Shown here: positions 1 through 64,000 of the stretch, in pieces
How positions within the stretch are numbered: the first letter of the stretch is position 1
Layout: the number at the start of each line of letters is the position of its first letter
DNA from: Dendrobates tinctorius
Lineage: Eukaryota
Direction of reading: 5' to 3'
Length of the DNA stretch: 64,000 bases
Assembly: GCF_039654945.1 (NCBI RefSeq)
Contig: NW_027361671.1
Span: 49,538,001-49,602,000 of the forward strand
Program-made: the position numbers and the translations under genes
Notes under the pieces: model-generated
What the model was told of the DNA's origin: nothing
Seen by the model: only the letters and a program-made list of their open reading frames with translations
Database searches by the model: none

Positions 1-350
1 AGTATGATGGTCCCGTACAGCTCTAATTCAGTGTCATGGTTCCCCACACACCCCCATATAGTATGATGGTCCCCCCACAACCACAATACAATACGATGGT
101 GCCCCAATACAGTACGATGGTCTGGGAGAGACCATGCCACAATATATTATGATGGTCTCCCACAGTCCTAATACAGTATGATGATCACCATAGCCCCCTA
201 TATAGTATGACAGTCCTCCCAAAGGCTCCTATAGAGTATGATGGTCCCCCACAGGCACCAATATAGTATGATGGCCCCCCACAGGCACCAATACAGTACG
301 ATGGTCTGAACACAGGCCCCTATATAGTATGGTGGTCCCCAGAGCCCCAA
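1..350. repeat. Degenerate ~38-bp tagtatgatggtcccc minisatellite
   Basis: Recurrent (t)atagtatgatggtcccc motif; longer versions at ~13370-14115 and ~31190-31910. Confidence 0.8.
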
Positions 351-962
351 TACAGGATAGAAGCATACTGCAGCCTACAAGAGTAAGTGACGGAGTACGG
401 AGCTAGCGGCTCTGTGCTGCGTCACTGCTATTAACAGTACTAACGTATGAACAACGCCAATATAGTTAACAAAGTCGCAAAAGATGCAGATCGGCACATC
501 TGGCGTTTGCCAGAATTGCCAGATGGAAAAGCATCATTGGCCTGGTAGACCTGCATGCTATTTTCCTTCTTTAAATTTAGCACACCGACAGCTTTCAAAA
601 CGAGTTGTTCAGTAGTGAATAACCCCTTTAAAAACAGACATGCTGTCAACTGGATACAAACATGATGCAAAAAAAGGCCTAATTAACAATACTCCCTTAT
701 AAATACCTCAAAACAACAAAGAAAAGGGAAGTATACACCATTTAATAGAAAAGACAAAACGTTTATTAAATAGTACTCATTATACAATTAAAATGCAAAA
801 AACAGAGATACAAAATGCAAAGCAGCTCCCAGCAGCAAGGTATCTTTTAAATTAAATGTTGGATACAAACATGATTGTTGGTCTATGGTGGCTGCACACG
901 TGTATTTTCTATGTCAGAGAGCAGAGTAATAACACAAACTGCATTAAATAATTGCGCTCCAT

Positions 963-1292
963 GTTGCTATGACAGTCAAATGTCCAGCCAATCAGATGTC
1001 AGCATATAGTGGAAGATACAATATTTTCCATTATAGGGGGAGGGTATTATTATATAGATGTTTTATTATGCATTATTTTGATGAAGAAACATGTGAAAGT
1101 CAATAAATTCCTCCTAACATAATGCAATATATCATTATTAGTAATGATTGTATCCAAAAATAGTATTCGAAGACAGGTGCTCTTTAAATAATATGTGAAT
1201 ACGACCCTACAGCAAGTAGTTCTGCCCAGTGAGCGACGCATCACTAACTGCCGTATTATGTCATCATCCAAACATTCTAACTCTATGGCAAC
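963..1292 (+). promoter_or_regulatory. Candidate promoter motifs upstream of gene copy 1 (RFX X-box-like sites, CCAAT)
   Basis: GTTGCTATGACAG 963-975, CCAAT 988-992, CTATGGCAAC 1283-1292; retained in the other copies. Confidence 0.3.
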
Positions 1293-1383
1293 GAAACCGA
1301 CCGCTAGTAACAGTTTTAGTGACAGTGAAAAAGCGACACTACATATTCACTTTCTGTGAAAACCGAAATCGCTATCAGCTATA

Positions 1384-4300
1384 ATGACTGAAAGAAGGTC
1401 TGCTAGGACAAATAAAGGGGCCCGATACAAGAAATATGTATCCAACGGCCTGCTCGACATTTTATGCAAAAAGGAAAAACCTCGTAAGTGTAAAATGGAG
1501 ACATTAAAATTATTTTACAGTAAAATTCATTTAACGGGAATCTGGTCATTAGATAAATGCTTCCCGAGCTGTAGGCAGCATGAATCAGAGCTTGGCGGCA
1601 CCGCTGCAGCCAGATAGGTTTTTCCTGAAATGCTCCGGCAGATTTTCCCTGCACCACTCCTGTTGACTGAAAGGTCTCAAGTGTGTTAGCGAGTGATCTG
1701 TCAGTGACCTGGAGCGAGGACGTGAGAAGCCGGGAAGGTCACCGGAGGGCGACAGGGAAACGGACGGCTCTTTATATATACCATGTGATTTCAAACTCCA
1801 AACTGTTTTTAGAAAAAATCATACCTGGTTGCAGTCCGGCTCAGATTCATGCTACACGTGTTTGGGCACAGAGAATTAAGTGACAGGTTCCCTTTAATAT
1901 GGCATAAGAGCAGCCAGACAAGTGCCGGATTAACAGTTATTTGCTAACATCAATATACCTAGTAAAATAGATATTTTTTAGAAAAATGGAACAGCACATC
2001 ATTTAGTTAGGTTGAGAAAGGCTCATGTGAGGCGAAACGTCTCCAAGCCACGTGGGCCAAATAAAGTCCACTACATGTTTTTGGTAATGATGGAGCGCTG
2101 CTTCATTTTTTTTTTTACTTCTAGTAAAACAGATAGAAATTACTGATAAAGGGAGAAAACCTTCTGGAAGAAAGTCCAAGTTAAAATATATACCCCAAAT
2201 CAGCTGCTATCATTTCCTAAGCAGAAGGTTCTCCTAATATTCCATTTTCTCCACTTTTAGCTGTTCGGCGCATTAAACCAACAAATAGAAATGAGAGAAG
2301 AACCTTAAAATATTTCCTGGAACAGGCAGCAGTACTGCCTGAGATTGGAGAGCCGGGTACAGAAATAGAATGCACACTGTACTCCATGTAAGTCACCATT
2401 TGTATAATGCTACACCTGCTGTTACAGAGGGTTCATTACCTTATAAGTCCATGTATCAAGGAGAGATGGGGTTTTGTCTTTTAGGGAAGGTGCCATCAAA
2501 AAAAAAAATTTTCTCAACAACTAAAAAAATTTGAAGTCTTAATGTTTTCATTTAAAAAAAATATCAGTTGTTTTTAATCAAATATGAAAAATAATTTAAA
2601 AAGGGTCACACATTTCACTACTGCTCCCATGGAAGTGGACGGCGTGAGGTAACATATTACACCACTGCTCCCATAGAAGTGAAAGGAGTGGGGTCATGCA
2701 TTAGATCACTGTTCCCATAGATGTGGACAGAACGGAGATGCACATTACACCACTGCTCCCATAGAAGTCGACAGAGCGTAAATCACTCCACCGATATAAT
2801 TGGAAGGAGGGGATCACGCATTACACCACTGCTCCCTTAGAAATGTGTAACCATGGTCTGTCCACTTCTATGGGAGCAGTGCTGTAATAGAATAGATAAC
2901 TAAAATAAACGTCCTGTAAATATATAATTTAACAAGCCCTCTACATATAACAAACTTGCACCTTTTAGTGCCTTTCATGGAGCACTTAAAATGACATGGC
3001 GCCCCCTCACCCTTTTTACTGTAACCAGCAAGGGTAAAGCAGAGAGCCGGGGGCTTAGATTATCAGACTGGGAAGGTCCCTGGTTATTGGGCCCTTCCTA
3101 GCCTAAAAATACAAGCCCCAGAATTGGTGCATCACATTAGATGTGCCAATTCTGAAGCTTTGCCTAGCTCTTCCAAAAAACCCATGCAAGTCCTATTTCG
3201 TCCACAAAGGGAAACCTAGAAAAAATAAACAAGAGAAATAAAGACAAGACATTCTCCCTCATTCACCAATTTATTAGAAAATAAAAAGTTCCCATGCAGG
3301 TCCACCGTAATCCATGACTCTCCCACGACTATCCCAGATTCTGACGTCTAAAGGCTATGGAGCCTCATTCAGAGAATAAAGATTCATAGGCTGTAGCAGC
3401 AGCCTCTCTGGGACCCGCTGAAATCATTGAGAAGCGGCGGCTGTGATGAGCAGTGACGTCAGTAACTACACCACTCATGAGAGTGGCTGATCCTCTGTAT
3501 AATGGTCCCATATAGTGCTCCACAGTATAAAGACCTCATATAGTGCACCACAGTATAATTGCGGCTCTACATAGTGCCCTACAGTATACTGGCCCCATAC
3601 AGTGCAATACAGTATACTAGCCCCGTATAGTGCGCTATAGAATAAAGGCCTCATAAAGTGCCCTACAGTATCATGGCCCCATACAGGACCCTACAGTATC
3701 ATGGCCCCATATAGTACCCTACAGTATCATGGCCCCATATCGTGCCCTACAGTATCATGGCCCCATATAGTACCCTACAGTATCATGGCCCCATACAACG
3801 TTCCACAGTATAATGGCTCCTTATAGTGCCCTACAATATAATGGCCCCATATAGTGCCTGACAGTATAATGGCCCTATATGGTGCCCTACGGTATAGTGG
3901 ACCCATATATTACCCTACAATACAATAGCTGCATATAGCACCCTACAGTAAAATAACTCCATATAGTGCCCTAGAGCATGATGGCCTCATGTAGTGACCT
4001 ACAGTAAAATATCCCCATATAGTGCGCCATACTATAAGGTGCCCCACAGTATAATGGCCCTATAGTGTGTTCTACAGTACAATGGTCTCATATAGTGCTC
4101 CACAGTATAATGTGATTGTCTAATCTAAATAGAGAGGAGATTGAGGCCGAGCTTAAGAAACCAGCAAGAAAATTTAAGGAGCCCAGATCACCCGACCCGT
4201 GAGTAACGTGATGGCACCAGCCATACACTAAAAGTTAAACTTAATATATTATTTTTTGTCTGTTAATCACGTACAATGTCAGGACTTCGTTCTGTTTTTG

Positions 4301-4408
4301 TTGTTTTTTTACAGGCCAGAAAATCAAAACGAGGAGATTGACTCAGGGACAGCAGCTGATACGAGCAGCCAGCCGCCCCCCAAGAAAAAAGCGAAAAAGA
4401 ACCATTAG
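1384..4408 (+). CDS. Spliced 128-aa putative nuclear protein, copy 1; join(1384..1483,2261..2387,4133..4198,4315..4408)
   Basis: ATG with A at -3. Donors CTC|gtaagt, CAT|gtaagt, CCC|gtgagt; acceptors ccacttttag, ctaaatag, ttttttacag. Phases 1/2/2 join to 387 nt: MTERRSARTNKGARYKKYVSNGLLDILCKKEKPPVRRIKPTNRNERRTLKYFLEQAAVLPEIGEPGTEIECTLYSIEEIEAELKKPARKFKEPRSPDPPENQNEEIDSGTAADTSSQPPPKKKAKKNH*. Confidence 0.75.
1980..2115 (+). mobile_element. Short Penelope-like remnant in intron 1 with a degenerate hammerhead-type motif
   Basis: TTGAGAA-A-GGCTC-atgt-GAGGC-GAAACGTC at 2012-2041; weakly inverted flanks; also at ~15785 and ~33575. Confidence 0.4.
3500..4110. repeat. 28-bp minisatellite in intron 2 (ccctacagtatcatggccccatatagta)
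   Basis: Period 28 (3661, 3689); unit number varies between copies (~17500-18230, ~35170-35980). Confidence 0.9.
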
Positions 4409-4691
4409 TGATGAGGTAATATAGAGCGCCGATATCTTAATTTTTGTATGGGTGAGGAGAGAGGAGGATCACTATATATTAGCCCTTTTAGATTGATAAT
4501 TGGGGAATATAGTCTCATAAAAATATTACAAGTATAAACATAAACAGAAAAGGTATTTCACAGAAGACAGATTGGGAATGAGGAAACACAAAATAATGAC
4601 ATGCTACATATTGTAACAAAGACTGACACATCACAGTGGTCAGGAATGGTACAAAGAACCATAATTATATATTTTTCTTTTCTTGTTTTAG

Positions 4692-6925
4692 ATGGGGACT
4701 GCCTCCACCATTCACCTACAACCAACCCCCCAAAATGAGCTCCAACCCTTTACTACCTACCAGCCCCCATCTATGTCGAACTACCATCAACTAACTTCAC
4801 CTACCACTAATTCCTACCTCATGCAAGCAAATATGACCAGCTACCATCATCAACGACTAAGAAGTGCCACGTATTTCCTCAAGATGTGACCACCAGCCAG
4901 CAACATCTTTGGCCGTCCTCCACCCGCCAGCAACATCTGTGGCCGTCCTCCACCCGCCAGCAACATCTGTGGCCGTCCTCCACCCGACAGCAACATCTGT
5001 GGCCGTCCTCCACCCGACAGCAACATCTGTGGCCGTCCTCCACCCGCCAGCAACATCTGTGGCCGCCCTCCACCCGCCAGCAACATCTGTGGCCGCCCTC
5101 CACCCGCCAGCAACATCTGTGGCCGCCCTCCACCCGCCAGCAACATCTTTGGCCGCCCTCCACCCGCCAGCAACATCTGTGGCCGCCCTTCACCCGCCAG
5201 CAACATCTTTGGCCGTCCTCCACCCGCCAGCAACATCTTTGGCCGTCCTCCACCCGCCAGCAACATCTTTGGCCGTCCTCCACCCGCCAGCAGCATCTTT
5301 GGCCGTCCTTCACCCGCCAGCAACATCTTTGGCCGTCCTCCACCCGCCAGCAACATCTTTGGCCGTCCTCCACCCGCCAGCAACATCTTTGGCCGTCCTC
5401 CACCCGCCAGCAACATCTTTGGCCGTCTTCCACCCGCCAGCAACATCTTTGGCCGTCCTCCACCCGCCAGCAACATCTTTGGCCGTCCTCCACCCGCCAG
5501 CAACATCTTTGGCCGTCCTCCACCCGCCAGCAACATCTTTGGCCGTCCTCCACCCGCCAGCAACATCTTTGGCCGTCCTCCACCCGCCAGCAACATCTTT
5601 GGCCGTCCTCCACCCGCCAGCAACATCTTTGGCCGTCCTCCACCCGCCAGCAACATCTTTGGCCGTCCTCCACCCGCCAGCAACATCTTTTGGCCGTCCT
5701 CCACCCGCCAGCAACATCTAGTGCAATCCTCCACCGGTCAGCAACATCTAGGGCCATCCTCCACCCGCCAGTAACATCTAGGGCGATCCTTCACCCGCCA
5801 GCAACATCTAGGGCTATCCTCCACCCGCCAGCAACATCTAGGGCTATCCTCCACCCGCCAGCAACATCTAGGGCTATCCTCCACCAGCCAGCAACATCTA
5901 GGGTTATCCTCCACCCGCCAGCAACATCTAGGGCTATCCTCCACCCGGCAGCAACATCTAGGGCCATCCTCCACACGCCAGCAACATTTAGGGCTATCCT
6001 CCACCCGCCAGCAACATCTAGGGCTATCCTCCACCCGCCAGCAACATCTAGGGCTATCCTGCACCGGCCAGCAACATCAAGGGCTATCCTCCACCTGCAA
6101 GCAACATCTAGGGCTATCCTCCACCCGCCAGCAACATCTAGGGCTATCCTCCACTCGCCAGCAACATCTAGGGCTATCCTCCACCCGCCAGCAACATCTA
6201 AGGCTATCCTCCACCCGCCAGCAACATCTAGGGCTATCCTCCACCCGCCAGCAACATCTAGGGCTATCCTCCACCCGCCAGCAACATCTAGGGATATCCT
6301 CCACCCGCCAGCAACCTCAAGGGCTATCCTCCACCCGAAAGCAACATCTACAGCTATCTTCCACGAGTCAGCAACATCTAGGGATATTCTACACCCGCCA
6401 GCAACATCTAGGGCTATCCTCCACCCGCCAACAACATCTAGGGCTATCCTCCACCAGCCAGCAACATCTAGGGTTATCCTCCACCCGCCAGCAACATCTA
6501 GGGCTATCCTCCACCCGGCAGCAACATATAGGGCCATCCTCCACACGCCAGCAACATCTAGGGCTATCCTGCACCGGCCAGCAACATCAAGGGCTATCCT
6601 CCACCTGCAAGCAACATCTAGGGCTATCCTCCACCCGCCAGCAACATCTAGGGCTATCCTCCACTCGCCAGCAACATCTAGGGATATCCTCCACCCGCCA
6701 GCAACATCTAAGGCTATCCTCCACCCGCCAGCAACATCTAGGGCTATCCTCCACCCGCCAGCAACATCTAGGGCTATCCTCCACCCGCCAGCAACCTCAA
6801 GGGCTATCCTCCACCCGCCATCAACATTTAGGTCTAGCCTTTACCCGCCAGCAACATCTACGGCTATTCTTTACCCGCCAGCAACATCTACGGCTATGTA
6901 TTAAACAATTGAAAAAATGTACTGT
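4692..6925 (+). other. Putative terminal 3'UTR exon of gene copy 1 (equivalents start at 18821 and 36571)
   Basis: Donor GAG|gtaat at 4416, 7 nt after the stop. Strong acceptor ttttcttttcttgttttag before 4692. ATTAAA at 6900-6905 followed by a T/G-rich tract (20158 and 37399 in the other copies). Confidence 0.55.
4891..6895. repeat. 30-bp minisatellite, ~67 units (cacccgccagcaacatctttggccgtcctc / cacccgccagcaacatctagggctatcctc)
   Basis: Exact 30-bp periodicity; one 1-bp insertion at ~5691. Confidence 0.98.
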
Positions 6926-7016
6926 ATTATAGTTTTAGTTTAAAAAAAAAAAAAAAAAAATTTATACCAGGAAAACAAAAAACATGATAATTTTAAAAGG
7001 TTTGCTATTTTCGACT

Positions 7017-9929
7017 TTAGACCACTTACTGCCAGCTGACAGAATAGTACGTCAGCTGGCAGTGTCCCACGCTTTGAGGTGGGCTGCGGTGGTGAGCCCA
7101 ACTCAAAGCCCCAACATGTCAGCTGTTTTCAACAGCTGACATGTGCCCGCAATAGGAGCGAACAGAAACGCGATCCGCCCACGCCTATTAATTAGTTAAA
7201 TGCTGCTGTCAAACTCTGACAGGGGGCATTTAACTGTATTTCCGGACGCTGGTCTGGAAACACACACAGCGACGACCCCTGTCACGTGATCGGCGGGGTC
7301 ATCGCTGCGCTGCCATCACAACCAGAGGTCTCATCGAGACGTCTATGGCTGTTGATGGCAGATTACTATGAGCGCCACTCTGTGGTTGGCACTCATAGCA
7401 AGTCTGTAATTCTGCTGCATAGAGGTGATCTGAGCATCACCTCTACACTCCCTGACAGAAGTTATGTCGCTTATCCATGTTATGTAAATAAAAGCTTATA
7501 ACCGGACGTTAAATTCATCCATTGGTTGTATAAAATATTCTTTTGAAAGCTGAAACCATCTCAAACGTGGTTTAGGTTAAAAAAATAATTTGGCATGAAT
7601 GCAGAAATATTGATCATTTAATGGACACAGAATGGTCAGATTTTGGCAAGACAAAAGTTTTGTCGGCCACAGAAAGTTATGTGATATTCAAACAAATAAT
7701 TAACTTAAAATACAAATATATGTTGCATTACATTGGTGAATGAAGTTGTGGTGCTATTAGAGTCATATGTAATATTTAGTGTGACTTCCATGAGCATGAA
7801 GGGCTGCATCCATGCGATTCAACAATGATTCATACAATTTATTAATGAAGTCATCAGGAATAGCAAAGAATGCAGTCTTTCAAGCCTTTCAGAGTTCATC
7901 TAGATTCTTTGCTTTTGTCTTCCCAGCTTCCTCTTTCATCCTACCCCAAACATGCTCAATGATGTTCATGTCTAGTGACTGGGCTGGCCCGTCATTGAGC
8001 ACCTTGATCTTTTTTGCCTGGATGAACTTTGTTGTAGAGATGGAGCATCATCCTGCTGCAGAATTTGACCCCTTTCATTATTTGGAATATAAGAGGTAGC
8101 TAGTACTTCTTGATATTTTAGGCTACTGAGATTGCCTTTCACCTTGCAAATGTTTCGCACCCCCCAAATAATGAATCTAACCCCAGACTATGATCTTTTC
8201 ACCAACAAATTTAACTGTTTTACTGTTTTCTGGGTGTACTTTGGATCCATATGGACTCCTGTAGGTCTCCTGCAGTAGTTGCGGCAGCTGTGATGTAATT
8301 CTACTGAAGAGTCATCAAAGAATTCCACCTTCTGCCACTTTACCAGCGTCCATCTGTTTACCAGGCTGTGGGACTTTGCAAATGCCCCACAGTTTTTTAT
8401 TTGCCCTTTATTTAGTGCTGGCTTCTGGGGACTGATTCGACCATGGAGACCCTTTTGAGACAGAATCCTACAAACTGCTCTAGTTGACTCAGGGACTTGA
8501 CGTGACCAGGCCTGTTGGAGCTCTGCTGCAGTGGAAGAGGGGCTTGCTTTGGATTTCCTAAACAAGCAGCGTTCCTCTTGAGCAGCTGTCTTGCGGGGTC
8601 TGCCGAACCTGGGCTTGTCAAACATCTCCAGTCTCTTCGAATCTTTTTTTAATTCTTTGTACTTGACACTGAGACACATTTAAGGTGCCAGCCACCTCTG
8701 CAGTGGATCTGATCTTCAGCCTCTTGATAATCCAGGCTTTGGTCACAGGCTGGATTTTTGGCATGTTCTCAGAGCTCAAGTTGCAGCTCAAGTGAAGGTC
8801 TGGGGTGCTGGGTTTCTTTTTATACACACCCACTAATTAACAGATCATTTACTAAGCACAGGTGAGGATGTAAACTAGGATTGGGTGTATTGTATGACCA
8901 GGCGACAAAACTTTTGTCTTGCCAAAATCTGACCATTCTGTGTCCATTAAATGATTCTGCATTGATGCCAATTTATTTTCTTAACCGAAACCACATTTCG
9001 GAAGGTTTCAGATTTCAAAAGAATAAATTATATAACCAATGGATGAATTTAACGTCAGGTTATAAGCTTTTATTTACCTAACATGGATAAGCGCCATAAC
9101 TGCTGTCAGGGAGTGTATGTAGCAGAGGCGATCGCGCTATGGCAGCTTCTAACCTCCTATAAACACTATTGAAGCATGCCAAAAGTAAAAAAAAAAAAAA
9201 AAGGTTTAAAAATATAAAAATGAAAAAACAAAACAAATTCAAATGACCCCCCTTTCGCTGCATTCAGAATTGCCCGATCTATCAATAAAAAAAAAAAAAA
9301 AAAAAACCTGATCGCTAAACAGCGTAATGATAAAAAAGCCAGAATTAATAGAATTACTTTTTTTGGTTGCCGCGACATTGCGTTAAATGCGATAACGGGC
9401 AATTAAAAGAACGAATCTGCACAAAAGTGCTATCGTTAAAGACGTCAAATCAGTACGCAAAACATAAACCAACACCCAACCCGAGATAACAAAAATGGAG
9501 ACGCTAAGGGTCTCGGAAAAATGCAAAAAATTTTTTTGGCAAAATTTGGAATTCTTTTTAGAAAAATTTGGAATTTTTTTTCACCACTTAGATAAAAGAG
9601 AACCTACACATGCTTGGTGTCTATGAACTTATAATGACCTGGAAAATCATAATTGCAGGTCAGTTTTAGCATTTAGTGAACCTAGCAAAAAACCCAAACA
9701 ATAAACAAGTGTGGGATTGCACTTTTTTGCAATTTCACTGCACTTGGAATTTTTTTTCCTGTTTTCGAGTACACGACATGGTAAAATCAATGGCTTTGTT
9801 CAAAAGTACAACTCGTCCCGCAAAAAAAAAGCCCTCACACAGTCATATTGACGGAAAAATAAAAAAGTTATGGCTTTGGAAAGTAGGGGAGCGAAAAATA
9901 GAAAAAAGCTCCGGTCATGAAGGAGTTAA
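7017..9929. mobile_element. Non-autonomous TTAA-target (piggyBac-type) MITE interrupted by Tc1; equivalents at ~20265-22912 and ~37511-38855
   Basis: Right end catgaagg(a/g)gTTAA; degenerate left end; shares blocks (gtcagctg..cagctgac hairpin) in reverse orientation with the element from 59332. Confidence 0.7.
7446..9115 (-). mobile_element. Tc1-like transposon with decayed transposase
   Basis: TA|CACTCCCTGACAG...CTGTCAGGGAGTG|TA with long TIRs; minus-strand fragments MPKIQPVTKAWIIKRL, GRPRKT, ILQQDDAP. Confidence 0.93.
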
Positions 9930-10059
9930 ACATGGAAGCAGGTGGCGAAATTTGCCTTGGAAACCTGCCATCTCCCAAATGGGCTTTAGACAGGAGGCAC
10001 TGCAGGCTGTATCCTACATGACTGGCAATAGATATGCAGGACTGCAGGCTGAATGACAC

Positions 10060-10432
10060 ATAATGAGATTAGATACATTGCTCTGTGAGCTGTATCACAC
10101 ATGATGGGATTATATTCACGGCTGTGAGCTGTATCACACATGATGGGATTATATTCACGGCTCTGTGAGCTGTATCACACATGATGGGATTATATTCACG
10201 GCTCTGTGAGCTGTATCACACATGATAGGATTAGATACATGGCTCTGTGAGCTGTATCACACATGATGGGATTAGATACATGGCTCTGTGAGCTGTATCA
10301 CACATGATGGGATTATATTCACGGCTCTGTGAGCTGTATCACACATGATGGGATTATATTTGCGGCTCTGTGGGATTTATCACACATGAATGGATTATAT
10401 ACGTGGCTCTCTGCGCTGTATCACACATGATG
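10060..10432. repeat. 41-bp minisatellite (gctctgtgagctgtatcacacatgatgggattatattcacg); also ~23050-23460 and ~39124-39645
   Basis: Period 41; reverse-complement relative of 54240-55395. Confidence 0.92.
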
Positions 10433-11099
10433 AGCATTAGAGACTGTAAGACACTGCAGGAGATCATATACAAGGGTCATTACTTGTACCCTAGGATGTG
10501 CATCGAAATATACTGAACCCACACAAGAGCATTGTAATTACAGCAACAGATGTGGCTACAATGCAAAATAAAAGAGAGTGTGGACTTGGTCAATCAATCT
10601 ATTTGACCAAGTTAGATTTAGGAAAACCTAACATGGGCTTTTATTTTTGGAGAGATCAGTAGGTAGATACTGGGATGGATCTCTCACTCCAGTTTGGGTC
10701 TTGGGATTTGCCCATGTCCATGAGTCCCATTTAAACTTTCAGGTAAGGTTAGGGTGTGTCAGTATTTGGTTTTGCAAGCACACAGCCGAAGCTCTATGTA
10801 TGTTTGGTCTGTGTGAGACTGAACACAGGTCACAGCCAGAGAAAGCAAAGCCATTGCCTCACCCACGAGCTACACGGTGGAGTAGTCGCCCTCAGCAATG
10901 GACTAATACGGACTGTTACGGACAATGCGGCTGCGAACGGAGGATAACGTTTGAGGATATTTTCGTAAATTGCCAAAATAAAGACATTTAAGTTGAACTA
11001 TCTTGGGTCACTGCCTCATTACTGCACTGACATGAAAGCCATTGCATTACGTATGGTTGAGAATTCATGCAGTGTAAACTAAGGGAAGCCTTGAAGAAA

Positions 11100-11608
11100 G
11101 CTGAAGGTCCATGGACAGGATGGAGGAACTCCTGAGGCAATTGTTCCCCTCCCATACGCAGCAACAACAGCAGCAGCAGTTTCTGGAGCAACAATAACAG
11201 CAGCAGTAGACTATCCACCTGATTCTGCAGTAGACTGCAGCACTGGGAGAGACTCTCCCACCGCCGACCCCGATTTGTCCCGAGGCCCGGGACGTCAAGT
11301 CTGCACTGAGAAAGATGAGCTAGGAGGGCGACATGTAAGCTTTCTACTCCGTGTTTGAATATACTGCGGAGTGGGATAACTTGCCGCTCTCCCAGTGGGC
11401 TGAAGTGGTGGCCCCGTTCCTGATGGGGGTGCCCAGAAGGCTTACTTTGACCTCAGTCGGGAGGCCGCCAAGGACTATGGGAAACTCAAAGGGTAGGTCC
11501 TTGCCTGACTGGGGGTTAAGACATAGGTACGGGCACAACAAGTGTACCAGTGGTCCTTTGTGGAAGCACGACCTGCTAAGTCCCAGACATATGACTTATT
11601 ACAGCTAG
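11100..11608 (+). pseudogene. Decayed Gmr1-like Ty3/Gypsy gag (SCAN-type) fragment, truncated at the duplication junction
   Basis: Frameshifted pieces VFEYTAEWDNLPLSQWAEVVAPFL, QKAYFDLSREAAKDYGKLKG, QWSFVEARPAKSQTYDLLQL; continues in copy 3 as LAKKWFQPETLCPAQIVERVVVD. Confidence 0.75.
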
Positions 11609-11780
11609 TATCTATGATACCTCTTTCCATGGTCTGCATAGAGTATGATACCACAAAAAAATGACAATTAATGATGTTACCACATCCCTCCACCTAAATA
11701 GCATCATGGCTCCACACAATAAGATGGTCACCCCTGCCTCCTACACAGTATGATGGTCACTACAGCCCCCTCACACAATA

Positions 11781-13365
11781 CAGTGGGTAAGGAAAGTATT
11801 CAGAACCCTTAAAATTTTTCACTCTGTTTCATTGCAGCCATTTGGTAAATTCAAAAAAGTTCATTTTTTTTCTCATTAATGTACACTCTGCACCCCATAT
11901 TGACTGAAAAAAAACCCCAGAAATGTAGACATTTTTGCAAATCTATTAAAAAAAGAAAAAGTAGTTAAATATTACATGGTCATAATTATTCAGACCCTTT
12001 GCTCAGAATTGAGTAGAAGCACCCTTTTGAGCTAGTAAAGCCATGAGTCTTCTTGGGGATAATGCAACAAGTTTTTCACACCTGGATTTAGGGATCCTCT
12101 GCCATTCATCCTTGCAGATCCTCTCCAGTTCCGTCAGGTTGGATGGTGAACGTTGGTAGACAGCCCTTTTCAGGTGTCTGCTGAAATGCTCAATTGGGTT
12201 TAGGTCAGGGCCCAGGCTGGGCCAGTCAAGAATGGTCACAGAGTTGTTCTGAAGCCATTCCTTTATATTTTTAGCTGTGTGCTTAGGGTCAGTCTCTTGT
12301 TGGAAGGTGAACCTTCGGTCAAGTCTGAGGTGCAGAGTACTACGGAAAAGGATTTCATCCAGGATACTCTGTACTTGGCCGCATTCATGTTTTCTTGAAT
12401 TGCAGTCGTCCAGTACCTGCAGCTGAAAAACACCCCCATAGCATGATGCTGCCACCACCACGTTTCACTACTGGAATTGTATTGGGCAGGTGATGAGCAG
12501 TGCCTGGTTTTCTCCACATACCGCTTAGAATTATCACCAAATAGTTACAGCTTATTTCTCATAGTCTGGGAGTCGTTCATGTGATTTTCAGCAAACTATG
12601 CAGGCTTTCATATATCTTTCACTGAAGAGAGGCTTCCGTTGGGCCAGTCTGCCATAAAGGCCTGACTGTTGTAGTGATGAAGTGATAGTTGACTTTGTGG
12701 AACTTTCTCCCATCTCCCTACTGCATCTGCGGAGCTCAGCTACAGTGATCTTGGGGTTCATCTTTACCTCTCTCACCAAGGCTCTTCTCTCCCACAATTG
12801 CTCAGTTTGGCTCAAAGACCAGGGAGAGGAAGACTTTTGATGGTCCCACACTTCTTCCATTTAAGGATTATGGAGGCCACTGTGCTCATAGGAACCTTGA
12901 GTACTGCAGAAATTATTTTGTAACCTTGCCCAGCTTTCTGCCTTATCACATTTCTGTATCTGAGCTCCTTGGCCAGTTCCTTTGACCTCATGATTCTCAA
13001 TTGGTCTGACATGCACTGTGAGCTGTGAAGTACTATACAGACAGGTGTGTGCCTTTACAAATCAAGCCCTATCAGTTTAATTAAGCACAGCTAGACTCCA
13101 ATGAAGAAGTAGAACCATCTCAAGGAGGACCACAAGGAAATGGACATCATGTGACTTAAGTATGAATGTCTGAGCAAAGGGTTTGAATACTTCTGACCAT
13201 GTGATATTTCAATTTTTTTTTAAATTAATTTGTTATTTTTCAGTCAAGATGGGGTGCAGAGTATACATTAATGAGAAAACAATGAACTTTTTTGAGTTTA
13301 CCAAATGGCTGCAATGAAACAAAGAGTAAAAATTTAAAGGGGTCTGAATACTTCCATACCCACTG
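11781..13365 (-). mobile_element. Tc1-like transposon (second family), decayed
   Basis: TA|CAGTGGGTAAGGAAAGTATTCAGA...TCTGAATACTTCCATACCCACTG|TA; fragments MRSKELAKELR, FQQETDPKH, SLGPDLNPIE. Confidence 0.95.
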
Positions 13366-15148
13366 TATAATGTCCACCACAACCTCACAGCATATTGTCC
13401 ACCACAGACTCCTCACACATGATGATCTCCACAGCCCGCCACACAATATGATGGTTAACGTACAGCCCTCCACACAGTATGATAGTCACCACACACAATA
13501 CGATGGCCCTACAACAGCCCTCTATATAATATGATGGTCCCCCACAGTATAATAGTCCCCCCATATAGTATGATGGTCCCGTACAGCTCTAATTCAGTGT
13601 CATGGTTCCCCACACCCCCCATATAGTATGATGGTCCCCCCACAACCACAATACAATACGATGGTGCCCCAATACAGTACGATGGTCTGGGAGAGACCAT
13701 GCCACAATATATTTTGATGGTCTCCCACAGTCCTAATACAGTATGATGATCACCATAGCCCCCTATATAGTATGACAGTCCTCGCAAAGGCTCCTATATA
13801 GTATGATGGTCCCCCACAGGCACCAATATAGTATGATGGCCCCCCCACAGGCACCAATACAGTACCATGGTTTCCCATAATCCACCACAAAATATGATTG
13901 TCCCCCCACAGACTCATATAGTATGATGGGCTCCCACCAGGCCCCTTTATAGTATGATGGCTTCACACAGTTTTCCATATATTATGATTGCCCCCTATAT
14001 AGTATGATGGTTCGCAAGCAGGCCTTTATCTAATATCATGGTCCTCCACAGCCCCAATACAGTACGATGGTCTGAACACAGGCCCCTATATAGTATGGTA
14101 GTCCCCAGAGCCCCAATACAGGATAGAAGCATACTGCAGCCTGCAAGAGTAAGTGACGGAGTATGGAGCTAGCGGCTCTGTGCTCCGTCACTGATATTAA
14201 CAGTACCAACGTATGGACAACGCCAATATAGTTAACAAAGTCGCAAAAGATGCAGATCGGCACAACTGGCGTTTGCCAGAATTGCCAGATGTAAAAGCAT
14301 CATCGGCCTGGTAGACCTGCATGCTATTTTCCTTCTTTAAATTTAGCACACCGACAGCTTTCAAAACGAGTTGTTCAGTAGTGAATAACCCCTTTAAAAA
14401 CAGACATGCTGTCAACTGGATACAAACATGATGCAAAAAAAGGCCTAATTAACAATACTTCCTATAAATACCTCAAATCAACAAAGAAAAGGGAAGTATA
14501 CACCATTTAATAGAAAAGACAAAAAGTTTATTAAATAGTACTCATTATACAATTAAAATGCAAAAAACAGAGATACAAAATGCAAAGCAGCTCCCAGCAG
14601 CAAGGTATCTTTTCTATTAAATGTTGGATACATACATGATTGTTGGTCTATGGTGGCTGCACACGTGTATTTTTTATGTCAGAGAGCAGAGTAATAACAC
14701 AAACTGAATTAAATAATTGCGCTCCATGTTGCTATGACAGTCAAATGTCCAGCCAATCAGATGTCAGCATATAGTGGAAGATACAATATTTTCCATTATA
14801 GGGGGAGGGTATTATTATATAGATGTTTTATTATGCATTATTTTGATGAAGAAACATGTGAAAGTCAATAAATTCCTCCTAACATAATGCAATATATCAT
14901 TATTAGTAATGATTGTATCCAAAAATAGTATTCGAAGACAGGTGCTCTTTAAATAATATGTGAATACGACCCTACAGCAAGTAGTTCTGCCCAGTGAGCG
15001 ACGCATCACTAACTGCCGTATTATGTCATCATCCAAACATTCTAACTCTATGGCAACGAAACCGACCGCTAGTAACAGTTTTAGTGACAGTGAAAAAGCG
15101 ACACTTCATATTCACTTTCTGTGGAAACCGAAATCGCTATCAGCTATA

Positions 15149-18100
15149 ATGACTGAAAGAAGGTCTGCTAGGACAAATAAAGGGGCCCGATACAAGAAAT
15201 ATGTATCCAACGGCCTGCCCGAGATTTTATGCAAAAAGGAAAAACCTCGTAAGTGTAAAATGGAGACATTAAAATTATTGTACAGTAAAATTCATTTAAC
15301 GGGAACCTGGTCATTAGATAAATGCTTCCCGAGCTGTAGGCAGCATGAATCAGAGCTTGGCGGCACCGCTGCAGCCAGATGGGTTTTTCCTGAAATGCTC
15401 CGGCAGCTTTTCCCTGCACCACTCCGGTTGACTGAAAGGTCTCAAGTGTGTTAGCGAGTGATCCGTCAGTGACCTGGAGCGAGGACGTGAGAAGCCGGGA
15501 AGGTCACCGGAGGGCGACAGGGAAACGGACGGCTCTTTATATATACCATGTGATTTCAAACTCCAAACTGTTTTTAGAAAAAATCATACCTGGTTGCAGT
15601 CGTGCAGTTCGGCTCAGATTCATGCTACACGTGTTTGGGCACAGAGAATTAAGTGACAGGTTCCCTTTAATATGGCATAAGAGCAGCCAGACAAGTGCCG
15701 GATTAACAGTTATTTGATAACATCAATATACCTTGTAAAATAGATATTTCTTAGAAAAATGGAACAGCACATCATTTAGTTAGGTTGAGAAAGGCTCATG
15801 TGAGGCGAAACGTCTCCAAGCCATGTGGGCCAAATAAAGTCCACTACATCTTTTTGGTAATGATGGAGCGCTGCTTTTTTTTTTTTTACTTCTAGTAAAA
15901 CAGATAGAAATTTCTGATAAAGGGAGAAAACCTTCTGGAAGAAAGTCCAAGTTAAAATATATACCCCAAATCAGCTGCTATCATTTCCTAAGCAGAAGGT
16001 TCTCCTAATATTCCATTTTCTCCACTTTTAGCTGTTCGGCGCATTAAACCAACAAATAGAAAGGAGAGAAAAACCTTAAAATATTTCCTGGAACAGGCAG
16101 CAATCCTCCCTGAGATTGGAGAGCCGGGTACAGAAATAGAAAGCACACTGTACTCCATGTAAGTCACCATTTGTATAATGCTACACCTGCTGTTACAGAG
16201 GGTTCATTACCTTATAAGTCCATGTATCAAGGATAGATGGGGTTTTGTCTTTTAGGGAAGGTGCCATCAAAAAAAAAATTTTCTCCACAACTAGAAAAAT
16301 TTGAAGTCTTAATGTTTTCATTTAAAAAAAATATCAGTTTTTAATAAAATATGAAAAATAATTTAAAAAGGGTCACACATTTCACTACTGCTCCCATGGA
16401 AGTGGACGGCGTGAGGTTACATATTATACCACTGCTCCCATAGAAGTGAATGGAGCGGGGTCATGCATTAGATCACTGTTCCCATAGATGTGGACAGAAC
16501 GGGGATACACATTACACCACTGCTCCCATAGAAGTCGACAGAGCGTAAATCACTCCACTGACATAATTGGAAGGAGGGGCTCACGCATTACACCACTGCT
16601 CCCTTAGAAATGTGTAACCCTGGTCTGTCCACTTCTATGGGAGCAGTGCTGTAATAGAATAGGTAACTAAAATAAACGTCCTGTAAATATATAATTTAAC
16701 AAGCCCTCTACATATAACAAACTTTCACCTTTTAGTGCCTTTCATGGAGCACTTAAAATGACGTGGCACCCCCTCACCCTTTTTTCTGTAACCAGCAAGG
16801 GTAAAGCAGACAGCTGGGGGCTTAGATTATCAGACTGGGAAGGTTCCTGGTTATTGGGCCCTTCCTAGCCTAAAAATACAAGCCCCAGAATTGGTGCATC
16901 ACATTAGATGTGCCAATTCTGAAGCTTTGCCTAGCTCTTCCAAATTGATCTGGTGTGGTGGCAATTGGGGTAATGGTAGTTGGGGGTTGATAACAGCTGT
17001 GAATTGTCAAAAATCACATCTGGCATCAAGTCCTGTGGTTAGTAATGGAAAGGTGACTATCAGACACTGCTCATATTAACACACTAATTAATGAGAGAGA
17101 AAAAACAAACAAACATTTTTTTCTTTATTTGAATAAAGACTCCCTCGACTCTTTTACGTTTTCCATATTTATTTTTGAAAAGAAAAACCTATGCAAGTGC
17201 TATTTCGTCCACAAAGGGAAACCTAGAAAAAATAAAAAAGAGAAATAAAGACAAGACATTCTCCCTCGTTCACCAATTTATTAGAAAATAAAAAGTTCTC
17301 ATGCAGGTCCACCGTAATCCATGACTTTCCCACGACTATCCCAGATTCTAAAGTCTAAAGGTTATGGAGCCTCGTTCAGAGAATAAAGATTCATAGGCTG
17401 TAGCAGCAGCAGCCTCTCTGGGACCTGCTGAACTCCTTGAGAAGCGGCGGCTGTGATGAGCAGTGACGTCAGTAACTACATCACTCATGAGAGTGGCTGA
17501 TCCTCTGTATAATGGTCCCATATAGTGCTCCACAGTATAAAGACCTCATATAGTGCACCACAGTATAATTGCGGCTCTACATAGTGCCCTACAGTATACT
17601 GGCCCCATACAGTGCAATACAATATACTAGCCCCGTATAGTGCTCTATAGAATAAAGGCCTCATAAAGTGCCCTACAGTATCATGGCCCCATACAGTACC
17701 CTACAGTATCATGACCCCATATAGTACCCTACAGTATCATGGCCCCATATAGTACCCTACAGTATCATGGCCCCATATCGTGCCCTACAGTATCATGGCC
17801 CCATATAGTACCCTACAGTATCATGGCCCCATATCATGCCCTACAGTATCATGGCCCCATATAGTACCCTACAGTATCATGGCCCCATAAAGTACCCTAC
17901 AGTATCATGGCCCCATACAACGCTCCACAGTATAATGGCTCCTTATAGTGCCCTACAATATAATGGCCCCATACAGTGCCTGACAGTATAATGGCCCTAT
18001 ATGGTGCCCTACGGTATAGTGGACCCATATAGTAACCTACAATAAAATAGCTCCATATAGCACCCTACAGTAAAATAACTCCATATAATGCCCTAGAGCA

Positions 18101-18531
18101 TGATGGCCTCATGTAGTGACCTACAGTAAAATATCCCCATATAGTTCCCCATACTATAAGGTGCCCCACAGCATAATGGCCCTATAGTGTGTTCTACAGT
18201 ACAATGGTCTCATATAGTGCTGCACATTATCATGTGATTGTCTAATCTAAATAGAGAGGAGATTGAGGCCGAGCTTAAGAAACCAGCAAGAAAATTTAAG
18301 GAGCCCAGATCACCCGACCCGTGAGTAACGTGATGGCACCAGCCATACACTAAAAGTTAAGCTTAATATATTATTTCTTGTCTGTTAATCACGTACAATG
18401 TCAGGATTTCGTTCTGTTTTTGTTCTTTTTTTTACAGGCCAGAAAATCAAAACGAGGAGATTGATTCAGGGACAGCAGCTGATACGAGCAGCCAGCCGCC
18501 CCCCAAGAAAAAAGCGAAAAAGAACCATTAG
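15149..18531 (+). CDS. Spliced 128-aa putative nuclear protein, copy 2; join(15149..15248,16032..16158,18255..18320,18438..18531)
   Basis: Same exon lengths (100/127/66/94) and splice sites, no indel or premature stop. Differs from copy 1 by L24P, D25E, N44K, R47K, V58I, C71S. Confidence 0.75.
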
Positions 18532-19019
18532 TGATGAGGTAATATAGAGCGCCGATATCTTAATTTTTGTATGGGTGAGGAGAGAGGAGGATCACTGTAT
18601 ATTAGCCCTTTTAGATTGATAATTGGGGAATATAGTCTCATAAAAATATTACAAGTATAAACAAACATGAACAGAAAAGGTATTTCACAGAAGACAGATT
18701 AGGAATGAGGAAACACATAAAATAATGACATGCTACATATTGTAACAAAGACTGACACATCACAGTGGTCAGGAATGGTACAAAGAACCATAATTATATA
18801 TTTTTCTTTTCTTGTTTTAGATGGTGACTGCCTCCACCAGTCACCTACAACCAACCCCCCAAAATGAGCTCCAACCCTTTACTACCTACCAGCCCCCATC
18901 TATGTCGAACTACCATCAACTAACATCACCTACCACTAATTCCTACCTCATGCAAGCAAATATGACCAGCTACCATCATCAACGACTACGAAATGCCACC
19001 TATTTCCTCAAGATGTGAC

Positions 19020-20153
19020 CACCCGCCAGCAACATCTTTGGCCATCTTAAACCCGCCAGCAACATCTTTGGCCATCCTCCACCCGACAGCAACATCTAGG
19101 GCCATCCTCCACCCGCCAGCAACATCTTTGGCCATCCTCCACCCGCCAGAAACATCTAGGGCCATCCTCCACCCACCAGCAACATCTAGGGCCGTCCTTC
19201 ACCCGCCAGCAACATCTTTGGCCGTCCTCCACCCGCCAGCAACATCTGTGGCCGTCCTCCACACGCCAGCAACATCTGTGGCCGTCCTCCACACGCCAGC
19301 AACATCTGTGGCCGTCCTCCACACGCCAGCAACATCTGTGGCCGTCCTCCACACGCCAGCAACATCTGTGGCCGTCCTCCACACGCCAGCAACATCTGTG
19401 GCCGTCCTCCACCCGCCAGCAACATCTGTGGCCGTCCTCCACCCGCCAGCAACATCTGTGGCCGTCCTCCACCCGCCAGCAACATCTTTGGCCGCCCTCC
19501 AACCGCCAGCAACATCTTTGGCCGTCCTCCAACCGCCAGCAACATCTTTGGCCGTCCTCCACCCGCCAGCAACATCTTTGGCCGTCCTCCACCCGCCAGC
19601 AACATCTTTAGCCGTCCTCCACCCGCCAGCAACATCTTTGGCCGTCCTCCACCAGCCAGTAACATCTTTGGCCGTCCTCCACCCGCCAGCAACATCTAGG
19701 GCAATCCTCCACCCGCCAGCAACATCTAGGTCCATCCTCCACCCGCCAGCAACATCTTTAGCCGTCCTCCACCCGCCAGCAACATCTTTGGCCGTCCTCC
19801 ACCAGCCAGTAACATCTTTGGCCGTCCTCGACCCGCCAGCAACATCTACGGCTATCCTCCACCCGCCAGCAACATCTAGGGATATCGTCCACCCGAAAGC
19901 AACATCTAGGGCTATACTCCACCCGAAAGCAACATCTACAGCTATCTTCCACGAGCCAGCAACATCTAGGGCTATCCTCCACCCGCCAGCAACCTCTAGG
20001 GCTATGCTCCACCAGCCAGCAACATCTAGGGCTATCCTCCACCCGCCAGCAACATCTAGGGCTATCCTTTACCCGCCAGCAACATCTACGGCTATCCTTT
20101 ACCCGCCAGCAACATCTACGGCTATCCTTTACCCGCCAGCAACATCTACGGCT
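19020..20153. repeat. 30-bp minisatellite, ~38 units
   Basis: Same unit as 4891-6895. Confidence 0.98.
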
Positions 20154-20693
20154 ATGTATTAAACAATTGAAAAAATGTACTGTATTATAGTTTTAGTTTA
20201 AAAAAAAATTTATACCAGGAAAGCAAAAAACATGATAATTTTAAAAGGTTTGCTATTTTCCACTTTAGACCACTTACTGCCAGCCGACAGAATAGTACGT
20301 CAGCTGGCAGTATCCCACGCTTTGAGGTGGGCTGCGGTGGTGAGCCCAACTCAAAGCCCCAACATGTCAGCTGTTTTCAACAGCTGACATGTGCCCGCAA
20401 TAGGCGCGAACAGAAACGCGATCCGCCCACGCCTATTAATTAGTTAAATGCTGCTGTCAAACTCTGATAGGGGGCATTTAAATGCATTTCCAGACGCTGG
20501 TCCGGAAACACACACAGCGACGACCCCTGTCACGTGATCGGCGGGGTCATCGCTGCGTTGCCATCACAACCAGAGGTCTCATCGAGACGTCTATGGTTGT
20601 TGATGGCAGATTACTATGAACGCCACTCTGTGGTTGGCACACATAGCAAGCCTGTAATTCTGCTGCATAGAGGTGATCTGAGCATCACCTCTA

Positions 20694-22354
20694 CACTCCC
20701 TGACAGAAGTTATGTCGCTTATCCATGTTATGTAAATAAAAGCTTTTAACCTGACGTTAAATTCATCCATTGGTTGTATAAAATATTCTTTTGAAAGCTG
20801 AAACCCTCCGAAGTGTGGTTTAGATTAAAAAAATAATTTGGCATGAATGCAGAAATATTGATCATTTAATGGACACAGAATGGTCAGATTTTGGCAAGAC
20901 AAAAGTTTTGTCGGCCACAGAAAGTAAGGTGATATTCAAACAAATAATTAACTTAAAATACAAATATATGTTGCATTACATTGGTGAATGAAGTTGTGGT
21001 GCTATTAGAGGCATATTTAATATTTTGTGTGACTTCCATGAGCATGAAGGGCTGCATCCATGCGATTCAACAATGATTCATACAATTTATTAATGAAGTC
21101 ATCAGGAATAGCAAAGAATGCAGTCTTACATACCTTTCAGAGTTCATCTAGATTCTTTGCTTTTGTCTTCCCAGCTTCCTCTTTCATCCTACCCCAAACA
21201 TGCTCAATGATGTTCATGTCTAGTGACTGGGCTGGCCAGTCATTGAGCACCTTGATCTTTTTTGCCTGGATGAACTTTGTTGTAGAGATGGAGCATCATC
21301 CTGCTGCAGAATTTGACCCCTTTCATGATTTGGAATATAAGAGGTAGCTAATACTTCTTGATATTTTAGGCTACTGAGATTGCCTTTCACCTTGCAAATG
21401 TTTCGCACCACCCCATAATGAATCTAACCCTAGACCATGATCTTTTCACCACCAACTTTAACTGTTTTCTGGGTGTACTTTGGATCCATATGGACTCCTC
21501 TAGGTCTCCTGCAGTAGTTGCGGCAGCTGTGATGTAATTCTACTGAAGAGTCATCAAAGAAATCCACCTTCTGCCACTTTTCCGGCGTCCATCTGTTTTG
21601 CAGGCTGTGGGACTTTGCAAATGCCCCACAGTTTTTTATTTGCCTTTTATTTAGTGCTGGCTTCTGGGGACTGATTCGACCATGGAGATCCTTTTAAGAC
21701 AGAATCCTACAAACTGTTCTAGTTGACTCAGGGACTTGACGTGACCAGGCCTGTTGGAGCTCTGCTGCAGTGGAAGAGGGGCTTGCTTTGGATTTTCTAA
21801 CCAACAAGCGTTCCTCTTGAGCAGTTGTCTTGCGGGGTCTGCCGAACCTGGGCTTGTCAAACATCTCCAGTCTCTTCGAATCTTTTTTTAATTCTTTGTA
21901 CTTGACACTGAGACACATTTAAGGTGCCAGCCACCTCTGCAGTGGATCTGATCTTCAGCCTCTTGATAATCCAGGCTTTGGTCACAAGCTGGATTTTTGG
22001 CATGTTCTCAGAGCTCAAGTTGCAGCTCAAGTGAAGGTCTGGGGAGCTGGGTTTCTTTTTCTACACACCCACTAATTAACCGATCATTTACTAAGCACAG
22101 GTGAGGATGTAAACTAGGATTGGGTGTATTGTATGACCAGGCGACAAAACTTTTGTCTTGCCAAAATCTGACCATTCTGTGTCCATTAAGTAATTCTGCA
22201 TTGATGCCAATAAATTTTCTTAACCGAAACCACATTTTGGAGGGCTTCAGCTTTCAAAAGAATAATTTATATAACCAATGGATGAATTTAACGTCAGGTT
22301 ATAAGCTTTTATTTATATAACATGGATAAGCGACATAACTTCTGTCAGGGAGTG
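20694..22354 (-). mobile_element. Tc1-like transposon (duplicate of 7446-9115)
   Basis: Same TIRs, TA flanks and insertion site. Confidence 0.93.
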
Positions 22355-24758
22355 TATGTAGCAGAGCCAGAATTAACAGAATTACGATAACGGGCAAATA
22401 AAAGAACGAATCTGCACAAAAGTGGTATCGTTAAAAACGTCAAATCGGCAAGCAAAAAATAAGCCTGCACCCAACCCGAGATATCAAAAATGGAGACGCT
22501 ACGGGTCTCAGAAAATTGCGGAATTTATTTTTTTTTTAGCAAAATTTGGAATTTTTTTTCACCACTTAGATAAAAGAGAACCTACACATGTTTGGTGTCT
22601 ATGAATTTGTAATGACCTGGAAAATCATAATTGCATGTCAGTTTTAGCATTTAGTGAACCTAGCAAAAAACCCAAACAATAAACAAGTGTGGGATTGCAC
22701 TTTTTTGCAATTTCACCACACTTGGAATTTTTTCCTGTTTTCGAGTAGACGACATGGTAAAATCAAAGGTATTATTCAAAAGTACAACTCGTCCCGCAAA
22801 AATTAAGCCCTCACACAGTCATATTGATGGAAAAATAAAAAAGTTATGGCTCTGGAAAGAAGGGGAGCGAAAAATGAAAAATAGATAAAAGCTCCGGTCA
22901 TGAAGGAGTTAAACATGGAAGCAGGTGGCGAAATTTGCCTTGGAAACCTGCTATCTCCCAAATGGGCTTTAGACAGGAGGCACTGTAGGCTGCATCCTAC
23001 ATGAGTGGCAATAGATATGCAGGACTGCAGGCTGTATGACACATAATAAGATTAGATACATGGCTCTGTGAGCTGTATCACACATGATGAGATTATATTC
23101 ACGGGCTCTGTGAGCTGTATCACACATGATGAGATTATATTCACGGCTCTCTGAGCTGTATCACACATGATGGGATTATATTCACGGCTCTGTGAGCTGT
23201 ATCACACATGATGGGATTATATTCACGGCTCTGTGAGCTGTATCACACATGATGGGATAATATTCACGGGCTCTGTGAGCTGTATCACACATGATAGGAT
23301 TAGATACATGGCTCTGTGAGCTGTATCACACATGATGGGAAAATATTCACGGCTCTGTGAGCTGTATCACACATGATGGGATTATATTTGCGGCTCTGTG
23401 GGATTTATCAAACATGAATGGATTATATTCGTGGCTCTCTGCGCTGTATCATACATGATGAGCATTAGCGACTGTAAGACACTGCAGGAGATCATATACA
23501 AGGGTCATTACTTGTACCCCAGGATGTGCATCGAAACATACTGAACCCACACAAGCGCATTGTAATTACAGCCACAGATGTGGCTACAATGCAAAATAAA
23601 AGAGAGTGTGGACTTGATTAATCTATTTGACCAAGTTAGATTTAGGAAAACCTAACATGGGCTTTTATTTTTGGAGAGATCAGTAGGTAGGTACTGGGAT
23701 GGATCTCTCGCTCCAGTTGGGTCTTGGGATTTGCCCATGTCCATGAGTCCCATTTAAACTTTCAGGTAAGGTTAGGGTGTGTCAGTATTTGGTTTTGCAA
23801 CCACACAGCCGAAGCTCTATGTATGTTTGGTCTGTGTGAGACTGAACACAGGTCACAGCCAGAGAAAGCAAAGCCATTGCCTCACCCACGAGCTACACGG
23901 TGGAGTAGTCGCCCTCAGCAATGGACTAATACGGACTGTTACGGACAATCCGGCTGCGAACGGAGGATAACGTTTGAGGATATTTTCGTAAATTGCCAAA
24001 ATAAAGACATTTAAGTTGAACCATCTTGGGTCACTGCCTCATTACTGCACTGACATGAAAGCCATTGCATTACGTATGGTTGAGAATTCATGCAGTGTAA
24101 ACTAAGGGAAGCCTTGAAGAAAGCTGAAGGTCCATGGACAGGATGGAGGAACTCCTGAGGCAATTGTTCCCCTCCCATACGCAGCAACAACAGCAGCAGC
24201 AGCAGTTTCTGGAGCAACAATAACAGCAGCAGTAGACTATCCACCTGATTCTGCAGTAGACTGCAGCACTGGGAGAGACTCTCCCACCGCCGACCCCGGT
24301 TTGTCCCGAGGCCCGGGACGTCAAGTCTGCACTGAGGAAGATGAGCTAGGAGGGCGACATGTAAGCTTTCTGCACCGTGTTTGAATATACTGCGGAGTGG
24401 GATAGCTTGCCGCTCTCCCAGTGGGCTTAAGTGGTGGCCCCGTTCCTGATGGGGGTGCCCAGAAGGCTTACTTTGACCTCAGTCGGGAGGCCGCCAAGTA
24501 CTATGGGAAACTCAAAGGGTAGGTCCTTGCCTGACTGGGGGTTAACATAGTAACATAGTTATTAAGGTTGAAGGGAGACTTTAAGTCCATCTAGTTCAAC
24601 CCATATCCTATCCTAACTTGCCCTAACATGTTGATCCAGAGGAAGGCAAAAAAAACCCATGTGGCAACAGTAAGCTTCACATTGGGGAAAAAAATTCCTT
24701 CCCGACTCCACATACGGCAATCAGACTAGCTCCCTGGATCAACGAAATATTAAGGAAA

Positions 24759-27336
24759 CTAGTGTATATACCCTGTAATATTATACTTTCCAAGAAAGGC
24801 ATCCAGTCCCTTCTTAAATATTAGGAGGGAATCACTCATTACAACATCATATGGCAGAGAGTTCCATAGTCTCACTGCTCTTACAGTAAAGAATCCGCGT
24901 CTGTGAGTATGCTTAAACCTTCTTTCCTCCAGACGTAGAGGATGCCCCCTTGTCCCCGTCACAGGTCTAAGAGTAAAAAGATCATTAGAAAGGTCTTGGT
25001 ATTGTCCCCGCATATATTTATACATTGTAATAAGATCACCCCTAAGCCTTGGATTCTCCAAACTAAATAACCCCAAGTGTAATAACCTGTCTTGGTATTG
25101 CAGACCCCCTAGTTCCCTAATAACCTTGGTCGCTCTTCTCTGCACCCGCTCCAGTTCAGCTATGTCTTTCTTATACACCGGAGACCAGAACTGTACACAG
25201 TATTCTAAGTGTGGTTTCACTAGTGACTTATATAGAGGTAAACTTATGTTGTCCTCATGAGCATCTATGCCTCTTTTAATGCATCCCATTATTTTATTTG
25301 CCTTTGCAGCAGCTGCCTGACACTGGCCACTAAATGTGAGTTTATCGTCCACCCATACACCCAGGTCTTTTTCAGTGACTATTTTGCCCAGTGTTTTACA
25401 ATTAAGCACATAATTATACATCTTGTTTGTTCTACCCAAGTGCATGACCTTACATTTATCCCCATTAAAGCTCATTTGCCATTTATCAGCCCAAGCTTCT
25501 AGTTTACATAAATCCTCCTGTAATATAAAATTGTCCTCCTCTGTATTGATTACCCTGCAGAGTTTAGTGACATCTGCAAATATTGAAATTCTACTCTCTA
25601 TGCCCCCTACAAGGTCATTAATAAATATGACCCCTGTGGTACCCCACTGCTAACCGTGACCCAGTCCGAGTGTGCTCCATTAATAACCACCCTTTGTTTC
25701 CTATCCCTGAGCCAGCTCTTAACCCACCTACACAGATTTTCCCCTATCCCCATTGTTCTCATTTTATGTATCAACCTTTTGTGTGGCACCGTATCAAAAG
25801 CTTTTGAGAAGTCCATGTACACCACGTCCACTGCATTCCCTTGGTCCAGTCCAGAACTTACCTGTTCATAAAAGCTTATCAGATTAGTCTGACAGGAACG
25901 GTCCCTTGTAAACCCATGTTGATATTGGGTCATAAGGTTATTCTTCTCCAGATACTCCAGTATAGTATCTCTTAGAAAACCCTCCAGGATTTTACCCACA
26001 GTTGAGGTTAAACTTACTGGCCTATAATTTCCAAGTTCAGTTTTTGTCTCCTTTTTGAATATTGGCACCACATTTGCTATACGCCAGTCCTGTGGTACAG
26101 ACCCTGTTATTATGGAATCTTTAAAGATTAAAAATAATGGTCTATCTATGACTGTGCTTAATTCCTGCAGTACTCGGGGGTGTATCCCAACCGGGCCCGG
26201 GGATTTGTCAATTTTAGTGACTTTTAGACGCCACTGTACTTCCTGCTGGGTTAAGCAGGTGACATTTAACGGAGAATTTTTATCCCTGATCACTTTATCC
26301 GTCATGGGATTTTCTTGTGTAAATACTGTTGAAAAAAAGTCATTTAGCATATCGGCTTTTTCCTCATCCTCATCCACCATTTCACCCAGACTATTTTTAA
26401 GGGGACACTATTATTTTTTAGCTTCTTGCTATTTATGTAGTTAAAGAATATTTTGGGATTATTTTTACTTTCTCTGGCAATGAGTCTCTCTGTCTCAATC
26501 TTTGCAGCCTTGATTTGCTTTTTACAGAATTTATTTCATTTTCTGTATTTATTTAATGCCTCATCATTACCTACTTGCTTTAATTCTCTAAATTCCCAGT
26601 TAATTGCACCAAGATCATCTCTCATCCGTTGGAAATTTGCCTTCCTGAAGTTTAGTGTCCTTGTAACCCATCTACTACACATCTTATTAAAGGATACATG
26701 AAAACTTATTAATTTGTGATCACTATTACCCAAGTGACCCTCAACCCTTACATTTGATATGCGGTCTGGCCTGTTGGTTAATATTAGGTCTAGCAGTGCC
26801 CCCCCTCTTGTTGGGTCCTGAACCAGTTGTGAAAGGTAATTGTCTCTCATAGTAGTCAAAAACCTATTACCTTTGCTGGAACTGCAGGTTTCGGTTCCCC
26901 AATGTATTTCAGGGTAGTTGAAGTCCCCCATAATAATGACTTCTCCTTGAGTCGCAGCTTCATCTATTTGCTTTATGAGGATATTCTCTGTTGCTTCCAT
27001 TATTTTTGGAGACTTATAACAAACCCCTATCATTAATTTATTATTTTTCCCCCCTCCCCTTATCTCCACCCACAGTGACTCTACATTTTCATTAGATTCA
27101 TATATATTATCACGAAGGATGGGTTTTAAGGATGATTTTACATATAAACACACACCTCCCCCTTGCTTATTTGTTCGGTCATTTCTGAACAGACTATAGC
27201 CCTGTAAATTAACCGCCCAGTCGTGGCTCTCGTCCAGCCATGTCTCAGATATCCCCACCATGTCATAATTATGCTCCAACAACATTAACTCCAATTCCTC
27301 CATTTTGTTGGAGAGACTTCTGGCATTAGTATACAT
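24759..27336 (-). pseudogene. CR1 ORF2 (AP endonuclease plus reverse transcriptase), broken by deletions/frameshifts
   Basis: MYTNARSL, GISETWL, MGDFNYP, GNSDH; NYRPVSLTS, DFSKAFD, SGVPQGS; C-terminal TRGHPLRL. Confidence 0.95.
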
Positions 27337-27500
27337 GCACTTTATGTATCTCTCTGTACCTCTATTCTTTCTTAAATTATTAACTGTTCTAACCCAGCCT
27401 CCATGCCACCCCCACCCCCATTGTCATTATTTGTGCCCAGGTCTCTATCTGCACTGTCTTCCCCTCCTATAAAAGGAATACCCTCCCCCCCATCCCTAGT

Positions 27501-28206
27501 TTAAACACTCCTCCAACCTTCTAGCCATTTTCTCCCCCAGCACAGCTGCACCCTCCCCATTGAGGTGCAGCCCGTCCCTAGCGTAGAACCTGTAGCCAAC
27601 TCAGAAGTCGGCCCAGTTCTGCAGGAACCCAAACCCCTCCTTCCTACACCAATTCCTGAGCCACTTATTAACCTCCCTAATCTCCCGTTGCCTCTCTGGT
27701 GTGGCAAGTGGTACAGGAAGTATTTCCGAAAATACCACCTTGGAGGTCCTTGCTTTAAGCTTACAGCGTAATTCCCTGAAATCATCTTTAAGGACCTTCC
27801 ACCTACCTCTAACTTTGTCATTTGTGCCAATGTGCACCATGACCGCTGGATCCTCACCAGCCCCTCCCAGTAATCGGTCAACCCGATCAGCGATGTGTTG
27901 GACTCGAGCTCCAGGTAGGCAGCACACCGTTCGACGATCCCTATCTTTGTGACAGATTGCCCTATCTGTTCCCCTAATAATTGAGTCTCCCACTACCAGA
28001 ATCTGTCTGGCCTGCCCTGCTCTCCTATTTCCCCCCTTACTGGAGCAGACACGCCTCCGGCTTTCAGAGGACATGCCTTGCTGCAGCAGTGCTACTCCTG
28101 CACTAACACTCCCCTCATCTGTCAACTTAGCAAACTTATTGGGGTGTGCCAGATCAGGACTAGCCTCCCTGGTGCTCTTCCCTCTACCCCGCCTTCTAAC
28201 TGTCAC
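27501..28206 (-). pseudogene. CR1 ORF1 SGNH/GDSL esterase-like domain, truncated and interrupted
   Basis: VVGDSIIR, CLPGA, VHIGTND motifs. Confidence 0.88.
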
Positions 28207-28231
28207 CCAGCTAGCTGCTTCATTGTCCTGC

Positions 28232-29328
28232 TGTCATGATCTGACAGTTTTAAATAGCACTGGGTGAACTTTTTTTTACTTTGGAAAGTTCCAAGGTGTC
28301 TTGACTGTCCCCGGTGGTGGTTAGTGGTATTGCACTTTAGGTTTTTGTGCACTTAATTATGTATCAGGTGTGACACCCTATAAAGGTGTGCTAGGGGTGT
28401 GCAATCACTGCCTGTGATATTGTGAGATTGTTCACTTTGAGTTGGAGAGCCTGGTGGAAGGATGGCGCTGAAGAGGAGTCCTGCGCAGCTCAGCCAGGGG
28501 GGAAGAGTGTCAGCGGTGGTGTCTGGACGAAGGGCTGGCATGGCGTGGTGGGGTCGCAGTGATGGAGTCAGCGGGAAGTGTCTACATGGTCTGGTGGAGT
28601 GGCTACTATGGAGAGTGGCACTCACCATGTGGGACTTGGCCGCTGAGCTGGACTCAAGCATGCTCGACTTTGTGTCAGAAGCTGAACTCATCCTTGGGAC
28701 TCTGGTACTAAGCAGCTGTACCTGGTGGTGGACTCTGCTCCAAGACTGCACTAAGGTGAAGGATCCTGTAATGGTGATGGATCCGGGTGGAGGAGAAGAC
28801 GCACGCAGGTGGTGGGCTCTGTTGCTAGGAGCGCACACAACAGAGCAAAGCTAAGTGGTGTTTCCCCTGTATTGTCTCTTTCCTCATGTGTGTTATTAGT
28901 GCAGTGGTGGGATTAGTCTCCGCACCGACCCATTCCCTAGTGAGGGTTTAGGGTCAGGGTGAGCAAGGGCGTTAAGGTACGCGTGCGGCGACAGGTGCGG
29001 AGCCTGTTTAGAGAATGTAAGGAGTGCAGGGACACTGGCTCAGGGGAGCTTAGGAGGTCTCCACGTCCCCCATTCCCTATCGCAGGGCCCACCATTGTTT
29101 AAGTTACCCAGGTTCCCCCTTTATTATTTAAATTCGCCTTTCTGGAGGCGGGGTTTCCAGATTTTATGCATAACGTGTAATTCCCAAATTCGCCAGGTGG
29201 AGGCGGCGTATCCACCTGCACGTTTTATTATTTAAATGCGCCCCACTGGAGGCGGTGTATCCAGGGTCACGTGTGTTATGGGTCCGCCTTGCGGTATCAT
29301 CTGCATCCTGACACACGTGACCATGACA
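28232..29328. mobile_element. Solo LTR inserted in the CR1 5' end
   Basis: TGTCATG...CATGACA termini; 5-bp TSD CCTGC at 28227-28231 and 29329-29333. Confidence 0.88.
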
Positions 29329-29594
29329 CCTGCAGCACGTGTACGGGCACAACGAGTGTACCAGTGGTCCTTTGTGGAAGCACGACCTGCTAAGTCCCAG
29401 ACATATGACTTATTACAGCTAGTATCAAAGATACCTCTTTCCATGGTCTGCATAGAGTATGATACCACAAAAAAATGACAATTAATGATGTTACCACATC
29501 CCTCCACCTAAATAGCATCATGGCTCCACACAATAAGATGGTCACCCCTGCCTCCTACACAGTATGATGGTCACTACAGCCCCCTCACACAATA

Positions 29595-31188
29595 CAGTGG
29601 GTAAGGAAATAAGGAAAGTATTCAGAACCCTTAAAATTTTTCACTCTGTTTCATTGCAGCCATTTGGTAAATTCAAAAAAGTTCATTTTTTTCTCATTAA
29701 TGTACACTCTGCACCCCATATTGACTGAAAAAAACCCAGAAATGTAGACATTTTTGCAAATTTATTAAAAAAAGAAAAAGTAGTTAAATATTACATGGTC
29801 ATAATTATTCAGACCCTTTGCTCAGTATTGAGTAGAAGCACCCTTTTGAGCTAGTAAAGCCATGAGTCTTCTTGGGGATAATGCAACAAGTTTTTCACAC
29901 CTGGATTTAGGGATCCTCTGCCATTCATCCTTGCAGATCCTCTCCAGTTCCGTCAGGTTGGATGGTGAGCGTTGGTGGACAGCCCTTTTCAGGTGTCTGC
30001 TGAGATGCTCAATTGGGTTTAGGTCAGGGCCCAGGCTGGGCCAGTCAAGAATGGTCACAGAGTTGTTCTGAAGCCACTCCTTTATATTTTTAGCCGTGTG
30101 CTTAGGGTCAGTCTCTTGTTAGAAGGTGAACCTTCGGTCAAGTCTGAGGTGCAGAGTACTACGGAAAAGGTTTTCATCCAGGATACTCTGTACTTGGCCG
30201 CATTCATGTTTTCTTGAATTGCAGTCGTCCAGTACCTGCAGCTGAAAAACACCCCCATAGCATGATGCTGCCACCACCACATTTCACTGCTGGAATTGAA
30301 TTGGGCAGGTGATGAGCAGTGCCTGGTTTTCTCCACATACCGCTTAGAATTATCAAGAAAAAGTTATAACTTATTTCTCATAGTCTGGGAGTCGTTCATG
30401 TGTTTTTCAGCAAACTATGCAGGCTTTCATATATCTTTCACTGAAGAGAGGCTTCCGTTGGGCCAGTCTGCCATAAAGGCCTGACTGTTGTAGGGATGAA
30501 GTGATAGTTGACTTTGTGGAACTTTCTCCCATCTCCCTACTGCATCTGTGGAGCTCAGCTACAGTGATCTTGGAGTTCATCTTTACCTCTCTCACCAAGG
30601 CTCTTCTCTCCCACAATTGCTCAGTTTGGCTGAAAGACCAGGTCTAGGAAGACTTTTGATGGTCCCAAACTTTTTCCATTTAAGGATTATGGAGGCCACT
30701 GTGCTTATAGGAACCTTGAGTACTGCAGAAATTCTTTTGTAACCTTGGCCAGCTTTGTGCCTTATCACATTTCTGTCTCTGAGCTCCTTGGCCAGTTCCT
30801 TTGACCTCATGATTCTCATTTGGTCTGACATGCACTGTGAGCTGTGAAGTACTATACAGACAGGTGTGTGCCTTTACAAATCAAGCCCTATCAGTTTAAT
30901 TAAGCACAGCTAGACTCCAATGAAGAAGTAGAACCATCTCAAGGAGGATCACAAGGAAATGGACATCATGTGACTTAAGTATGAGTGTCTGAGCAAAGGG
31001 TTTGAATACTTCTGACCATGTGATATTTCAATTTTTTTTTTTTAATTAATTTGTTATTTTTCAGTCAAGATGGGGTGCAGAGTATACATTAATGAGAAAA
31101 CAATGAACTTTTTTGAGTTTACCAAATGGCTGCAATGAAACAAAGAGTAAAAATGTAAAAGGGGTCTGAATACTTTCCATACCCACTG
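29595..31188 (-). mobile_element. Tc1-like transposon (duplicate of 11781-13365)
   Basis: Same TIRs and TA site. Confidence 0.95.
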
Positions 31189-32938
31189 TATAATATCCAC
31201 CACAACCTCACAGCATATTGTCCACCACAGACTCCTCACACATGATGATCTCCACAGCCCGCCACACAATATGATGGTTAACGCACAGCCTTCCACACAG
31301 TACGATAGTCACCACACACAATACAATGGCCCTACAACAGCCCTCTATATAATATGATGGTCCCCCACAGTATAATAGTCCCCCCACATAGTATGATGGT
31401 CCCGTACAGCTCTAATTCAGTGTCATGGTTCCCCACACCCCCCAAATAGTATGATGGTCCCCCCACAACCACAATACAATACGATGGTGCCCCAATACAG
31501 TACGATGGTCTGGGAGAGACCATGCCACAATATATTATGATGGTCTCCCACAGTCCTAATACAGTATGATGATCACCATAGCCCCCTATATAGTATGACA
31601 GTCCTCCCAAAGGCTCCTATATAGTATGATGGCCCCCCACAGGCACCAATACAGTACCATGGTTTCCCATAATCCACCACAAAATATGATTGTCCCCCCA
31701 CATACTCTTATATAGTATGATGGGACCCCACCAGGCCCCTTTATAGTATGATGGCTTCACACAGTTTTCCATATATTATGATTGCCCCCTATATAGTATG
31801 ATGGTTCGCAAGCAGGCCCTTATCTAGTATCAAGGTCCTCCACGGCCCCAATACAGTACGATGGTCTGAACACAGGCCCCTATATAGTACGGTGGTCCCC
31901 AGAGCCCCAATACAGGATAGAAGCATACTGCAGCCTGCAAGAGTAAGTGACGGAGTACGGAGCTAGCGGCTCTGTGCTCCGTCACTGCTATTAACAGTAC
32001 CAACGAATGGACAACGCCAATATAGTTAACAAAGTCGCAAAAGATGCAGATCGGCACATCTGGCGTTTGCCAGAATGGCCAGATGGAAAAGCATCATCGG
32101 CCTGGTAGACCTGCATGCTATTTTCCTTCTTTAAATTTAGCACACTGACAGCTTTCAAAACGAGTTGTTCAGTAGTGAATAACCCCTTTAAAAACAGACA
32201 TGCTGTCAACTGGATACAAACATGATGCAAAAAAAGGCCTAATTAACAATACTTCCTATAAATACCTCAAATCAACAAAGAAAAGGGAAGTATACACCAT
32301 TTAATAGAAAAGACAAAAAGTTTATTAAATAGTACTAATTTTACAATTAAAATGCAAAAACAGAGATATAAAATGCAAAGCAGCTCCCAGCAGCAAGGTA
32401 TCTTTTCTATTAAATGTTGGATACAAACATGATTGTTGGTCTATGGTGGCTGCACACGTGTATTTTTTATGTCAGAGAGCAGAGTAATAACACAAACTGC
32501 ATTAAATGATTGCGCTCCATGTTGCTATGACAGTCAAATGTCCAGCCAATCAGATGCCAGCATATAGTGGAAGATACAATATTTTCCATTATAGGGGGAG
32601 GGTATTATTATATAGATGTTTTATTATGCATTATTTTGATGAAGAAACATGTGAAAGTCAATAAATTCCTCCTAACATAATGCAATATATCATTATTAGT
32701 AATGATTGTATCCAAAAATAGCATTCGAAGACAGGTGCTCTTTAATATGTGAATACGACCCTACAGCAAGTAGTTCTGCCCAGTGAGCGACGTCATCACT
32801 AACTGCCGTATTATGTAATCATCCAAACATTCTAACTCTATAGCAACGAAACCGACCGCTACTAACAGTTTTAGTGACAGTGAAAAAGCGACACTTCATA
32901 TTCACTTTCTGGGAAAACCGAAATCACTATCAGCTATA

Positions 32939-35900
32939 ATGACTGAAAGAAGGTCTGCTAGGACAAATAAAGGGGCCCGATACAAGAAATTTGTATCCAA
33001 CGGCCTGCTCGAGATTTTATGCAAAAAGGAAAAACCTCGTAAGTGTAAAATGGAGACATTAAAATTATTGTACAGTAAAATTCATTTAACGGGAACCTGG
33101 TCATTAGATAAATGCTTCCCGAGCTGTAGGCAGCATGAATCAGAGCTTGGCGGCACCGCTGCAGCCAGATAGGTTTTTCCTGAAATGCTCCGGCAGCTTT
33201 TCCCTGCACCACTCCGGTTGACTGAAAGGTCTCAAGTGTGTTAGCGAGTGATCTGTCAGTGACCTGGAGCGAGGACGTGAGAAGCCGGGAAGGTCACCGG
33301 AGGGCGACAGGGAAACGGACGGCTCTTTATATATACCATGTGATTTCAAACTCCAAACTGTTTTTAGAAAAAATCATACCTGGTTGAAGTCGTGCAGTCC
33401 GGCTCAGATTCATGCTACACGTGTTTGGGCACAGAGAATTAAGTGACAGGTTCCCTTTAATATGGCGTAAGAGCAGCCAGACAAGTGCCGGATTAACAGT
33501 TATTTGATAACATCAATATACCTTGTAAAATAGATATTTTTTAGAAAAATGGAACAGCACATCATTTAGTTAGGTTGAGAAAGGCTCATGTGAGGCGAAA
33601 CGTCTCCAAGCCATGTGGGCCAAATAAAGTCCACTACATGTTTTTGGTAATGATGGAGCGCTGCTTCATTTTTTTTTTACTTCTAGTAAAACAGATAGAA
33701 ATTACTGTTAAGGGGAGAAAACCTTCTGGAAGAAAGTCCAAGTTAAAATATAAACCCCAAATCAGCTGCTATCATTTCCTAAGCAGAAGGTTCTCCTAAT
33801 ATTCCTTTTTCTCCACTTTTAGCTGTTCGGCGCATTAAACCAACAAATAGAAAGGAGAGAAAAACCTTAAAATATTTCCTGGAACAGGCAGCAATCCTCC
33901 CTGAGATTGGAGAGCCGGGTACAGAAATAGAAAGCACACTGTACTCCATGTAAGTCACCATTTGTATAATGCTACACCTGCTGTTACAGAGGGTTCATTA
34001 CCTTATAAGTCCATGTATCAAGGATAGATGGGGTCTTGTAGTTTTAGGGAAGGTGTCATCAAATAAAAATTTTTCTCAACAACTAAAAAAATTTGAAGTC
34101 TTAATGTTTTAATTTTAAAAAAATATCAGTTGTTTTTAATAAAATATGAAAAATAATTTAAAAAGGGTCACACATTTCACTACTGCTCCCATGGAAGTCG
34201 ACAGAGCGTAAATCACTCCACCGATATAATTGGAAGGAGGGGATCACGCATTACACCACTGCTCCCTTAGAAATGTGTAACCCTGGTCTGTCCACTTCTA
34301 TGGGAGCAGTGCTGTAATAGAATAGGTAACTAAAATAAAGGTCCTGTAAATATATAATTTAACAAGCCCTCTACATATAACAAACTTGCACCTTTTAGTG
34401 CCTTTCATGGAGCACTTAAAATGACGTGGCGTCCCCTCACCCTTTTTTCTGTAACCAGCAAGGGTAAAGCAGACAGCTGGGGGCTTAGATTATCAGACTG
34501 GGAAGGTCCCTAGTTATTGGGCCCTTCCTAGCCTAAAAGTACAAGCCCCAGAATTGGTGCATCACATTAGATGTGCCAATTCTGAAGCTTTGCCTAGCTC
34601 TTCCAAATTGATCTGGTGTGGTGGCAATTGGGGTAATGGTAGTTGGGGGTTGATAACAGCTGTGAATTGTCAAAAATCACATCTGGCATCAAGTCCTGTG
34701 GTTAGTAATGGAAAGGTGACTATCAGACACTGCTCATTATTAACACACTAATTAATGAAAGAGAAAAAACAAACAAACATTTTTTTCTTTATTTGAATAA
34801 AGACTCCCTCGACTCTTTTCCGGTTTCCATATTTATTTTTGAAAAGAAAAACCCATGCAAGTCCTATTTCGTCCACAAAGGGAAACCTAGAAAAAATAAA
34901 CAAGAGAAATAAAGACAAGACATTCTCCCTCGTTCACCAATTTATTAGAAAATAAAAAGTTCTCATGCAGGTCCACCGTAATCCATGACTTTCCCACGAC
35001 TATCCCAGATTCTAAAGTCTAAAGGTTATGGAGCCTCGTTCAGAGAATAAAGATTCATAGGCTGTAGCAGCAGCCTCTCTGGGACCCGCTGAACTCCTTG
35101 AGAAGCGGCGGCTGTGATGAGCAGTGACGTCAGTAACTACACCACTTATGAGAGTGGCTGATCCTCTGTATAATGGTCCCATATAGTGCTCCACAGTATA
35201 AAGACCTCATATAGTGCACCACAGTATAATTGCGGCTCTATATAGTGCCCTACAGTATACTGGCCCCATACAGTGCAATACAGTATACTAGCCCCGTATA
35301 GTGCGCTATAGAATAAAGGCCTCATAAAGTGCCCTACAGTATCATGGCCCCATAGAGTACCCTACAGTATCATGGCCCCATATAGTACCCTACAGTATCA
35401 TGGCCCCATATAGTACCCTACAGTATCATGGCCCCATATAGTACCCTACAGTATCATGGCCCCATATCGTGCCCTACAGTATCATGGCCCCATATAGTAC
35501 CCTACAGTATCATGGCCCCATATCGTGTCCTACAGTATCATGGCCGCATATCATGCCCTACAGTATCATGGCCCCATATCATGCCCTACAGTATCATAGC
35601 CCCATATAGTACCCTACAGTATCATGGCCCCATAAAGTACCCTACAGTATCATGGCCCCATACAACGCTCCACAGTATAATGGCTCCTTATAGTGCCCTA
35701 CAATATAAAGGCCCCATATAGTGCCTGACAGTATAATGGCCCTATATGGTGCCCTACAGTATAGTGGACCCATATAGTAACCTACAATACAATAGCTCCA
35801 TATAGCACCCTACAGTAAAATGACTCCATATAGTGCCCTACAGCATGATGGCCTCATGTAGTGACCTACAGTAAAATATCCCCATAAAGTTCCCCATTCT

Positions 35901-36279
35901 ATAAGGTGCCCCACAGTATAATGGCCCTATAGTGTGTTCTACAGTACAATGGTCTCATATAGTGCGCCACAGTATAATGTGATTGTCTAATCTAAATAGA
36001 GAGGAGATTGAGGCCGAGCTTAAGAAACCAGCAAGAAAATTTAAGGAGCCCAGATCACCCGACCCGTGAGTAACGTGATGGCACCAGCCATACACTAAAA
36101 GTTAAACTTAATATATTATTTCTTGTCTGTTAATCACGTACAATGTCAGGATTTCGTTCTGTTTTTTTTTTCTTTTGTTTTACAGGCCAGAAAATCAAAA
36201 CGAGGAGATTGACTCAGGGACAGCAGCTGATACGAGCAGCCAGCCGCCCCCCAAGAAAAAAGCGAAAAAGAACCATTAG
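32939..36279 (+). CDS. Spliced 128-aa putative nuclear protein, copy 3; join(32939..33038,33823..33949,36000..36065,36186..36279)
   Basis: Same exon lengths and splice sites, intact. Differs from copy 1 by Y18F, D25E, N44K, R47K, V58I, C71S. Confidence 0.75.
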
Positions 36280-36770
36280 TGATGAGGTGATATAGAGCGT
36301 CGATATCTTAATTTTTGTATGGGTGAGGAGAGATAAGGATCACTATATATTAGCCCTTTTAGAATGATAATTGGGGAATATAGTCTCATAAAAATATTAC
36401 AAGTATAAACATAAACATGAACAGAAAAGGTATTTCACAGAAGACAGATTGGGAATGAGGAAACACATAAAATAATGACATGCTACATATTGAAACAAAG
36501 ACTGACACATCACAGTGGTCAGGAATGGTACAAAGAACCATAATTATATATTTTTCTTTTCTTGTTTTAGATGGTGACTGCCTCCACCAGTCACCTACAA
36601 CCAACCCCCCCAAAATGAGCTCCAACCCTTTACTACCTACCAGCCCCCATCTATGTCGAACTACCATCAACTAACATCACCTACCACTAATTCCTACCTC
36701 ATGCAAGCAAATATGACCAGCTACCATCATCAACTACTACGAAATGCCACCTATTTCCTCAAGATGTGAC

Positions 36771-37394
36771 CACCCGCCAGCAACATCTTTGGCCGTTCTT
36801 CACCCACCAGCAACATCTTTGGCCGTCCTCCACCCGTCAGCAACATCTGTGGCCGTCCTCCACCCGCCAGCAACATCTGTGGCCGTCCTCCACCCGCCAG
36901 CAACATCTTTGGCCGTCCTCCACCCGCCAGCAACATCTTTGGCCGTCCTCCACCCGCCAGCAACATCTTTGGCCGTCCTCCACCCGTCAGCAACATCTGT
37001 GGCCGTCCTCCAAAGGCCAGCAACATCTTTGGCCGTCCTCCACCCGCCAGCAACATCTTTGGCCGTCCTCCACCCGCCAGCAACATCTTTGGCCGTCCTC
37101 CACCCGCCAGCAACATCTTTGGCCGTTCTCCACCCCCCAGCAACATCTTTGGACGTCCTCCACCCGCCAGCAACATCTTTGGACGCCCTCCACCCGCCAG
37201 CAACATCTACAGCAATCCTCCACCCGCCAGCAACATCTACAGCAATCCTCCACCCGCCAGCAAAATCTAGGGCCATCCTAAACCAGCCAGCAACATCTAG
37301 GGCCATCCTCCACCCACCAGCAAAATCTAGGGCTATCTTTTACCCGCCAGCAACATCTACAGCTATCCTTTACCCGCCAGCAACATCTACGGCT
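36771..37394. repeat. 30-bp minisatellite, ~21 units
   Basis: Same unit as 4891-6895. Confidence 0.98.
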
Positions 37395-37938
37395 ATGTAT
37401 TAAACAATTGAAAAAATGTACTGTATTATAGTTTTAGTTTAAAAAAAAAAAAAATTTATACCAGGAAAACAAAAAACATGATAATTTTAAAAGGTTTGCT
37501 ATTTTCGACTTTTGACCACTTACTGCCAGCTGACAGAATAGTACATCAGCTGGCAGTATCCCACTCTTTGAACCCAACTCAAAGCCCCAACATGTCAGCT
37601 GTTTTCAACAGCTGACATGTGCCCGCAAAAGGTGTGAGCATAAACGCGATCCGCCCGCGCCTATTAATTATTTAAATGCTGCTGTCAAACTCTGACAGCG
37701 GGCATTTAAATGCATTTATCGTACGCCGGTCCGGAAATACACACAGCGACGACCCCTGTCACGTGATCGGGGGGGGGGGGGGGGGGTCATCACTGCGTTG
37801 CCATCACAACCAGAAGCCTCATCAAGACGTCTATGGTTGTTGATAGCAGATTAGTATGAGCGCCACCCTGTGCTGTGGTCGGCACTCATAGCAAGCCTGT
37901 AATTCTGCTGCATAGAGGTGATCTGAGCATCACCTCTA

Positions 37939-38085
37939 CACTCCCTGACAGAAGTTATGTCGCTTATCCACGTTATGTAAATAAAAGCTTATAAACTTAC
38001 GTTAAATTCATCCATTGGTTGTATAAATTATTCTTTTGAAAGTGGAAACCCTCCGAAATGTGGTTTAGGTTAAAAAAATAAATTG
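37939..38085 (-). mobile_element. Left TIR remnant of the same Tc1; body and other end deleted in copy 3
   Basis: TIR sequence joins directly to the MITE sequence gctatggcagcttc. Confidence 0.85.
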
Positions 38086-41000
38086 GCGCTATGGCAGCTT
38101 CTAACCTCCTATAAAGGTTATTGGAGCATGGGGCAAAAGTAAAAAAAAAAAAAGGTTTCAAAAATATAAAAAAAATAAAAAAACAAATTCAAATCACTCC
38201 CCTTTCGCTGCCTTCAGATTCGCCTGATCTAATCAATAAAAAAAGAATTAACCCGATCTCTAAACTGTGTAATGACAAAAGAAAAGCCAGAATTACTTTT
38301 TTGGTTGATGCGACATTGCGTTAAAATGCGATGACGGACAATTAAAAGATCGTATCTGCACAAATGTGGTATCATTAAAAACGTCAGATCGGCACGCAAA
38401 AAATAAGCCCGCACCCAACCCGAGATCACAAAAAAGGAGACGCTACGAGTCTCGGAAAATTGCGCAATTTTTTTTTTTTTTTTAGCAAAATTTGGAATTT
38501 TTTTTCACCACTTAGATAAAAGAGAACCTACACACGTTTGGTTTCTATGAACTTAGAATGACCTGGAGAATCATAATTGCAGGTCACTTTTAACATTTAG
38601 TAAACCTAGCAAATAAGCCAAACAATAAACAAGTGTGGGATTGCACTTTTTTGAAATTTCACCGCACTTGGAATTTTTTCCTTTTTTCGAGTACATGACA
38701 TAGTAAAACCAATGGTATCGTTCAAACGTACAACTCATCCCGCAAAAAATAAGCCCGCACACAGTCATATTGACGGAAAAATAAAGTTATGGCTCTGGAG
38801 AGAAGGGGAGCGAAAAATGGAAAATCGGAAAAAGCTCCGGTCATGAAGGGGTTAAACATGGAAGCAGGTGGCGAAATTTGCCTTGGAAACCTGCTTACTC
38901 CCAAATGGATGCAGTAGAAGTGGGGGGATCCGTAAACACCATCATGATTTGGGTTTAGATACGTGGACTGTATCACACGCTGGGATTAGTTACACAGACT
39001 GTATTATGCTCTGAAATACACGGTGTGTATGAAGTGCTGGGATTGGCTACGAACAGAGTACCATGGATTGGGATTGGATACACAGATGCGGGCTGTATCA
39101 AATATCATAGGATTAAAAAGGAGGCTCTGTGAGCTGTATCACACATGATGGGATTATATTCACGGCTCTGTGAGCTGTATCACACATGATGGGATTATAT
39201 TCACGGCTCTGTGAGCTGTATCACACATGATGGGATTATATTCACGGCTCTGTGAGCTGTATCACACATGATGGGATTATATTCACGGCTCTGTGAGCTG
39301 TATCACACATGATGGGATTATATTCACGGGCTCTGTGAGCTGTATCACACATGATGGGATTATATTCATGGCTCTGTGAGCTGTATCACACATGATGGGA
39401 TTATATTCACGGCTCTATGAGCTGTATCACACATGATGGGATTATATTCACGGCTCTGTGAGCTGTATCACACATGATGGGATTATATTCACGGCTCTGT
39501 GAGCTGTATCACACATGATGGGATTATATTCACGGCTCTGTGAGCTGTATCACACATGATGGGATTATATTTGCGGCTCTGTGGGATTTATCACACATGA
39601 ATGGATTATATTCGTGGCTCTCTGCGCTGTATCACACATGATGAGCATTAGAGACTGTAAGACACTGCAGGAGATCATATACAAGGGTCATTACTTGTAC
39701 CCCAGGATGTGCATCGAAATATACTGAACCCACACAAGAGCATTGTAATTACAGCCACAGATGTGGCTACAATGCAAAATAAAAGAGAGTGTGGACTTGG
39801 TCAATCTATTTGACCAAGTTAGATTTAGGAAAACCTAACATGGGCTTTTATTTTTGGAGAGATCAGTAGGTAGGTACTGGGATGGATCTCTCACTCCAGT
39901 TTGGGTCTTGGGATTTGCCCATGTCCATGAGTCCCATTTAAACTTTCAGGTAAGGTTAGGGTGTGTCAGTATTTGGTTTTGCAAGCACACAGCCGAAGCT
40001 CTATGTATGTTTGGTCTGTGTGAGACTGAACACAGGTCACAGCCAGAGAAAGCAAAGCCATTGCCTCACCCACGAGCTACACGGTGGAGTAGTCGCCCTC
40101 AGCAATGGACTAATACGGACTGTTACGGACAATCCGGCTGCTAACGGAGGATAACGTTTGAGGATATTTTCGTAAATTGCCAAAATAAAGACATTTAAGT
40201 TGAACTATCTTGGGTCACTGCCTCATTACTGCACTGACATGAAAGCCATTGCATTACGTATGGTTGAGAATTCATGCAGTGTAAACTAAGGGAAGGCTTG
40301 AAGAAAGCTGGACAGGATGGAGGAACTCCTGAGGCAATTGTTCCCCTCCCATACGCAGCAACAACAGCAGCAGCAGCAGTTTCTGGAGCAACAATAACAG
40401 CAGCAGTAGACTATCCACCTGATTCTGCAGTAGACTGCTGCACTGGGAGAGACTCTCCAACTGCCGACCCCGGCTCGTCCCGCAGCCCGGGACCTCAAGT
40501 CTGCACTGAGGAAGATGAGCTAGGAGGGCGACATGTAAGCTTTCCGCTCCGTGTTTGAATATACTGCAGAGTGGGATAGCTTGCTGCTCTCCCAGTGGGC
40601 TGAAGTGGTGGCCCCGTTCCTGATGGGGGTACCCAGAATGTTTACTTTGACATCAGTCGGGAGGCCGCCAAGGACTATGGGAAACTCAAAGGGTAGGTCC
40701 TTTCCCAACTGGGGGTTAATACATATGTACAGGCAGCGTCGGACTGGCCCACCGGAGAACCGGTGGATTCTCCGGTGGGCCCTGGCATCTGGTGGGCCCT
40801 GGCACCTGCTGGCATACAGGGCCAGCAGTTGCCTAGGGCCCCCGCTGCTCCAGGGGCCCCCAGCCAATGGTGTGTTGCACACCATGCAGCTGCTATGGGG
40901 GCCCCTGCCAGCGGAGCAGCAGCGGGTGTCAGGAGGCAGGAGCCCCTGTCCCCGAGAAATGAATATTCACTGCGAAGCAGTGAATATCATTTCAGGTCTC

Positions 41001-41200
41001 CACCCCCAGAGGCCCCGCCCCCAGCCCAGTAAGCCGCTCTGCATCAGGGCCGGCGCCGCCCTCAGTCCCCTCTGCTGCTGACTCACAGCCATCGCGCACC
41101 CGCTGTGTGTCTGGCAGAGGGGGCAGCTCCTGACACTGAAGCCGGGATCAGCGTGGGAGCGAGGAGGAGAGGTGAGTATCGTGGTTTGTTTGTTTTTTTT

Positions 41201-42545
41201 CATATCTCTCTCGCTCTGTCTATCTATCTATCTATCTCTATCTCTCTTATATCTATCTTTCTATCTCTATCTATTATCTGTATCTATCTATCTATCTATC
41301 TCTATATCTATCTCTATCTATTATCTATATCTATCTATTTCTATATCTATCTCTATCTATCGCACTATCTTTATATCTATCTTTCTATCTCTACATCTAT
41401 ATATCTATCTATCATCTTTCTATATATATCTCTATATCTTTCTATTATGTCTATCTATCTATCTCTATATCTATCTATCTATCTCTATATCTATTATATC
41501 TATATTTATTATCTGTCTAGCTACCATCTATATCTATCTATCTTTATCTATATATCTCTATCTAATATCTATATCTATCTATCTCTATACCTATCTATCT
41601 ATTTATCTATCCGTTATCTATCTCTATATCTTTTCTCTGTATCTATCTATCTCTATATCTATATCTCTCGCTATCTATCGCTCTATCTCTATATCTATCT
41701 CTATATCTCTCTCTATAGCTATCTATCTATATATCTCTATCTATCTCTATATCTATCTCTCTGTATATCTATCTAGCGCTCTATCTCTATATCTATCTTT
41801 CTATCTCTATATCTATATATCTATCTATCTTTATCTATTTATCTCTATATCTTTTCTCTGTATCTATCTCTCTCTATATCTATATATATCTATTATCTCT
41901 ATATCTATTTCTCTCTATATCTCTCTCTATCTATCTATCTATTTATCTCTCTCTATANNNNNNNNNNNNNNNNNNNNNNNNNNNNNNNNNNNNNNNNNNN
42001 NNNNNNNNNNNNNNNNNNNNNNNNNNNNNNNNNNNNNNNNNNNNNNNNNNNNNNNNNNNNNNNNNNNNNNNNNNNNNNNNNNNNNNNNNNNNNNNNNNNN
42101 NNNNNNNNNNNNNNNNNNNNNNNNNNNNNNNNNNNNNNTCTACATCTATCTTTCTATCTCTACATCTATCTTTCTATCTCTACATCTATCTTTCTATCTC
42201 TACATCTATCTTTCTATCTCTACATCTATCTCTATCTCTATATCTATATCTATTATGTCTATCTATCTAGCTATCTCTATTATCTATATCTACCTATCTC
42301 TATATCTTTCTATCTTACTCTATCTCTATATCTATCTATTATCTCTATATTTATTATCTATCTTTATCTATCTCTATTATCTATATCTATATCTATCTAT
42401 CTATCTATTTATCGATCTCTGTATCTATCTCTCTATCTCTCTATCTACCGCTCTCTCTATCTCTATCTATCTTTATATCTATATCTATCTATCTTTCTTT
42501 CTTTCTATCTATATCTATCTAACTCTATATCTATATATCTATATA
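41201..42545. repeat. (TCTA/TATC)n low-complexity microsatellite spanning an assembly gap
   Basis: Seen directly; N-run at 41958-42138. Confidence 0.97.
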
Positions 42546-43540
42546 GCATTATTCCCTATGAGGGGGGCAGTATTATACCCTATGAGGGGGCAGCATTATA
42601 CCCTATGAGGGGGCAGCATTATACCCTATGAGGGGGGCAGTATTATACCCTATGAGGGGGCAGCATTATACCCTATGAGGAGGCAGCATTATACCCTATG
42701 AGGAGGCAGCATTATACCCTATGAGGGGGGCAGTATTATACCCTATGAGGAGGGCAGCATTATACCCTATGAGGAGGCAGCATTATACCCTATGAGGAGG
42801 GCAGCATTATTCCCTATGACGGGGTGCATTATTCCCTATGAGGGGGGCAGTATTATACCCTATGAGGGGGCAGCATTATACCCTATGAGAGGGTGCATTA
42901 TACACTATGAGGAGGCAGCATTATACCCTATGAGGGGGTGCATTATACCCTATGAGGAGGCAGCATTATACCCTATGAGGAGGGCAGCATTATTCCCTAT
43001 GACGGGGTGCATTATTCCCTATGAGGGGGGAAGTATTATACCCTATGAGGGGGCAGTATTATACCCTATGAGGGGGTGCATTATTCCCTATGAGGGGGCA
43101 GCATTATACCCTATGAGGGGGGCAGCATTATACCCTATGAGGGGGATACATTATACCCTATGAGGGGGTGCATTATTCCCTATGAGGGGGCAGCATTATA
43201 CCCTATGAGGGGGATACATTATACCCTATGAGGGGGTGCATTATACCCTATGAGGGGGACAGTATTATACCCTATGAGGGGGACAGTATTATACCCTATG
43301 AGGGGGGCAGTATTATACCCTATGAGGGGGTGCATTATACCCTATGAGGGGGTGCATTATTCCCTATGAGGGGGCAGTATTATACCCTATGAGGGGGGCA
43401 GTATTATACCCTATGAGGGGGTGCATTATACCCTATGAGGGGGGCAGTATTATATTCTATGAGATGGCTGCATTATATTCTATGAGGGGTCTACATTATA
43501 TTCTATGAGGGGGCTGCTTTATATTCTATGAGGGGGCTAC
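42545..43540. repeat. ~22-bp minisatellite (gcattataccctatgaggggg)
   Basis: Direct periodicity. Confidence 0.95.
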
Positions 43541-43705
43541 CCCAACTCCTGCTACATAATTAAGACATGTACAACCTTATATTATACCCGGATATTAGCG
43601 TGTTTTACCGCACAATTGGTGGTCTGGTATTTAACTATGCAGCTACATAGTGGGCCCCAAGAATGATTTTCTATGGTGGGCCCAAGGTGTTCCAGTCCGA
43701 CGCTG

Positions 43706-43967
43706 TGTACAGGCACAACAAGTGTACTAGTAGTCCATTGTGGAAGCCCGACCTGCTAAGTCCCAGTCACATGACATTACATCTAGCAAAAAAATGGTTC
43801 CAGCCTGAGACATTGTGCCCAGCCCAGATTGTAGAGAGGGTAGTAGTGGACTGGTTGGTGTGAACTCTGCCGGTAGCCATACAGCGCTGGATGGGACAAG
43901 GGGAACTGGGCAAACTAGATAAGATGTGGTTAGCCTGATCGAGAGTTATAGAGCCACACAGGAGATT
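43706..43967 (+). pseudogene. Continuation of the Gmr1-like gag (SCAN region)
   Basis: LAKKWFQPETLCPAQIVERVVVDWLV*TLPVAIQRWMGQG. Confidence 0.7.
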
Positions 43968-44358
43968 CAAACAAAAAACAAACTAAGGAGTAGCAAACAT
44001 CATATATAAAAAGTATTAAATTTGTTTAATATATTCATGAATATAAATTACATAATCCATTATAAAAATTTATTATAAACAAATTACCGATGTGAAGGAC
44101 ACAAGACAAAGTCCAACACAGTTACATTAATTATAGCTCGGGAATCATGAGATCATATGAAATATCTTATAACCACATTAATTATTATAATACACCCCTA
44201 GTATCAAACACATAATACAGGCGTCCATAAGTCACTCTGGGTACATACATTCAGCATAGTGCCACTCAAATAATAAACCCAAAGGAGCCTCAAACAGAAA
44301 TCTAATACTAGGAGAAATCTCACCCGGATAAACCTTTGTAACTGGTCACACCATGCAG

Positions 44359-44394
44359 CCCCAACACGCGTTTCGCGTGGGCTTCCTCAGGGGG
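44359..44394 (-). ncRNA. Minimal type I hammerhead ribozyme motif
   Basis: Minus strand CCCC-CUGAGGA-A-GC-CCAC-GC-GAAA-C-GCGU-GUU-GGGG. Confidence 0.6.
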
Positions 44395-45509
44395 TTATGT
44401 GTTTGATACTAGGGGTGTATTATAATAGTTAATGTGGTTGTAAGACATTTCATATGCTCTCATGATTCCCGAGCTATAATTATTAAAATTCTGTTGGAGT
44501 TTATGTCTTGTGTCCTTCACATCGTTAATTTGTTTATAATATATTTTTATAATGGATTATGTAATTTATATTCATGAATATCTAATATATAAAGCTCAAA
44601 GTGTGTGTGTATGTATGTGTGTGTGTATGTATGTATGTATGTATGTATGTATGTCCGGGATAGGCATCCGCACCGTCCCAGCTACAGTCACAAAATTTGG
44701 CACAGTCACACGTCTGGACCCCGAGAGAGTCCTAAGCTATGTTGTGAGGTGAAATTTTAACCCCGCGCGTTCCAATTCACCAAACAATTTTGACCCTATC
44801 TACATACTGGGGAAAAAGTGTGTGCGTGTCAAGCCCCTCCCCTCATGATGTCATAATGCCCCTATTTGCATAATGGGGAAACAGTGTGTGTGTGTATCAA
44901 GCCCCGCCCCTCATTATGAGGTCACAATGGTTGCCATGGCGACGCTGATGTCATCATAGGTTGCAAGCCCCGCCGCTCATTATGATGTCATAATGGTTGA
45001 CTATGGGATGGAGGATGTGTGATAGGTATATGGGCACTAGACTATGGGATGGAGGATATGTATATGGGCACAGGACTATGGGATGGAGGATGTGTGATGG
45101 GTATATGGGCACTGGACTATGGGATGGAGGATATGTTTGACGGGTATATGGGCACGGGACTATGGGATGGCGGATATGTATATGGGCACGGGACTATGGG
45201 ATGGAGGATGTGTGATGGGTATATGGGCACTGGACTATGGGATGGAGGATATGTATGACGGGTATATGGGCACGGGACTATGAGATGGCGGATATGTATG
45301 ATGGGTATATGGGCACGGGACTATGGGATGGAGGATATGTATGATGGGTATATGGGCATGGGACTATGAGATGAAGGATGTGTGATGGGTATATGGGCAT
45401 TCGACTATGGGATGGCGAATACGCATGACGGGTATATGGGCACGGGACTATGGGATGGCGGATATGTATATGGGCACGGGACTATGGGATGGAGGATGTG
45501 TGATAGGTA

Positions 45510-47104
<1,595 letters not shown>

Positions 47105-50100
47105 TATATGGGCACGCAAATATAGGATGGAGGATATGTATGATGGGTATATGGGCACAGGACTATGGGATGGAGGATGTGTGATGGGTATATGGGCACT
47201 TCACTATGGGATGGAGGATATGTTTGACGGGTATATGGGCACGGGACTATGGGATGGCGGATATGTATATGGGCACGGGACTATGGGATGGAGGATGTGT
47301 GATGGGTATATGGGCACTGGACTATGGGATGGAGGATATGTATGACGGGTATATGGGCATGGGACTATGAGATGGCGGATATGTATGATGGGTATATGGG
47401 CACGGGACTATGGGATGGATGATATGTATGATGGGTATATGGGCATGGTACTATGAGAGGAAGGATGTGTGATGGGTATATGGGCACTCGACTATGGGAT
47501 GGCGAATATGTATGATGGGTATATGGGCATGGGACTATGGGATGGAGAATATGTATGATGGGTATATGGGCATGGGACTATGGTATGGAGAATATGTATG
47601 ATGGGTATATGGCATGGGACTATGGGATGGAGGATGTGTGATGGGTATATGGGCACTTGACTATAGGATCGTGTATATGTATGATGGGTATATGGGCACG
47701 GGACTATGGGATGGAGGATAATTATAATTTGCTATAACTAACCACAGTTAGTTACTATGACCGGGCAGCGCCGGGCTCTTCAGCTAGTATTAAATAAATT
47801 TAATACTTTTTATATATGGTGTTTGGTACTCCGTTTGTTTTATTGTTTGCAAGTAATTACTGGAGTATACCTGTTGATTGTTTTTATTCAGACATCCATT
47901 TTTAACCCTTCCTTTTCTGGAATTTTTATTTACAGGACTATGGTACTCTGCCCCATTGCGGGTATCACGCCGGCCCCTGCATCAATCATTAGGGGACAAC
48001 ATGTCTGATCTCCCCTTATGACGGATGAAAGCCATACCTGTTGAGGGGGGACGTGGCCTAGCTCACAGACATGTGAGACAGGTTTCTTGGTAGCTCTGAA
48101 GGGACACCTCAAAATCCGACTTTTAACTCAACTTCAGCAAGCCATCCTGTCTCCAAATATCTCTCAGAGTCCTTCTGGCACTATGAAGATACTTTTGGCT
48201 ACAAAAGTTATCATCTAAATCAACTTTTGAGAGAAGATAGGTATTGAGGCCCACATCCTCACCAGACCTCACTTCTGGGTCTGCCAGTACTTACACCACA
48301 GGATTTCTACCTTAAGGACCCCTCAAATTCTGCAAGGCATCAGCGATGAGGCACCCATCTGCAACCCCCAGGACCCCCTAATCTTCATCTGGGCTTCAAC
48401 AGAAGGAGAAAGCCACAAAAAGAGAGAATTAGGCCGCCGCCAGCCGCAGATCGCAGCTGTGACCCTGTGTTGGCAGACCAGGACAACAGACCCTCACAGT
48501 GGTTCTACAACGATTCAGTGGTGAAGAAGACGAGTGACATCTCAGCTGTGACCCCTTCTCAGGAACTGGGACGGCGACTCAGACTGTGGCTCCTTTGAGA
48601 GAACGGGGTGTGATTGTGAGTATAGCGCTCACCGACTTCACCCCTTGCCACCCCTTTGGGCGACTTCTCCAGCGGTTTGACTACCTCCATCAGCTCCCGG
48701 AGCTTTGCCGTGCGGGGCTCTGTGGTCGCAGCTGCGGCGCCTCCAGTGTGAGATAAACCCCTCCCACCTCTACCGCAGCCGGCCCTTGTTCTCCCCGGCG
48801 ACCCCGCTGCGTCTCTATAACTCACGCAGCCTGCTCGTCCCTTCTGGAGCTGCAGGGACATCTCCACCTCCCTGCGGCAGCGGCGGAGAGGCTCACTAGC
48901 TGATTACAGGCAACCGTCTTCAGCTTTGAGGGGAGAGCTTCCTTTACATGCAAGCTGCAATCTCTGCCTATAAAACGTGACGCAGCTGCGGCGTCTCCGG
49001 GAGCACGGGGGAAACTCCTACTTTTGCTTTCGGTTTCACTGTAGCCGACTCCCGCTCTCCCCGGCGATCCCCGCTGCGTACTTATAACTCTCGCTGCCTG
49101 CTCATCCCTTCTGGAGCTGCGGGGACTTCTCCATCCCCCTGTAGCAGTGGTGGAGAGGCCCACAGAGTATATACAATTTACAGTCTTCAGTCCCATATAA
49201 GGGATCTCTTTCTGCATCAAAGTTGCGACCTACAATCACAGCACCTACATCCCCTGCATTTCCTAAGCTGTTTACATATACTTTAACAGTAAATTGATTC
49301 ACAGGTGACTGCTCCTGGGTCACAACTAGCTCTTAGGACCTCATTGTTCCGAGCGACGTTAGGTCCAACTGTGATAAGGACCTACTTACATTAGTCTAAC
49401 AGCGCCTGGTGATCTCTGTTGCGACATCCTTTGGGATCCTATTTTAGTTCGCAGCTGCGATCTCAACGATAATTAAAGAACCTACTACAACCTTAGAAGA
49501 GACCCCAAATTCTGCATTGGCATCCCTTCTGGACCTAATCCTAGTGTCTCTGAGATTAAAGCACTTAAGTTGTTGGACCTAGTAGCCTGAACTATTATAC
49601 TGAAAGTTTCGTTTATAGACCTCTTGGGTCAACTCAGCTACTTTGTGGATCAATATTGACTTTCTTGTGGAATTTACCTTAAAGGGAAGGTGCCGCAATT
49701 TTATATAATTTGCAAAAAAATAGTAACAAAACATGTTGTTTCAGCAAATGTTGTACTAACCAGGATTTATGGTTTGTTTGTAATAATGTTTTAATGTAGC
49801 CACTGGGCGCTGCCATCTTGATTTGCAGATCTGTGGAGGACTCATACAGTCTGCAAATATGGCCGTCCCTGGACATAGAAGACTGCGGCCGGCTCCCGAC
49901 CCCACATTGCAGCCTCATTAGCAGTGAACTGGGCACGCCCCTGTGGGCTGCACTATTCACTGCTGTAGGTGTGGCTGGGCGCCATTTTACTGTAGCCCAG
50001 TGCTATCTGCTGAGCTCCACTTACCCTCTATCACAGAACCACTTGTGGCATAACAGGTCCTGTGTTGTGAGGAGAGGCTGAAGATATGGAGAAGGTGGTC

Positions 50101-50398
50101 AGCAGAGGAGAGAAGCGCTCACTGGAGCCGGAGGATGGAGAGTGGTGAGTGCAGGTGACTTTCCTCTATGCTCCTCTGTCCTGCTTACTTTAGGCTCGGC
50201 CCTGTGCTTACTGCTCTACTGTGTTCTTCTGCTCTGTCTCCTCACTCACAGCCCCAGTGATCTCCGGTAATCTGACACCTTTGCTTTTATGACAGCTTTT
50301 ATGGCTGTCTGAGGAGGACAGTGACTTATACAGCCCATAGTCTAGTGTATGGGGGGGGGCTGGAAGTTTCACCAGTGTGGGCATATCTGTAATACTGT

Positions 50399-53300
50399 TG
50401 TAGGGTCGGTGATGGGGTGCCGAGCTGGGGGGGGATAGGGGGTGGTCCCACTTCTTACCGCGCAGAGATGACAACAGAGACACGATGGAGGCAGATTCTG
50501 GGTGCAACAGGTCCAAGTTTATTTCTTCACTTGCCGTCCGACTGACGGCACACCTCGCGGCCCTCCGTTTCCAGAGCCGCTTCTCACACCGTACACTGGA
50601 GACGTGTCTGCACACACCGTCCCCTCCTTTACTGTCGACGCTCCTGACAGTTCCGTCACTGTGGCCGCCTTAGGCCCATTAACCAACAGCGCTTCTACTG
50701 CTCAGTCGTCGTGTCACATACGGTGTCTTACACCCAGTACCTCGTCTCAACTGCGGTCCTTTCCTGTCAGGACCACCCCCCTGACATTCTCTCTCCTCAG
50801 TCCCCCTGGTCTGGATTCTCCTCAGAGTGCACAGACTGTCGTAGTCCTCCTGTCACTTGAGCTCCCCCTGGGGACTGGAACTTTCTGGAACCCTCCCTCA
50901 GTATTTATAACTCCCCCGGTTCCTTGAAACTGTCACTCTGTCACCACGCCCCCCATGACCAACGGTTTCTAAAGCCCTAAGCTGCTGTAAAGTACTTTGC
51001 TCACACTCCACCCTGCCATCTAATGGTCATCCCAAGGTACTGCACGTCCACTACACTTTCCTAGTTGTTTCCCCACTGTAATCACTGACTCCTACCTACA
51101 CTGTGCAAACCTATCTTTCTTCACTCTGACTAGTCCGTCCGTCCGTCAGGTCACCTTCCCTACACTCTCCCTTCCTTTGTCCATTGTCGTCCTCGACAAT
51201 CGTCATCCCTGCCTTCGTCGTTCTGAATCTACACCTACATTCTGTTGTCGGACCAGAAGTTGAGCCAAACCCACTATCTGCGGGGGCCGAACCATACTGG
51301 GAGCACTATGCTCTGAGCAGCCTACTGCTACTCACCAGCGCGCATGCCACATGACGTCTTTCAAATTGGGCAAGGTACACCCGTATTCTCTCTACGGCGT
51401 GTATCTTTCCCCTACTCTCCCCTACTGTTACCTTTCACTATCCGGTACGCCATGATCGAGGCCACTCACCTACCAGATCATTGCCGGCGCCCGCCTTTCC
51501 TTCTTCAGGGGTGTCCGTGGTGTTGGGGACCTGACCTAGGACGGCTGTCTTTCTCACGTCTTCCAACTCATTTTCCTTCTTTCAATTACATGTCATGGTC
51601 GGCGTCCCGGTCTCCCAGACCTCCTCAACTCTTAGATCCCTACCGGATCTCACACTTTCCTTTGGTCCCGCAGACCTTCCCTTACCCAGACCTGTTGCAT
51701 TTTACTTTGCATATTATACATCATACAACTTTATAATAGCACAAGTACCCCATTTTTTATAATTTTTTTTTTTTTCCGTTTTCTTTTGCTCATTTTAAAA
51801 CCAACATATAACAACATAACTTTGCATGTCTTCTTTCTCCCCCCTTCCTTGGACATGGACACTCCCTCTCTTCTAAGTATCCCCGCTCTGTCAGTCTAAC
51901 AAGTAAACACAAACTATCCTGTAAGAGGAACATAGAAAAACAGACATAAAAATCACAGATAAACATTTCTTTTTTTTTTTTAAAGCTGACCGCGAACTGT
52001 CCTTTTGACCTGCACAACGGTGCAACGAACTCCTGACAGTTCAATCCTCCTTTCGGTGGTCAGTAGTATGGGACCCCACAACCGTGGAGCTCCCAGGATG
52101 CAAGAAGTGTCCCTTTCTGCAAGATAGTATAAACGAGCCGTCCCGGGGGTCGTGCAGCCGCCATGCCAGCCTCTCCCCTCTCATGGAGCAGGTTCCAGAC
52201 TTCCTGCCCCCTGGCCCTCTTCTTCTCTATAACTCCTGCGACCCAAACAGAGGGTCCGGCATGAGCCCTGGAGTCCGGTGGGCGGGACTTAACCGAGGAA
52301 GGACGTGGATCAGAGGCGGCCGATGATTCCTGCGGCTCAACAGCCGCTGGGGCCAGGTGGCAAATTGGGACAACCGGATCCTTGGAGGCTGGAATCACAA
52401 GGCCCACTAAGTCGGCCGCAGTCGACTTCAGCAGCGGCATAACCGCGGCCTCAGGACAGGCCGCATCCACTACTTCCATTGGAGCCGGAGTAACGGCCGG
52501 TTCCAACGACGCAGCTGCTATCAGCAGGGGGAACGCAGCAGCGTCTTCTTTGGATGACTTCCGCACTGGCGGCTCCAGGCGGGGTACCTCAGGGACTTGA
52601 GCAGGGGCCTCGCACAACTCTGCATACACCACTGGGCCCGATGTACCCAGGCCTTCCGGTGCGCAGGGGGCAGCGTGCTGCGGCGGAATGATGAGGGCCG
52701 CTGGCGGAGGCACTGGTGGTGCCGGGGGTACTCTCACCTTCCCCGGCGCTGCGGCCTCCATCCCATCAATACGTGGCTTCACCCGCAGCCTCCTTCCCTC
52801 GCTCCACTGTCCCGCGGGTTTTTCCCCTAAACTCGGGGGCTCCGCTGAGAAGTCCTCTGCTGGTATTGGTGGCGGCCGTTTTCGCTGACTCCGCTCCCCA
52901 GCTCAGCATCCCGCTGCTCTCCCGTGGCTCTGAGGGCGACTTCTGGCACAGCTCCATCCCCTGCCGCCACTGCCACTCTAGGCGGCCGATGCCCCGACAC
53001 CTGCAGAGTCTCATACCGTCCGTTGGGCAGCACTCGAATGGCATCAGACAGCCGCAGCCAAGTTTTTCTTCTGTGCCACTCCCTCTGTGAGGTGAGGTGT
53101 CGGCAGGCCTCTCCACCATCCTGTCAGGGTCCAATATATGGAAGCGTCGATTTCCAGGCACATACTGCTTCCTTTTGAGGTACGTTGGAGGGGGTCCCAG
53201 TCCATTCAACACGACTGCAAACACCCGGACCTCTCCTCTGCGCTGAAGCAACACCGCCATACTGCACAGTACCTGGTACCGCCCCGGATTCTCTGCTGGC

Positions 53301-54235
53301 CACACAGATCCGCCACAGCGCTTCCCATTTGTATTCCACAGGTAGGTCATTTGTAATCCACAGGTAATTGTAATCCAAACAGAGTAGTCCAAGTCCTTTT
53401 CCATTCTTTGAGGCAGGTCTGCCGCAGAAGATGGGGTATTAGCGGCGGCGATCCTGCCGACTACGCCAAATGTAGTGTCGGTGGTGGGGTGCCGAGCTGG
53501 GGGGGGATAGGGGGTGGTCCCACTTCTTACCGCGCAGAGATGACAACAGAGACACGATGGAGGCAGATTCTGGGTGCAACAGGTCCAAGTTTATTTCACT
53601 TGCCGTCCGACTGACGGCACACCTCGCGGCCCTCCGTTTCCAGAGCCGCTTCTCACACCGTACACTGGAGACGTGTCTGCACACACCGTCCCCTCCTTTA
53701 CTGTCGACGCTCCTGACAGTTCCGTCACTGTGGCCGCCTTAGGCCCATTAACCAACAGCGCTTCTACTGCTCAGTCGTCGTGTCACATACGGTGTCTTAC
53801 ACCCAGTACCTCGTCTCAACTGCGGTCCTTTCCTGTCAGGACCACCCCCCTGACATTCTCTCTCCTCAGTCCCCCTGGTCTGGATTCTCCTCAGAGTGCA
53901 CAGACTGTCGTAGTCCTCCTGTCACTTGAGCTCCCCCTGGGGACTGGAACTTTCTGGAACCCTCCCTCAGTATTTATAACTCCCCCGGTTCCTTGAAACT
54001 GTCACTAACTGTCACCACGCCCCCCATGACCAACGGTTTCTAAAGCCCTAAGCTGCTGTAAAGTCCTTTGCTCACACTCCACCCTGCCATCTAATGGTCA
54101 TCCCAAGGTACTGCACGTCCACTACACTTTCCTAGTTGTTTCCCCACTGTAATCACTGACTCCTACCTACACTGTGCAAACCTATCTTTCTTCACTCTGA
54201 CTAGTCCGTCCGTCCGTCAGGTCACCTTCCCTACA
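50399..54235 (-). mobile_element. Full-length non-autonomous LTR retrotransposon (Gypsy-like)
   Basis: LTRs 50399-51164 and 53471-54235 (TG..CA, near identical); 4-bp TSD CTGT; PBS and PPT present; no RT/integrase motifs seen. Confidence 0.95.
53451..53468 (-). other. Primer binding site complementary to the tRNA-Ser 3' end
   Basis: TGGCGTAGTCGGCAGGAT, 2 nt inside the 5' LTR boundary; PPT caaaggaagggagag at 51165-51179. Confidence 0.88.
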
Positions 54236-54239
54236 CTGT

Positions 54240-55395
54240 CTCGTGTGATACTGCCTGCTGAGCCGTGTATCTAATCCTATCCTGTGTGATACTGCCTGCT
54301 GAGCTGTGTATCTAATCCTATCCTGTGTGATACTGCCTGCTGAGTGGTGTATCTAATCCTTTCCTGTGTGATCCTGACTGCTGAGCCGTGTATCTAATCC
54401 TCTTGTGTGATGCTGTCTGCTGAGCCGTGTATCTAATCCTATCCCGTGTGATACTGACTGCTGAGCCGTGTATCTAATCCTATCCCGTGTGATACTGACT
54501 GCTGAGCCGTGTATCTAATCCTATCCCGTGTGATACTGACTGCTGAGCTGTGCATCTAATCCTCTCCTGTGTAATACTGACTGCTGAGCCGTGTATCTAA
54601 CCCTATCCTGTGTGATACTGACTGCTGAGCCGTGTATCTAACCCTATCCTGTGTGATACTGACTGCTGAGCCGTGTATCTAACCCTATCCTGTGTCATAC
54701 TGACTGCTGAGCCGTGTATCTAATCCTATCCTGTGTGATACTGACTGCTGAGCTGTGTACCTAATCCTATCCTGTGTAATACTGACTGCTGAGCCGTGTA
54801 TCTAATCCTCTTGTGTGATGCTGTCGCTGAGCTGTGTATCTAATCCTATCCCGTGTGATACTGACTGCTGAGCCGTGCATCTAATCCTATCCTGTGTCAT
54901 ACTGACTGCTGAGCCGTGTATCTAATCCTATCCTGTGTGATACTGACTGCTGAGCTGTGTATCTAATCCTATCCTGTGTAATACTGACTGCTGAGCCGTG
55001 TATCTAATCCTCTTGTGTGATGCTGTCTGCTGAGCCGTGTATCTAATCCTATCCCGTGTGATACTGACTGCTGAGCCGTGCATCTAATCCTCTCCTGTGT
55101 AATACTGACTGCTGAGCCGTGTATCTAATCCTATCCTATGTGATACTGACTGCTGAGCCGTGTATCTAATCCTATCCTGTGTGATACTGACTGCTGAGCC
55201 GTGTATCTAATCCTATCCTGTGTGATACTGACTGCTGAGCCATGTATCTAATCCTCTCCTGTGTAATACTGACTGCTGAGCCGTGTATCTAACCCTATCC
55301 TGTGTAATACTGACTGCTGAGCCGTGTATCTAATCCTCTCTTGTGTGATGCTGTCTGCTGAGCCGTGTATCTAATCCTATCCCGTGTGATACTGC
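54240..55395. repeat. 41-bp satellite (ctgtgtgatactgactgctgagccgtgtatctaatcctatc), ~28 units
   Basis: Direct periodicity. Confidence 0.96.
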
Positions 55396-56299
55396 TCTCC
55401 TGAAATACTCTGTGCTGCTGTCACCCTGCTGGTTTTATGTGTGATCTACATGGTGGTATGAACTATATGGCGGTATTATGTGAGAACACTATGGCAGTAT
55501 TATCTGCTGAAAGGGGACCCATTCTAGGGTGGTTCTGGCTGAGCCCCTGCACACGGGTCAGGGGTAATAGGTGCAGTCAGGGGGGGGCTGGTGAGGCAGC
55601 TGAAGAGAGGGGTCTCATTTTTATCGTTACTGTATGGCTACATTTCCCCCATCCTGCTTCCCAGCGTCACCCCGGACTGCGCCTGTCGCCTCGCTTTCAC
55701 ACATCGTCAGGACAGGATCTGAGGAGGGGAATGGGGTCTTTTCCTGCAAAGTCTGGATCAGGCTGATTGATGGCCGTTCTGATCCAGACTTTACATGCAA
55801 AGACAGTCAGTAACTTTGCAGACCCCATCAAAATGGCTGCTCACTGTGTTCCTAGATGTCATAGGTTTTTGTGCCAGATTTCAGTAGCTGCTCCCCCTAG
55901 TGTTAACAAGTGGAAATGCCAAACTTTAAAAACAAATGATAATATTTTTTAAGAAAATGTAAACATTAATTCTTTACATTTTTTCAATTGCTGAAAAAAA
56001 TTTTTTTGGATGGCACCTTCCCTTTAATTCTAGTATATTCCATGATTGATTCTAGTAACTGCTACATCCGTATATGATGTGAATAATTCTGGTAACCTTT
56101 AGTGATTCTAGTGTTTTCTAACCCGAATTTTACTCTAGTATATTTCCTCATATTGTTATCACTCTGTAGAATTGTACTGCAGGAATCACTTCTCTTCTTG
56201 TTCTGCCATCAATCCAGCCAAGACGAGTAACCCAAGACAAAGAGGTAATTTTGTTAAAATTTAGAGGGGAGTACACAAATTTTACTTAACATACACACA

Positions 56300-57470
56300 A
56301 TGAAAAATTCCAGGTCACTCGTAAAGTCTAATACCTCATCTTCCCACAAACCATGTAGAAAAAATTACCATTCAAACGACCAAGCTAAGGTCCTTAGTCC
56401 ACTCAAATCTAGGTCTCTGCTAAAAAGAGACGAGATTCTTTTGGGATCTAAACTCCCGAGTCAAAATAGGCCTGAAACCACCCACTCTAAAAAGAATCTA
56501 CTATCCGATGAGATGGACTTATCACTCAATTCCAAAAGACAGACCCCAGGGTCTTGGGGAGAGAAACACTCTGCCTTATCTAGAGAAGCCTCAGAAGAGG
56601 ATGAGGATTCAAGCGATTACTCCCCTAATATTAGTCCAGCTAAAAATAAGCCTAGACTGGACGCTCCCCAACATGACTATAACTCTAATTTCCCTCCTCT
56701 CTCTGCGTCCAAAGCTGGTCAAACCCTCTCTATTGATAACATTGAACATCTCCTAATTAAACTAACGGATAATATTGATAAGAAATTTGAGCTTCGTTTT
56801 AATAAACACGAAAACAAAATGGATAGAGCAATGGCCAAATTCGAAATGACACTTGCAGAAGAAAAACGAATTGTAAGACTAGAACACAAAGCCACAGACT
56901 CTACAGTTGACATTGAATACCTGTCCTCAGAAATGCAAAAACTTAGAACGAAACTGGCGGACTTAGAGGACAGAAGTCGCCACAATAATCTTAAAATACG
57001 TGCCATACCTGAGGACATTGCACAAGAAAATCTAGCTGCAAATGTAAAATCCATTTTTCAAAAAGCAATACCATCACTCACGGAATCTGAATTGATAATA
57101 GATAGGATCCATAGGCTGCCACGTCCATCAGGGATCCCAATTAAATCTCCTAGGGATACAATCCTTCGGATTCATTTCTTTAAAATGAAAGAAAATTCAG
57201 CAATACCTAAAGTCAGAGAAGACCTTCCCAGAACCCTTTCAAGGTCTAAAGACTTTTGCAGATTTATCCAAGGAAACATTGGATCTACGGAGGTCCTTCC
57301 ACAAAATCACTGCAGCCCTTAGGGATAAAGAGATCCATTACACATGGGGTTTTCCCCTTAAGTTACTAATCCACTTCAGGGGTAAAACTATACCAATATT
57401 CTCCCCGGAAGAAGGGGCAAACTTCCTGAGATCTCTGGCTGAGCCTTCTCACTCCAGGGACAATAGATGA
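56300..57470 (+). pseudogene. L1 ORF1p (coiled coil, RRM, CTD), frameshift near 57190
   Basis: LADLEDRSRHNNLKIRAIPE, IDRIHRL, PRDTILRIHFF; the next frame gives LRDKEIHYTWGFPLKL. Confidence 0.92.
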
Positions 57471-57849
57471 ATAGTTTACTCATTACATAGGTTTTGCTTA
57501 CATCAAGCACACCTGGCTTGCTTTACCTCTACAATGAGGTTCTACCCAAAAATTCCCAACCACGTATTATATACCCCCATTAGGTTAGAAGTACCTTTCT
57601 TTTGAGCAAGGCACCTATTGGAGAGCTTTACACAGTTCTTCTGGTTCGAGACAACAGTACTGTAGGCACCTAAATTCATTGTTTATGTTATTAAGTATAC
57701 TGTTTGGTGCACTCCGTGATTGAAGTTGTTGTTTATTAAGGTTATTAAATTTCCTACAGGACAAGTTCTTGAGTGATTGGTCATATCGACACTTTGATAC
57801 TCAGCTATCTGGCTGATATCTTTGTCACATACTTGTGATAGCTGTATAG

Positions 57850-59331
57850 ATGAGTATCAAACTTATCACGTACAATGTAAGAGGGCAAAATAGCCCCCAT
57901 AAGAGGTTCCAACTCTGGAGAGAGCTTAAGAAGTCAAAGGCTGACATTATTTGCATCCAGGAGACAAAGTTTCTGGACGGTAACCATCCATATTTTCACG
58001 ACAATGGGTTCCCCCATATATATGAATCTAATAAGAAGAAGAAGGCAGGAGTCCTTACTATTATTAAAAATTCGGGCCCATTTGAATTCCTAGAGGAGTA
58101 TAAAGACGACATGGGCAGATACCACATCCTGGTATGTAATATAAATGACCAGTTATCCACCATAGTAAATATTTACGCCCCGAACCGTCAACAAATTAGG
58201 TTCCTCAATAAGTTGCAGAGAAAACTGTCTTTGGTGAGAAAAGGTGTGCTACTGATGCTAGGAGACTTCAATGTGGTTCCCGACAGGCTGGTGGACTCCT
58301 CCTCGCAAACAAGAACTGAAGCCTGTAACTTGAACGACTGGCTTTTCAGAAATGAACTCTATGACGTATTCAGGTGCATAAACACCTCGTCAATAGAGAT
58401 CAGTTATTTTTCAGATGTCCACCAGACTGCCTCAAGGATAGATCTGATAATCGCTGACATTTTTTCTCTTCAAAAGTTTAACAAGGTAACTATAGGAGAT
58501 AGATCAATATCCGACCATGCTCCAGTCACAGGAGAACTAACGTTAGGTCCCCTACTGAACAATAGACAATTATGGAAATGCAATTCCAATTTAATTCACG
58601 ATCCTATCCATAAAAATTCAATCGTAAAGTCCATAAAGAATTATTTTAAGGAAAATGGCCCTGACTCCACCACCCCATTCACAAGATGGTGTGCCCATGA
58701 GGCAGTCCTCAGAGGAGTGATTACCGGCATATCATCCAAAGTAAAAAAAGAAAATAGAACCAAGGTTAAAGAAATACAGAACATAATTGGAGACAAGGAA
58801 AAAGCTCAATTAAAACTCCTATCACCCTCTACCTTCATACAGAGCTACTGAACCTCAGACAACGTCTTAGAAATCTACTCTTCTCTTCATATGATGCTGC
58901 CATCAAATCTTCACGTTATAAATACTATACTTCCCTCAATAAAGCAACAAGGTACATGACAAATCGCATAAAAAAGAAGCGAATTCCTAACAGAATAAAC
59001 AGATTAATTACCGATAACAACTCCATTCTTTCTCACCCACAGGATATAGTCCAAGAATTTTCTAAATATTATCAAAAGTTATATAATCTAAAATTAAACC
59101 CACAACATCCCCAACGACTTTCTCTACTAAAATCACCGAGTCCTGATGGCTTCGGGAATGCTTATTACAAAGCATTTAACAATATACTCTCCCCTCATCT
59201 AGCAGATACCTTCAATTGGGCAGCAAAACATGGTTCATTTCCAACAGAAATGCTGGAAGCGCCAATAACACTCATTCCAAAGCCAAAAGGAGATCCAGAA
59301 AAAGTAGGTAGTTATAGGCCCATTTCTTTAA
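57850..59331 (+). pseudogene. L1 ORF2p 5' part (AP endonuclease, start of RT), frameshifted and cut by a transposon
   Basis: TYNVRG, CIQET, NIYAPN, GDFN, SRID, SDH; KSPSPDGF, YRPISL then the TTAA insertion. Confidence 0.93.
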
Positions 59332-59739
59332 CCCCTTCACCCCCAAGGGTGGTTTGCACGTTCATGACCGGGCCAATTTTTACAATTCTGACCACTGTAC
59401 CTTTATGAGGTCATAACTCTGGAACGCTTCCATGGATCCCGGTGATTCTGACATTGTTTTCTCGTGACATATTGTACTTCATGTTAGTGGTAAAATTTCA
59501 TTCAAATAACTTGCGTTTATTTGTGAGAAAAACGGAAATTTGGCGAAAATTTTGAAAATTTCGCGATTTTCCAACTTTGAATTTTTATGCCCTTAAATCA
59601 CAGAGATACGGCACACAAAAAACTTGATAACTAACATTTCCCACATGTTTACTTTACATCAGCACAATTTTGGAACCAAAATTTTTTTTTGTTAGGAAGT
59701 TATAAGGGTTAAAAGTTGACCAGCGATTTCTCATTTTTA

Positions 59740-62515
59740 CAACACCATTTTATTTTTAGGACCACATCACATTTGAAGCCACTTTGAGGGGTCTATATGA
59801 TAGAAAATACCCAAAAGTGAAACCATTCTAAAAACTGCACCCCTTAAGGTGCTCAAAACCACATTCAAGAAGTTTATTAACCCTTTAGGTGCGTCACATG
59901 AATTTTTTTGAATATTTAAAAAAAAAAATGAACAACTAACTTTTTTTCATAAAAAAAATACTTCAGGTTCAATTTTTTTTATTTTACCAAGGGTAACAGG
60001 AGAAATTGAACTGCAAAAGTTATTGTGCAATTTGTCCTGAGTACGCAGATACCTGATATGTGGGGGGGAACGACTGTTTCGGCGCATGGCAGAGCTCAGA
60101 ATGGAAGGAGCGCCGTTTGACTTTTTCAATGCAAAATTGGCTGGAATTCAGATTGGACGCCATGTCACGTTTGGAGAGTCCCTGATGTACCTAAACAGTG
60201 GAAACCCCCTACAAGTGACCCCATTTGGGAAACTAGACCCCCCAAGGAACTTATCTAAATATGTGGTGAGAACTTTGAACCCACAAGGGCTTTACAGAAG
60301 TTTATAACGTACAGCGGTACAATTAAAAAATCATATTTTTTCCACAAAAATGATCTTTTCACCCCAATTTTTATTTTCCCAAGGGTAACAGGACCCTAAA
60401 AGTTATTGTGCAATTTGTCCTGAGTACGCTGATACCCCACATGTGGGGGTAAACCACTATTTGGGCGCATGGCAGAGCTCGGAAGGGAAGCTGCGCCATT
60501 TGACGTTTTTGGCTGGAATTGAGATCGGACACGATGTCGCGTTTGGAAAACCCCTGATGTACCAAAACAGTGGAAACCCCCCACAAATGACACCATTTTG
60601 GAAACTAGACCCCCTAAGGAACTTATCTAGATGTGTGGTGAGAACTTTGAACCCCCATGGGCTTCACAGAAGTTTATAACATAAAGCCATACAATTAAAA
60701 AATCATATTTTTTCCACAAAAATGATCTTTTCACCCTCAATTCTTATTTTTCCAAGGGTAACAGGACCCTAAAAGTTATTGTGCAATTTGTCCTGAGTAC
60801 GCTGATACCCCACATGTGGGGGTAAACCACTATTTGGGCGCATGGCAGAGCTCGGAAGGGAAGCAGCGCCATTTGACGTTTTGGGCTGGAATTGAGATCG
60901 GACACCATGTCGCGTTTGGAAAACTCCTGATGTACCAAAACAGTGGAACCCCCCCACAAATGACACCATTTTGGAAACTAGACCCCCTAAGGAACTTATC
61001 TAGATGTGTGGTGAGCACTTTGACCCCCCCAGTGCTTCACAGAAGTTTATAACACCCGGGCGTGAAAATAAAAAATTCTTATTTTTTCCACAAACATGAT
61101 CTTTTAATCACCATTTTTTTATTTTCCCAAGGGTACCAGGAGAAATTGGACCCCAAAATTTGTTGTCCAATTTGTCCTAAGTATGCTGATACCCCATATG
61201 TGGGAGAAAACTACTGTATGGGCACACGTCGGGGCTCGGAAGGGAAGTAGTGACGTTTTGGAATGCAGACTTTGATGGAATGGTCTGCGGGTGTCATGTT
61301 GCCTTTGGAGAGCCCCTAATGTACCTAAACAGTGGAAACCCCCCACAAATGACACCATTTTGTATACTAGACCCCCCAAGGAACTTATCTAGATGTGTGG
61401 TGAGCACTTTGAACCCCCCAGTGCTTCACAGAAGTTTACAACGCCCGGGCGTGAAAATAAAAAAATTCGTATTTTTTCCACAAACATGATCTTTTAGTCA
61501 CCATTTTTTTATTTTCCCAAGGGTACCAGGAGAAATTGGACCCCAAAAGTTGTTTTCCAATTTGTCCTGAGTATGCTGATACCCCATATGTGGGAGAAAA
61601 CTACTGTATGGGCACACGTCGGGGCTCGGAAGGGAAGTAGTGACGTTTTGGAATGCAGACTTTAATGGAATGGTCTGCGGGTGTCATGTTGCCTTTGGAG
61701 AGCCCCTAATGTACCTAAACAGTGGAAACCCCCCACAAATGACCCCATTTTGAAAACTAGACCCACTAAGGAACGTATCTAGATGTGAGGTGAGCACTTT
61801 GAACCCCCAAGGGCTTCACAGAAGTTTGTAATGCCAGGGCATGAAAATAAAAAAATCGTATTTTTTCCACAAACATGATCAATTAGTCCCCAATTTTTTC
61901 ATTTTCCCAAGGGTAACAGGAGAAATTGGACCCCAAAAGTTGTCCAATTTGTCCTGAGTACGCTGACACCCCATATGTGGGAGAAAACTACTGTATGGAC
62001 ACACGTCGGGGCTCGGAAGGGAAGCAGTGACGTTTTGGAATGCAGACTTTGATGGAATGGTCTGCGGGTGTCATGTGCGTTTGGAGAGCCCCTGATGTAC
62101 CTAAACTATTGAAACTCCCCACAAGTGACCCCATTTTGGACACTAGACCCCCCACGGAACTTATCTAGATGTGTGGTGAGCACTTTGAACCCCCAAGTGC
62201 TTCACAGAAGTTTATAACACTCGGACGTGAAAATAAAAAAATCATTTTTTTCCACAAAAATGATATTTTTGCCCCCAATTTTTTATTTTCCTAAGGGTAA
62301 CAGGAGAAATTGGACCCCAAAAATTGTTTTGCAATTTGTCCTGAGTAGGCTGATACCCTACATGTGGGGGTAAAAATACTGTTTGGGCGCATAGCAGAGC
62401 TTGGAAGGGAAGGAGCACCATTTGACTTTTTCAACTCAGAATTGGCTGGAATTGAGATCAGACGCCATGTTGCAGTTGGAGAGCCCCTGATGTGCCCAAA
62501 CAGTGGAAACCCCCA
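59740..62515. repeat. Internal ~370-420-bp tandem repeat, ~7 units
   Basis: Recurrent aaactagacccc..ggaacttatctagatgtgtggtgag block; 373-bp offset between 60371 and 60744. Confidence 0.92.
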
Positions 62516-62518
62516 ATT

Positions 62519-62620
62519 CTAACTCCAACCCGAACCCCAACACAGCCCTAACCCTAACCCTACCCTAACCCTAACCCTACCCCAACACACCCCTAGCCCT
62601 AACCCTAGCCCTAACCCTAA
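62519..62620. repeat. Degenerate (CCCTAA)n telomere-like tract inside the transposon
   Basis: ccctaaccctaaccctaccctaaccctaa... Confidence 0.9.
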
Positions 62621-64000
62621 TGGAAAAATGGAAATAAATACATTTTTTTAATTTTATTATTTTTCCCTAACTAAGGGGGTGATAATGGGGGGGTTTGATT
62701 TACTATTTATGGCGGTTTTTATGTTTGGCGGCTGTCGCACGCTAAAAGACGCTTTTTATTGTAAAAATAGTTTTTGCATCACCACATATTGAGAGCTATA
62801 ATTTTTCCGTATTTTGACCCACCGAGTCATGTGAGGTCTTATTTTTTGCGGGACAAGTTGACGTTTTTATTGGTACCATTTTCGGGCACGTGAAATTTTT
62901 TGATCGCTTTTTATTCCGATTTTTGGGACGCAGAATGAACAAAAACCAGCGTTTCATGAATTTCTTTTGGGGGGGGTGCGTTTACACCGTTCCGCGTGCG
63001 GTAAAATTGATAAAGCGGTTTTATTCTTCGGGTCAGTACGGTTACAGCGATACCTCATTTAGGTCGTTTTTTATGTTTTTGTCAGTTTTATGCAATGAAA
63101 ACTATTTTATATAAAAAATAATTATTTTTGCATCGCTTTATTCAGCGAGCTATAACTTTTTTATTTTTTCGCTGATGATGCTGTGTGGCGGCTCGTTTTT
63201 TGCGGGACAAGATGACGTTTTCAGCGGTACCATGGCTATTTATATGCGTCTTTTTGATCGCGCGTTATTACACTTTTTGTTTGGCGGTATGATAATAAAT
63301 CATTATTTTTTGCTTCGTTTTTTATTTTTATTTTTTAAGGGGTTCGCTAAAGGGGTTAACTAATGGGACAGTTTTATAGGGCGGGTCGTTACGGACGCGG
63401 CGATACCTAATATGTGTACTTTTATTGTTTGTTTTTTTTATTATTTCCAAAAAATGGATTTATTGGGGGAATATTTTTTTTTTTTTTTCTAATTTGGCGA
63501 TTTTTTTAAAATTATTTTTACACTTTTTTTTATTTTTTTTTTTACTTTATTAAATAGTCCCAGGTGGGACATCACTGTCCTGTGACAGATCGCTGATCTG
63601 TCACATCACAGATCACTGTGACAGATCAGCGATCTGACACAGGCACTGCAGAAGGCTTCCTCATGCCTGCGCTTTGCAGGCACTGAGGAAGCCAGCTTCC
63701 GCAGGCCCCCGAAGGCCCCCGTCGCCATCTTGGATTCGGGGGCCTGGAGGAAGGGAGTCCCCTGCAGCAGCGCTGCACATTGCGCTGCCGTGGGGGGCTC
63801 AGGGAAGCACGGAGGGAGCCCCCTCCCTGCCGATGCTTCCCTTTAACCCCCGGTACACCGCGATCGTGTTTGATCGCGGTGTGCAAGGGGTTAACGTGTC
63901 GGGGGCGGTCCGTGACCGCCCCTGACACATTGTGCCGGGTGTCAGCTGTGATAATCAGCTGACACCCGGCCGCGATCAGCGGCGCTCACCACGTGGGCGC

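What the first reader, a model, noticed from the sequence alone, without database searches (positions are those of the whole stretch)
1384..36279. Hidden, tandemly amplified family of small spliced nuclear-protein genes, intact in all three copies
Seen: four short exons (100/127/66/94 nt) with canonical splice sites and compatible phases join into a 128-aa ORF in each unit. None of the three copies has an indel or premature stop in the 387 nt, whereas the flanks carry indels and private TE insertions. The protein has a basic N-terminus, an acidic middle and a C-terminal SV40-like PPPKKKAKK. The stop lies 7 nt before the last junction, so the mRNA would escape the 50-nt NMD rule. Inference: a lineage-specific ampliconic gene family that I cannot assign to a named gene.
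Basis: partly seen in the sequence, partly recalled or inferred. Interest (0 to 1): 0.9.

Follow-up and report, generated by a model that had tools for sequence, protein, structure and literature searches.

The report
Frog-only small nuclear protein genes
Three tandem copies of a small five-exon gene really are here; it belongs to an unstudied, fast-evolving family found only in poison frogs and close relatives, encodes a floppy nuclear-type protein with a histone-binding-like motif, and a sister species already lists it as "uncharacterized".

Summary
Four exons with GT-AG sites join into an intact 128-aa ORF in all three tandem units.

It is a real gene family with no name and no recognisable domain. 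A 128-aa model at 91% identity is annotated in Ranitomeya variabilis (LOC143793800). Five paralogues (116-182 aa, about 40-45% identity) exist there, and others in Anomaloglossus. Rhinoderma models share exon 1 and the exon-5 region. Nothing was found outside these frogs, in Pfam or in PDB.

- **Intactness is weak evidence.** The three copies differ as much in exons as in introns, dN/dS is near 1, and chance intactness has P about 0.06. The gene's reality rests on three motif blocks conserved across paralogues and on shared exon borders.
- **The stop has a simple origin.** The stop 7 nt before the last junction comes from an inferred 4-nt frameshift. The +1 frame reads SDE|MVTA, matching the paralogue tails NSDE|MVTT.
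- **Structure.** The protein is predicted to be disordered.
- **Best guess at function.** The invariant N-terminal RRS[AT]R equals the HMGN core RRSAR, which binds the nucleosome acidic patch. With the C-terminal NLS, this suggests a small chromatin-binding protein. This is inferred only.
- **No RNA evidence** could be obtained.

Interest is moderate.

The parts
1384..1483 (+). Copy A exon 1 (start codon; encodes MTERRSARTNKGARYKKYVSNGLLDILCKKEKP)
   Evidence: tblastn HSPs of annotated paralogues end at this border.
2261..2387 (+). Copy A exon 2 (variable basic linker plus the conserved block TLKYFLEQAAVLPEIGEPGT)
4133..4198 (+). Copy A exon 3 (acidic helix EEIEAELKK...). The matching segment is missing from Anomaloglossus isoform 2 (P0017), which fits skipping of this exon.
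4315..4415 (+). Copy A exon 4. CDS ends at the TAG at 4406-4408 (PPPKKKAKKNH*). The last 9 nt read SDE in the ancestral (+1) frame.
4692..6935 (+). Copy A exon 5, the putative 3' UTR. It starts with the old coding tail MGTAST..., includes a 30-bp minisatellite at 4890-6897 (67 copies), then ATTAAA at about 6901 and an A-run. The 3' end is inferred, not mapped.
15149..15248 (+). Copy B exon 1
16032..16158 (+). Copy B exon 2
18255..18320 (+). Copy B exon 3
18438..18538 (+). Copy B exon 4 (stop ends at 18531)
18821..20195 (+). Copy B exon 5 / 3' UTR. It starts with MVTASTSHLQ, includes the minisatellite at 19019-20152 (38 copies), then ATTAAA.
32939..33038 (+). Copy C exon 1
33823..33949 (+). Copy C exon 2
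36000..36065 (+). Copy C exon 3
36186..36286 (+). Copy C exon 4 (stop ends at 36279; donor GTGATA)
36571..37435 (+). Copy C exon 5 / 3' UTR. It has one extra C in the old coding frame, includes the minisatellite at 36770-37388 (21 copies), then ATTAAA.
228..40735 (+). Tandem array of three head-to-tail units. Approximate spans are A 228-13993, B 13994-31787, and C 31788-40735 (C lacks the last 2.3 kb). The units are 96-97% identical outside their TE insertions.
   Evidence: Self-BLAST.
24545..29341 (-). CR1-like non-LTR retrotransposon (endonuclease, RT and esterase-like ORFs), inserted only in unit B. It explains the 17.8 kb versus 13.8 kb unit length.

Best explanation
**What it is.** Each unit carries a genuine five-exon gene of a taxon-restricted family, seen so far only in hyloid frogs: Dendrobatidae and Aromobatidae, with partial matches in Rhinodermatidae. 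The gene encodes a small, intrinsically disordered protein built from three conserved short motifs:
- an N-terminal M-x-x-RRS[AT]R-x-[NK]K motif;
- a central RTLKYFLEQAAVLPEIG[DE]P-x-T block followed by an acidic helix;
- a C-terminal SKPPPKK[KR]AKK nuclear-localisation-type signal.

**How the three copies arose.** They come from a recent tandem segmental duplication, after the split from R. variabilis. Unit lengths later changed through TE insertion and minisatellite copy-number change.

**Origin of the 128-aa form.** This form is shared with R. variabilis. An inferred 4-nt frameshift right after the NLS created a TAG 7 nt before the exon 4/5 junction. That turned the old last coding exon, with its 30-bp minisatellite, into 3' UTR.

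**Most likely mode of action (inferred, about 0.3).** The protein enters the nucleus via the C-terminal NLS. It docks on the H2A-H2B acidic patch of nucleosomes through the N-terminal RRSAR arginine pair, as HMGN2, Dsup and yeast Dot5 do. The central conserved block and acidic helices would recruit or displace a partner.

**Shown versus inferred.**
- Shown: exon structure, intact ORFs, family membership, motif conservation, predicted disorder, and the frameshift origin of the stop.
- Inferred: transcription in this species, nuclear localisation, nucleosome binding, and any biological role.
For: - **Exons, splice sites and ORFs** are present in all three copies.
- **Annotated relatives exist.** The R. 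variabilis model XP_077136896 is 128 aa and 91% identical. Its gene range is 7465 bp against about 3 kb from start codon to stop here, which suggests UTR exons and hence transcript support. It lies antisense inside a FERM-domain gene. Paralogues and Anomaloglossus members were found.
- **Motifs are conserved.** Invariant columns across 11 proteins (mean column identity 48%) are M1, R4, R5, S6, R8, K11, A57, P60, I62, G63, T67, S116, K122 and K125.
- **Exon borders coincide** with the ends of paralogue tblastn HSPs.
- **Alternative isoforms fit the exon structure.** Isoform P0017 lacks exactly the exon-3 segment. The intron-4 read-through SDEVI*SADILIFVWVRREEDHYILALLD* matches the tail of isoform X1 (P0005).
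- **The frameshift is visible.** The +1 frame across the stop reads SDE, then exon 5 reads MVTA, which equals the paralogue tails NSDE|MVTT and NSDE|VVTT.
- **The old tail is no longer constrained.** Copy C has an extra base in the abandoned tail frame but none in the CDS.
- **Duplication post-dates speciation.** Ten residues differ between R. variabilis and all three copies alike.
- **Disorder is predicted.** AlphaFold2 gives pLDDT 60.8 and pTM 0.17, with only two 8-residue helices.
- **The motif has a documented mechanism.** RRSAR is the segment of HMGN2 resolved on the acidic patch, with R23 and R26 as the main contacts (PMC12487698). Dsup RRSSRLTS and Dot5 RRSARIAT (aa 6-13, also N-terminal) bind the same way, and all three arginines are required (PMC13347269).
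Against: - **No RNA evidence.** The public runs that hold the locus look like DNA, with even depth over introns. The small RNA-labelled run (X4) had no depth over any of the exons. No joint matched any proposed junction.
- **Little sign of selection among the copies.** dN/dS is 0.56-0.84 on 3-9 changes, and exon divergence equals intron divergence for A-B (2.3% vs 2.3%).
- **Fast evolution between species.** About 10% of residues differ from the R. variabilis orthologue, so most of the protein outside the motifs evolves fast.
- **The HMGN comparison rests on a pentapeptide.** In all three validated motifs quoted in the papers read (RRSARLSA, RRSSRLTS, RRSARIAT) the residue after the anchor arginine is L or I. 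In the frog proteins it is T, A, K or P.
- **No model-based match.** No Pfam model, HMGN's included, scored at E <= 10.
- **The structure model is weak.** It rests on only 11 sequences.
Confidence: 0.6

Rival explanations
1. The family is real, but the three copies in this window are simply young segmental duplicates drifting neutrally. At most one is needed, and their intactness reflects lack of time rather than selection.
For: - CDS and non-exon divergence are indistinguishable (10/387 vs 104/3015 variable sites, P = 0.22).
- dN/dS is 0.56-0.84 on very few changes.
- Chance intactness has P of roughly 0.06 (0.11 for no frame-breaking indel times 0.56 for no stop).
- Tandem amplification of many unrelated genes is noted in other windows of this genome.
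Against: - Zero indels were seen where 2.7 were expected (P = 0.068).
- B-C has 3 CDS differences where about 8.4 were expected from the non-exon rate (my Poisson estimate, P about 0.03).
- No change touches RRSAR, LPEIGEPGT or the NLS.
- All eight splice sites of the four coding exons are kept in each copy.
Confidence: 0.2
2. It is a very divergent offshoot of a named vertebrate gene. Candidates are HMGN, BBX/Capicua (suggested in the first reader's other note), or Sororin/CDCA5 (my own recollection of MSGRRTR..., ILPEIWP and PPPEKQKRKKKK stretches). On this view it is not a new family.
For: - The RRSAR pentapeptide is identical to the HMGN core.
- The resemblances to BBX/CIC and to Sororin are recalled from memory only, and they concern 5-12-residue stretches.
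Against: - hmmscan of eight family members (the window's protein and seven relatives) against all 24,736 Pfam-A models found no such family, even at E <= 10.
- A profile search of 1.84 billion representative proteins found only frog members, plus one repeat-inflated midge protein.
- A profile search of PDB sequences gave 0 hits at E <= 10.
- Language-model look-alikes all scored <= 0.65.
Confidence: 0.07
3. It is not a protein-coding gene. The ORF would be a chance or prediction artefact in transcribed repeat-rich DNA, for example a lncRNA or TE-derived sequence propagated by duplication and by automatic annotation.
For:
- The protein is disordered and matches no domain.
- The 3' part of the gene is a minisatellite.
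- The Rhinoderma models read through that repeat region, which looks like annotation noise.
Against: - Three discrete motif blocks are invariant across paralogues that are otherwise only about 40-45% identical, on four different R. variabilis chromosome-scale contigs and in a second family (Aromobatidae).
- The start codon, exon phases and junctions are conserved.
- Independent annotation pipelines (the XP_ RefSeq-style and KAM GenBank-style accessions look like different pipelines) call the same structure.
Confidence: 0.08

Closest known systems
HMGN proteins (HMGN1-5), and the HMGN-like motifs of tardigrade Dsup and yeast Dot5
   Same: - These are small, disordered nuclear proteins.
- The pentapeptide RRSAR is identical to HMGN2 residues 22-26, which sit on the H2A-H2B acidic patch.
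- The motif lies at the extreme N-terminus, as in Dot5 (aa 6-13).
- An acidic region and a lysine-rich NLS-type stretch are present elsewhere in the chain (PMC12487698, PMC13347269).
   Different: - There is no sequence similarity outside five residues.
- The L/I that follows the anchor arginine in RRSARLSA, RRSSRLTS and RRSARIAT is T, A, K or P here.
- No Pfam model, HMGN's included, matches.
- The domain order differs: HMGN has the NLS first and an acidic tail last.
- The family is restricted to a few frog families, whereas the papers read say HMGN is present in all vertebrates.
- Nucleosome binding is untested.
Automatically annotated 'uncharacterized protein' models in frogs: LOC143793800, LOC143769819/20, LOC143810064, LOC143794028 and LOC143785987 (Ranitomeya variabilis), and ACNLHF_008326, _010551 and _024624 (Anomaloglossus baeobatrachus)
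   Same: They are true homologues. Identity is 91% for LOC143793800 and about 40-45% for the others (34-62% in pairwise comparisons among paralogues). They share the start, the exon borders and the three motif blocks.
   Different: - None has a name, a paper or a function (one search found no paper mentioning the six LOC identifiers searched).
- The long subtype carries an extra EEIDAAVALMSLSKNWEE segment and a 16-30-residue tail that the 128-aa subtype has lost.
- The window's genome has at least three tandem copies, where the R. variabilis annotation lists one protein sequence of this subtype.
Tandemly amplified, fast-evolving small nuclear protein gene families of mammals, such as the SPANX or SSX type (comparison from general knowledge)
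   Same: They are lineage-restricted, tandemly duplicated, and encode short, largely disordered proteins with an NLS. They show a high ratio of protein change to silent change.
   Different: There is no homology. Germline-restricted expression, the hallmark of those families, is not known here. Only three copies are documented.

Membership tests
Unnamed frog family (R. variabilis LOC143793800 and paralogues) | Significant full-length sequence similarity to annotated members | tested here: met
   One search gave E = 2.6e-68 (91% identity) to XP_077136896, and 1e-25 to 6e-18 to paralogues. Further members came from the profile searches.
Unnamed frog family (R. variabilis LOC143793800 and paralogues) | Three conserved motif blocks: N-terminal RRS[AT]R..K, central LPEIG.P.T, and C-terminal S.P...K..K | tested here: met
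   The invariant columns in alignment A3 are all present in copies A, B and C.
Unnamed frog family (R. variabilis LOC143793800 and paralogues) | Shared exon borders, including the exon 4/5 junction | tested here: met
   tblastn HSP ends fall on the exon ends. SDE|MVTA across the 4415/4692 junction matches NSDE|MVTT. Paralogue DNA itself could not be fetched.
HMGN family | Match to the HMGN nucleosome-binding domain as a whole (Pfam model) | tested here: not met
   No Pfam-A family scored at E <= 10 apart from unrelated noise, for the window protein and seven relatives.
HMGN-like nucleosome-binding motif (as in HMGN, Dsup, Dot5) | R-R-S-x-R with the three arginines conserved | tested here: met
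   R4, R5, S6 and R8 are invariant in 11 family members. The Rhinoderma models have RRTAR. The motif definition comes from PMC12487698 and PMC13347269.
HMGN-like nucleosome-binding motif (as in HMGN, Dsup, Dot5) | Hydrophobic residue (L or I) right after the anchor arginine, as in RRSARLSA, RRSSRLTS and RRSARIAT | tested here: not met
   The frog proteins have T (window, P0001), A, K, P or I at that position. Only P0016/P0017 have I.
HMGN-like nucleosome-binding motif (as in HMGN, Dsup, Dot5) | Binding to the nucleosome that depends on the acidic patch and on the arginines | not testable with these tools
   This needs EMSA or pull-down with wild-type and acidic-patch-mutant nucleosomes.
   There were no Pfam hits. 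No BBX or CIC protein was among the hits at E <= 1e-3 in 1.84 billion representatives.
Sororin / CDCA5 (recalled resemblance) | Match to the Sororin family model, or the C-terminal Sororin domain | tested here: not met
   No Pfam family was hit, and there were no PDB sequence hits. The resemblance is from memory only and was not tested against real CDCA5 sequences.

The most novel reading that the evidence does not exclude
A frog-restricted, rapidly evolving and locally amplified family of HMGN-like acidic-patch binders. These would be small disordered proteins that compete for the nucleosome acidic patch, perhaps in germline or early-embryo chromatin of these very large, TE-laden genomes. That would make them a vertebrate example of the 'untapped realm' of HMGN-motif proteins proposed in PMC12487698. 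Their near-neutral or positive evolution outside the motifs would hint at a genetic-conflict role.
Probability: 0.2. Interest if true: 0.65.

Novelty: new variant of a known kind. Interest (0 to 1): 0.42.

Why it matters
If the inference holds, this is an independently evolved, taxon-restricted chromatin protein that reuses the RRSAR arginine-anchor motif of HMGN, Dsup and Dot5. That would give a natural test of how little sequence is needed to target the nucleosome acidic patch. It would also give an example of how new nuclear proteins arise and amplify in giant amphibian genomes.

In practice, the finding shows a real gene missing from this genome's protein set. It also explains an odd-looking stop codon as a fixed frameshift that converted a coding exon and its minisatellite into 3' UTR.

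If the motif is not functional, the finding is an ordinary orphan gene family in a tandem duplication. This genome has many such duplications.

Tried and rejected
- **RNA support.** None of the listed joints corresponds to 1483/2261, 2387/4133, 4198/4315 or 4415/4692. This is uninformative, not negative evidence.
- **Domain and fold assignment.** Pfam found only noise. The PDB sequence profile search gave 0 hits. ESM Atlas look-alikes scored <= 0.65. AlphaFold2 predicted disorder, so no fold search was run.
- **Orthologue and paralogue DNA for codon-level selection tests.** It was not retrievable because the assemblies are too large.
- **The Chironomus F-box protein P0008 (E = 4e-8).** Rejected as a repeat-inflated match: six copies of a weak 75-residue similarity, with no N-terminal or NLS motif.
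- **A second ORF starting at the first base of exon 5 (ATG at 4692, 65 codons).** Rejected as a separate cistron. It is the abandoned ancestral tail frame, and copy C has a 1-nt insertion in it.
- **Translation of the 30-bp minisatellite.** All frames are open and the long ORF changes repeat frame midway. Copy number differs threefold between units. I treat it as non-coding.
- **An interferon-type GAAANNGAAA element just upstream of the ATG.** It is canonical only in copy B, and its count in the window is not above chance (3 vs 1 expected; 11 of 100 shuffles reach 3).
- **The BBX/Capicua and Sororin ideas.** See the membership tests.
- **Copy number outside the window.** The depth of about 370 in run X2 could not be calibrated.
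Full report
**1. Observation**

Reading window 1300-4800 and splicing the four stated blocks gives a 387-nt ORF of 128 aa:

MTERRSARTNKGARYKKYVSNGLLDILCKKEKPPVRRIKPTNRNERRTLKYFLEQAAVLPEIGEPGTEIECTLYSIEEIEAELKKPARKFKEPRSPDPPENQNEEIDSGTAADTSSQPPPKKKAKKNH

- The donors are GTAAGT, GTAAGT, GTGAGT and GTAATA. All acceptors are AG preceded by pyrimidine runs.
- The stop TAG (4406-4408) is followed in frame by TGA TGA. The exon then ends at 4415.
- A strong acceptor at 4692 opens a fifth exon.
- BLAST of each exon against the window finds exactly three copies, at 1384, 15149 and 32939, each 95-100% identical.
- All three translate without a stop or indel and keep every splice site.
- Self-comparison shows three head-to-tail units, roughly 228-13993, 13994-31787 and 31788-40735. 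They are 96-97% identical apart from insertions.
- One such insertion, at 24545-29341 in unit B, encodes endonuclease, RT and esterase-like ORFs of a CR1-type retrotransposon.

**2. How much does 'intact in all three' say?**

Not much on its own.

- In a three-way alignment of the gene regions, 10 of 387 CDS sites vary, against 104 of 3015 non-exon sites (2.6% vs 3.45%, P = 0.22).
- There are 21 indel events in the non-exon part, which predicts 2.7 in the CDS. None is seen (P = 0.068). Seventeen of the 21 would break the frame.
- Ten random substitutions leave the ORF intact 56% of the time.
- Nei-Gojobori dN/dS is 0.56-0.84, based on 3-9 changes.
- For A-B, exon and non-exon divergence are both 2.3%.

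The copies are young. Their intactness is only mildly improbable under neutrality, at roughly 0.06.

**3. What shows that it is a gene**

- **An annotated orthologue exists.** A search of 5.8 billion protein clusters finds a 128-aa NCBI model in Ranitomeya variabilis (XP_077136896, LOC143793800) at 91% identity. It also finds paralogues of 142-172 aa at about 44% identity.
- **The family is wider but frog-only.** An exhaustive profile search of 1.84 billion representatives and a second profile search add LOC143785987, LOC143794028 and three Anomaloglossus baeobatrachus proteins. They also add a 241-aa Rhinoderma darwinii model present in five near-identical copies. Beyond these, only one repeat-inflated midge protein (P0008) reached the threshold, and I discount it.
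- **Motifs are conserved.** In an 11-protein alignment with mean column identity 48%, the invariant columns cluster in three blocks: M1/R4/R5/S6/R8/K11, A57/P60/I62/G63/T67 and S116/K122/K125.
- **Exon borders match.** tblastn of the annotated proteins on the window breaks exactly at the proposed exon ends.
- **Alternative isoforms fit.** An Anomaloglossus isoform lacks precisely the exon-3 segment.
- **Transcript support is likely in the sister species.** In R. variabilis the gene spans 7465 bp, against about 3 kb from start codon to stop here. This suggests that UTR exons were annotated from transcripts. That gene lies antisense within a FERM-domain gene.
- **It appears unannotated in this genome.** No protein identical to copies A, B or C is in the collection.

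**4. The stop 7 nt before the last junction**

- In the +1 frame the last nine bases of exon 4 read SDE.
- Exon 5 begins MVTASTSHLQ in copies B and C, and MGTAST in copy A.
- The paralogues end ...KKNSDE|VVTTSNDPLP... (P0002) and ...NSDE|MVTTPNN.. (P0010).
- The 128-aa subtype therefore carries what looks like a 4-nt insertion between AAC (N) and AGT (S). This creates NH-stop.
- The R. variabilis orthologue ends KKNH too, so the change predates the species split.
- The abandoned tail frame runs 65 codons to a TGA just before the minisatellite. Copy C has already gained a 1-nt insertion in it.
- Read-through of the exon-4 donor gives SDEVI*SADILIFVWVRREEDHYILALLD*. This is clearly homologous to the tail of isoform X1 of LOC143769819 (P0005).
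- These matches validate the exon 4/5 junction.

**5. The 3' exon**

- Exon 5 contains a 30-bp minisatellite with 67, 38 and 21 copies in units A, B and C.
- In all three units it is followed by ATTAAA and an A-run.
- All frames of the repeat are open, and the longest ORF switches repeat frame. I read the repeat as 3' UTR.
- The tail of the Rhinoderma models aligns to this region (tblastn E = 1.6e-6). The link between exon 1 and this repeat exon is therefore older than Dendrobatoidea. Whether it is translated there is unclear.

**6. What the protein looks like**

- There is no Pfam family, even at E <= 10, for eight members.
- There is no PDB sequence match.
- There is no convincing language-model neighbour.
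- AlphaFold2 with the family alignment gives pLDDT 60.8 and pTM 0.17, with only two eight-residue helices, at 49-56 and 76-83.
- It is therefore an intrinsically disordered protein made of short linear motifs.

**7. Proposed mechanism**

- **The motif match.** The invariant N-terminal RRS[AT]R equals the RRSAR of HMGN2 (residues 22-26). Cryo-EM resolved this segment on the H2A-H2B acidic patch, with R23 and R26 as the main contacts and S24 as a regulatory phosphosite (PMC12487698).
- **Validated parallels.** Dsup (RRSSRLTS) and yeast Dot5 (RRSARIAT, aa 6-13, also N-terminal) use the same motif, and all three arginines are required (PMC13347269).
- **The reading.** With the SV40-like C-terminal PPPKKKAKK, the simplest reading is a small nuclear protein that docks on the acidic patch. 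It would present its central conserved block (LKYFLEQAAVLPEIGDPxT plus an acidic helix) to a partner.
- **Against it.** The match is five residues long. The hydrophobic residue after the anchor arginine is not conserved here. Nothing was tested biochemically.
- **Probability.** I give this mechanism about 0.3, and the 'real protein-coding orphan family' part about 0.8.

**8. Evolution**

- Ten residues separate the R. variabilis protein from all three copies alike. The triplication therefore post-dates the split, or the copies are homogenised.
- About 10% protein divergence between close species, and dN/dS near 1 among the copies, indicate fast evolution outside the motifs.
- Other notes on this genome list several unrelated tandem arrays. 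Amplification as such is common here.

**9.

Note s1-389155 suggests BBX/Capicua-type motifs. No statistical support was found. At most it is a resemblance of short motifs.

**10. Verdict**

- It overstates two things, namely the weight of intactness and the degree to which the gene is hidden.
- Transcription in this species and any function remain untested.
- Interest is moderate.

Noticed in passing
window 4890-6897, 19019-20152, 36770-37388: A 30-bp C-rich minisatellite sits inside the putative 3' UTR. Its copy number differs threefold between otherwise 96-97% identical units (67, 38 and 21 copies). All reading frames are open. The homologous region is annotated as coding in the Rhinoderma darwinii models.
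   Followed up: partly
window 3497-4025, 17507-18149, 35168-35894: A 28-bp tandem repeat (19-26 copies, 75-81% matches) lies in intron 2 of every unit.
   Followed up: no
window 1290-1383 (and 15055-15148, 32845-32938): Three GAAA-containing repeats lie just upstream of the ATG (CGAAACCGA, GAAAAAGCGA, GAAAACCGAAAT). Copy B has a canonical GAAANNGAAAY (15124-15134) of the interferon-response/IRF type. A possible RFX-like half-site ATGGCAAC is also present. The count is not above chance in the window (3 vs 1 expected).
   Followed up: partly
window 50399-51166 and 53471-54237: Two 770-bp direct repeats at 99% identity lie about 3 kb apart and bracket the most GC-rich part of the window (GC 0.60). 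This looks like a young, short LTR element.
   Followed up: no
window 41215-42542 with N gap 41958-42138: A long (TCTA)n microsatellite is interrupted by an assembly gap, directly after the end of the third unit. A 23-bp tandem repeat (43 copies) follows at 42545-43537. The gap was not filled or examined.
   Followed up: no
window 8188-8679(-), 12003-12860(-), 45867-46899(+), 56300-59408(+): TE fragments. Three are Tc1/mariner-type transposase fragments or copies. One is an L1-like element with ORF1, endonuclease and RT.
   Followed up: no
run X2 laid on window 400-4885: A run from a second organism (about 95% identical contigs) covers the whole unit, introns included, at an even word depth of about 370. 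TE parts reach thousands. Without a single-copy reference depth, it is unclear whether this reflects high copy number of the unit in that species.
   Followed up: no
R. variabilis locus of LOC143793800: The orthologous gene lies antisense inside a 680-aa FERM-domain gene (FERM_N/M/C plus FA). Whether the window lies in an intron of the same host gene was not checked.
   Followed up: no

What the first reader, a model, noticed from the sequence alone, without database searches (positions are those of the whole stretch)
1384..2387. Protein appears to carry BBX/Capicua-type motifs without an HMG box
Seen: exon 1 encodes RRSARTNKGARYKKYVSNGLL and exon 2 encodes FLEQAAVLPEI. Recalled, not searched: vertebrate BBX contains RKSERSCKGALYKTLVSEGML followed by FEKKFNSLP and then a basic NLS, and CIC contains FEERFAELPEF. 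The shared patterns R.S.R..KGA.YK..VS.G.L and F......LP occur here in the same order as in BBX. Inference: an HMG-less microprotein, derived from or converging on BBX, that might compete for its cofactors. RRSAR also resembles the HMGN nucleosome-binding core RRSARLSA.
Basis: partly seen in the sequence, partly recalled or inferred. Interest (0 to 1): 0.78.

Follow-up and report, generated by a model that had tools for sequence, protein, structure and literature searches.

The report
Frog-only small nuclear protein family
This is a real poison-frog gene, present three times in a row, for a small floppy protein whose best-conserved feature is an RRSAR "arginine anchor" like the one HMGN proteins use to grip nucleosomes; the proposed kinship with BBX/Capicua could not be confirmed.

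Summary
Exon 1 (1384-1483) and exon 2 (2261-2387) encode the quoted peptides. They belong to a 4-exon, 128-aa gene with GT/AG introns. The gene occurs as three intact tandem copies, with starts at 1384, 15149 and 32939.

A public paralogue has the same layout: Ranitomeya variabilis LOC143793800, 128 aa. dN/dS against it is about 0.3.

A profile search of 1.84 billion proteins found relatives only in three hyloid frogs (Ranitomeya, Anomaloglossus, Rhinoderma). It found no BBX, CIC or HMGN. Pfam, PDB, the ESM Atlas and viral contigs gave nothing.

AlphaFold predicts disorder with three short helices.

Across 11 family members the only invariant residues are M1, R4, R5, R8 and K11. That is the RR[S/T]xR pentamer, which is the nucleosome acidic-patch contact of HMGN2, Dsup and yeast Dot5 in the literature.

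- Motif 1 (12 of 21 identities) is suggestive, with about 0.06 chance matches expected per proteome.
- Motif 2 is at chance level.

Best reading: a frog-restricted, tandemly amplified family of disordered nuclear proteins that probably dock on the nucleosome acidic patch. This is inferred, not shown. Descent from BBX is unsupported.

The parts
1384..1483 (+). Copy 1, exon 1: start codon and residues 1-33, plus the first base of codon 34 (phase 1).
   Evidence: ATG with A at -3. GTAAGT donor at 1484. Matches exon 1 of the annotated paralogue P0001.
1393..1407 (+). Codons 4-8, RRSAR: an HMGN-like arginine-anchor pentamer.
   Evidence: R4, R5 and R8 are invariant, and S6 is nearly so, in 11 family members. 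The pentamer is identical to HMGN2 residues 22-26, which contact the acidic patch, and to the start of the Dot5 motif at residues 6-13.
2261..2387 (+). Copy 1, exon 2: residues 34-76.
   Evidence: TTTTAG acceptor and GTAAGT donor. tblastn finds it in all three copies and as an unannotated exon in Rhinoderma locus L002.
2302..2361 (+). Second conserved block, residues 48-67 (TLKYFLEQAAVLPEIGEPGT): a predicted short helix followed by an LPEIG turn.
   Evidence: A57, P60, I62, G63 and T67 are nearly invariant. AlphaFold helix at 49-58, with block-mean pLDDT of about 67-72 for residues 41-60.
4133..4198 (+). Copy 1, exon 3: residues 77-98, an acidic helix (EEIEAELK) and a basic stretch.
   Evidence: AG acceptor and GTGAGT donor. 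AlphaFold helix at 76-83.
4315..4408 (+). Copy 1, exon 4: residues 98-128 and the stop codon (4406-4408).
   Evidence: Pyrimidine tract followed by a CAG acceptor. The frame closes with TAG. Same layout as P0001.
4373..4399 (+). C-terminal PPPKKKAKK: a likely classical nuclear localisation signal.
   Evidence: S116, K122 and K125 are nearly invariant, and the KPPPKKR.KK block is kept across paralogues. The function is inferred from resemblance to monopartite signals.
4692..4738 (+). Probable relic of a former fifth coding exon, now in the 3' untranslated region (inference).
   Evidence: A GAG|GTAATA donor lies directly after the stop, and a TTTTAG acceptor lies at 4691. In the frame of the long paralogues the exon reads ...SPTTNPPK-stop, like their C-terminal ends. 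The window frame differs by a few inserted bases that create the early stop.
1195..1383 (+). Conserved proximal promoter or 5' untranslated region.
   Evidence: It aligns across all nine loci compared. These include paralogues with only 40-55% protein identity, and Rhinoderma. No reading frame is kept, because the indels are not multiples of three. No conserved RNA fold and no Rfam hit.
15149..18531 (+). Copy 2 of the gene: exons 15149-15248, 16032-16158, 18255-18320 and 18438-18531.
   Evidence: Intact 128-aa frame, GT/AG at all introns, six residue differences from copy 1.
32939..36279 (+). Copy 3 of the gene: exons 32939-33038, 33823-33949, 36000-36065 and 36186-36279.
   Evidence: Intact 128-aa frame, GT/AG at all introns. 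The surrounding segments are 92-97% identical to those of the other copies.

Best explanation
The window carries three tandem, intact copies of a gene from a family found so far only in hyloid frogs (poison frogs, Anomaloglossus, Rhinoderma). Each copy encodes a 128-residue protein that is mostly disordered.

The protein has four conserved elements:
- an N-terminal basic motif (M-T-E-RRSAR-x-NKG-x-RY);
- a short conserved helix followed by an LPEIG turn;
- an acidic stretch;
- a C-terminal lysine-rich nuclear localisation signal.

Proposed mechanism, which is inferred and not shown: the protein enters the nucleus by the C-terminal signal. It then docks on the acidic patch of the H2A-H2B surface of nucleosomes. 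R5 and R8 of the RR[S/T]xR pentamer act as arginine anchors, as in HMGN2, tardigrade Dsup and yeast Dot5. Once there it either competes with other acidic-patch binders or brings a partner bound to the middle helix.

It is not a detectable relative of BBX, CIC or HMGN. The likeness is at the level of a short linear motif.
For: The gene is real.
- It has four exons with canonical splice sites in three copies.
- A public gene model has the same layout.
- dN/dS is about 0.3 at dS of about 0.15.
- Its exons and promoter are alignable in Rhinoderma and Anomaloglossus, while its introns are not.

The family is restricted to frogs. The only true hits among 1.84 billion proteins are frog proteins.

The protein is disordered. 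pLDDT is 63 and pTM 0.18 for the 128-aa form, and 60 and 0.21 for a 172-aa paralogue. Both show only short helices.

The motif is conserved. M1, R4, R5, R8 and K11 are the only invariant columns among 11 members that otherwise share 40-56% identity with the first. S6 is nearly invariant.

The literature supports the motif's role.
- In cryo-EM, HMGN2 residues 22-26 (RRSAR) are the resolved contact. R23 and R26 sit at the two ends of the acidic patch.
- Dsup uses RRSSR in the same way (PMC12487698).
- Yeast Dot5 has the motif at residues 6-13, also N-terminal. It needs R6, R7 and R10 for nucleosome binding (bioRxiv 10.64898/2026.01.14.699602).

The C-terminal KPPPKKR.KK block is conserved.
Against: No binding data exist, and no complex could be modelled here.

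The pentamer is short. About 240 RR[ST]xR strings are expected by chance in a 10-million-residue proteome, so its presence alone proves nothing.

The second half of the HMGN, Dsup and Dot5 octamers is hydrophobic then small then small (LSA, LTS, IAT). Here it is replaced by x-N/K-K. The family's conserved stretch also runs on as NKGxRY, which those proteins lack.

The same residues could instead serve as a kinase site, as part of an import signal, or as a nucleic-acid-binding patch.

No RNA evidence for expression was obtained. Every sequencing run that held the stretch looked like genomic DNA.
Confidence: 0.4

Rival explanations
1. The family is real and nuclear, but the N-terminal basic motif has another job. 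It could be a phospho-regulated site (RRS is a basophilic-kinase target), part of a bipartite import signal with the C-terminal lysines, or a DNA/RNA-binding patch. In this reading the protein acts through the conserved middle helix on an unknown partner.
For: The conserved N-terminal stretch extends beyond the HMGN-type pentamer (NKGxRY). It lacks the hydrophobic-small-small tail of the HMGN, Dsup and Dot5 motifs. The middle block LEQAA.LPEIGDP.T is almost as conserved as the N-terminus. The pentamer is common by chance.
Against: The exact spacing of the three arginines with Ser/Thr at position 3 is what stays invariant, while neighbouring basic residues vary. That is the pattern the acidic-patch contact needs. 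In HMGN the serine is itself a phospho-switch for the same contact, so a kinase site and an anchor do not exclude each other.
Confidence: 0.3
2. The family shares a short linear motif with vertebrate BBX, either by capture of BBX sequence or by convergence. As a protein without an HMG box it competes with BBX for whatever binds that motif.
For: If the recalled BBX peptide is right, it shares 12 of 21 residues with residues 4-24 (BLOSUM62 score 56). About 0.06 such matches are expected per proteome, after allowing for all windows of the query. The identities fall on the conserved family positions R4, S6, R8, K11, A13, Y15, K16 and V19. The recalled BBX string also fits R-[RK]-S-x-R, so both proteins could share one target.
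Against: The BBX and CIC peptides are recollections that no tool here could check.

No BBX or CIC protein reached E <= 1e-3 in the exhaustive profile search. Pfam gave no hit.

The second motif is at chance level.

The VS.G.L half of motif 1 is missing from several family members (P0004, P0005, P0006, P0014).

Nothing outside the 21-mer is alike. Here the motif sits at the very start of a gene with its own conserved promoter.

The post-hoc choice of boundaries makes 0.06 an optimistic figure.
Confidence: 0.15
3. The reading frames are not functional genes. They would be recently duplicated non-coding or pseudogenic sequence picked up by gene predictors.
For: No transcript evidence was obtained here. 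The family has no known domain. The region is rich in repeats and transposons.
Against: All three copies and the paralogue keep the full frame and every splice site. Nonsynonymous changes are about three-fold under-represented. The exons and the proximal promoter are the only parts still alignable with Rhinoderma and Anomaloglossus loci. Independent annotations in three species call family members.
Confidence: 0.05

Closest known systems
HMGN proteins (HMGN1-5), nucleosome-binding core RRSARLSA
   Same: Small, disordered and nuclear, with basic and acidic stretches. Residues 4-8 of the window protein (RRSAR) are identical to the part of HMGN2 seen on the acidic patch.
   Different: No HMG14_17 Pfam match. 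The tail LSA is replaced by T-N-K. The motif sits at the extreme N-terminus. The exon layout and the rest of the sequence are unrelated. The family is known from three frog families rather than from all vertebrates.
Tardigrade Dsup and yeast Dot5: unrelated proteins with an HMGN-like motif
   Same: They are precedents for lineage-restricted or unrelated proteins that use RRSxR to bind the acidic patch. The Dot5 motif is also N-terminal (residues 6-13) and depends on the same three arginines.
   Different: No sequence relation beyond the pentamer. Both keep a hydrophobic residue after the last arginine (L or I), which most frog members lack. Binding has been shown for them and not for this family.
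   Same: A 21-residue stretch with 12 identities, in a basic context, followed at some distance by a lysine-rich import signal (finding text).
   Different: No HMG box. No significant profile match. The second motif is at chance level. The BBX sequence was not verified with any tool.
Arginine-anchor peptides of CENP-C (RRSxR...YW) and herpesvirus LANA (N-terminal LRSGRS), named from established knowledge
   Same: Short basic motifs in disordered regions. LANA's is at the extreme N-terminus, and CENP-C's is followed by aromatic residues, as Y15 follows here.
   Different: The spacing to the aromatic residue differs by one position, and there is no tryptophan. No sequence relation. These comparisons rest on memory and were not tested here.

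Membership tests
BBX / HMG-box proteins | HMG-box DNA-binding domain | tested here: not met
   No HMG_box or other Pfam family hit at E <= 10 on the exon pieces or on the full-length paralogue P0001. The precomputed Pfam column is empty for all family members.
BBX / HMG-box proteins | Significant sequence or profile similarity to BBX outside the HMG box | tested here: not met
   A profile search of 1.84 billion proteins gave frog family members and one spurious repeat protein only. The recalled BBX 21-mer scores 9.7 bits against the N-terminal profile.
BBX / HMG-box proteins | Shared short motif R.S.R..KGA.YK..VS.G.L | tested here: inconclusive
   12 of 21 identities with the recalled peptide, and about 0.06 chance matches per proteome before post-hoc correction. 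The peptide could not be verified. Half of the motif is absent from several family members.
   No Pfam hit and no CIC in the profile search. The recalled CIC 11-mer scores 3.9 bits, and about 170 equally good matches are expected per proteome.
HMGN family | Full nucleosome-binding domain (Pfam HMG14_17) with the core RRSARLSA | tested here: not met
   The first five residues are identical in the window copies. The last three are T-N-K instead of L-S-A. No HMG14_17 match.
HMGN family | Orthologues throughout vertebrates | tested here: not met
   Relatives were found only in Ranitomeya, Anomaloglossus and Rhinoderma.
Proteins with an HMGN-like acidic-patch motif (a functional class: HMGN, Dsup, Dot5) | Three arginines at positions 1, 2 and 5, with Ser/Thr at position 3, in a disordered region | tested here: met
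   RRSAR, RRSTR or RRTAR in all 11 members. The arginines are invariant. The region is predicted to be disordered.
Proteins with an HMGN-like acidic-patch motif (a functional class: HMGN, Dsup, Dot5) | Hydrophobic residue right after the last arginine (L, L, I in HMGN, Dsup, Dot5) | tested here: not met
   Position 9 is T, A, P or K in most members, and I only in the two Anomaloglossus isoforms P0015 and P0016. The motifs are quoted.
Proteins with an HMGN-like acidic-patch motif (a functional class: HMGN, Dsup, Dot5) | Arginine-dependent binding to the nucleosome acidic patch | not testable with these tools
   This needs binding assays. [quoted passage not shown]

The most novel reading that the evidence does not exclude
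The family is a frog invention of 'acidic-patch adaptors'.
- The longer paralogues (P0002, P0003, P0004, P0014, P0015) carry, besides the RR[S/T]xR anchor, a helix that reads like a Sin3-interaction domain (A-A-x-x-L, ...AAVALMSLS..W). They could tether Sin3/HDAC straight to nucleosomes without any DNA-binding domain.
- The short version, amplified in tandem in this window, has lost that helix. It would then act as a natural patch blocker or dominant negative.
- The conserved promoter has CRE-like sites and an RFX half-site-like element. That hints at expression in spermatids, where chromatin is stripped and repacked.
Probability: 0.08. Interest if true: 0.7.

Novelty: new member of a known kind. 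Interest (0 to 1): 0.33.

Why it matters
If the anchor works as proposed, this would be another independent appearance of the HMGN-type nucleosome-binding motif, after HMGN, Dsup and Dot5. It would sit in a young, lineage-restricted and actively duplicating gene family. [quoted passage not shown] The family would then give a natural set of variants for studying competition at the acidic patch: forms with and without an extra helix, and forms with different residues after the anchor.

If the anchor does not work as proposed, this is an ordinary orphan gene family of a large, repeat-rich frog genome. For the scan, the main lesson is that the BBX/Capicua reading rests on recalled peptides and does not survive a database test.

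Tried and rejected
- **Pfam.** Scans of the four exon pieces and of the full-length paralogue gave only sub-threshold FBD and TilS_C noise.
- **ESM Atlas.** Feature searches with the whole P0001, the whole P0003, and residues 1-33 of P0001 gave no usable hit.
- **PDB sequence search.** The family profile and residues 1-33 gave nothing meaningful.
- **Viral contigs.** Six pattern matches, none a relative.
- **Chironomus F-box protein P0007.** It reached E = 4e-8 in the big search only by adding up six copies of a weak match. One repeat unit has an hhalign probability of 0.25%. Rejected.
- **RNA evidence.** No listed run is on record as RNA. Three runs were only guessed to be RNA, and they held next to none of the stretch. 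The runs that did hold it looked like genomic DNA, with contigs running through the introns and no splice joints at the exon borders. Expression and splicing therefore rest on the public gene models and on conservation.
- **Getting a real BBX or CIC sequence.** The word search cannot return proteins of that length for so short a query, the exhaustive search did not list them, and paper full texts do not hold the peptides.
- **My first Karlin-Altschul estimate for the 21-mer.** It gave about 0.5-4 chance matches per proteome. It was wrong for so short a query and was replaced by an exact convolution.
- **Upstream reading frame.** The frame 1229-1384, which ends in TAATG on the start codon, was rejected as coding. 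Indels among the paralogues are not multiples of three.
- **Conserved RNA structure in the 190 bases upstream.** Consensus energy was only -9.4 kcal/mol, and the covariation term was unfavourable. No Rfam family was found anywhere in the window.
- **ASF1-binding (RRI.P), WDR5 WIN (SART) and HP1 (PxVxL) motif ideas.** Dropped, because the residues vary among the paralogues.
- **Fold searches.** Not run, because both models are low-confidence and disordered.
- **Assembly gap 41958-42138.** Left alone.
Full report
**What is in the window**

- An ATG at 1384, with A at -3, opens exon 1 (1384-1483). The exon encodes 33 residues that start M-T-E-RRSAR and ends at a GTAAGT donor.
- Exon 2 (2261-2387) follows a TTTTAG acceptor. 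It encodes the FLEQAAVLPEI stretch and also ends at GTAAGT.
- Two more exons, 4133-4198 and 4315-4408, close the frame at a TAG. The product is 128 residues.

My first guess for the start of exon 4 was one base off and gave a wrong frame. This was corrected.

**Copies**

The gene is present three times on the + strand, with starts at 1384, 15149 and 32939. All three frames and all splice sites are intact. The copies sit in segmental duplications that are 92-97% identical. The proteins of copies 2 and 3 each differ from copy 1 at six residues.

**Public counterpart and species**

The word search found one close protein, P0001. It is 'uncharacterized protein LOC143793800' of the poison frog Ranitomeya variabilis and is also 128 aa.

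Its locus, L001, has the same four exons. Its DNA is only about 86% identical to the window, so it is a paralogous copy and not this stretch. It lies inside, and antisense to, a FERM-domain gene.

**Is it coding?**

Against L001 the three copies show 11-12 synonymous and 12-14 nonsynonymous differences. That gives dS of about 0.15 and dN/dS of 0.28-0.33.

In comparisons with loci from Rhinoderma (L002) and Anomaloglossus (L003), only the exons and the proximal upstream region still align.

Sequencing runs gave no transcript evidence. The runs that held the stretch looked like genomic DNA.

**Relatives**

A profile of four Ranitomeya paralogues was scanned against 1.84 billion representative proteins. 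It gave six hits at E <= 1e-3.
- Five are frog proteins from Ranitomeya variabilis, Anomaloglossus baeobatrachus and Rhinoderma darwinii. All are annotated as uncharacterised.
- The sixth is a Chironomus F-box protein made of six identical repeats. It is spurious, because one unit gives an hhalign probability of 0.25%.

A second word search with the wider alignment added three more frog members.

No BBX, CIC, HMGN or any named family appeared. Pfam, the Atlas, the PDB and viral contigs were blank.

The annotated Rhinoderma protein P0008 shares only exon 1. However, its locus holds unannotated exon-2-like and exon-4-like sequences, so the canonical gene exists there too.

**Anatomy of the protein**

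AlphaFold with the family alignment gives mean pLDDT 63 and pTM 0.18, with helices at 23-29, 49-58 and 76-83. A 172-aa paralogue gives 60 and 0.21. The proteins are disordered and carry short helices.

Across 11 members that share 40-56% identity with the first:
- the only invariant columns are M1, R4, R5, R8 and K11;
- S6, R37, A57, P60, I62, G63, T67, S116, K122 and K125 are nearly invariant.

So the conserved elements are RR[S/T]xR-x-x-K at the N-terminus, A.LPEIG..T in the middle, and a lysine block at the C-terminus.

**The BBX/Capicua claim**

I could not obtain a BBX or CIC sequence with the tools. The quoted peptides occur in no searchable paper. They remain recollections, and I used only the short strings given in the finding.

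Scores against the family profiles:
- BBX motif 1: 9.7 bits
- BBX motif 2: -2.2 bits
- CIC motif: 3.9 bits

Direct comparison of motif 1 gives 12 of 21 identities and a BLOSUM62 score of 56. No 21-mer in 60 million random residues reached that score. The exact probability is 5.9e-11 per position. That is 6e-4 per proteome for this 21-mer, about 0.06 after allowing for all windows of the query, and about 14 in the whole library for the one 21-mer.

Motif 1 is therefore suggestive, but it is not significant once the post-hoc choice of boundaries is allowed for. Motif 2 is plain chance, at about 62,000 (BBX) and about 170 (CIC) expected matches per proteome.

The VS.G.L half of motif 1 is missing from P0004, P0005, P0006 and P0014.

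Descent from BBX is unsupported. A shared short motif cannot be excluded.

**The HMGN-like anchor**

- Cryo-EM of HMGN2 on nucleosomes resolves residues 22-26, RRSAR. R23 and R26 sit at the two ends of the acidic patch, and S24 acts as a phospho-switch.
- Tardigrade Dsup uses RRSSR in the same way (PMC12487698).
- Yeast Dot5 carries RRSARIAT at residues 6-13 and needs R6, R7 and R10 for nucleosome binding (bioRxiv 10.64898/2026.01.14.699602).

The frog family keeps these three arginines and the Ser/Thr, at residues 4-8, in a disordered N-terminus.

It does not keep the hydrophobic-small-small tail of those motifs. It is also not an HMGN by Pfam or by distribution. The pentamer alone is expected about 240 times per proteome by chance. 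The argument therefore rests on its invariance, not on its presence.

I take acidic-patch docking as the most likely mechanism, at about 0.4. All of it is inference.

**Other features of the family**

The roughly 190 bases upstream of the ATG are alignable in all nine loci compared, including paralogues with under 50% protein identity. They include these blocks:
- AGTAGTTCTG;
- CRE-like sites, with a perfect TGACGTCA in L004 and L005;
- CTCTATGGCAAC, which resembles an RFX half-site (from memory);
- CCGCCAGTAAC.

Further upstream are a CCAAT box and a TATAAAT-like box.

There is no conserved frame, no conserved RNA fold and no Rfam hit. The regulation of the family seems more constrained than its protein sequence.

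The long paralogues carry an extra helix...AAVALMSLS..W. [quoted passage not shown] The window's subfamily lacks this helix.

The window genes also end early. A donor follows the stop codon directly, and a downstream exon-like piece (4692-4738) reads like the C-terminal end of the long paralogues.

**Verdict**

The sequence observation is right. The BBX/Capicua interpretation is not supported by any database test, and its second motif is chance.

What is there is a frog-restricted, tandemly amplified family of small disordered proteins, probably nuclear. Its one invariant element is an HMGN-type arginine anchor. This is a new member of a known kind of motif-bearing protein. It is of modest interest until binding is tested.

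Noticed in passing
window 1195-1383 (also 14960-15148 and 32750-32938); L001-L006 about 9800-10000: About 190 bases upstream of the start codon are conserved across all nine family loci. In distant paralogues they are better conserved than the coding sequence. The blocks are AGTAGTTCTG, CRE-like sites (perfect TGACGTCA in L004 and L005), CTCTATGGCAAC (RFX half-site-like) and CCGCCAGTAAC. A CCAAT box lies near -390 and a TATAAAT-like box near -200. No frame, RNA fold or Rfam family explains the conservation.
   Followed up: partly
window 4890-6897, 19019-20155, 36770-37396: A C-rich 30-base minisatellite (about 67 copies in the first array, 93% matches) follows each gene copy. It yields long artefactual reading frames on both strands. 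In Rhinoderma the annotated 241-aa protein P0008 seems to read into a similar repeat instead of the canonical exons.
   Followed up: partly
window 3497-4025 (intron 2 of copy 1) and 104-355: A 28-base satellite (about 19 copies) lies inside intron 2. A related 91-base-period repeat lies at the start of the window. The same satellite fills the corresponding intron of the paralogous locus L001.
   Followed up: no
window 4406-4413 and 4692-4738: The stop codon of the window genes sits 5 bases (4409-4413) before a good splice donor. A downstream exon-like piece reads like the C-terminal end of the longer paralogues in their frame. A few inserted bases seem to have created the early stop, turning a former last coding exon into 3' untranslated sequence.
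   Followed up: partly
paralogues P0002, P0003, P0004, P0014, P0015 (not in the window): The long family members carry an extra predicted helix (...AAVALMSLS..W, residues about 101-126 of P0003). [quoted passage not shown] The window subfamily has lost it.
   Followed up: partly
L002 10613-10705 and 11206-11292 (Rhinoderma darwinii): Unannotated exon-2-like and exon-4-like sequences of the family lie inside the gene annotated as P0008. The public model there is probably mis-spliced or an alternative form.
   Followed up: partly
L001 (Ranitomeya variabilis CM120274.1, about 164.73 Mb); L005: The paralogue P0001 lies inside, and antisense to, a FERM-domain gene (FERM_N, FERM_M, FERM_C, FA). The paralogue P0002 lies inside the range of a gene with a DDE_Tnp_4 (Harbinger-type) transposase domain.
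   Followed up: no
window 24759-28206 (-), 46075-46899 (+), 8188-8679 (-), 57850-58851 (+), 50399-51166 and 53471-54237: Transposon remains fill the space between the gene copies:
- a CR1/L2-type element with an esterase-like ORF1, an endonuclease and a reverse transcriptase;
- two Tc1/mariner transposase fragments;
- a second endonuclease ORF;
- a pair of 99%-identical 770-base direct repeats about 3 kb apart, which look like long terminal repeats.
   Followed up: partly
window 41958-42138: A run of 181 N (assembly gap or mask).
   Followed up: no
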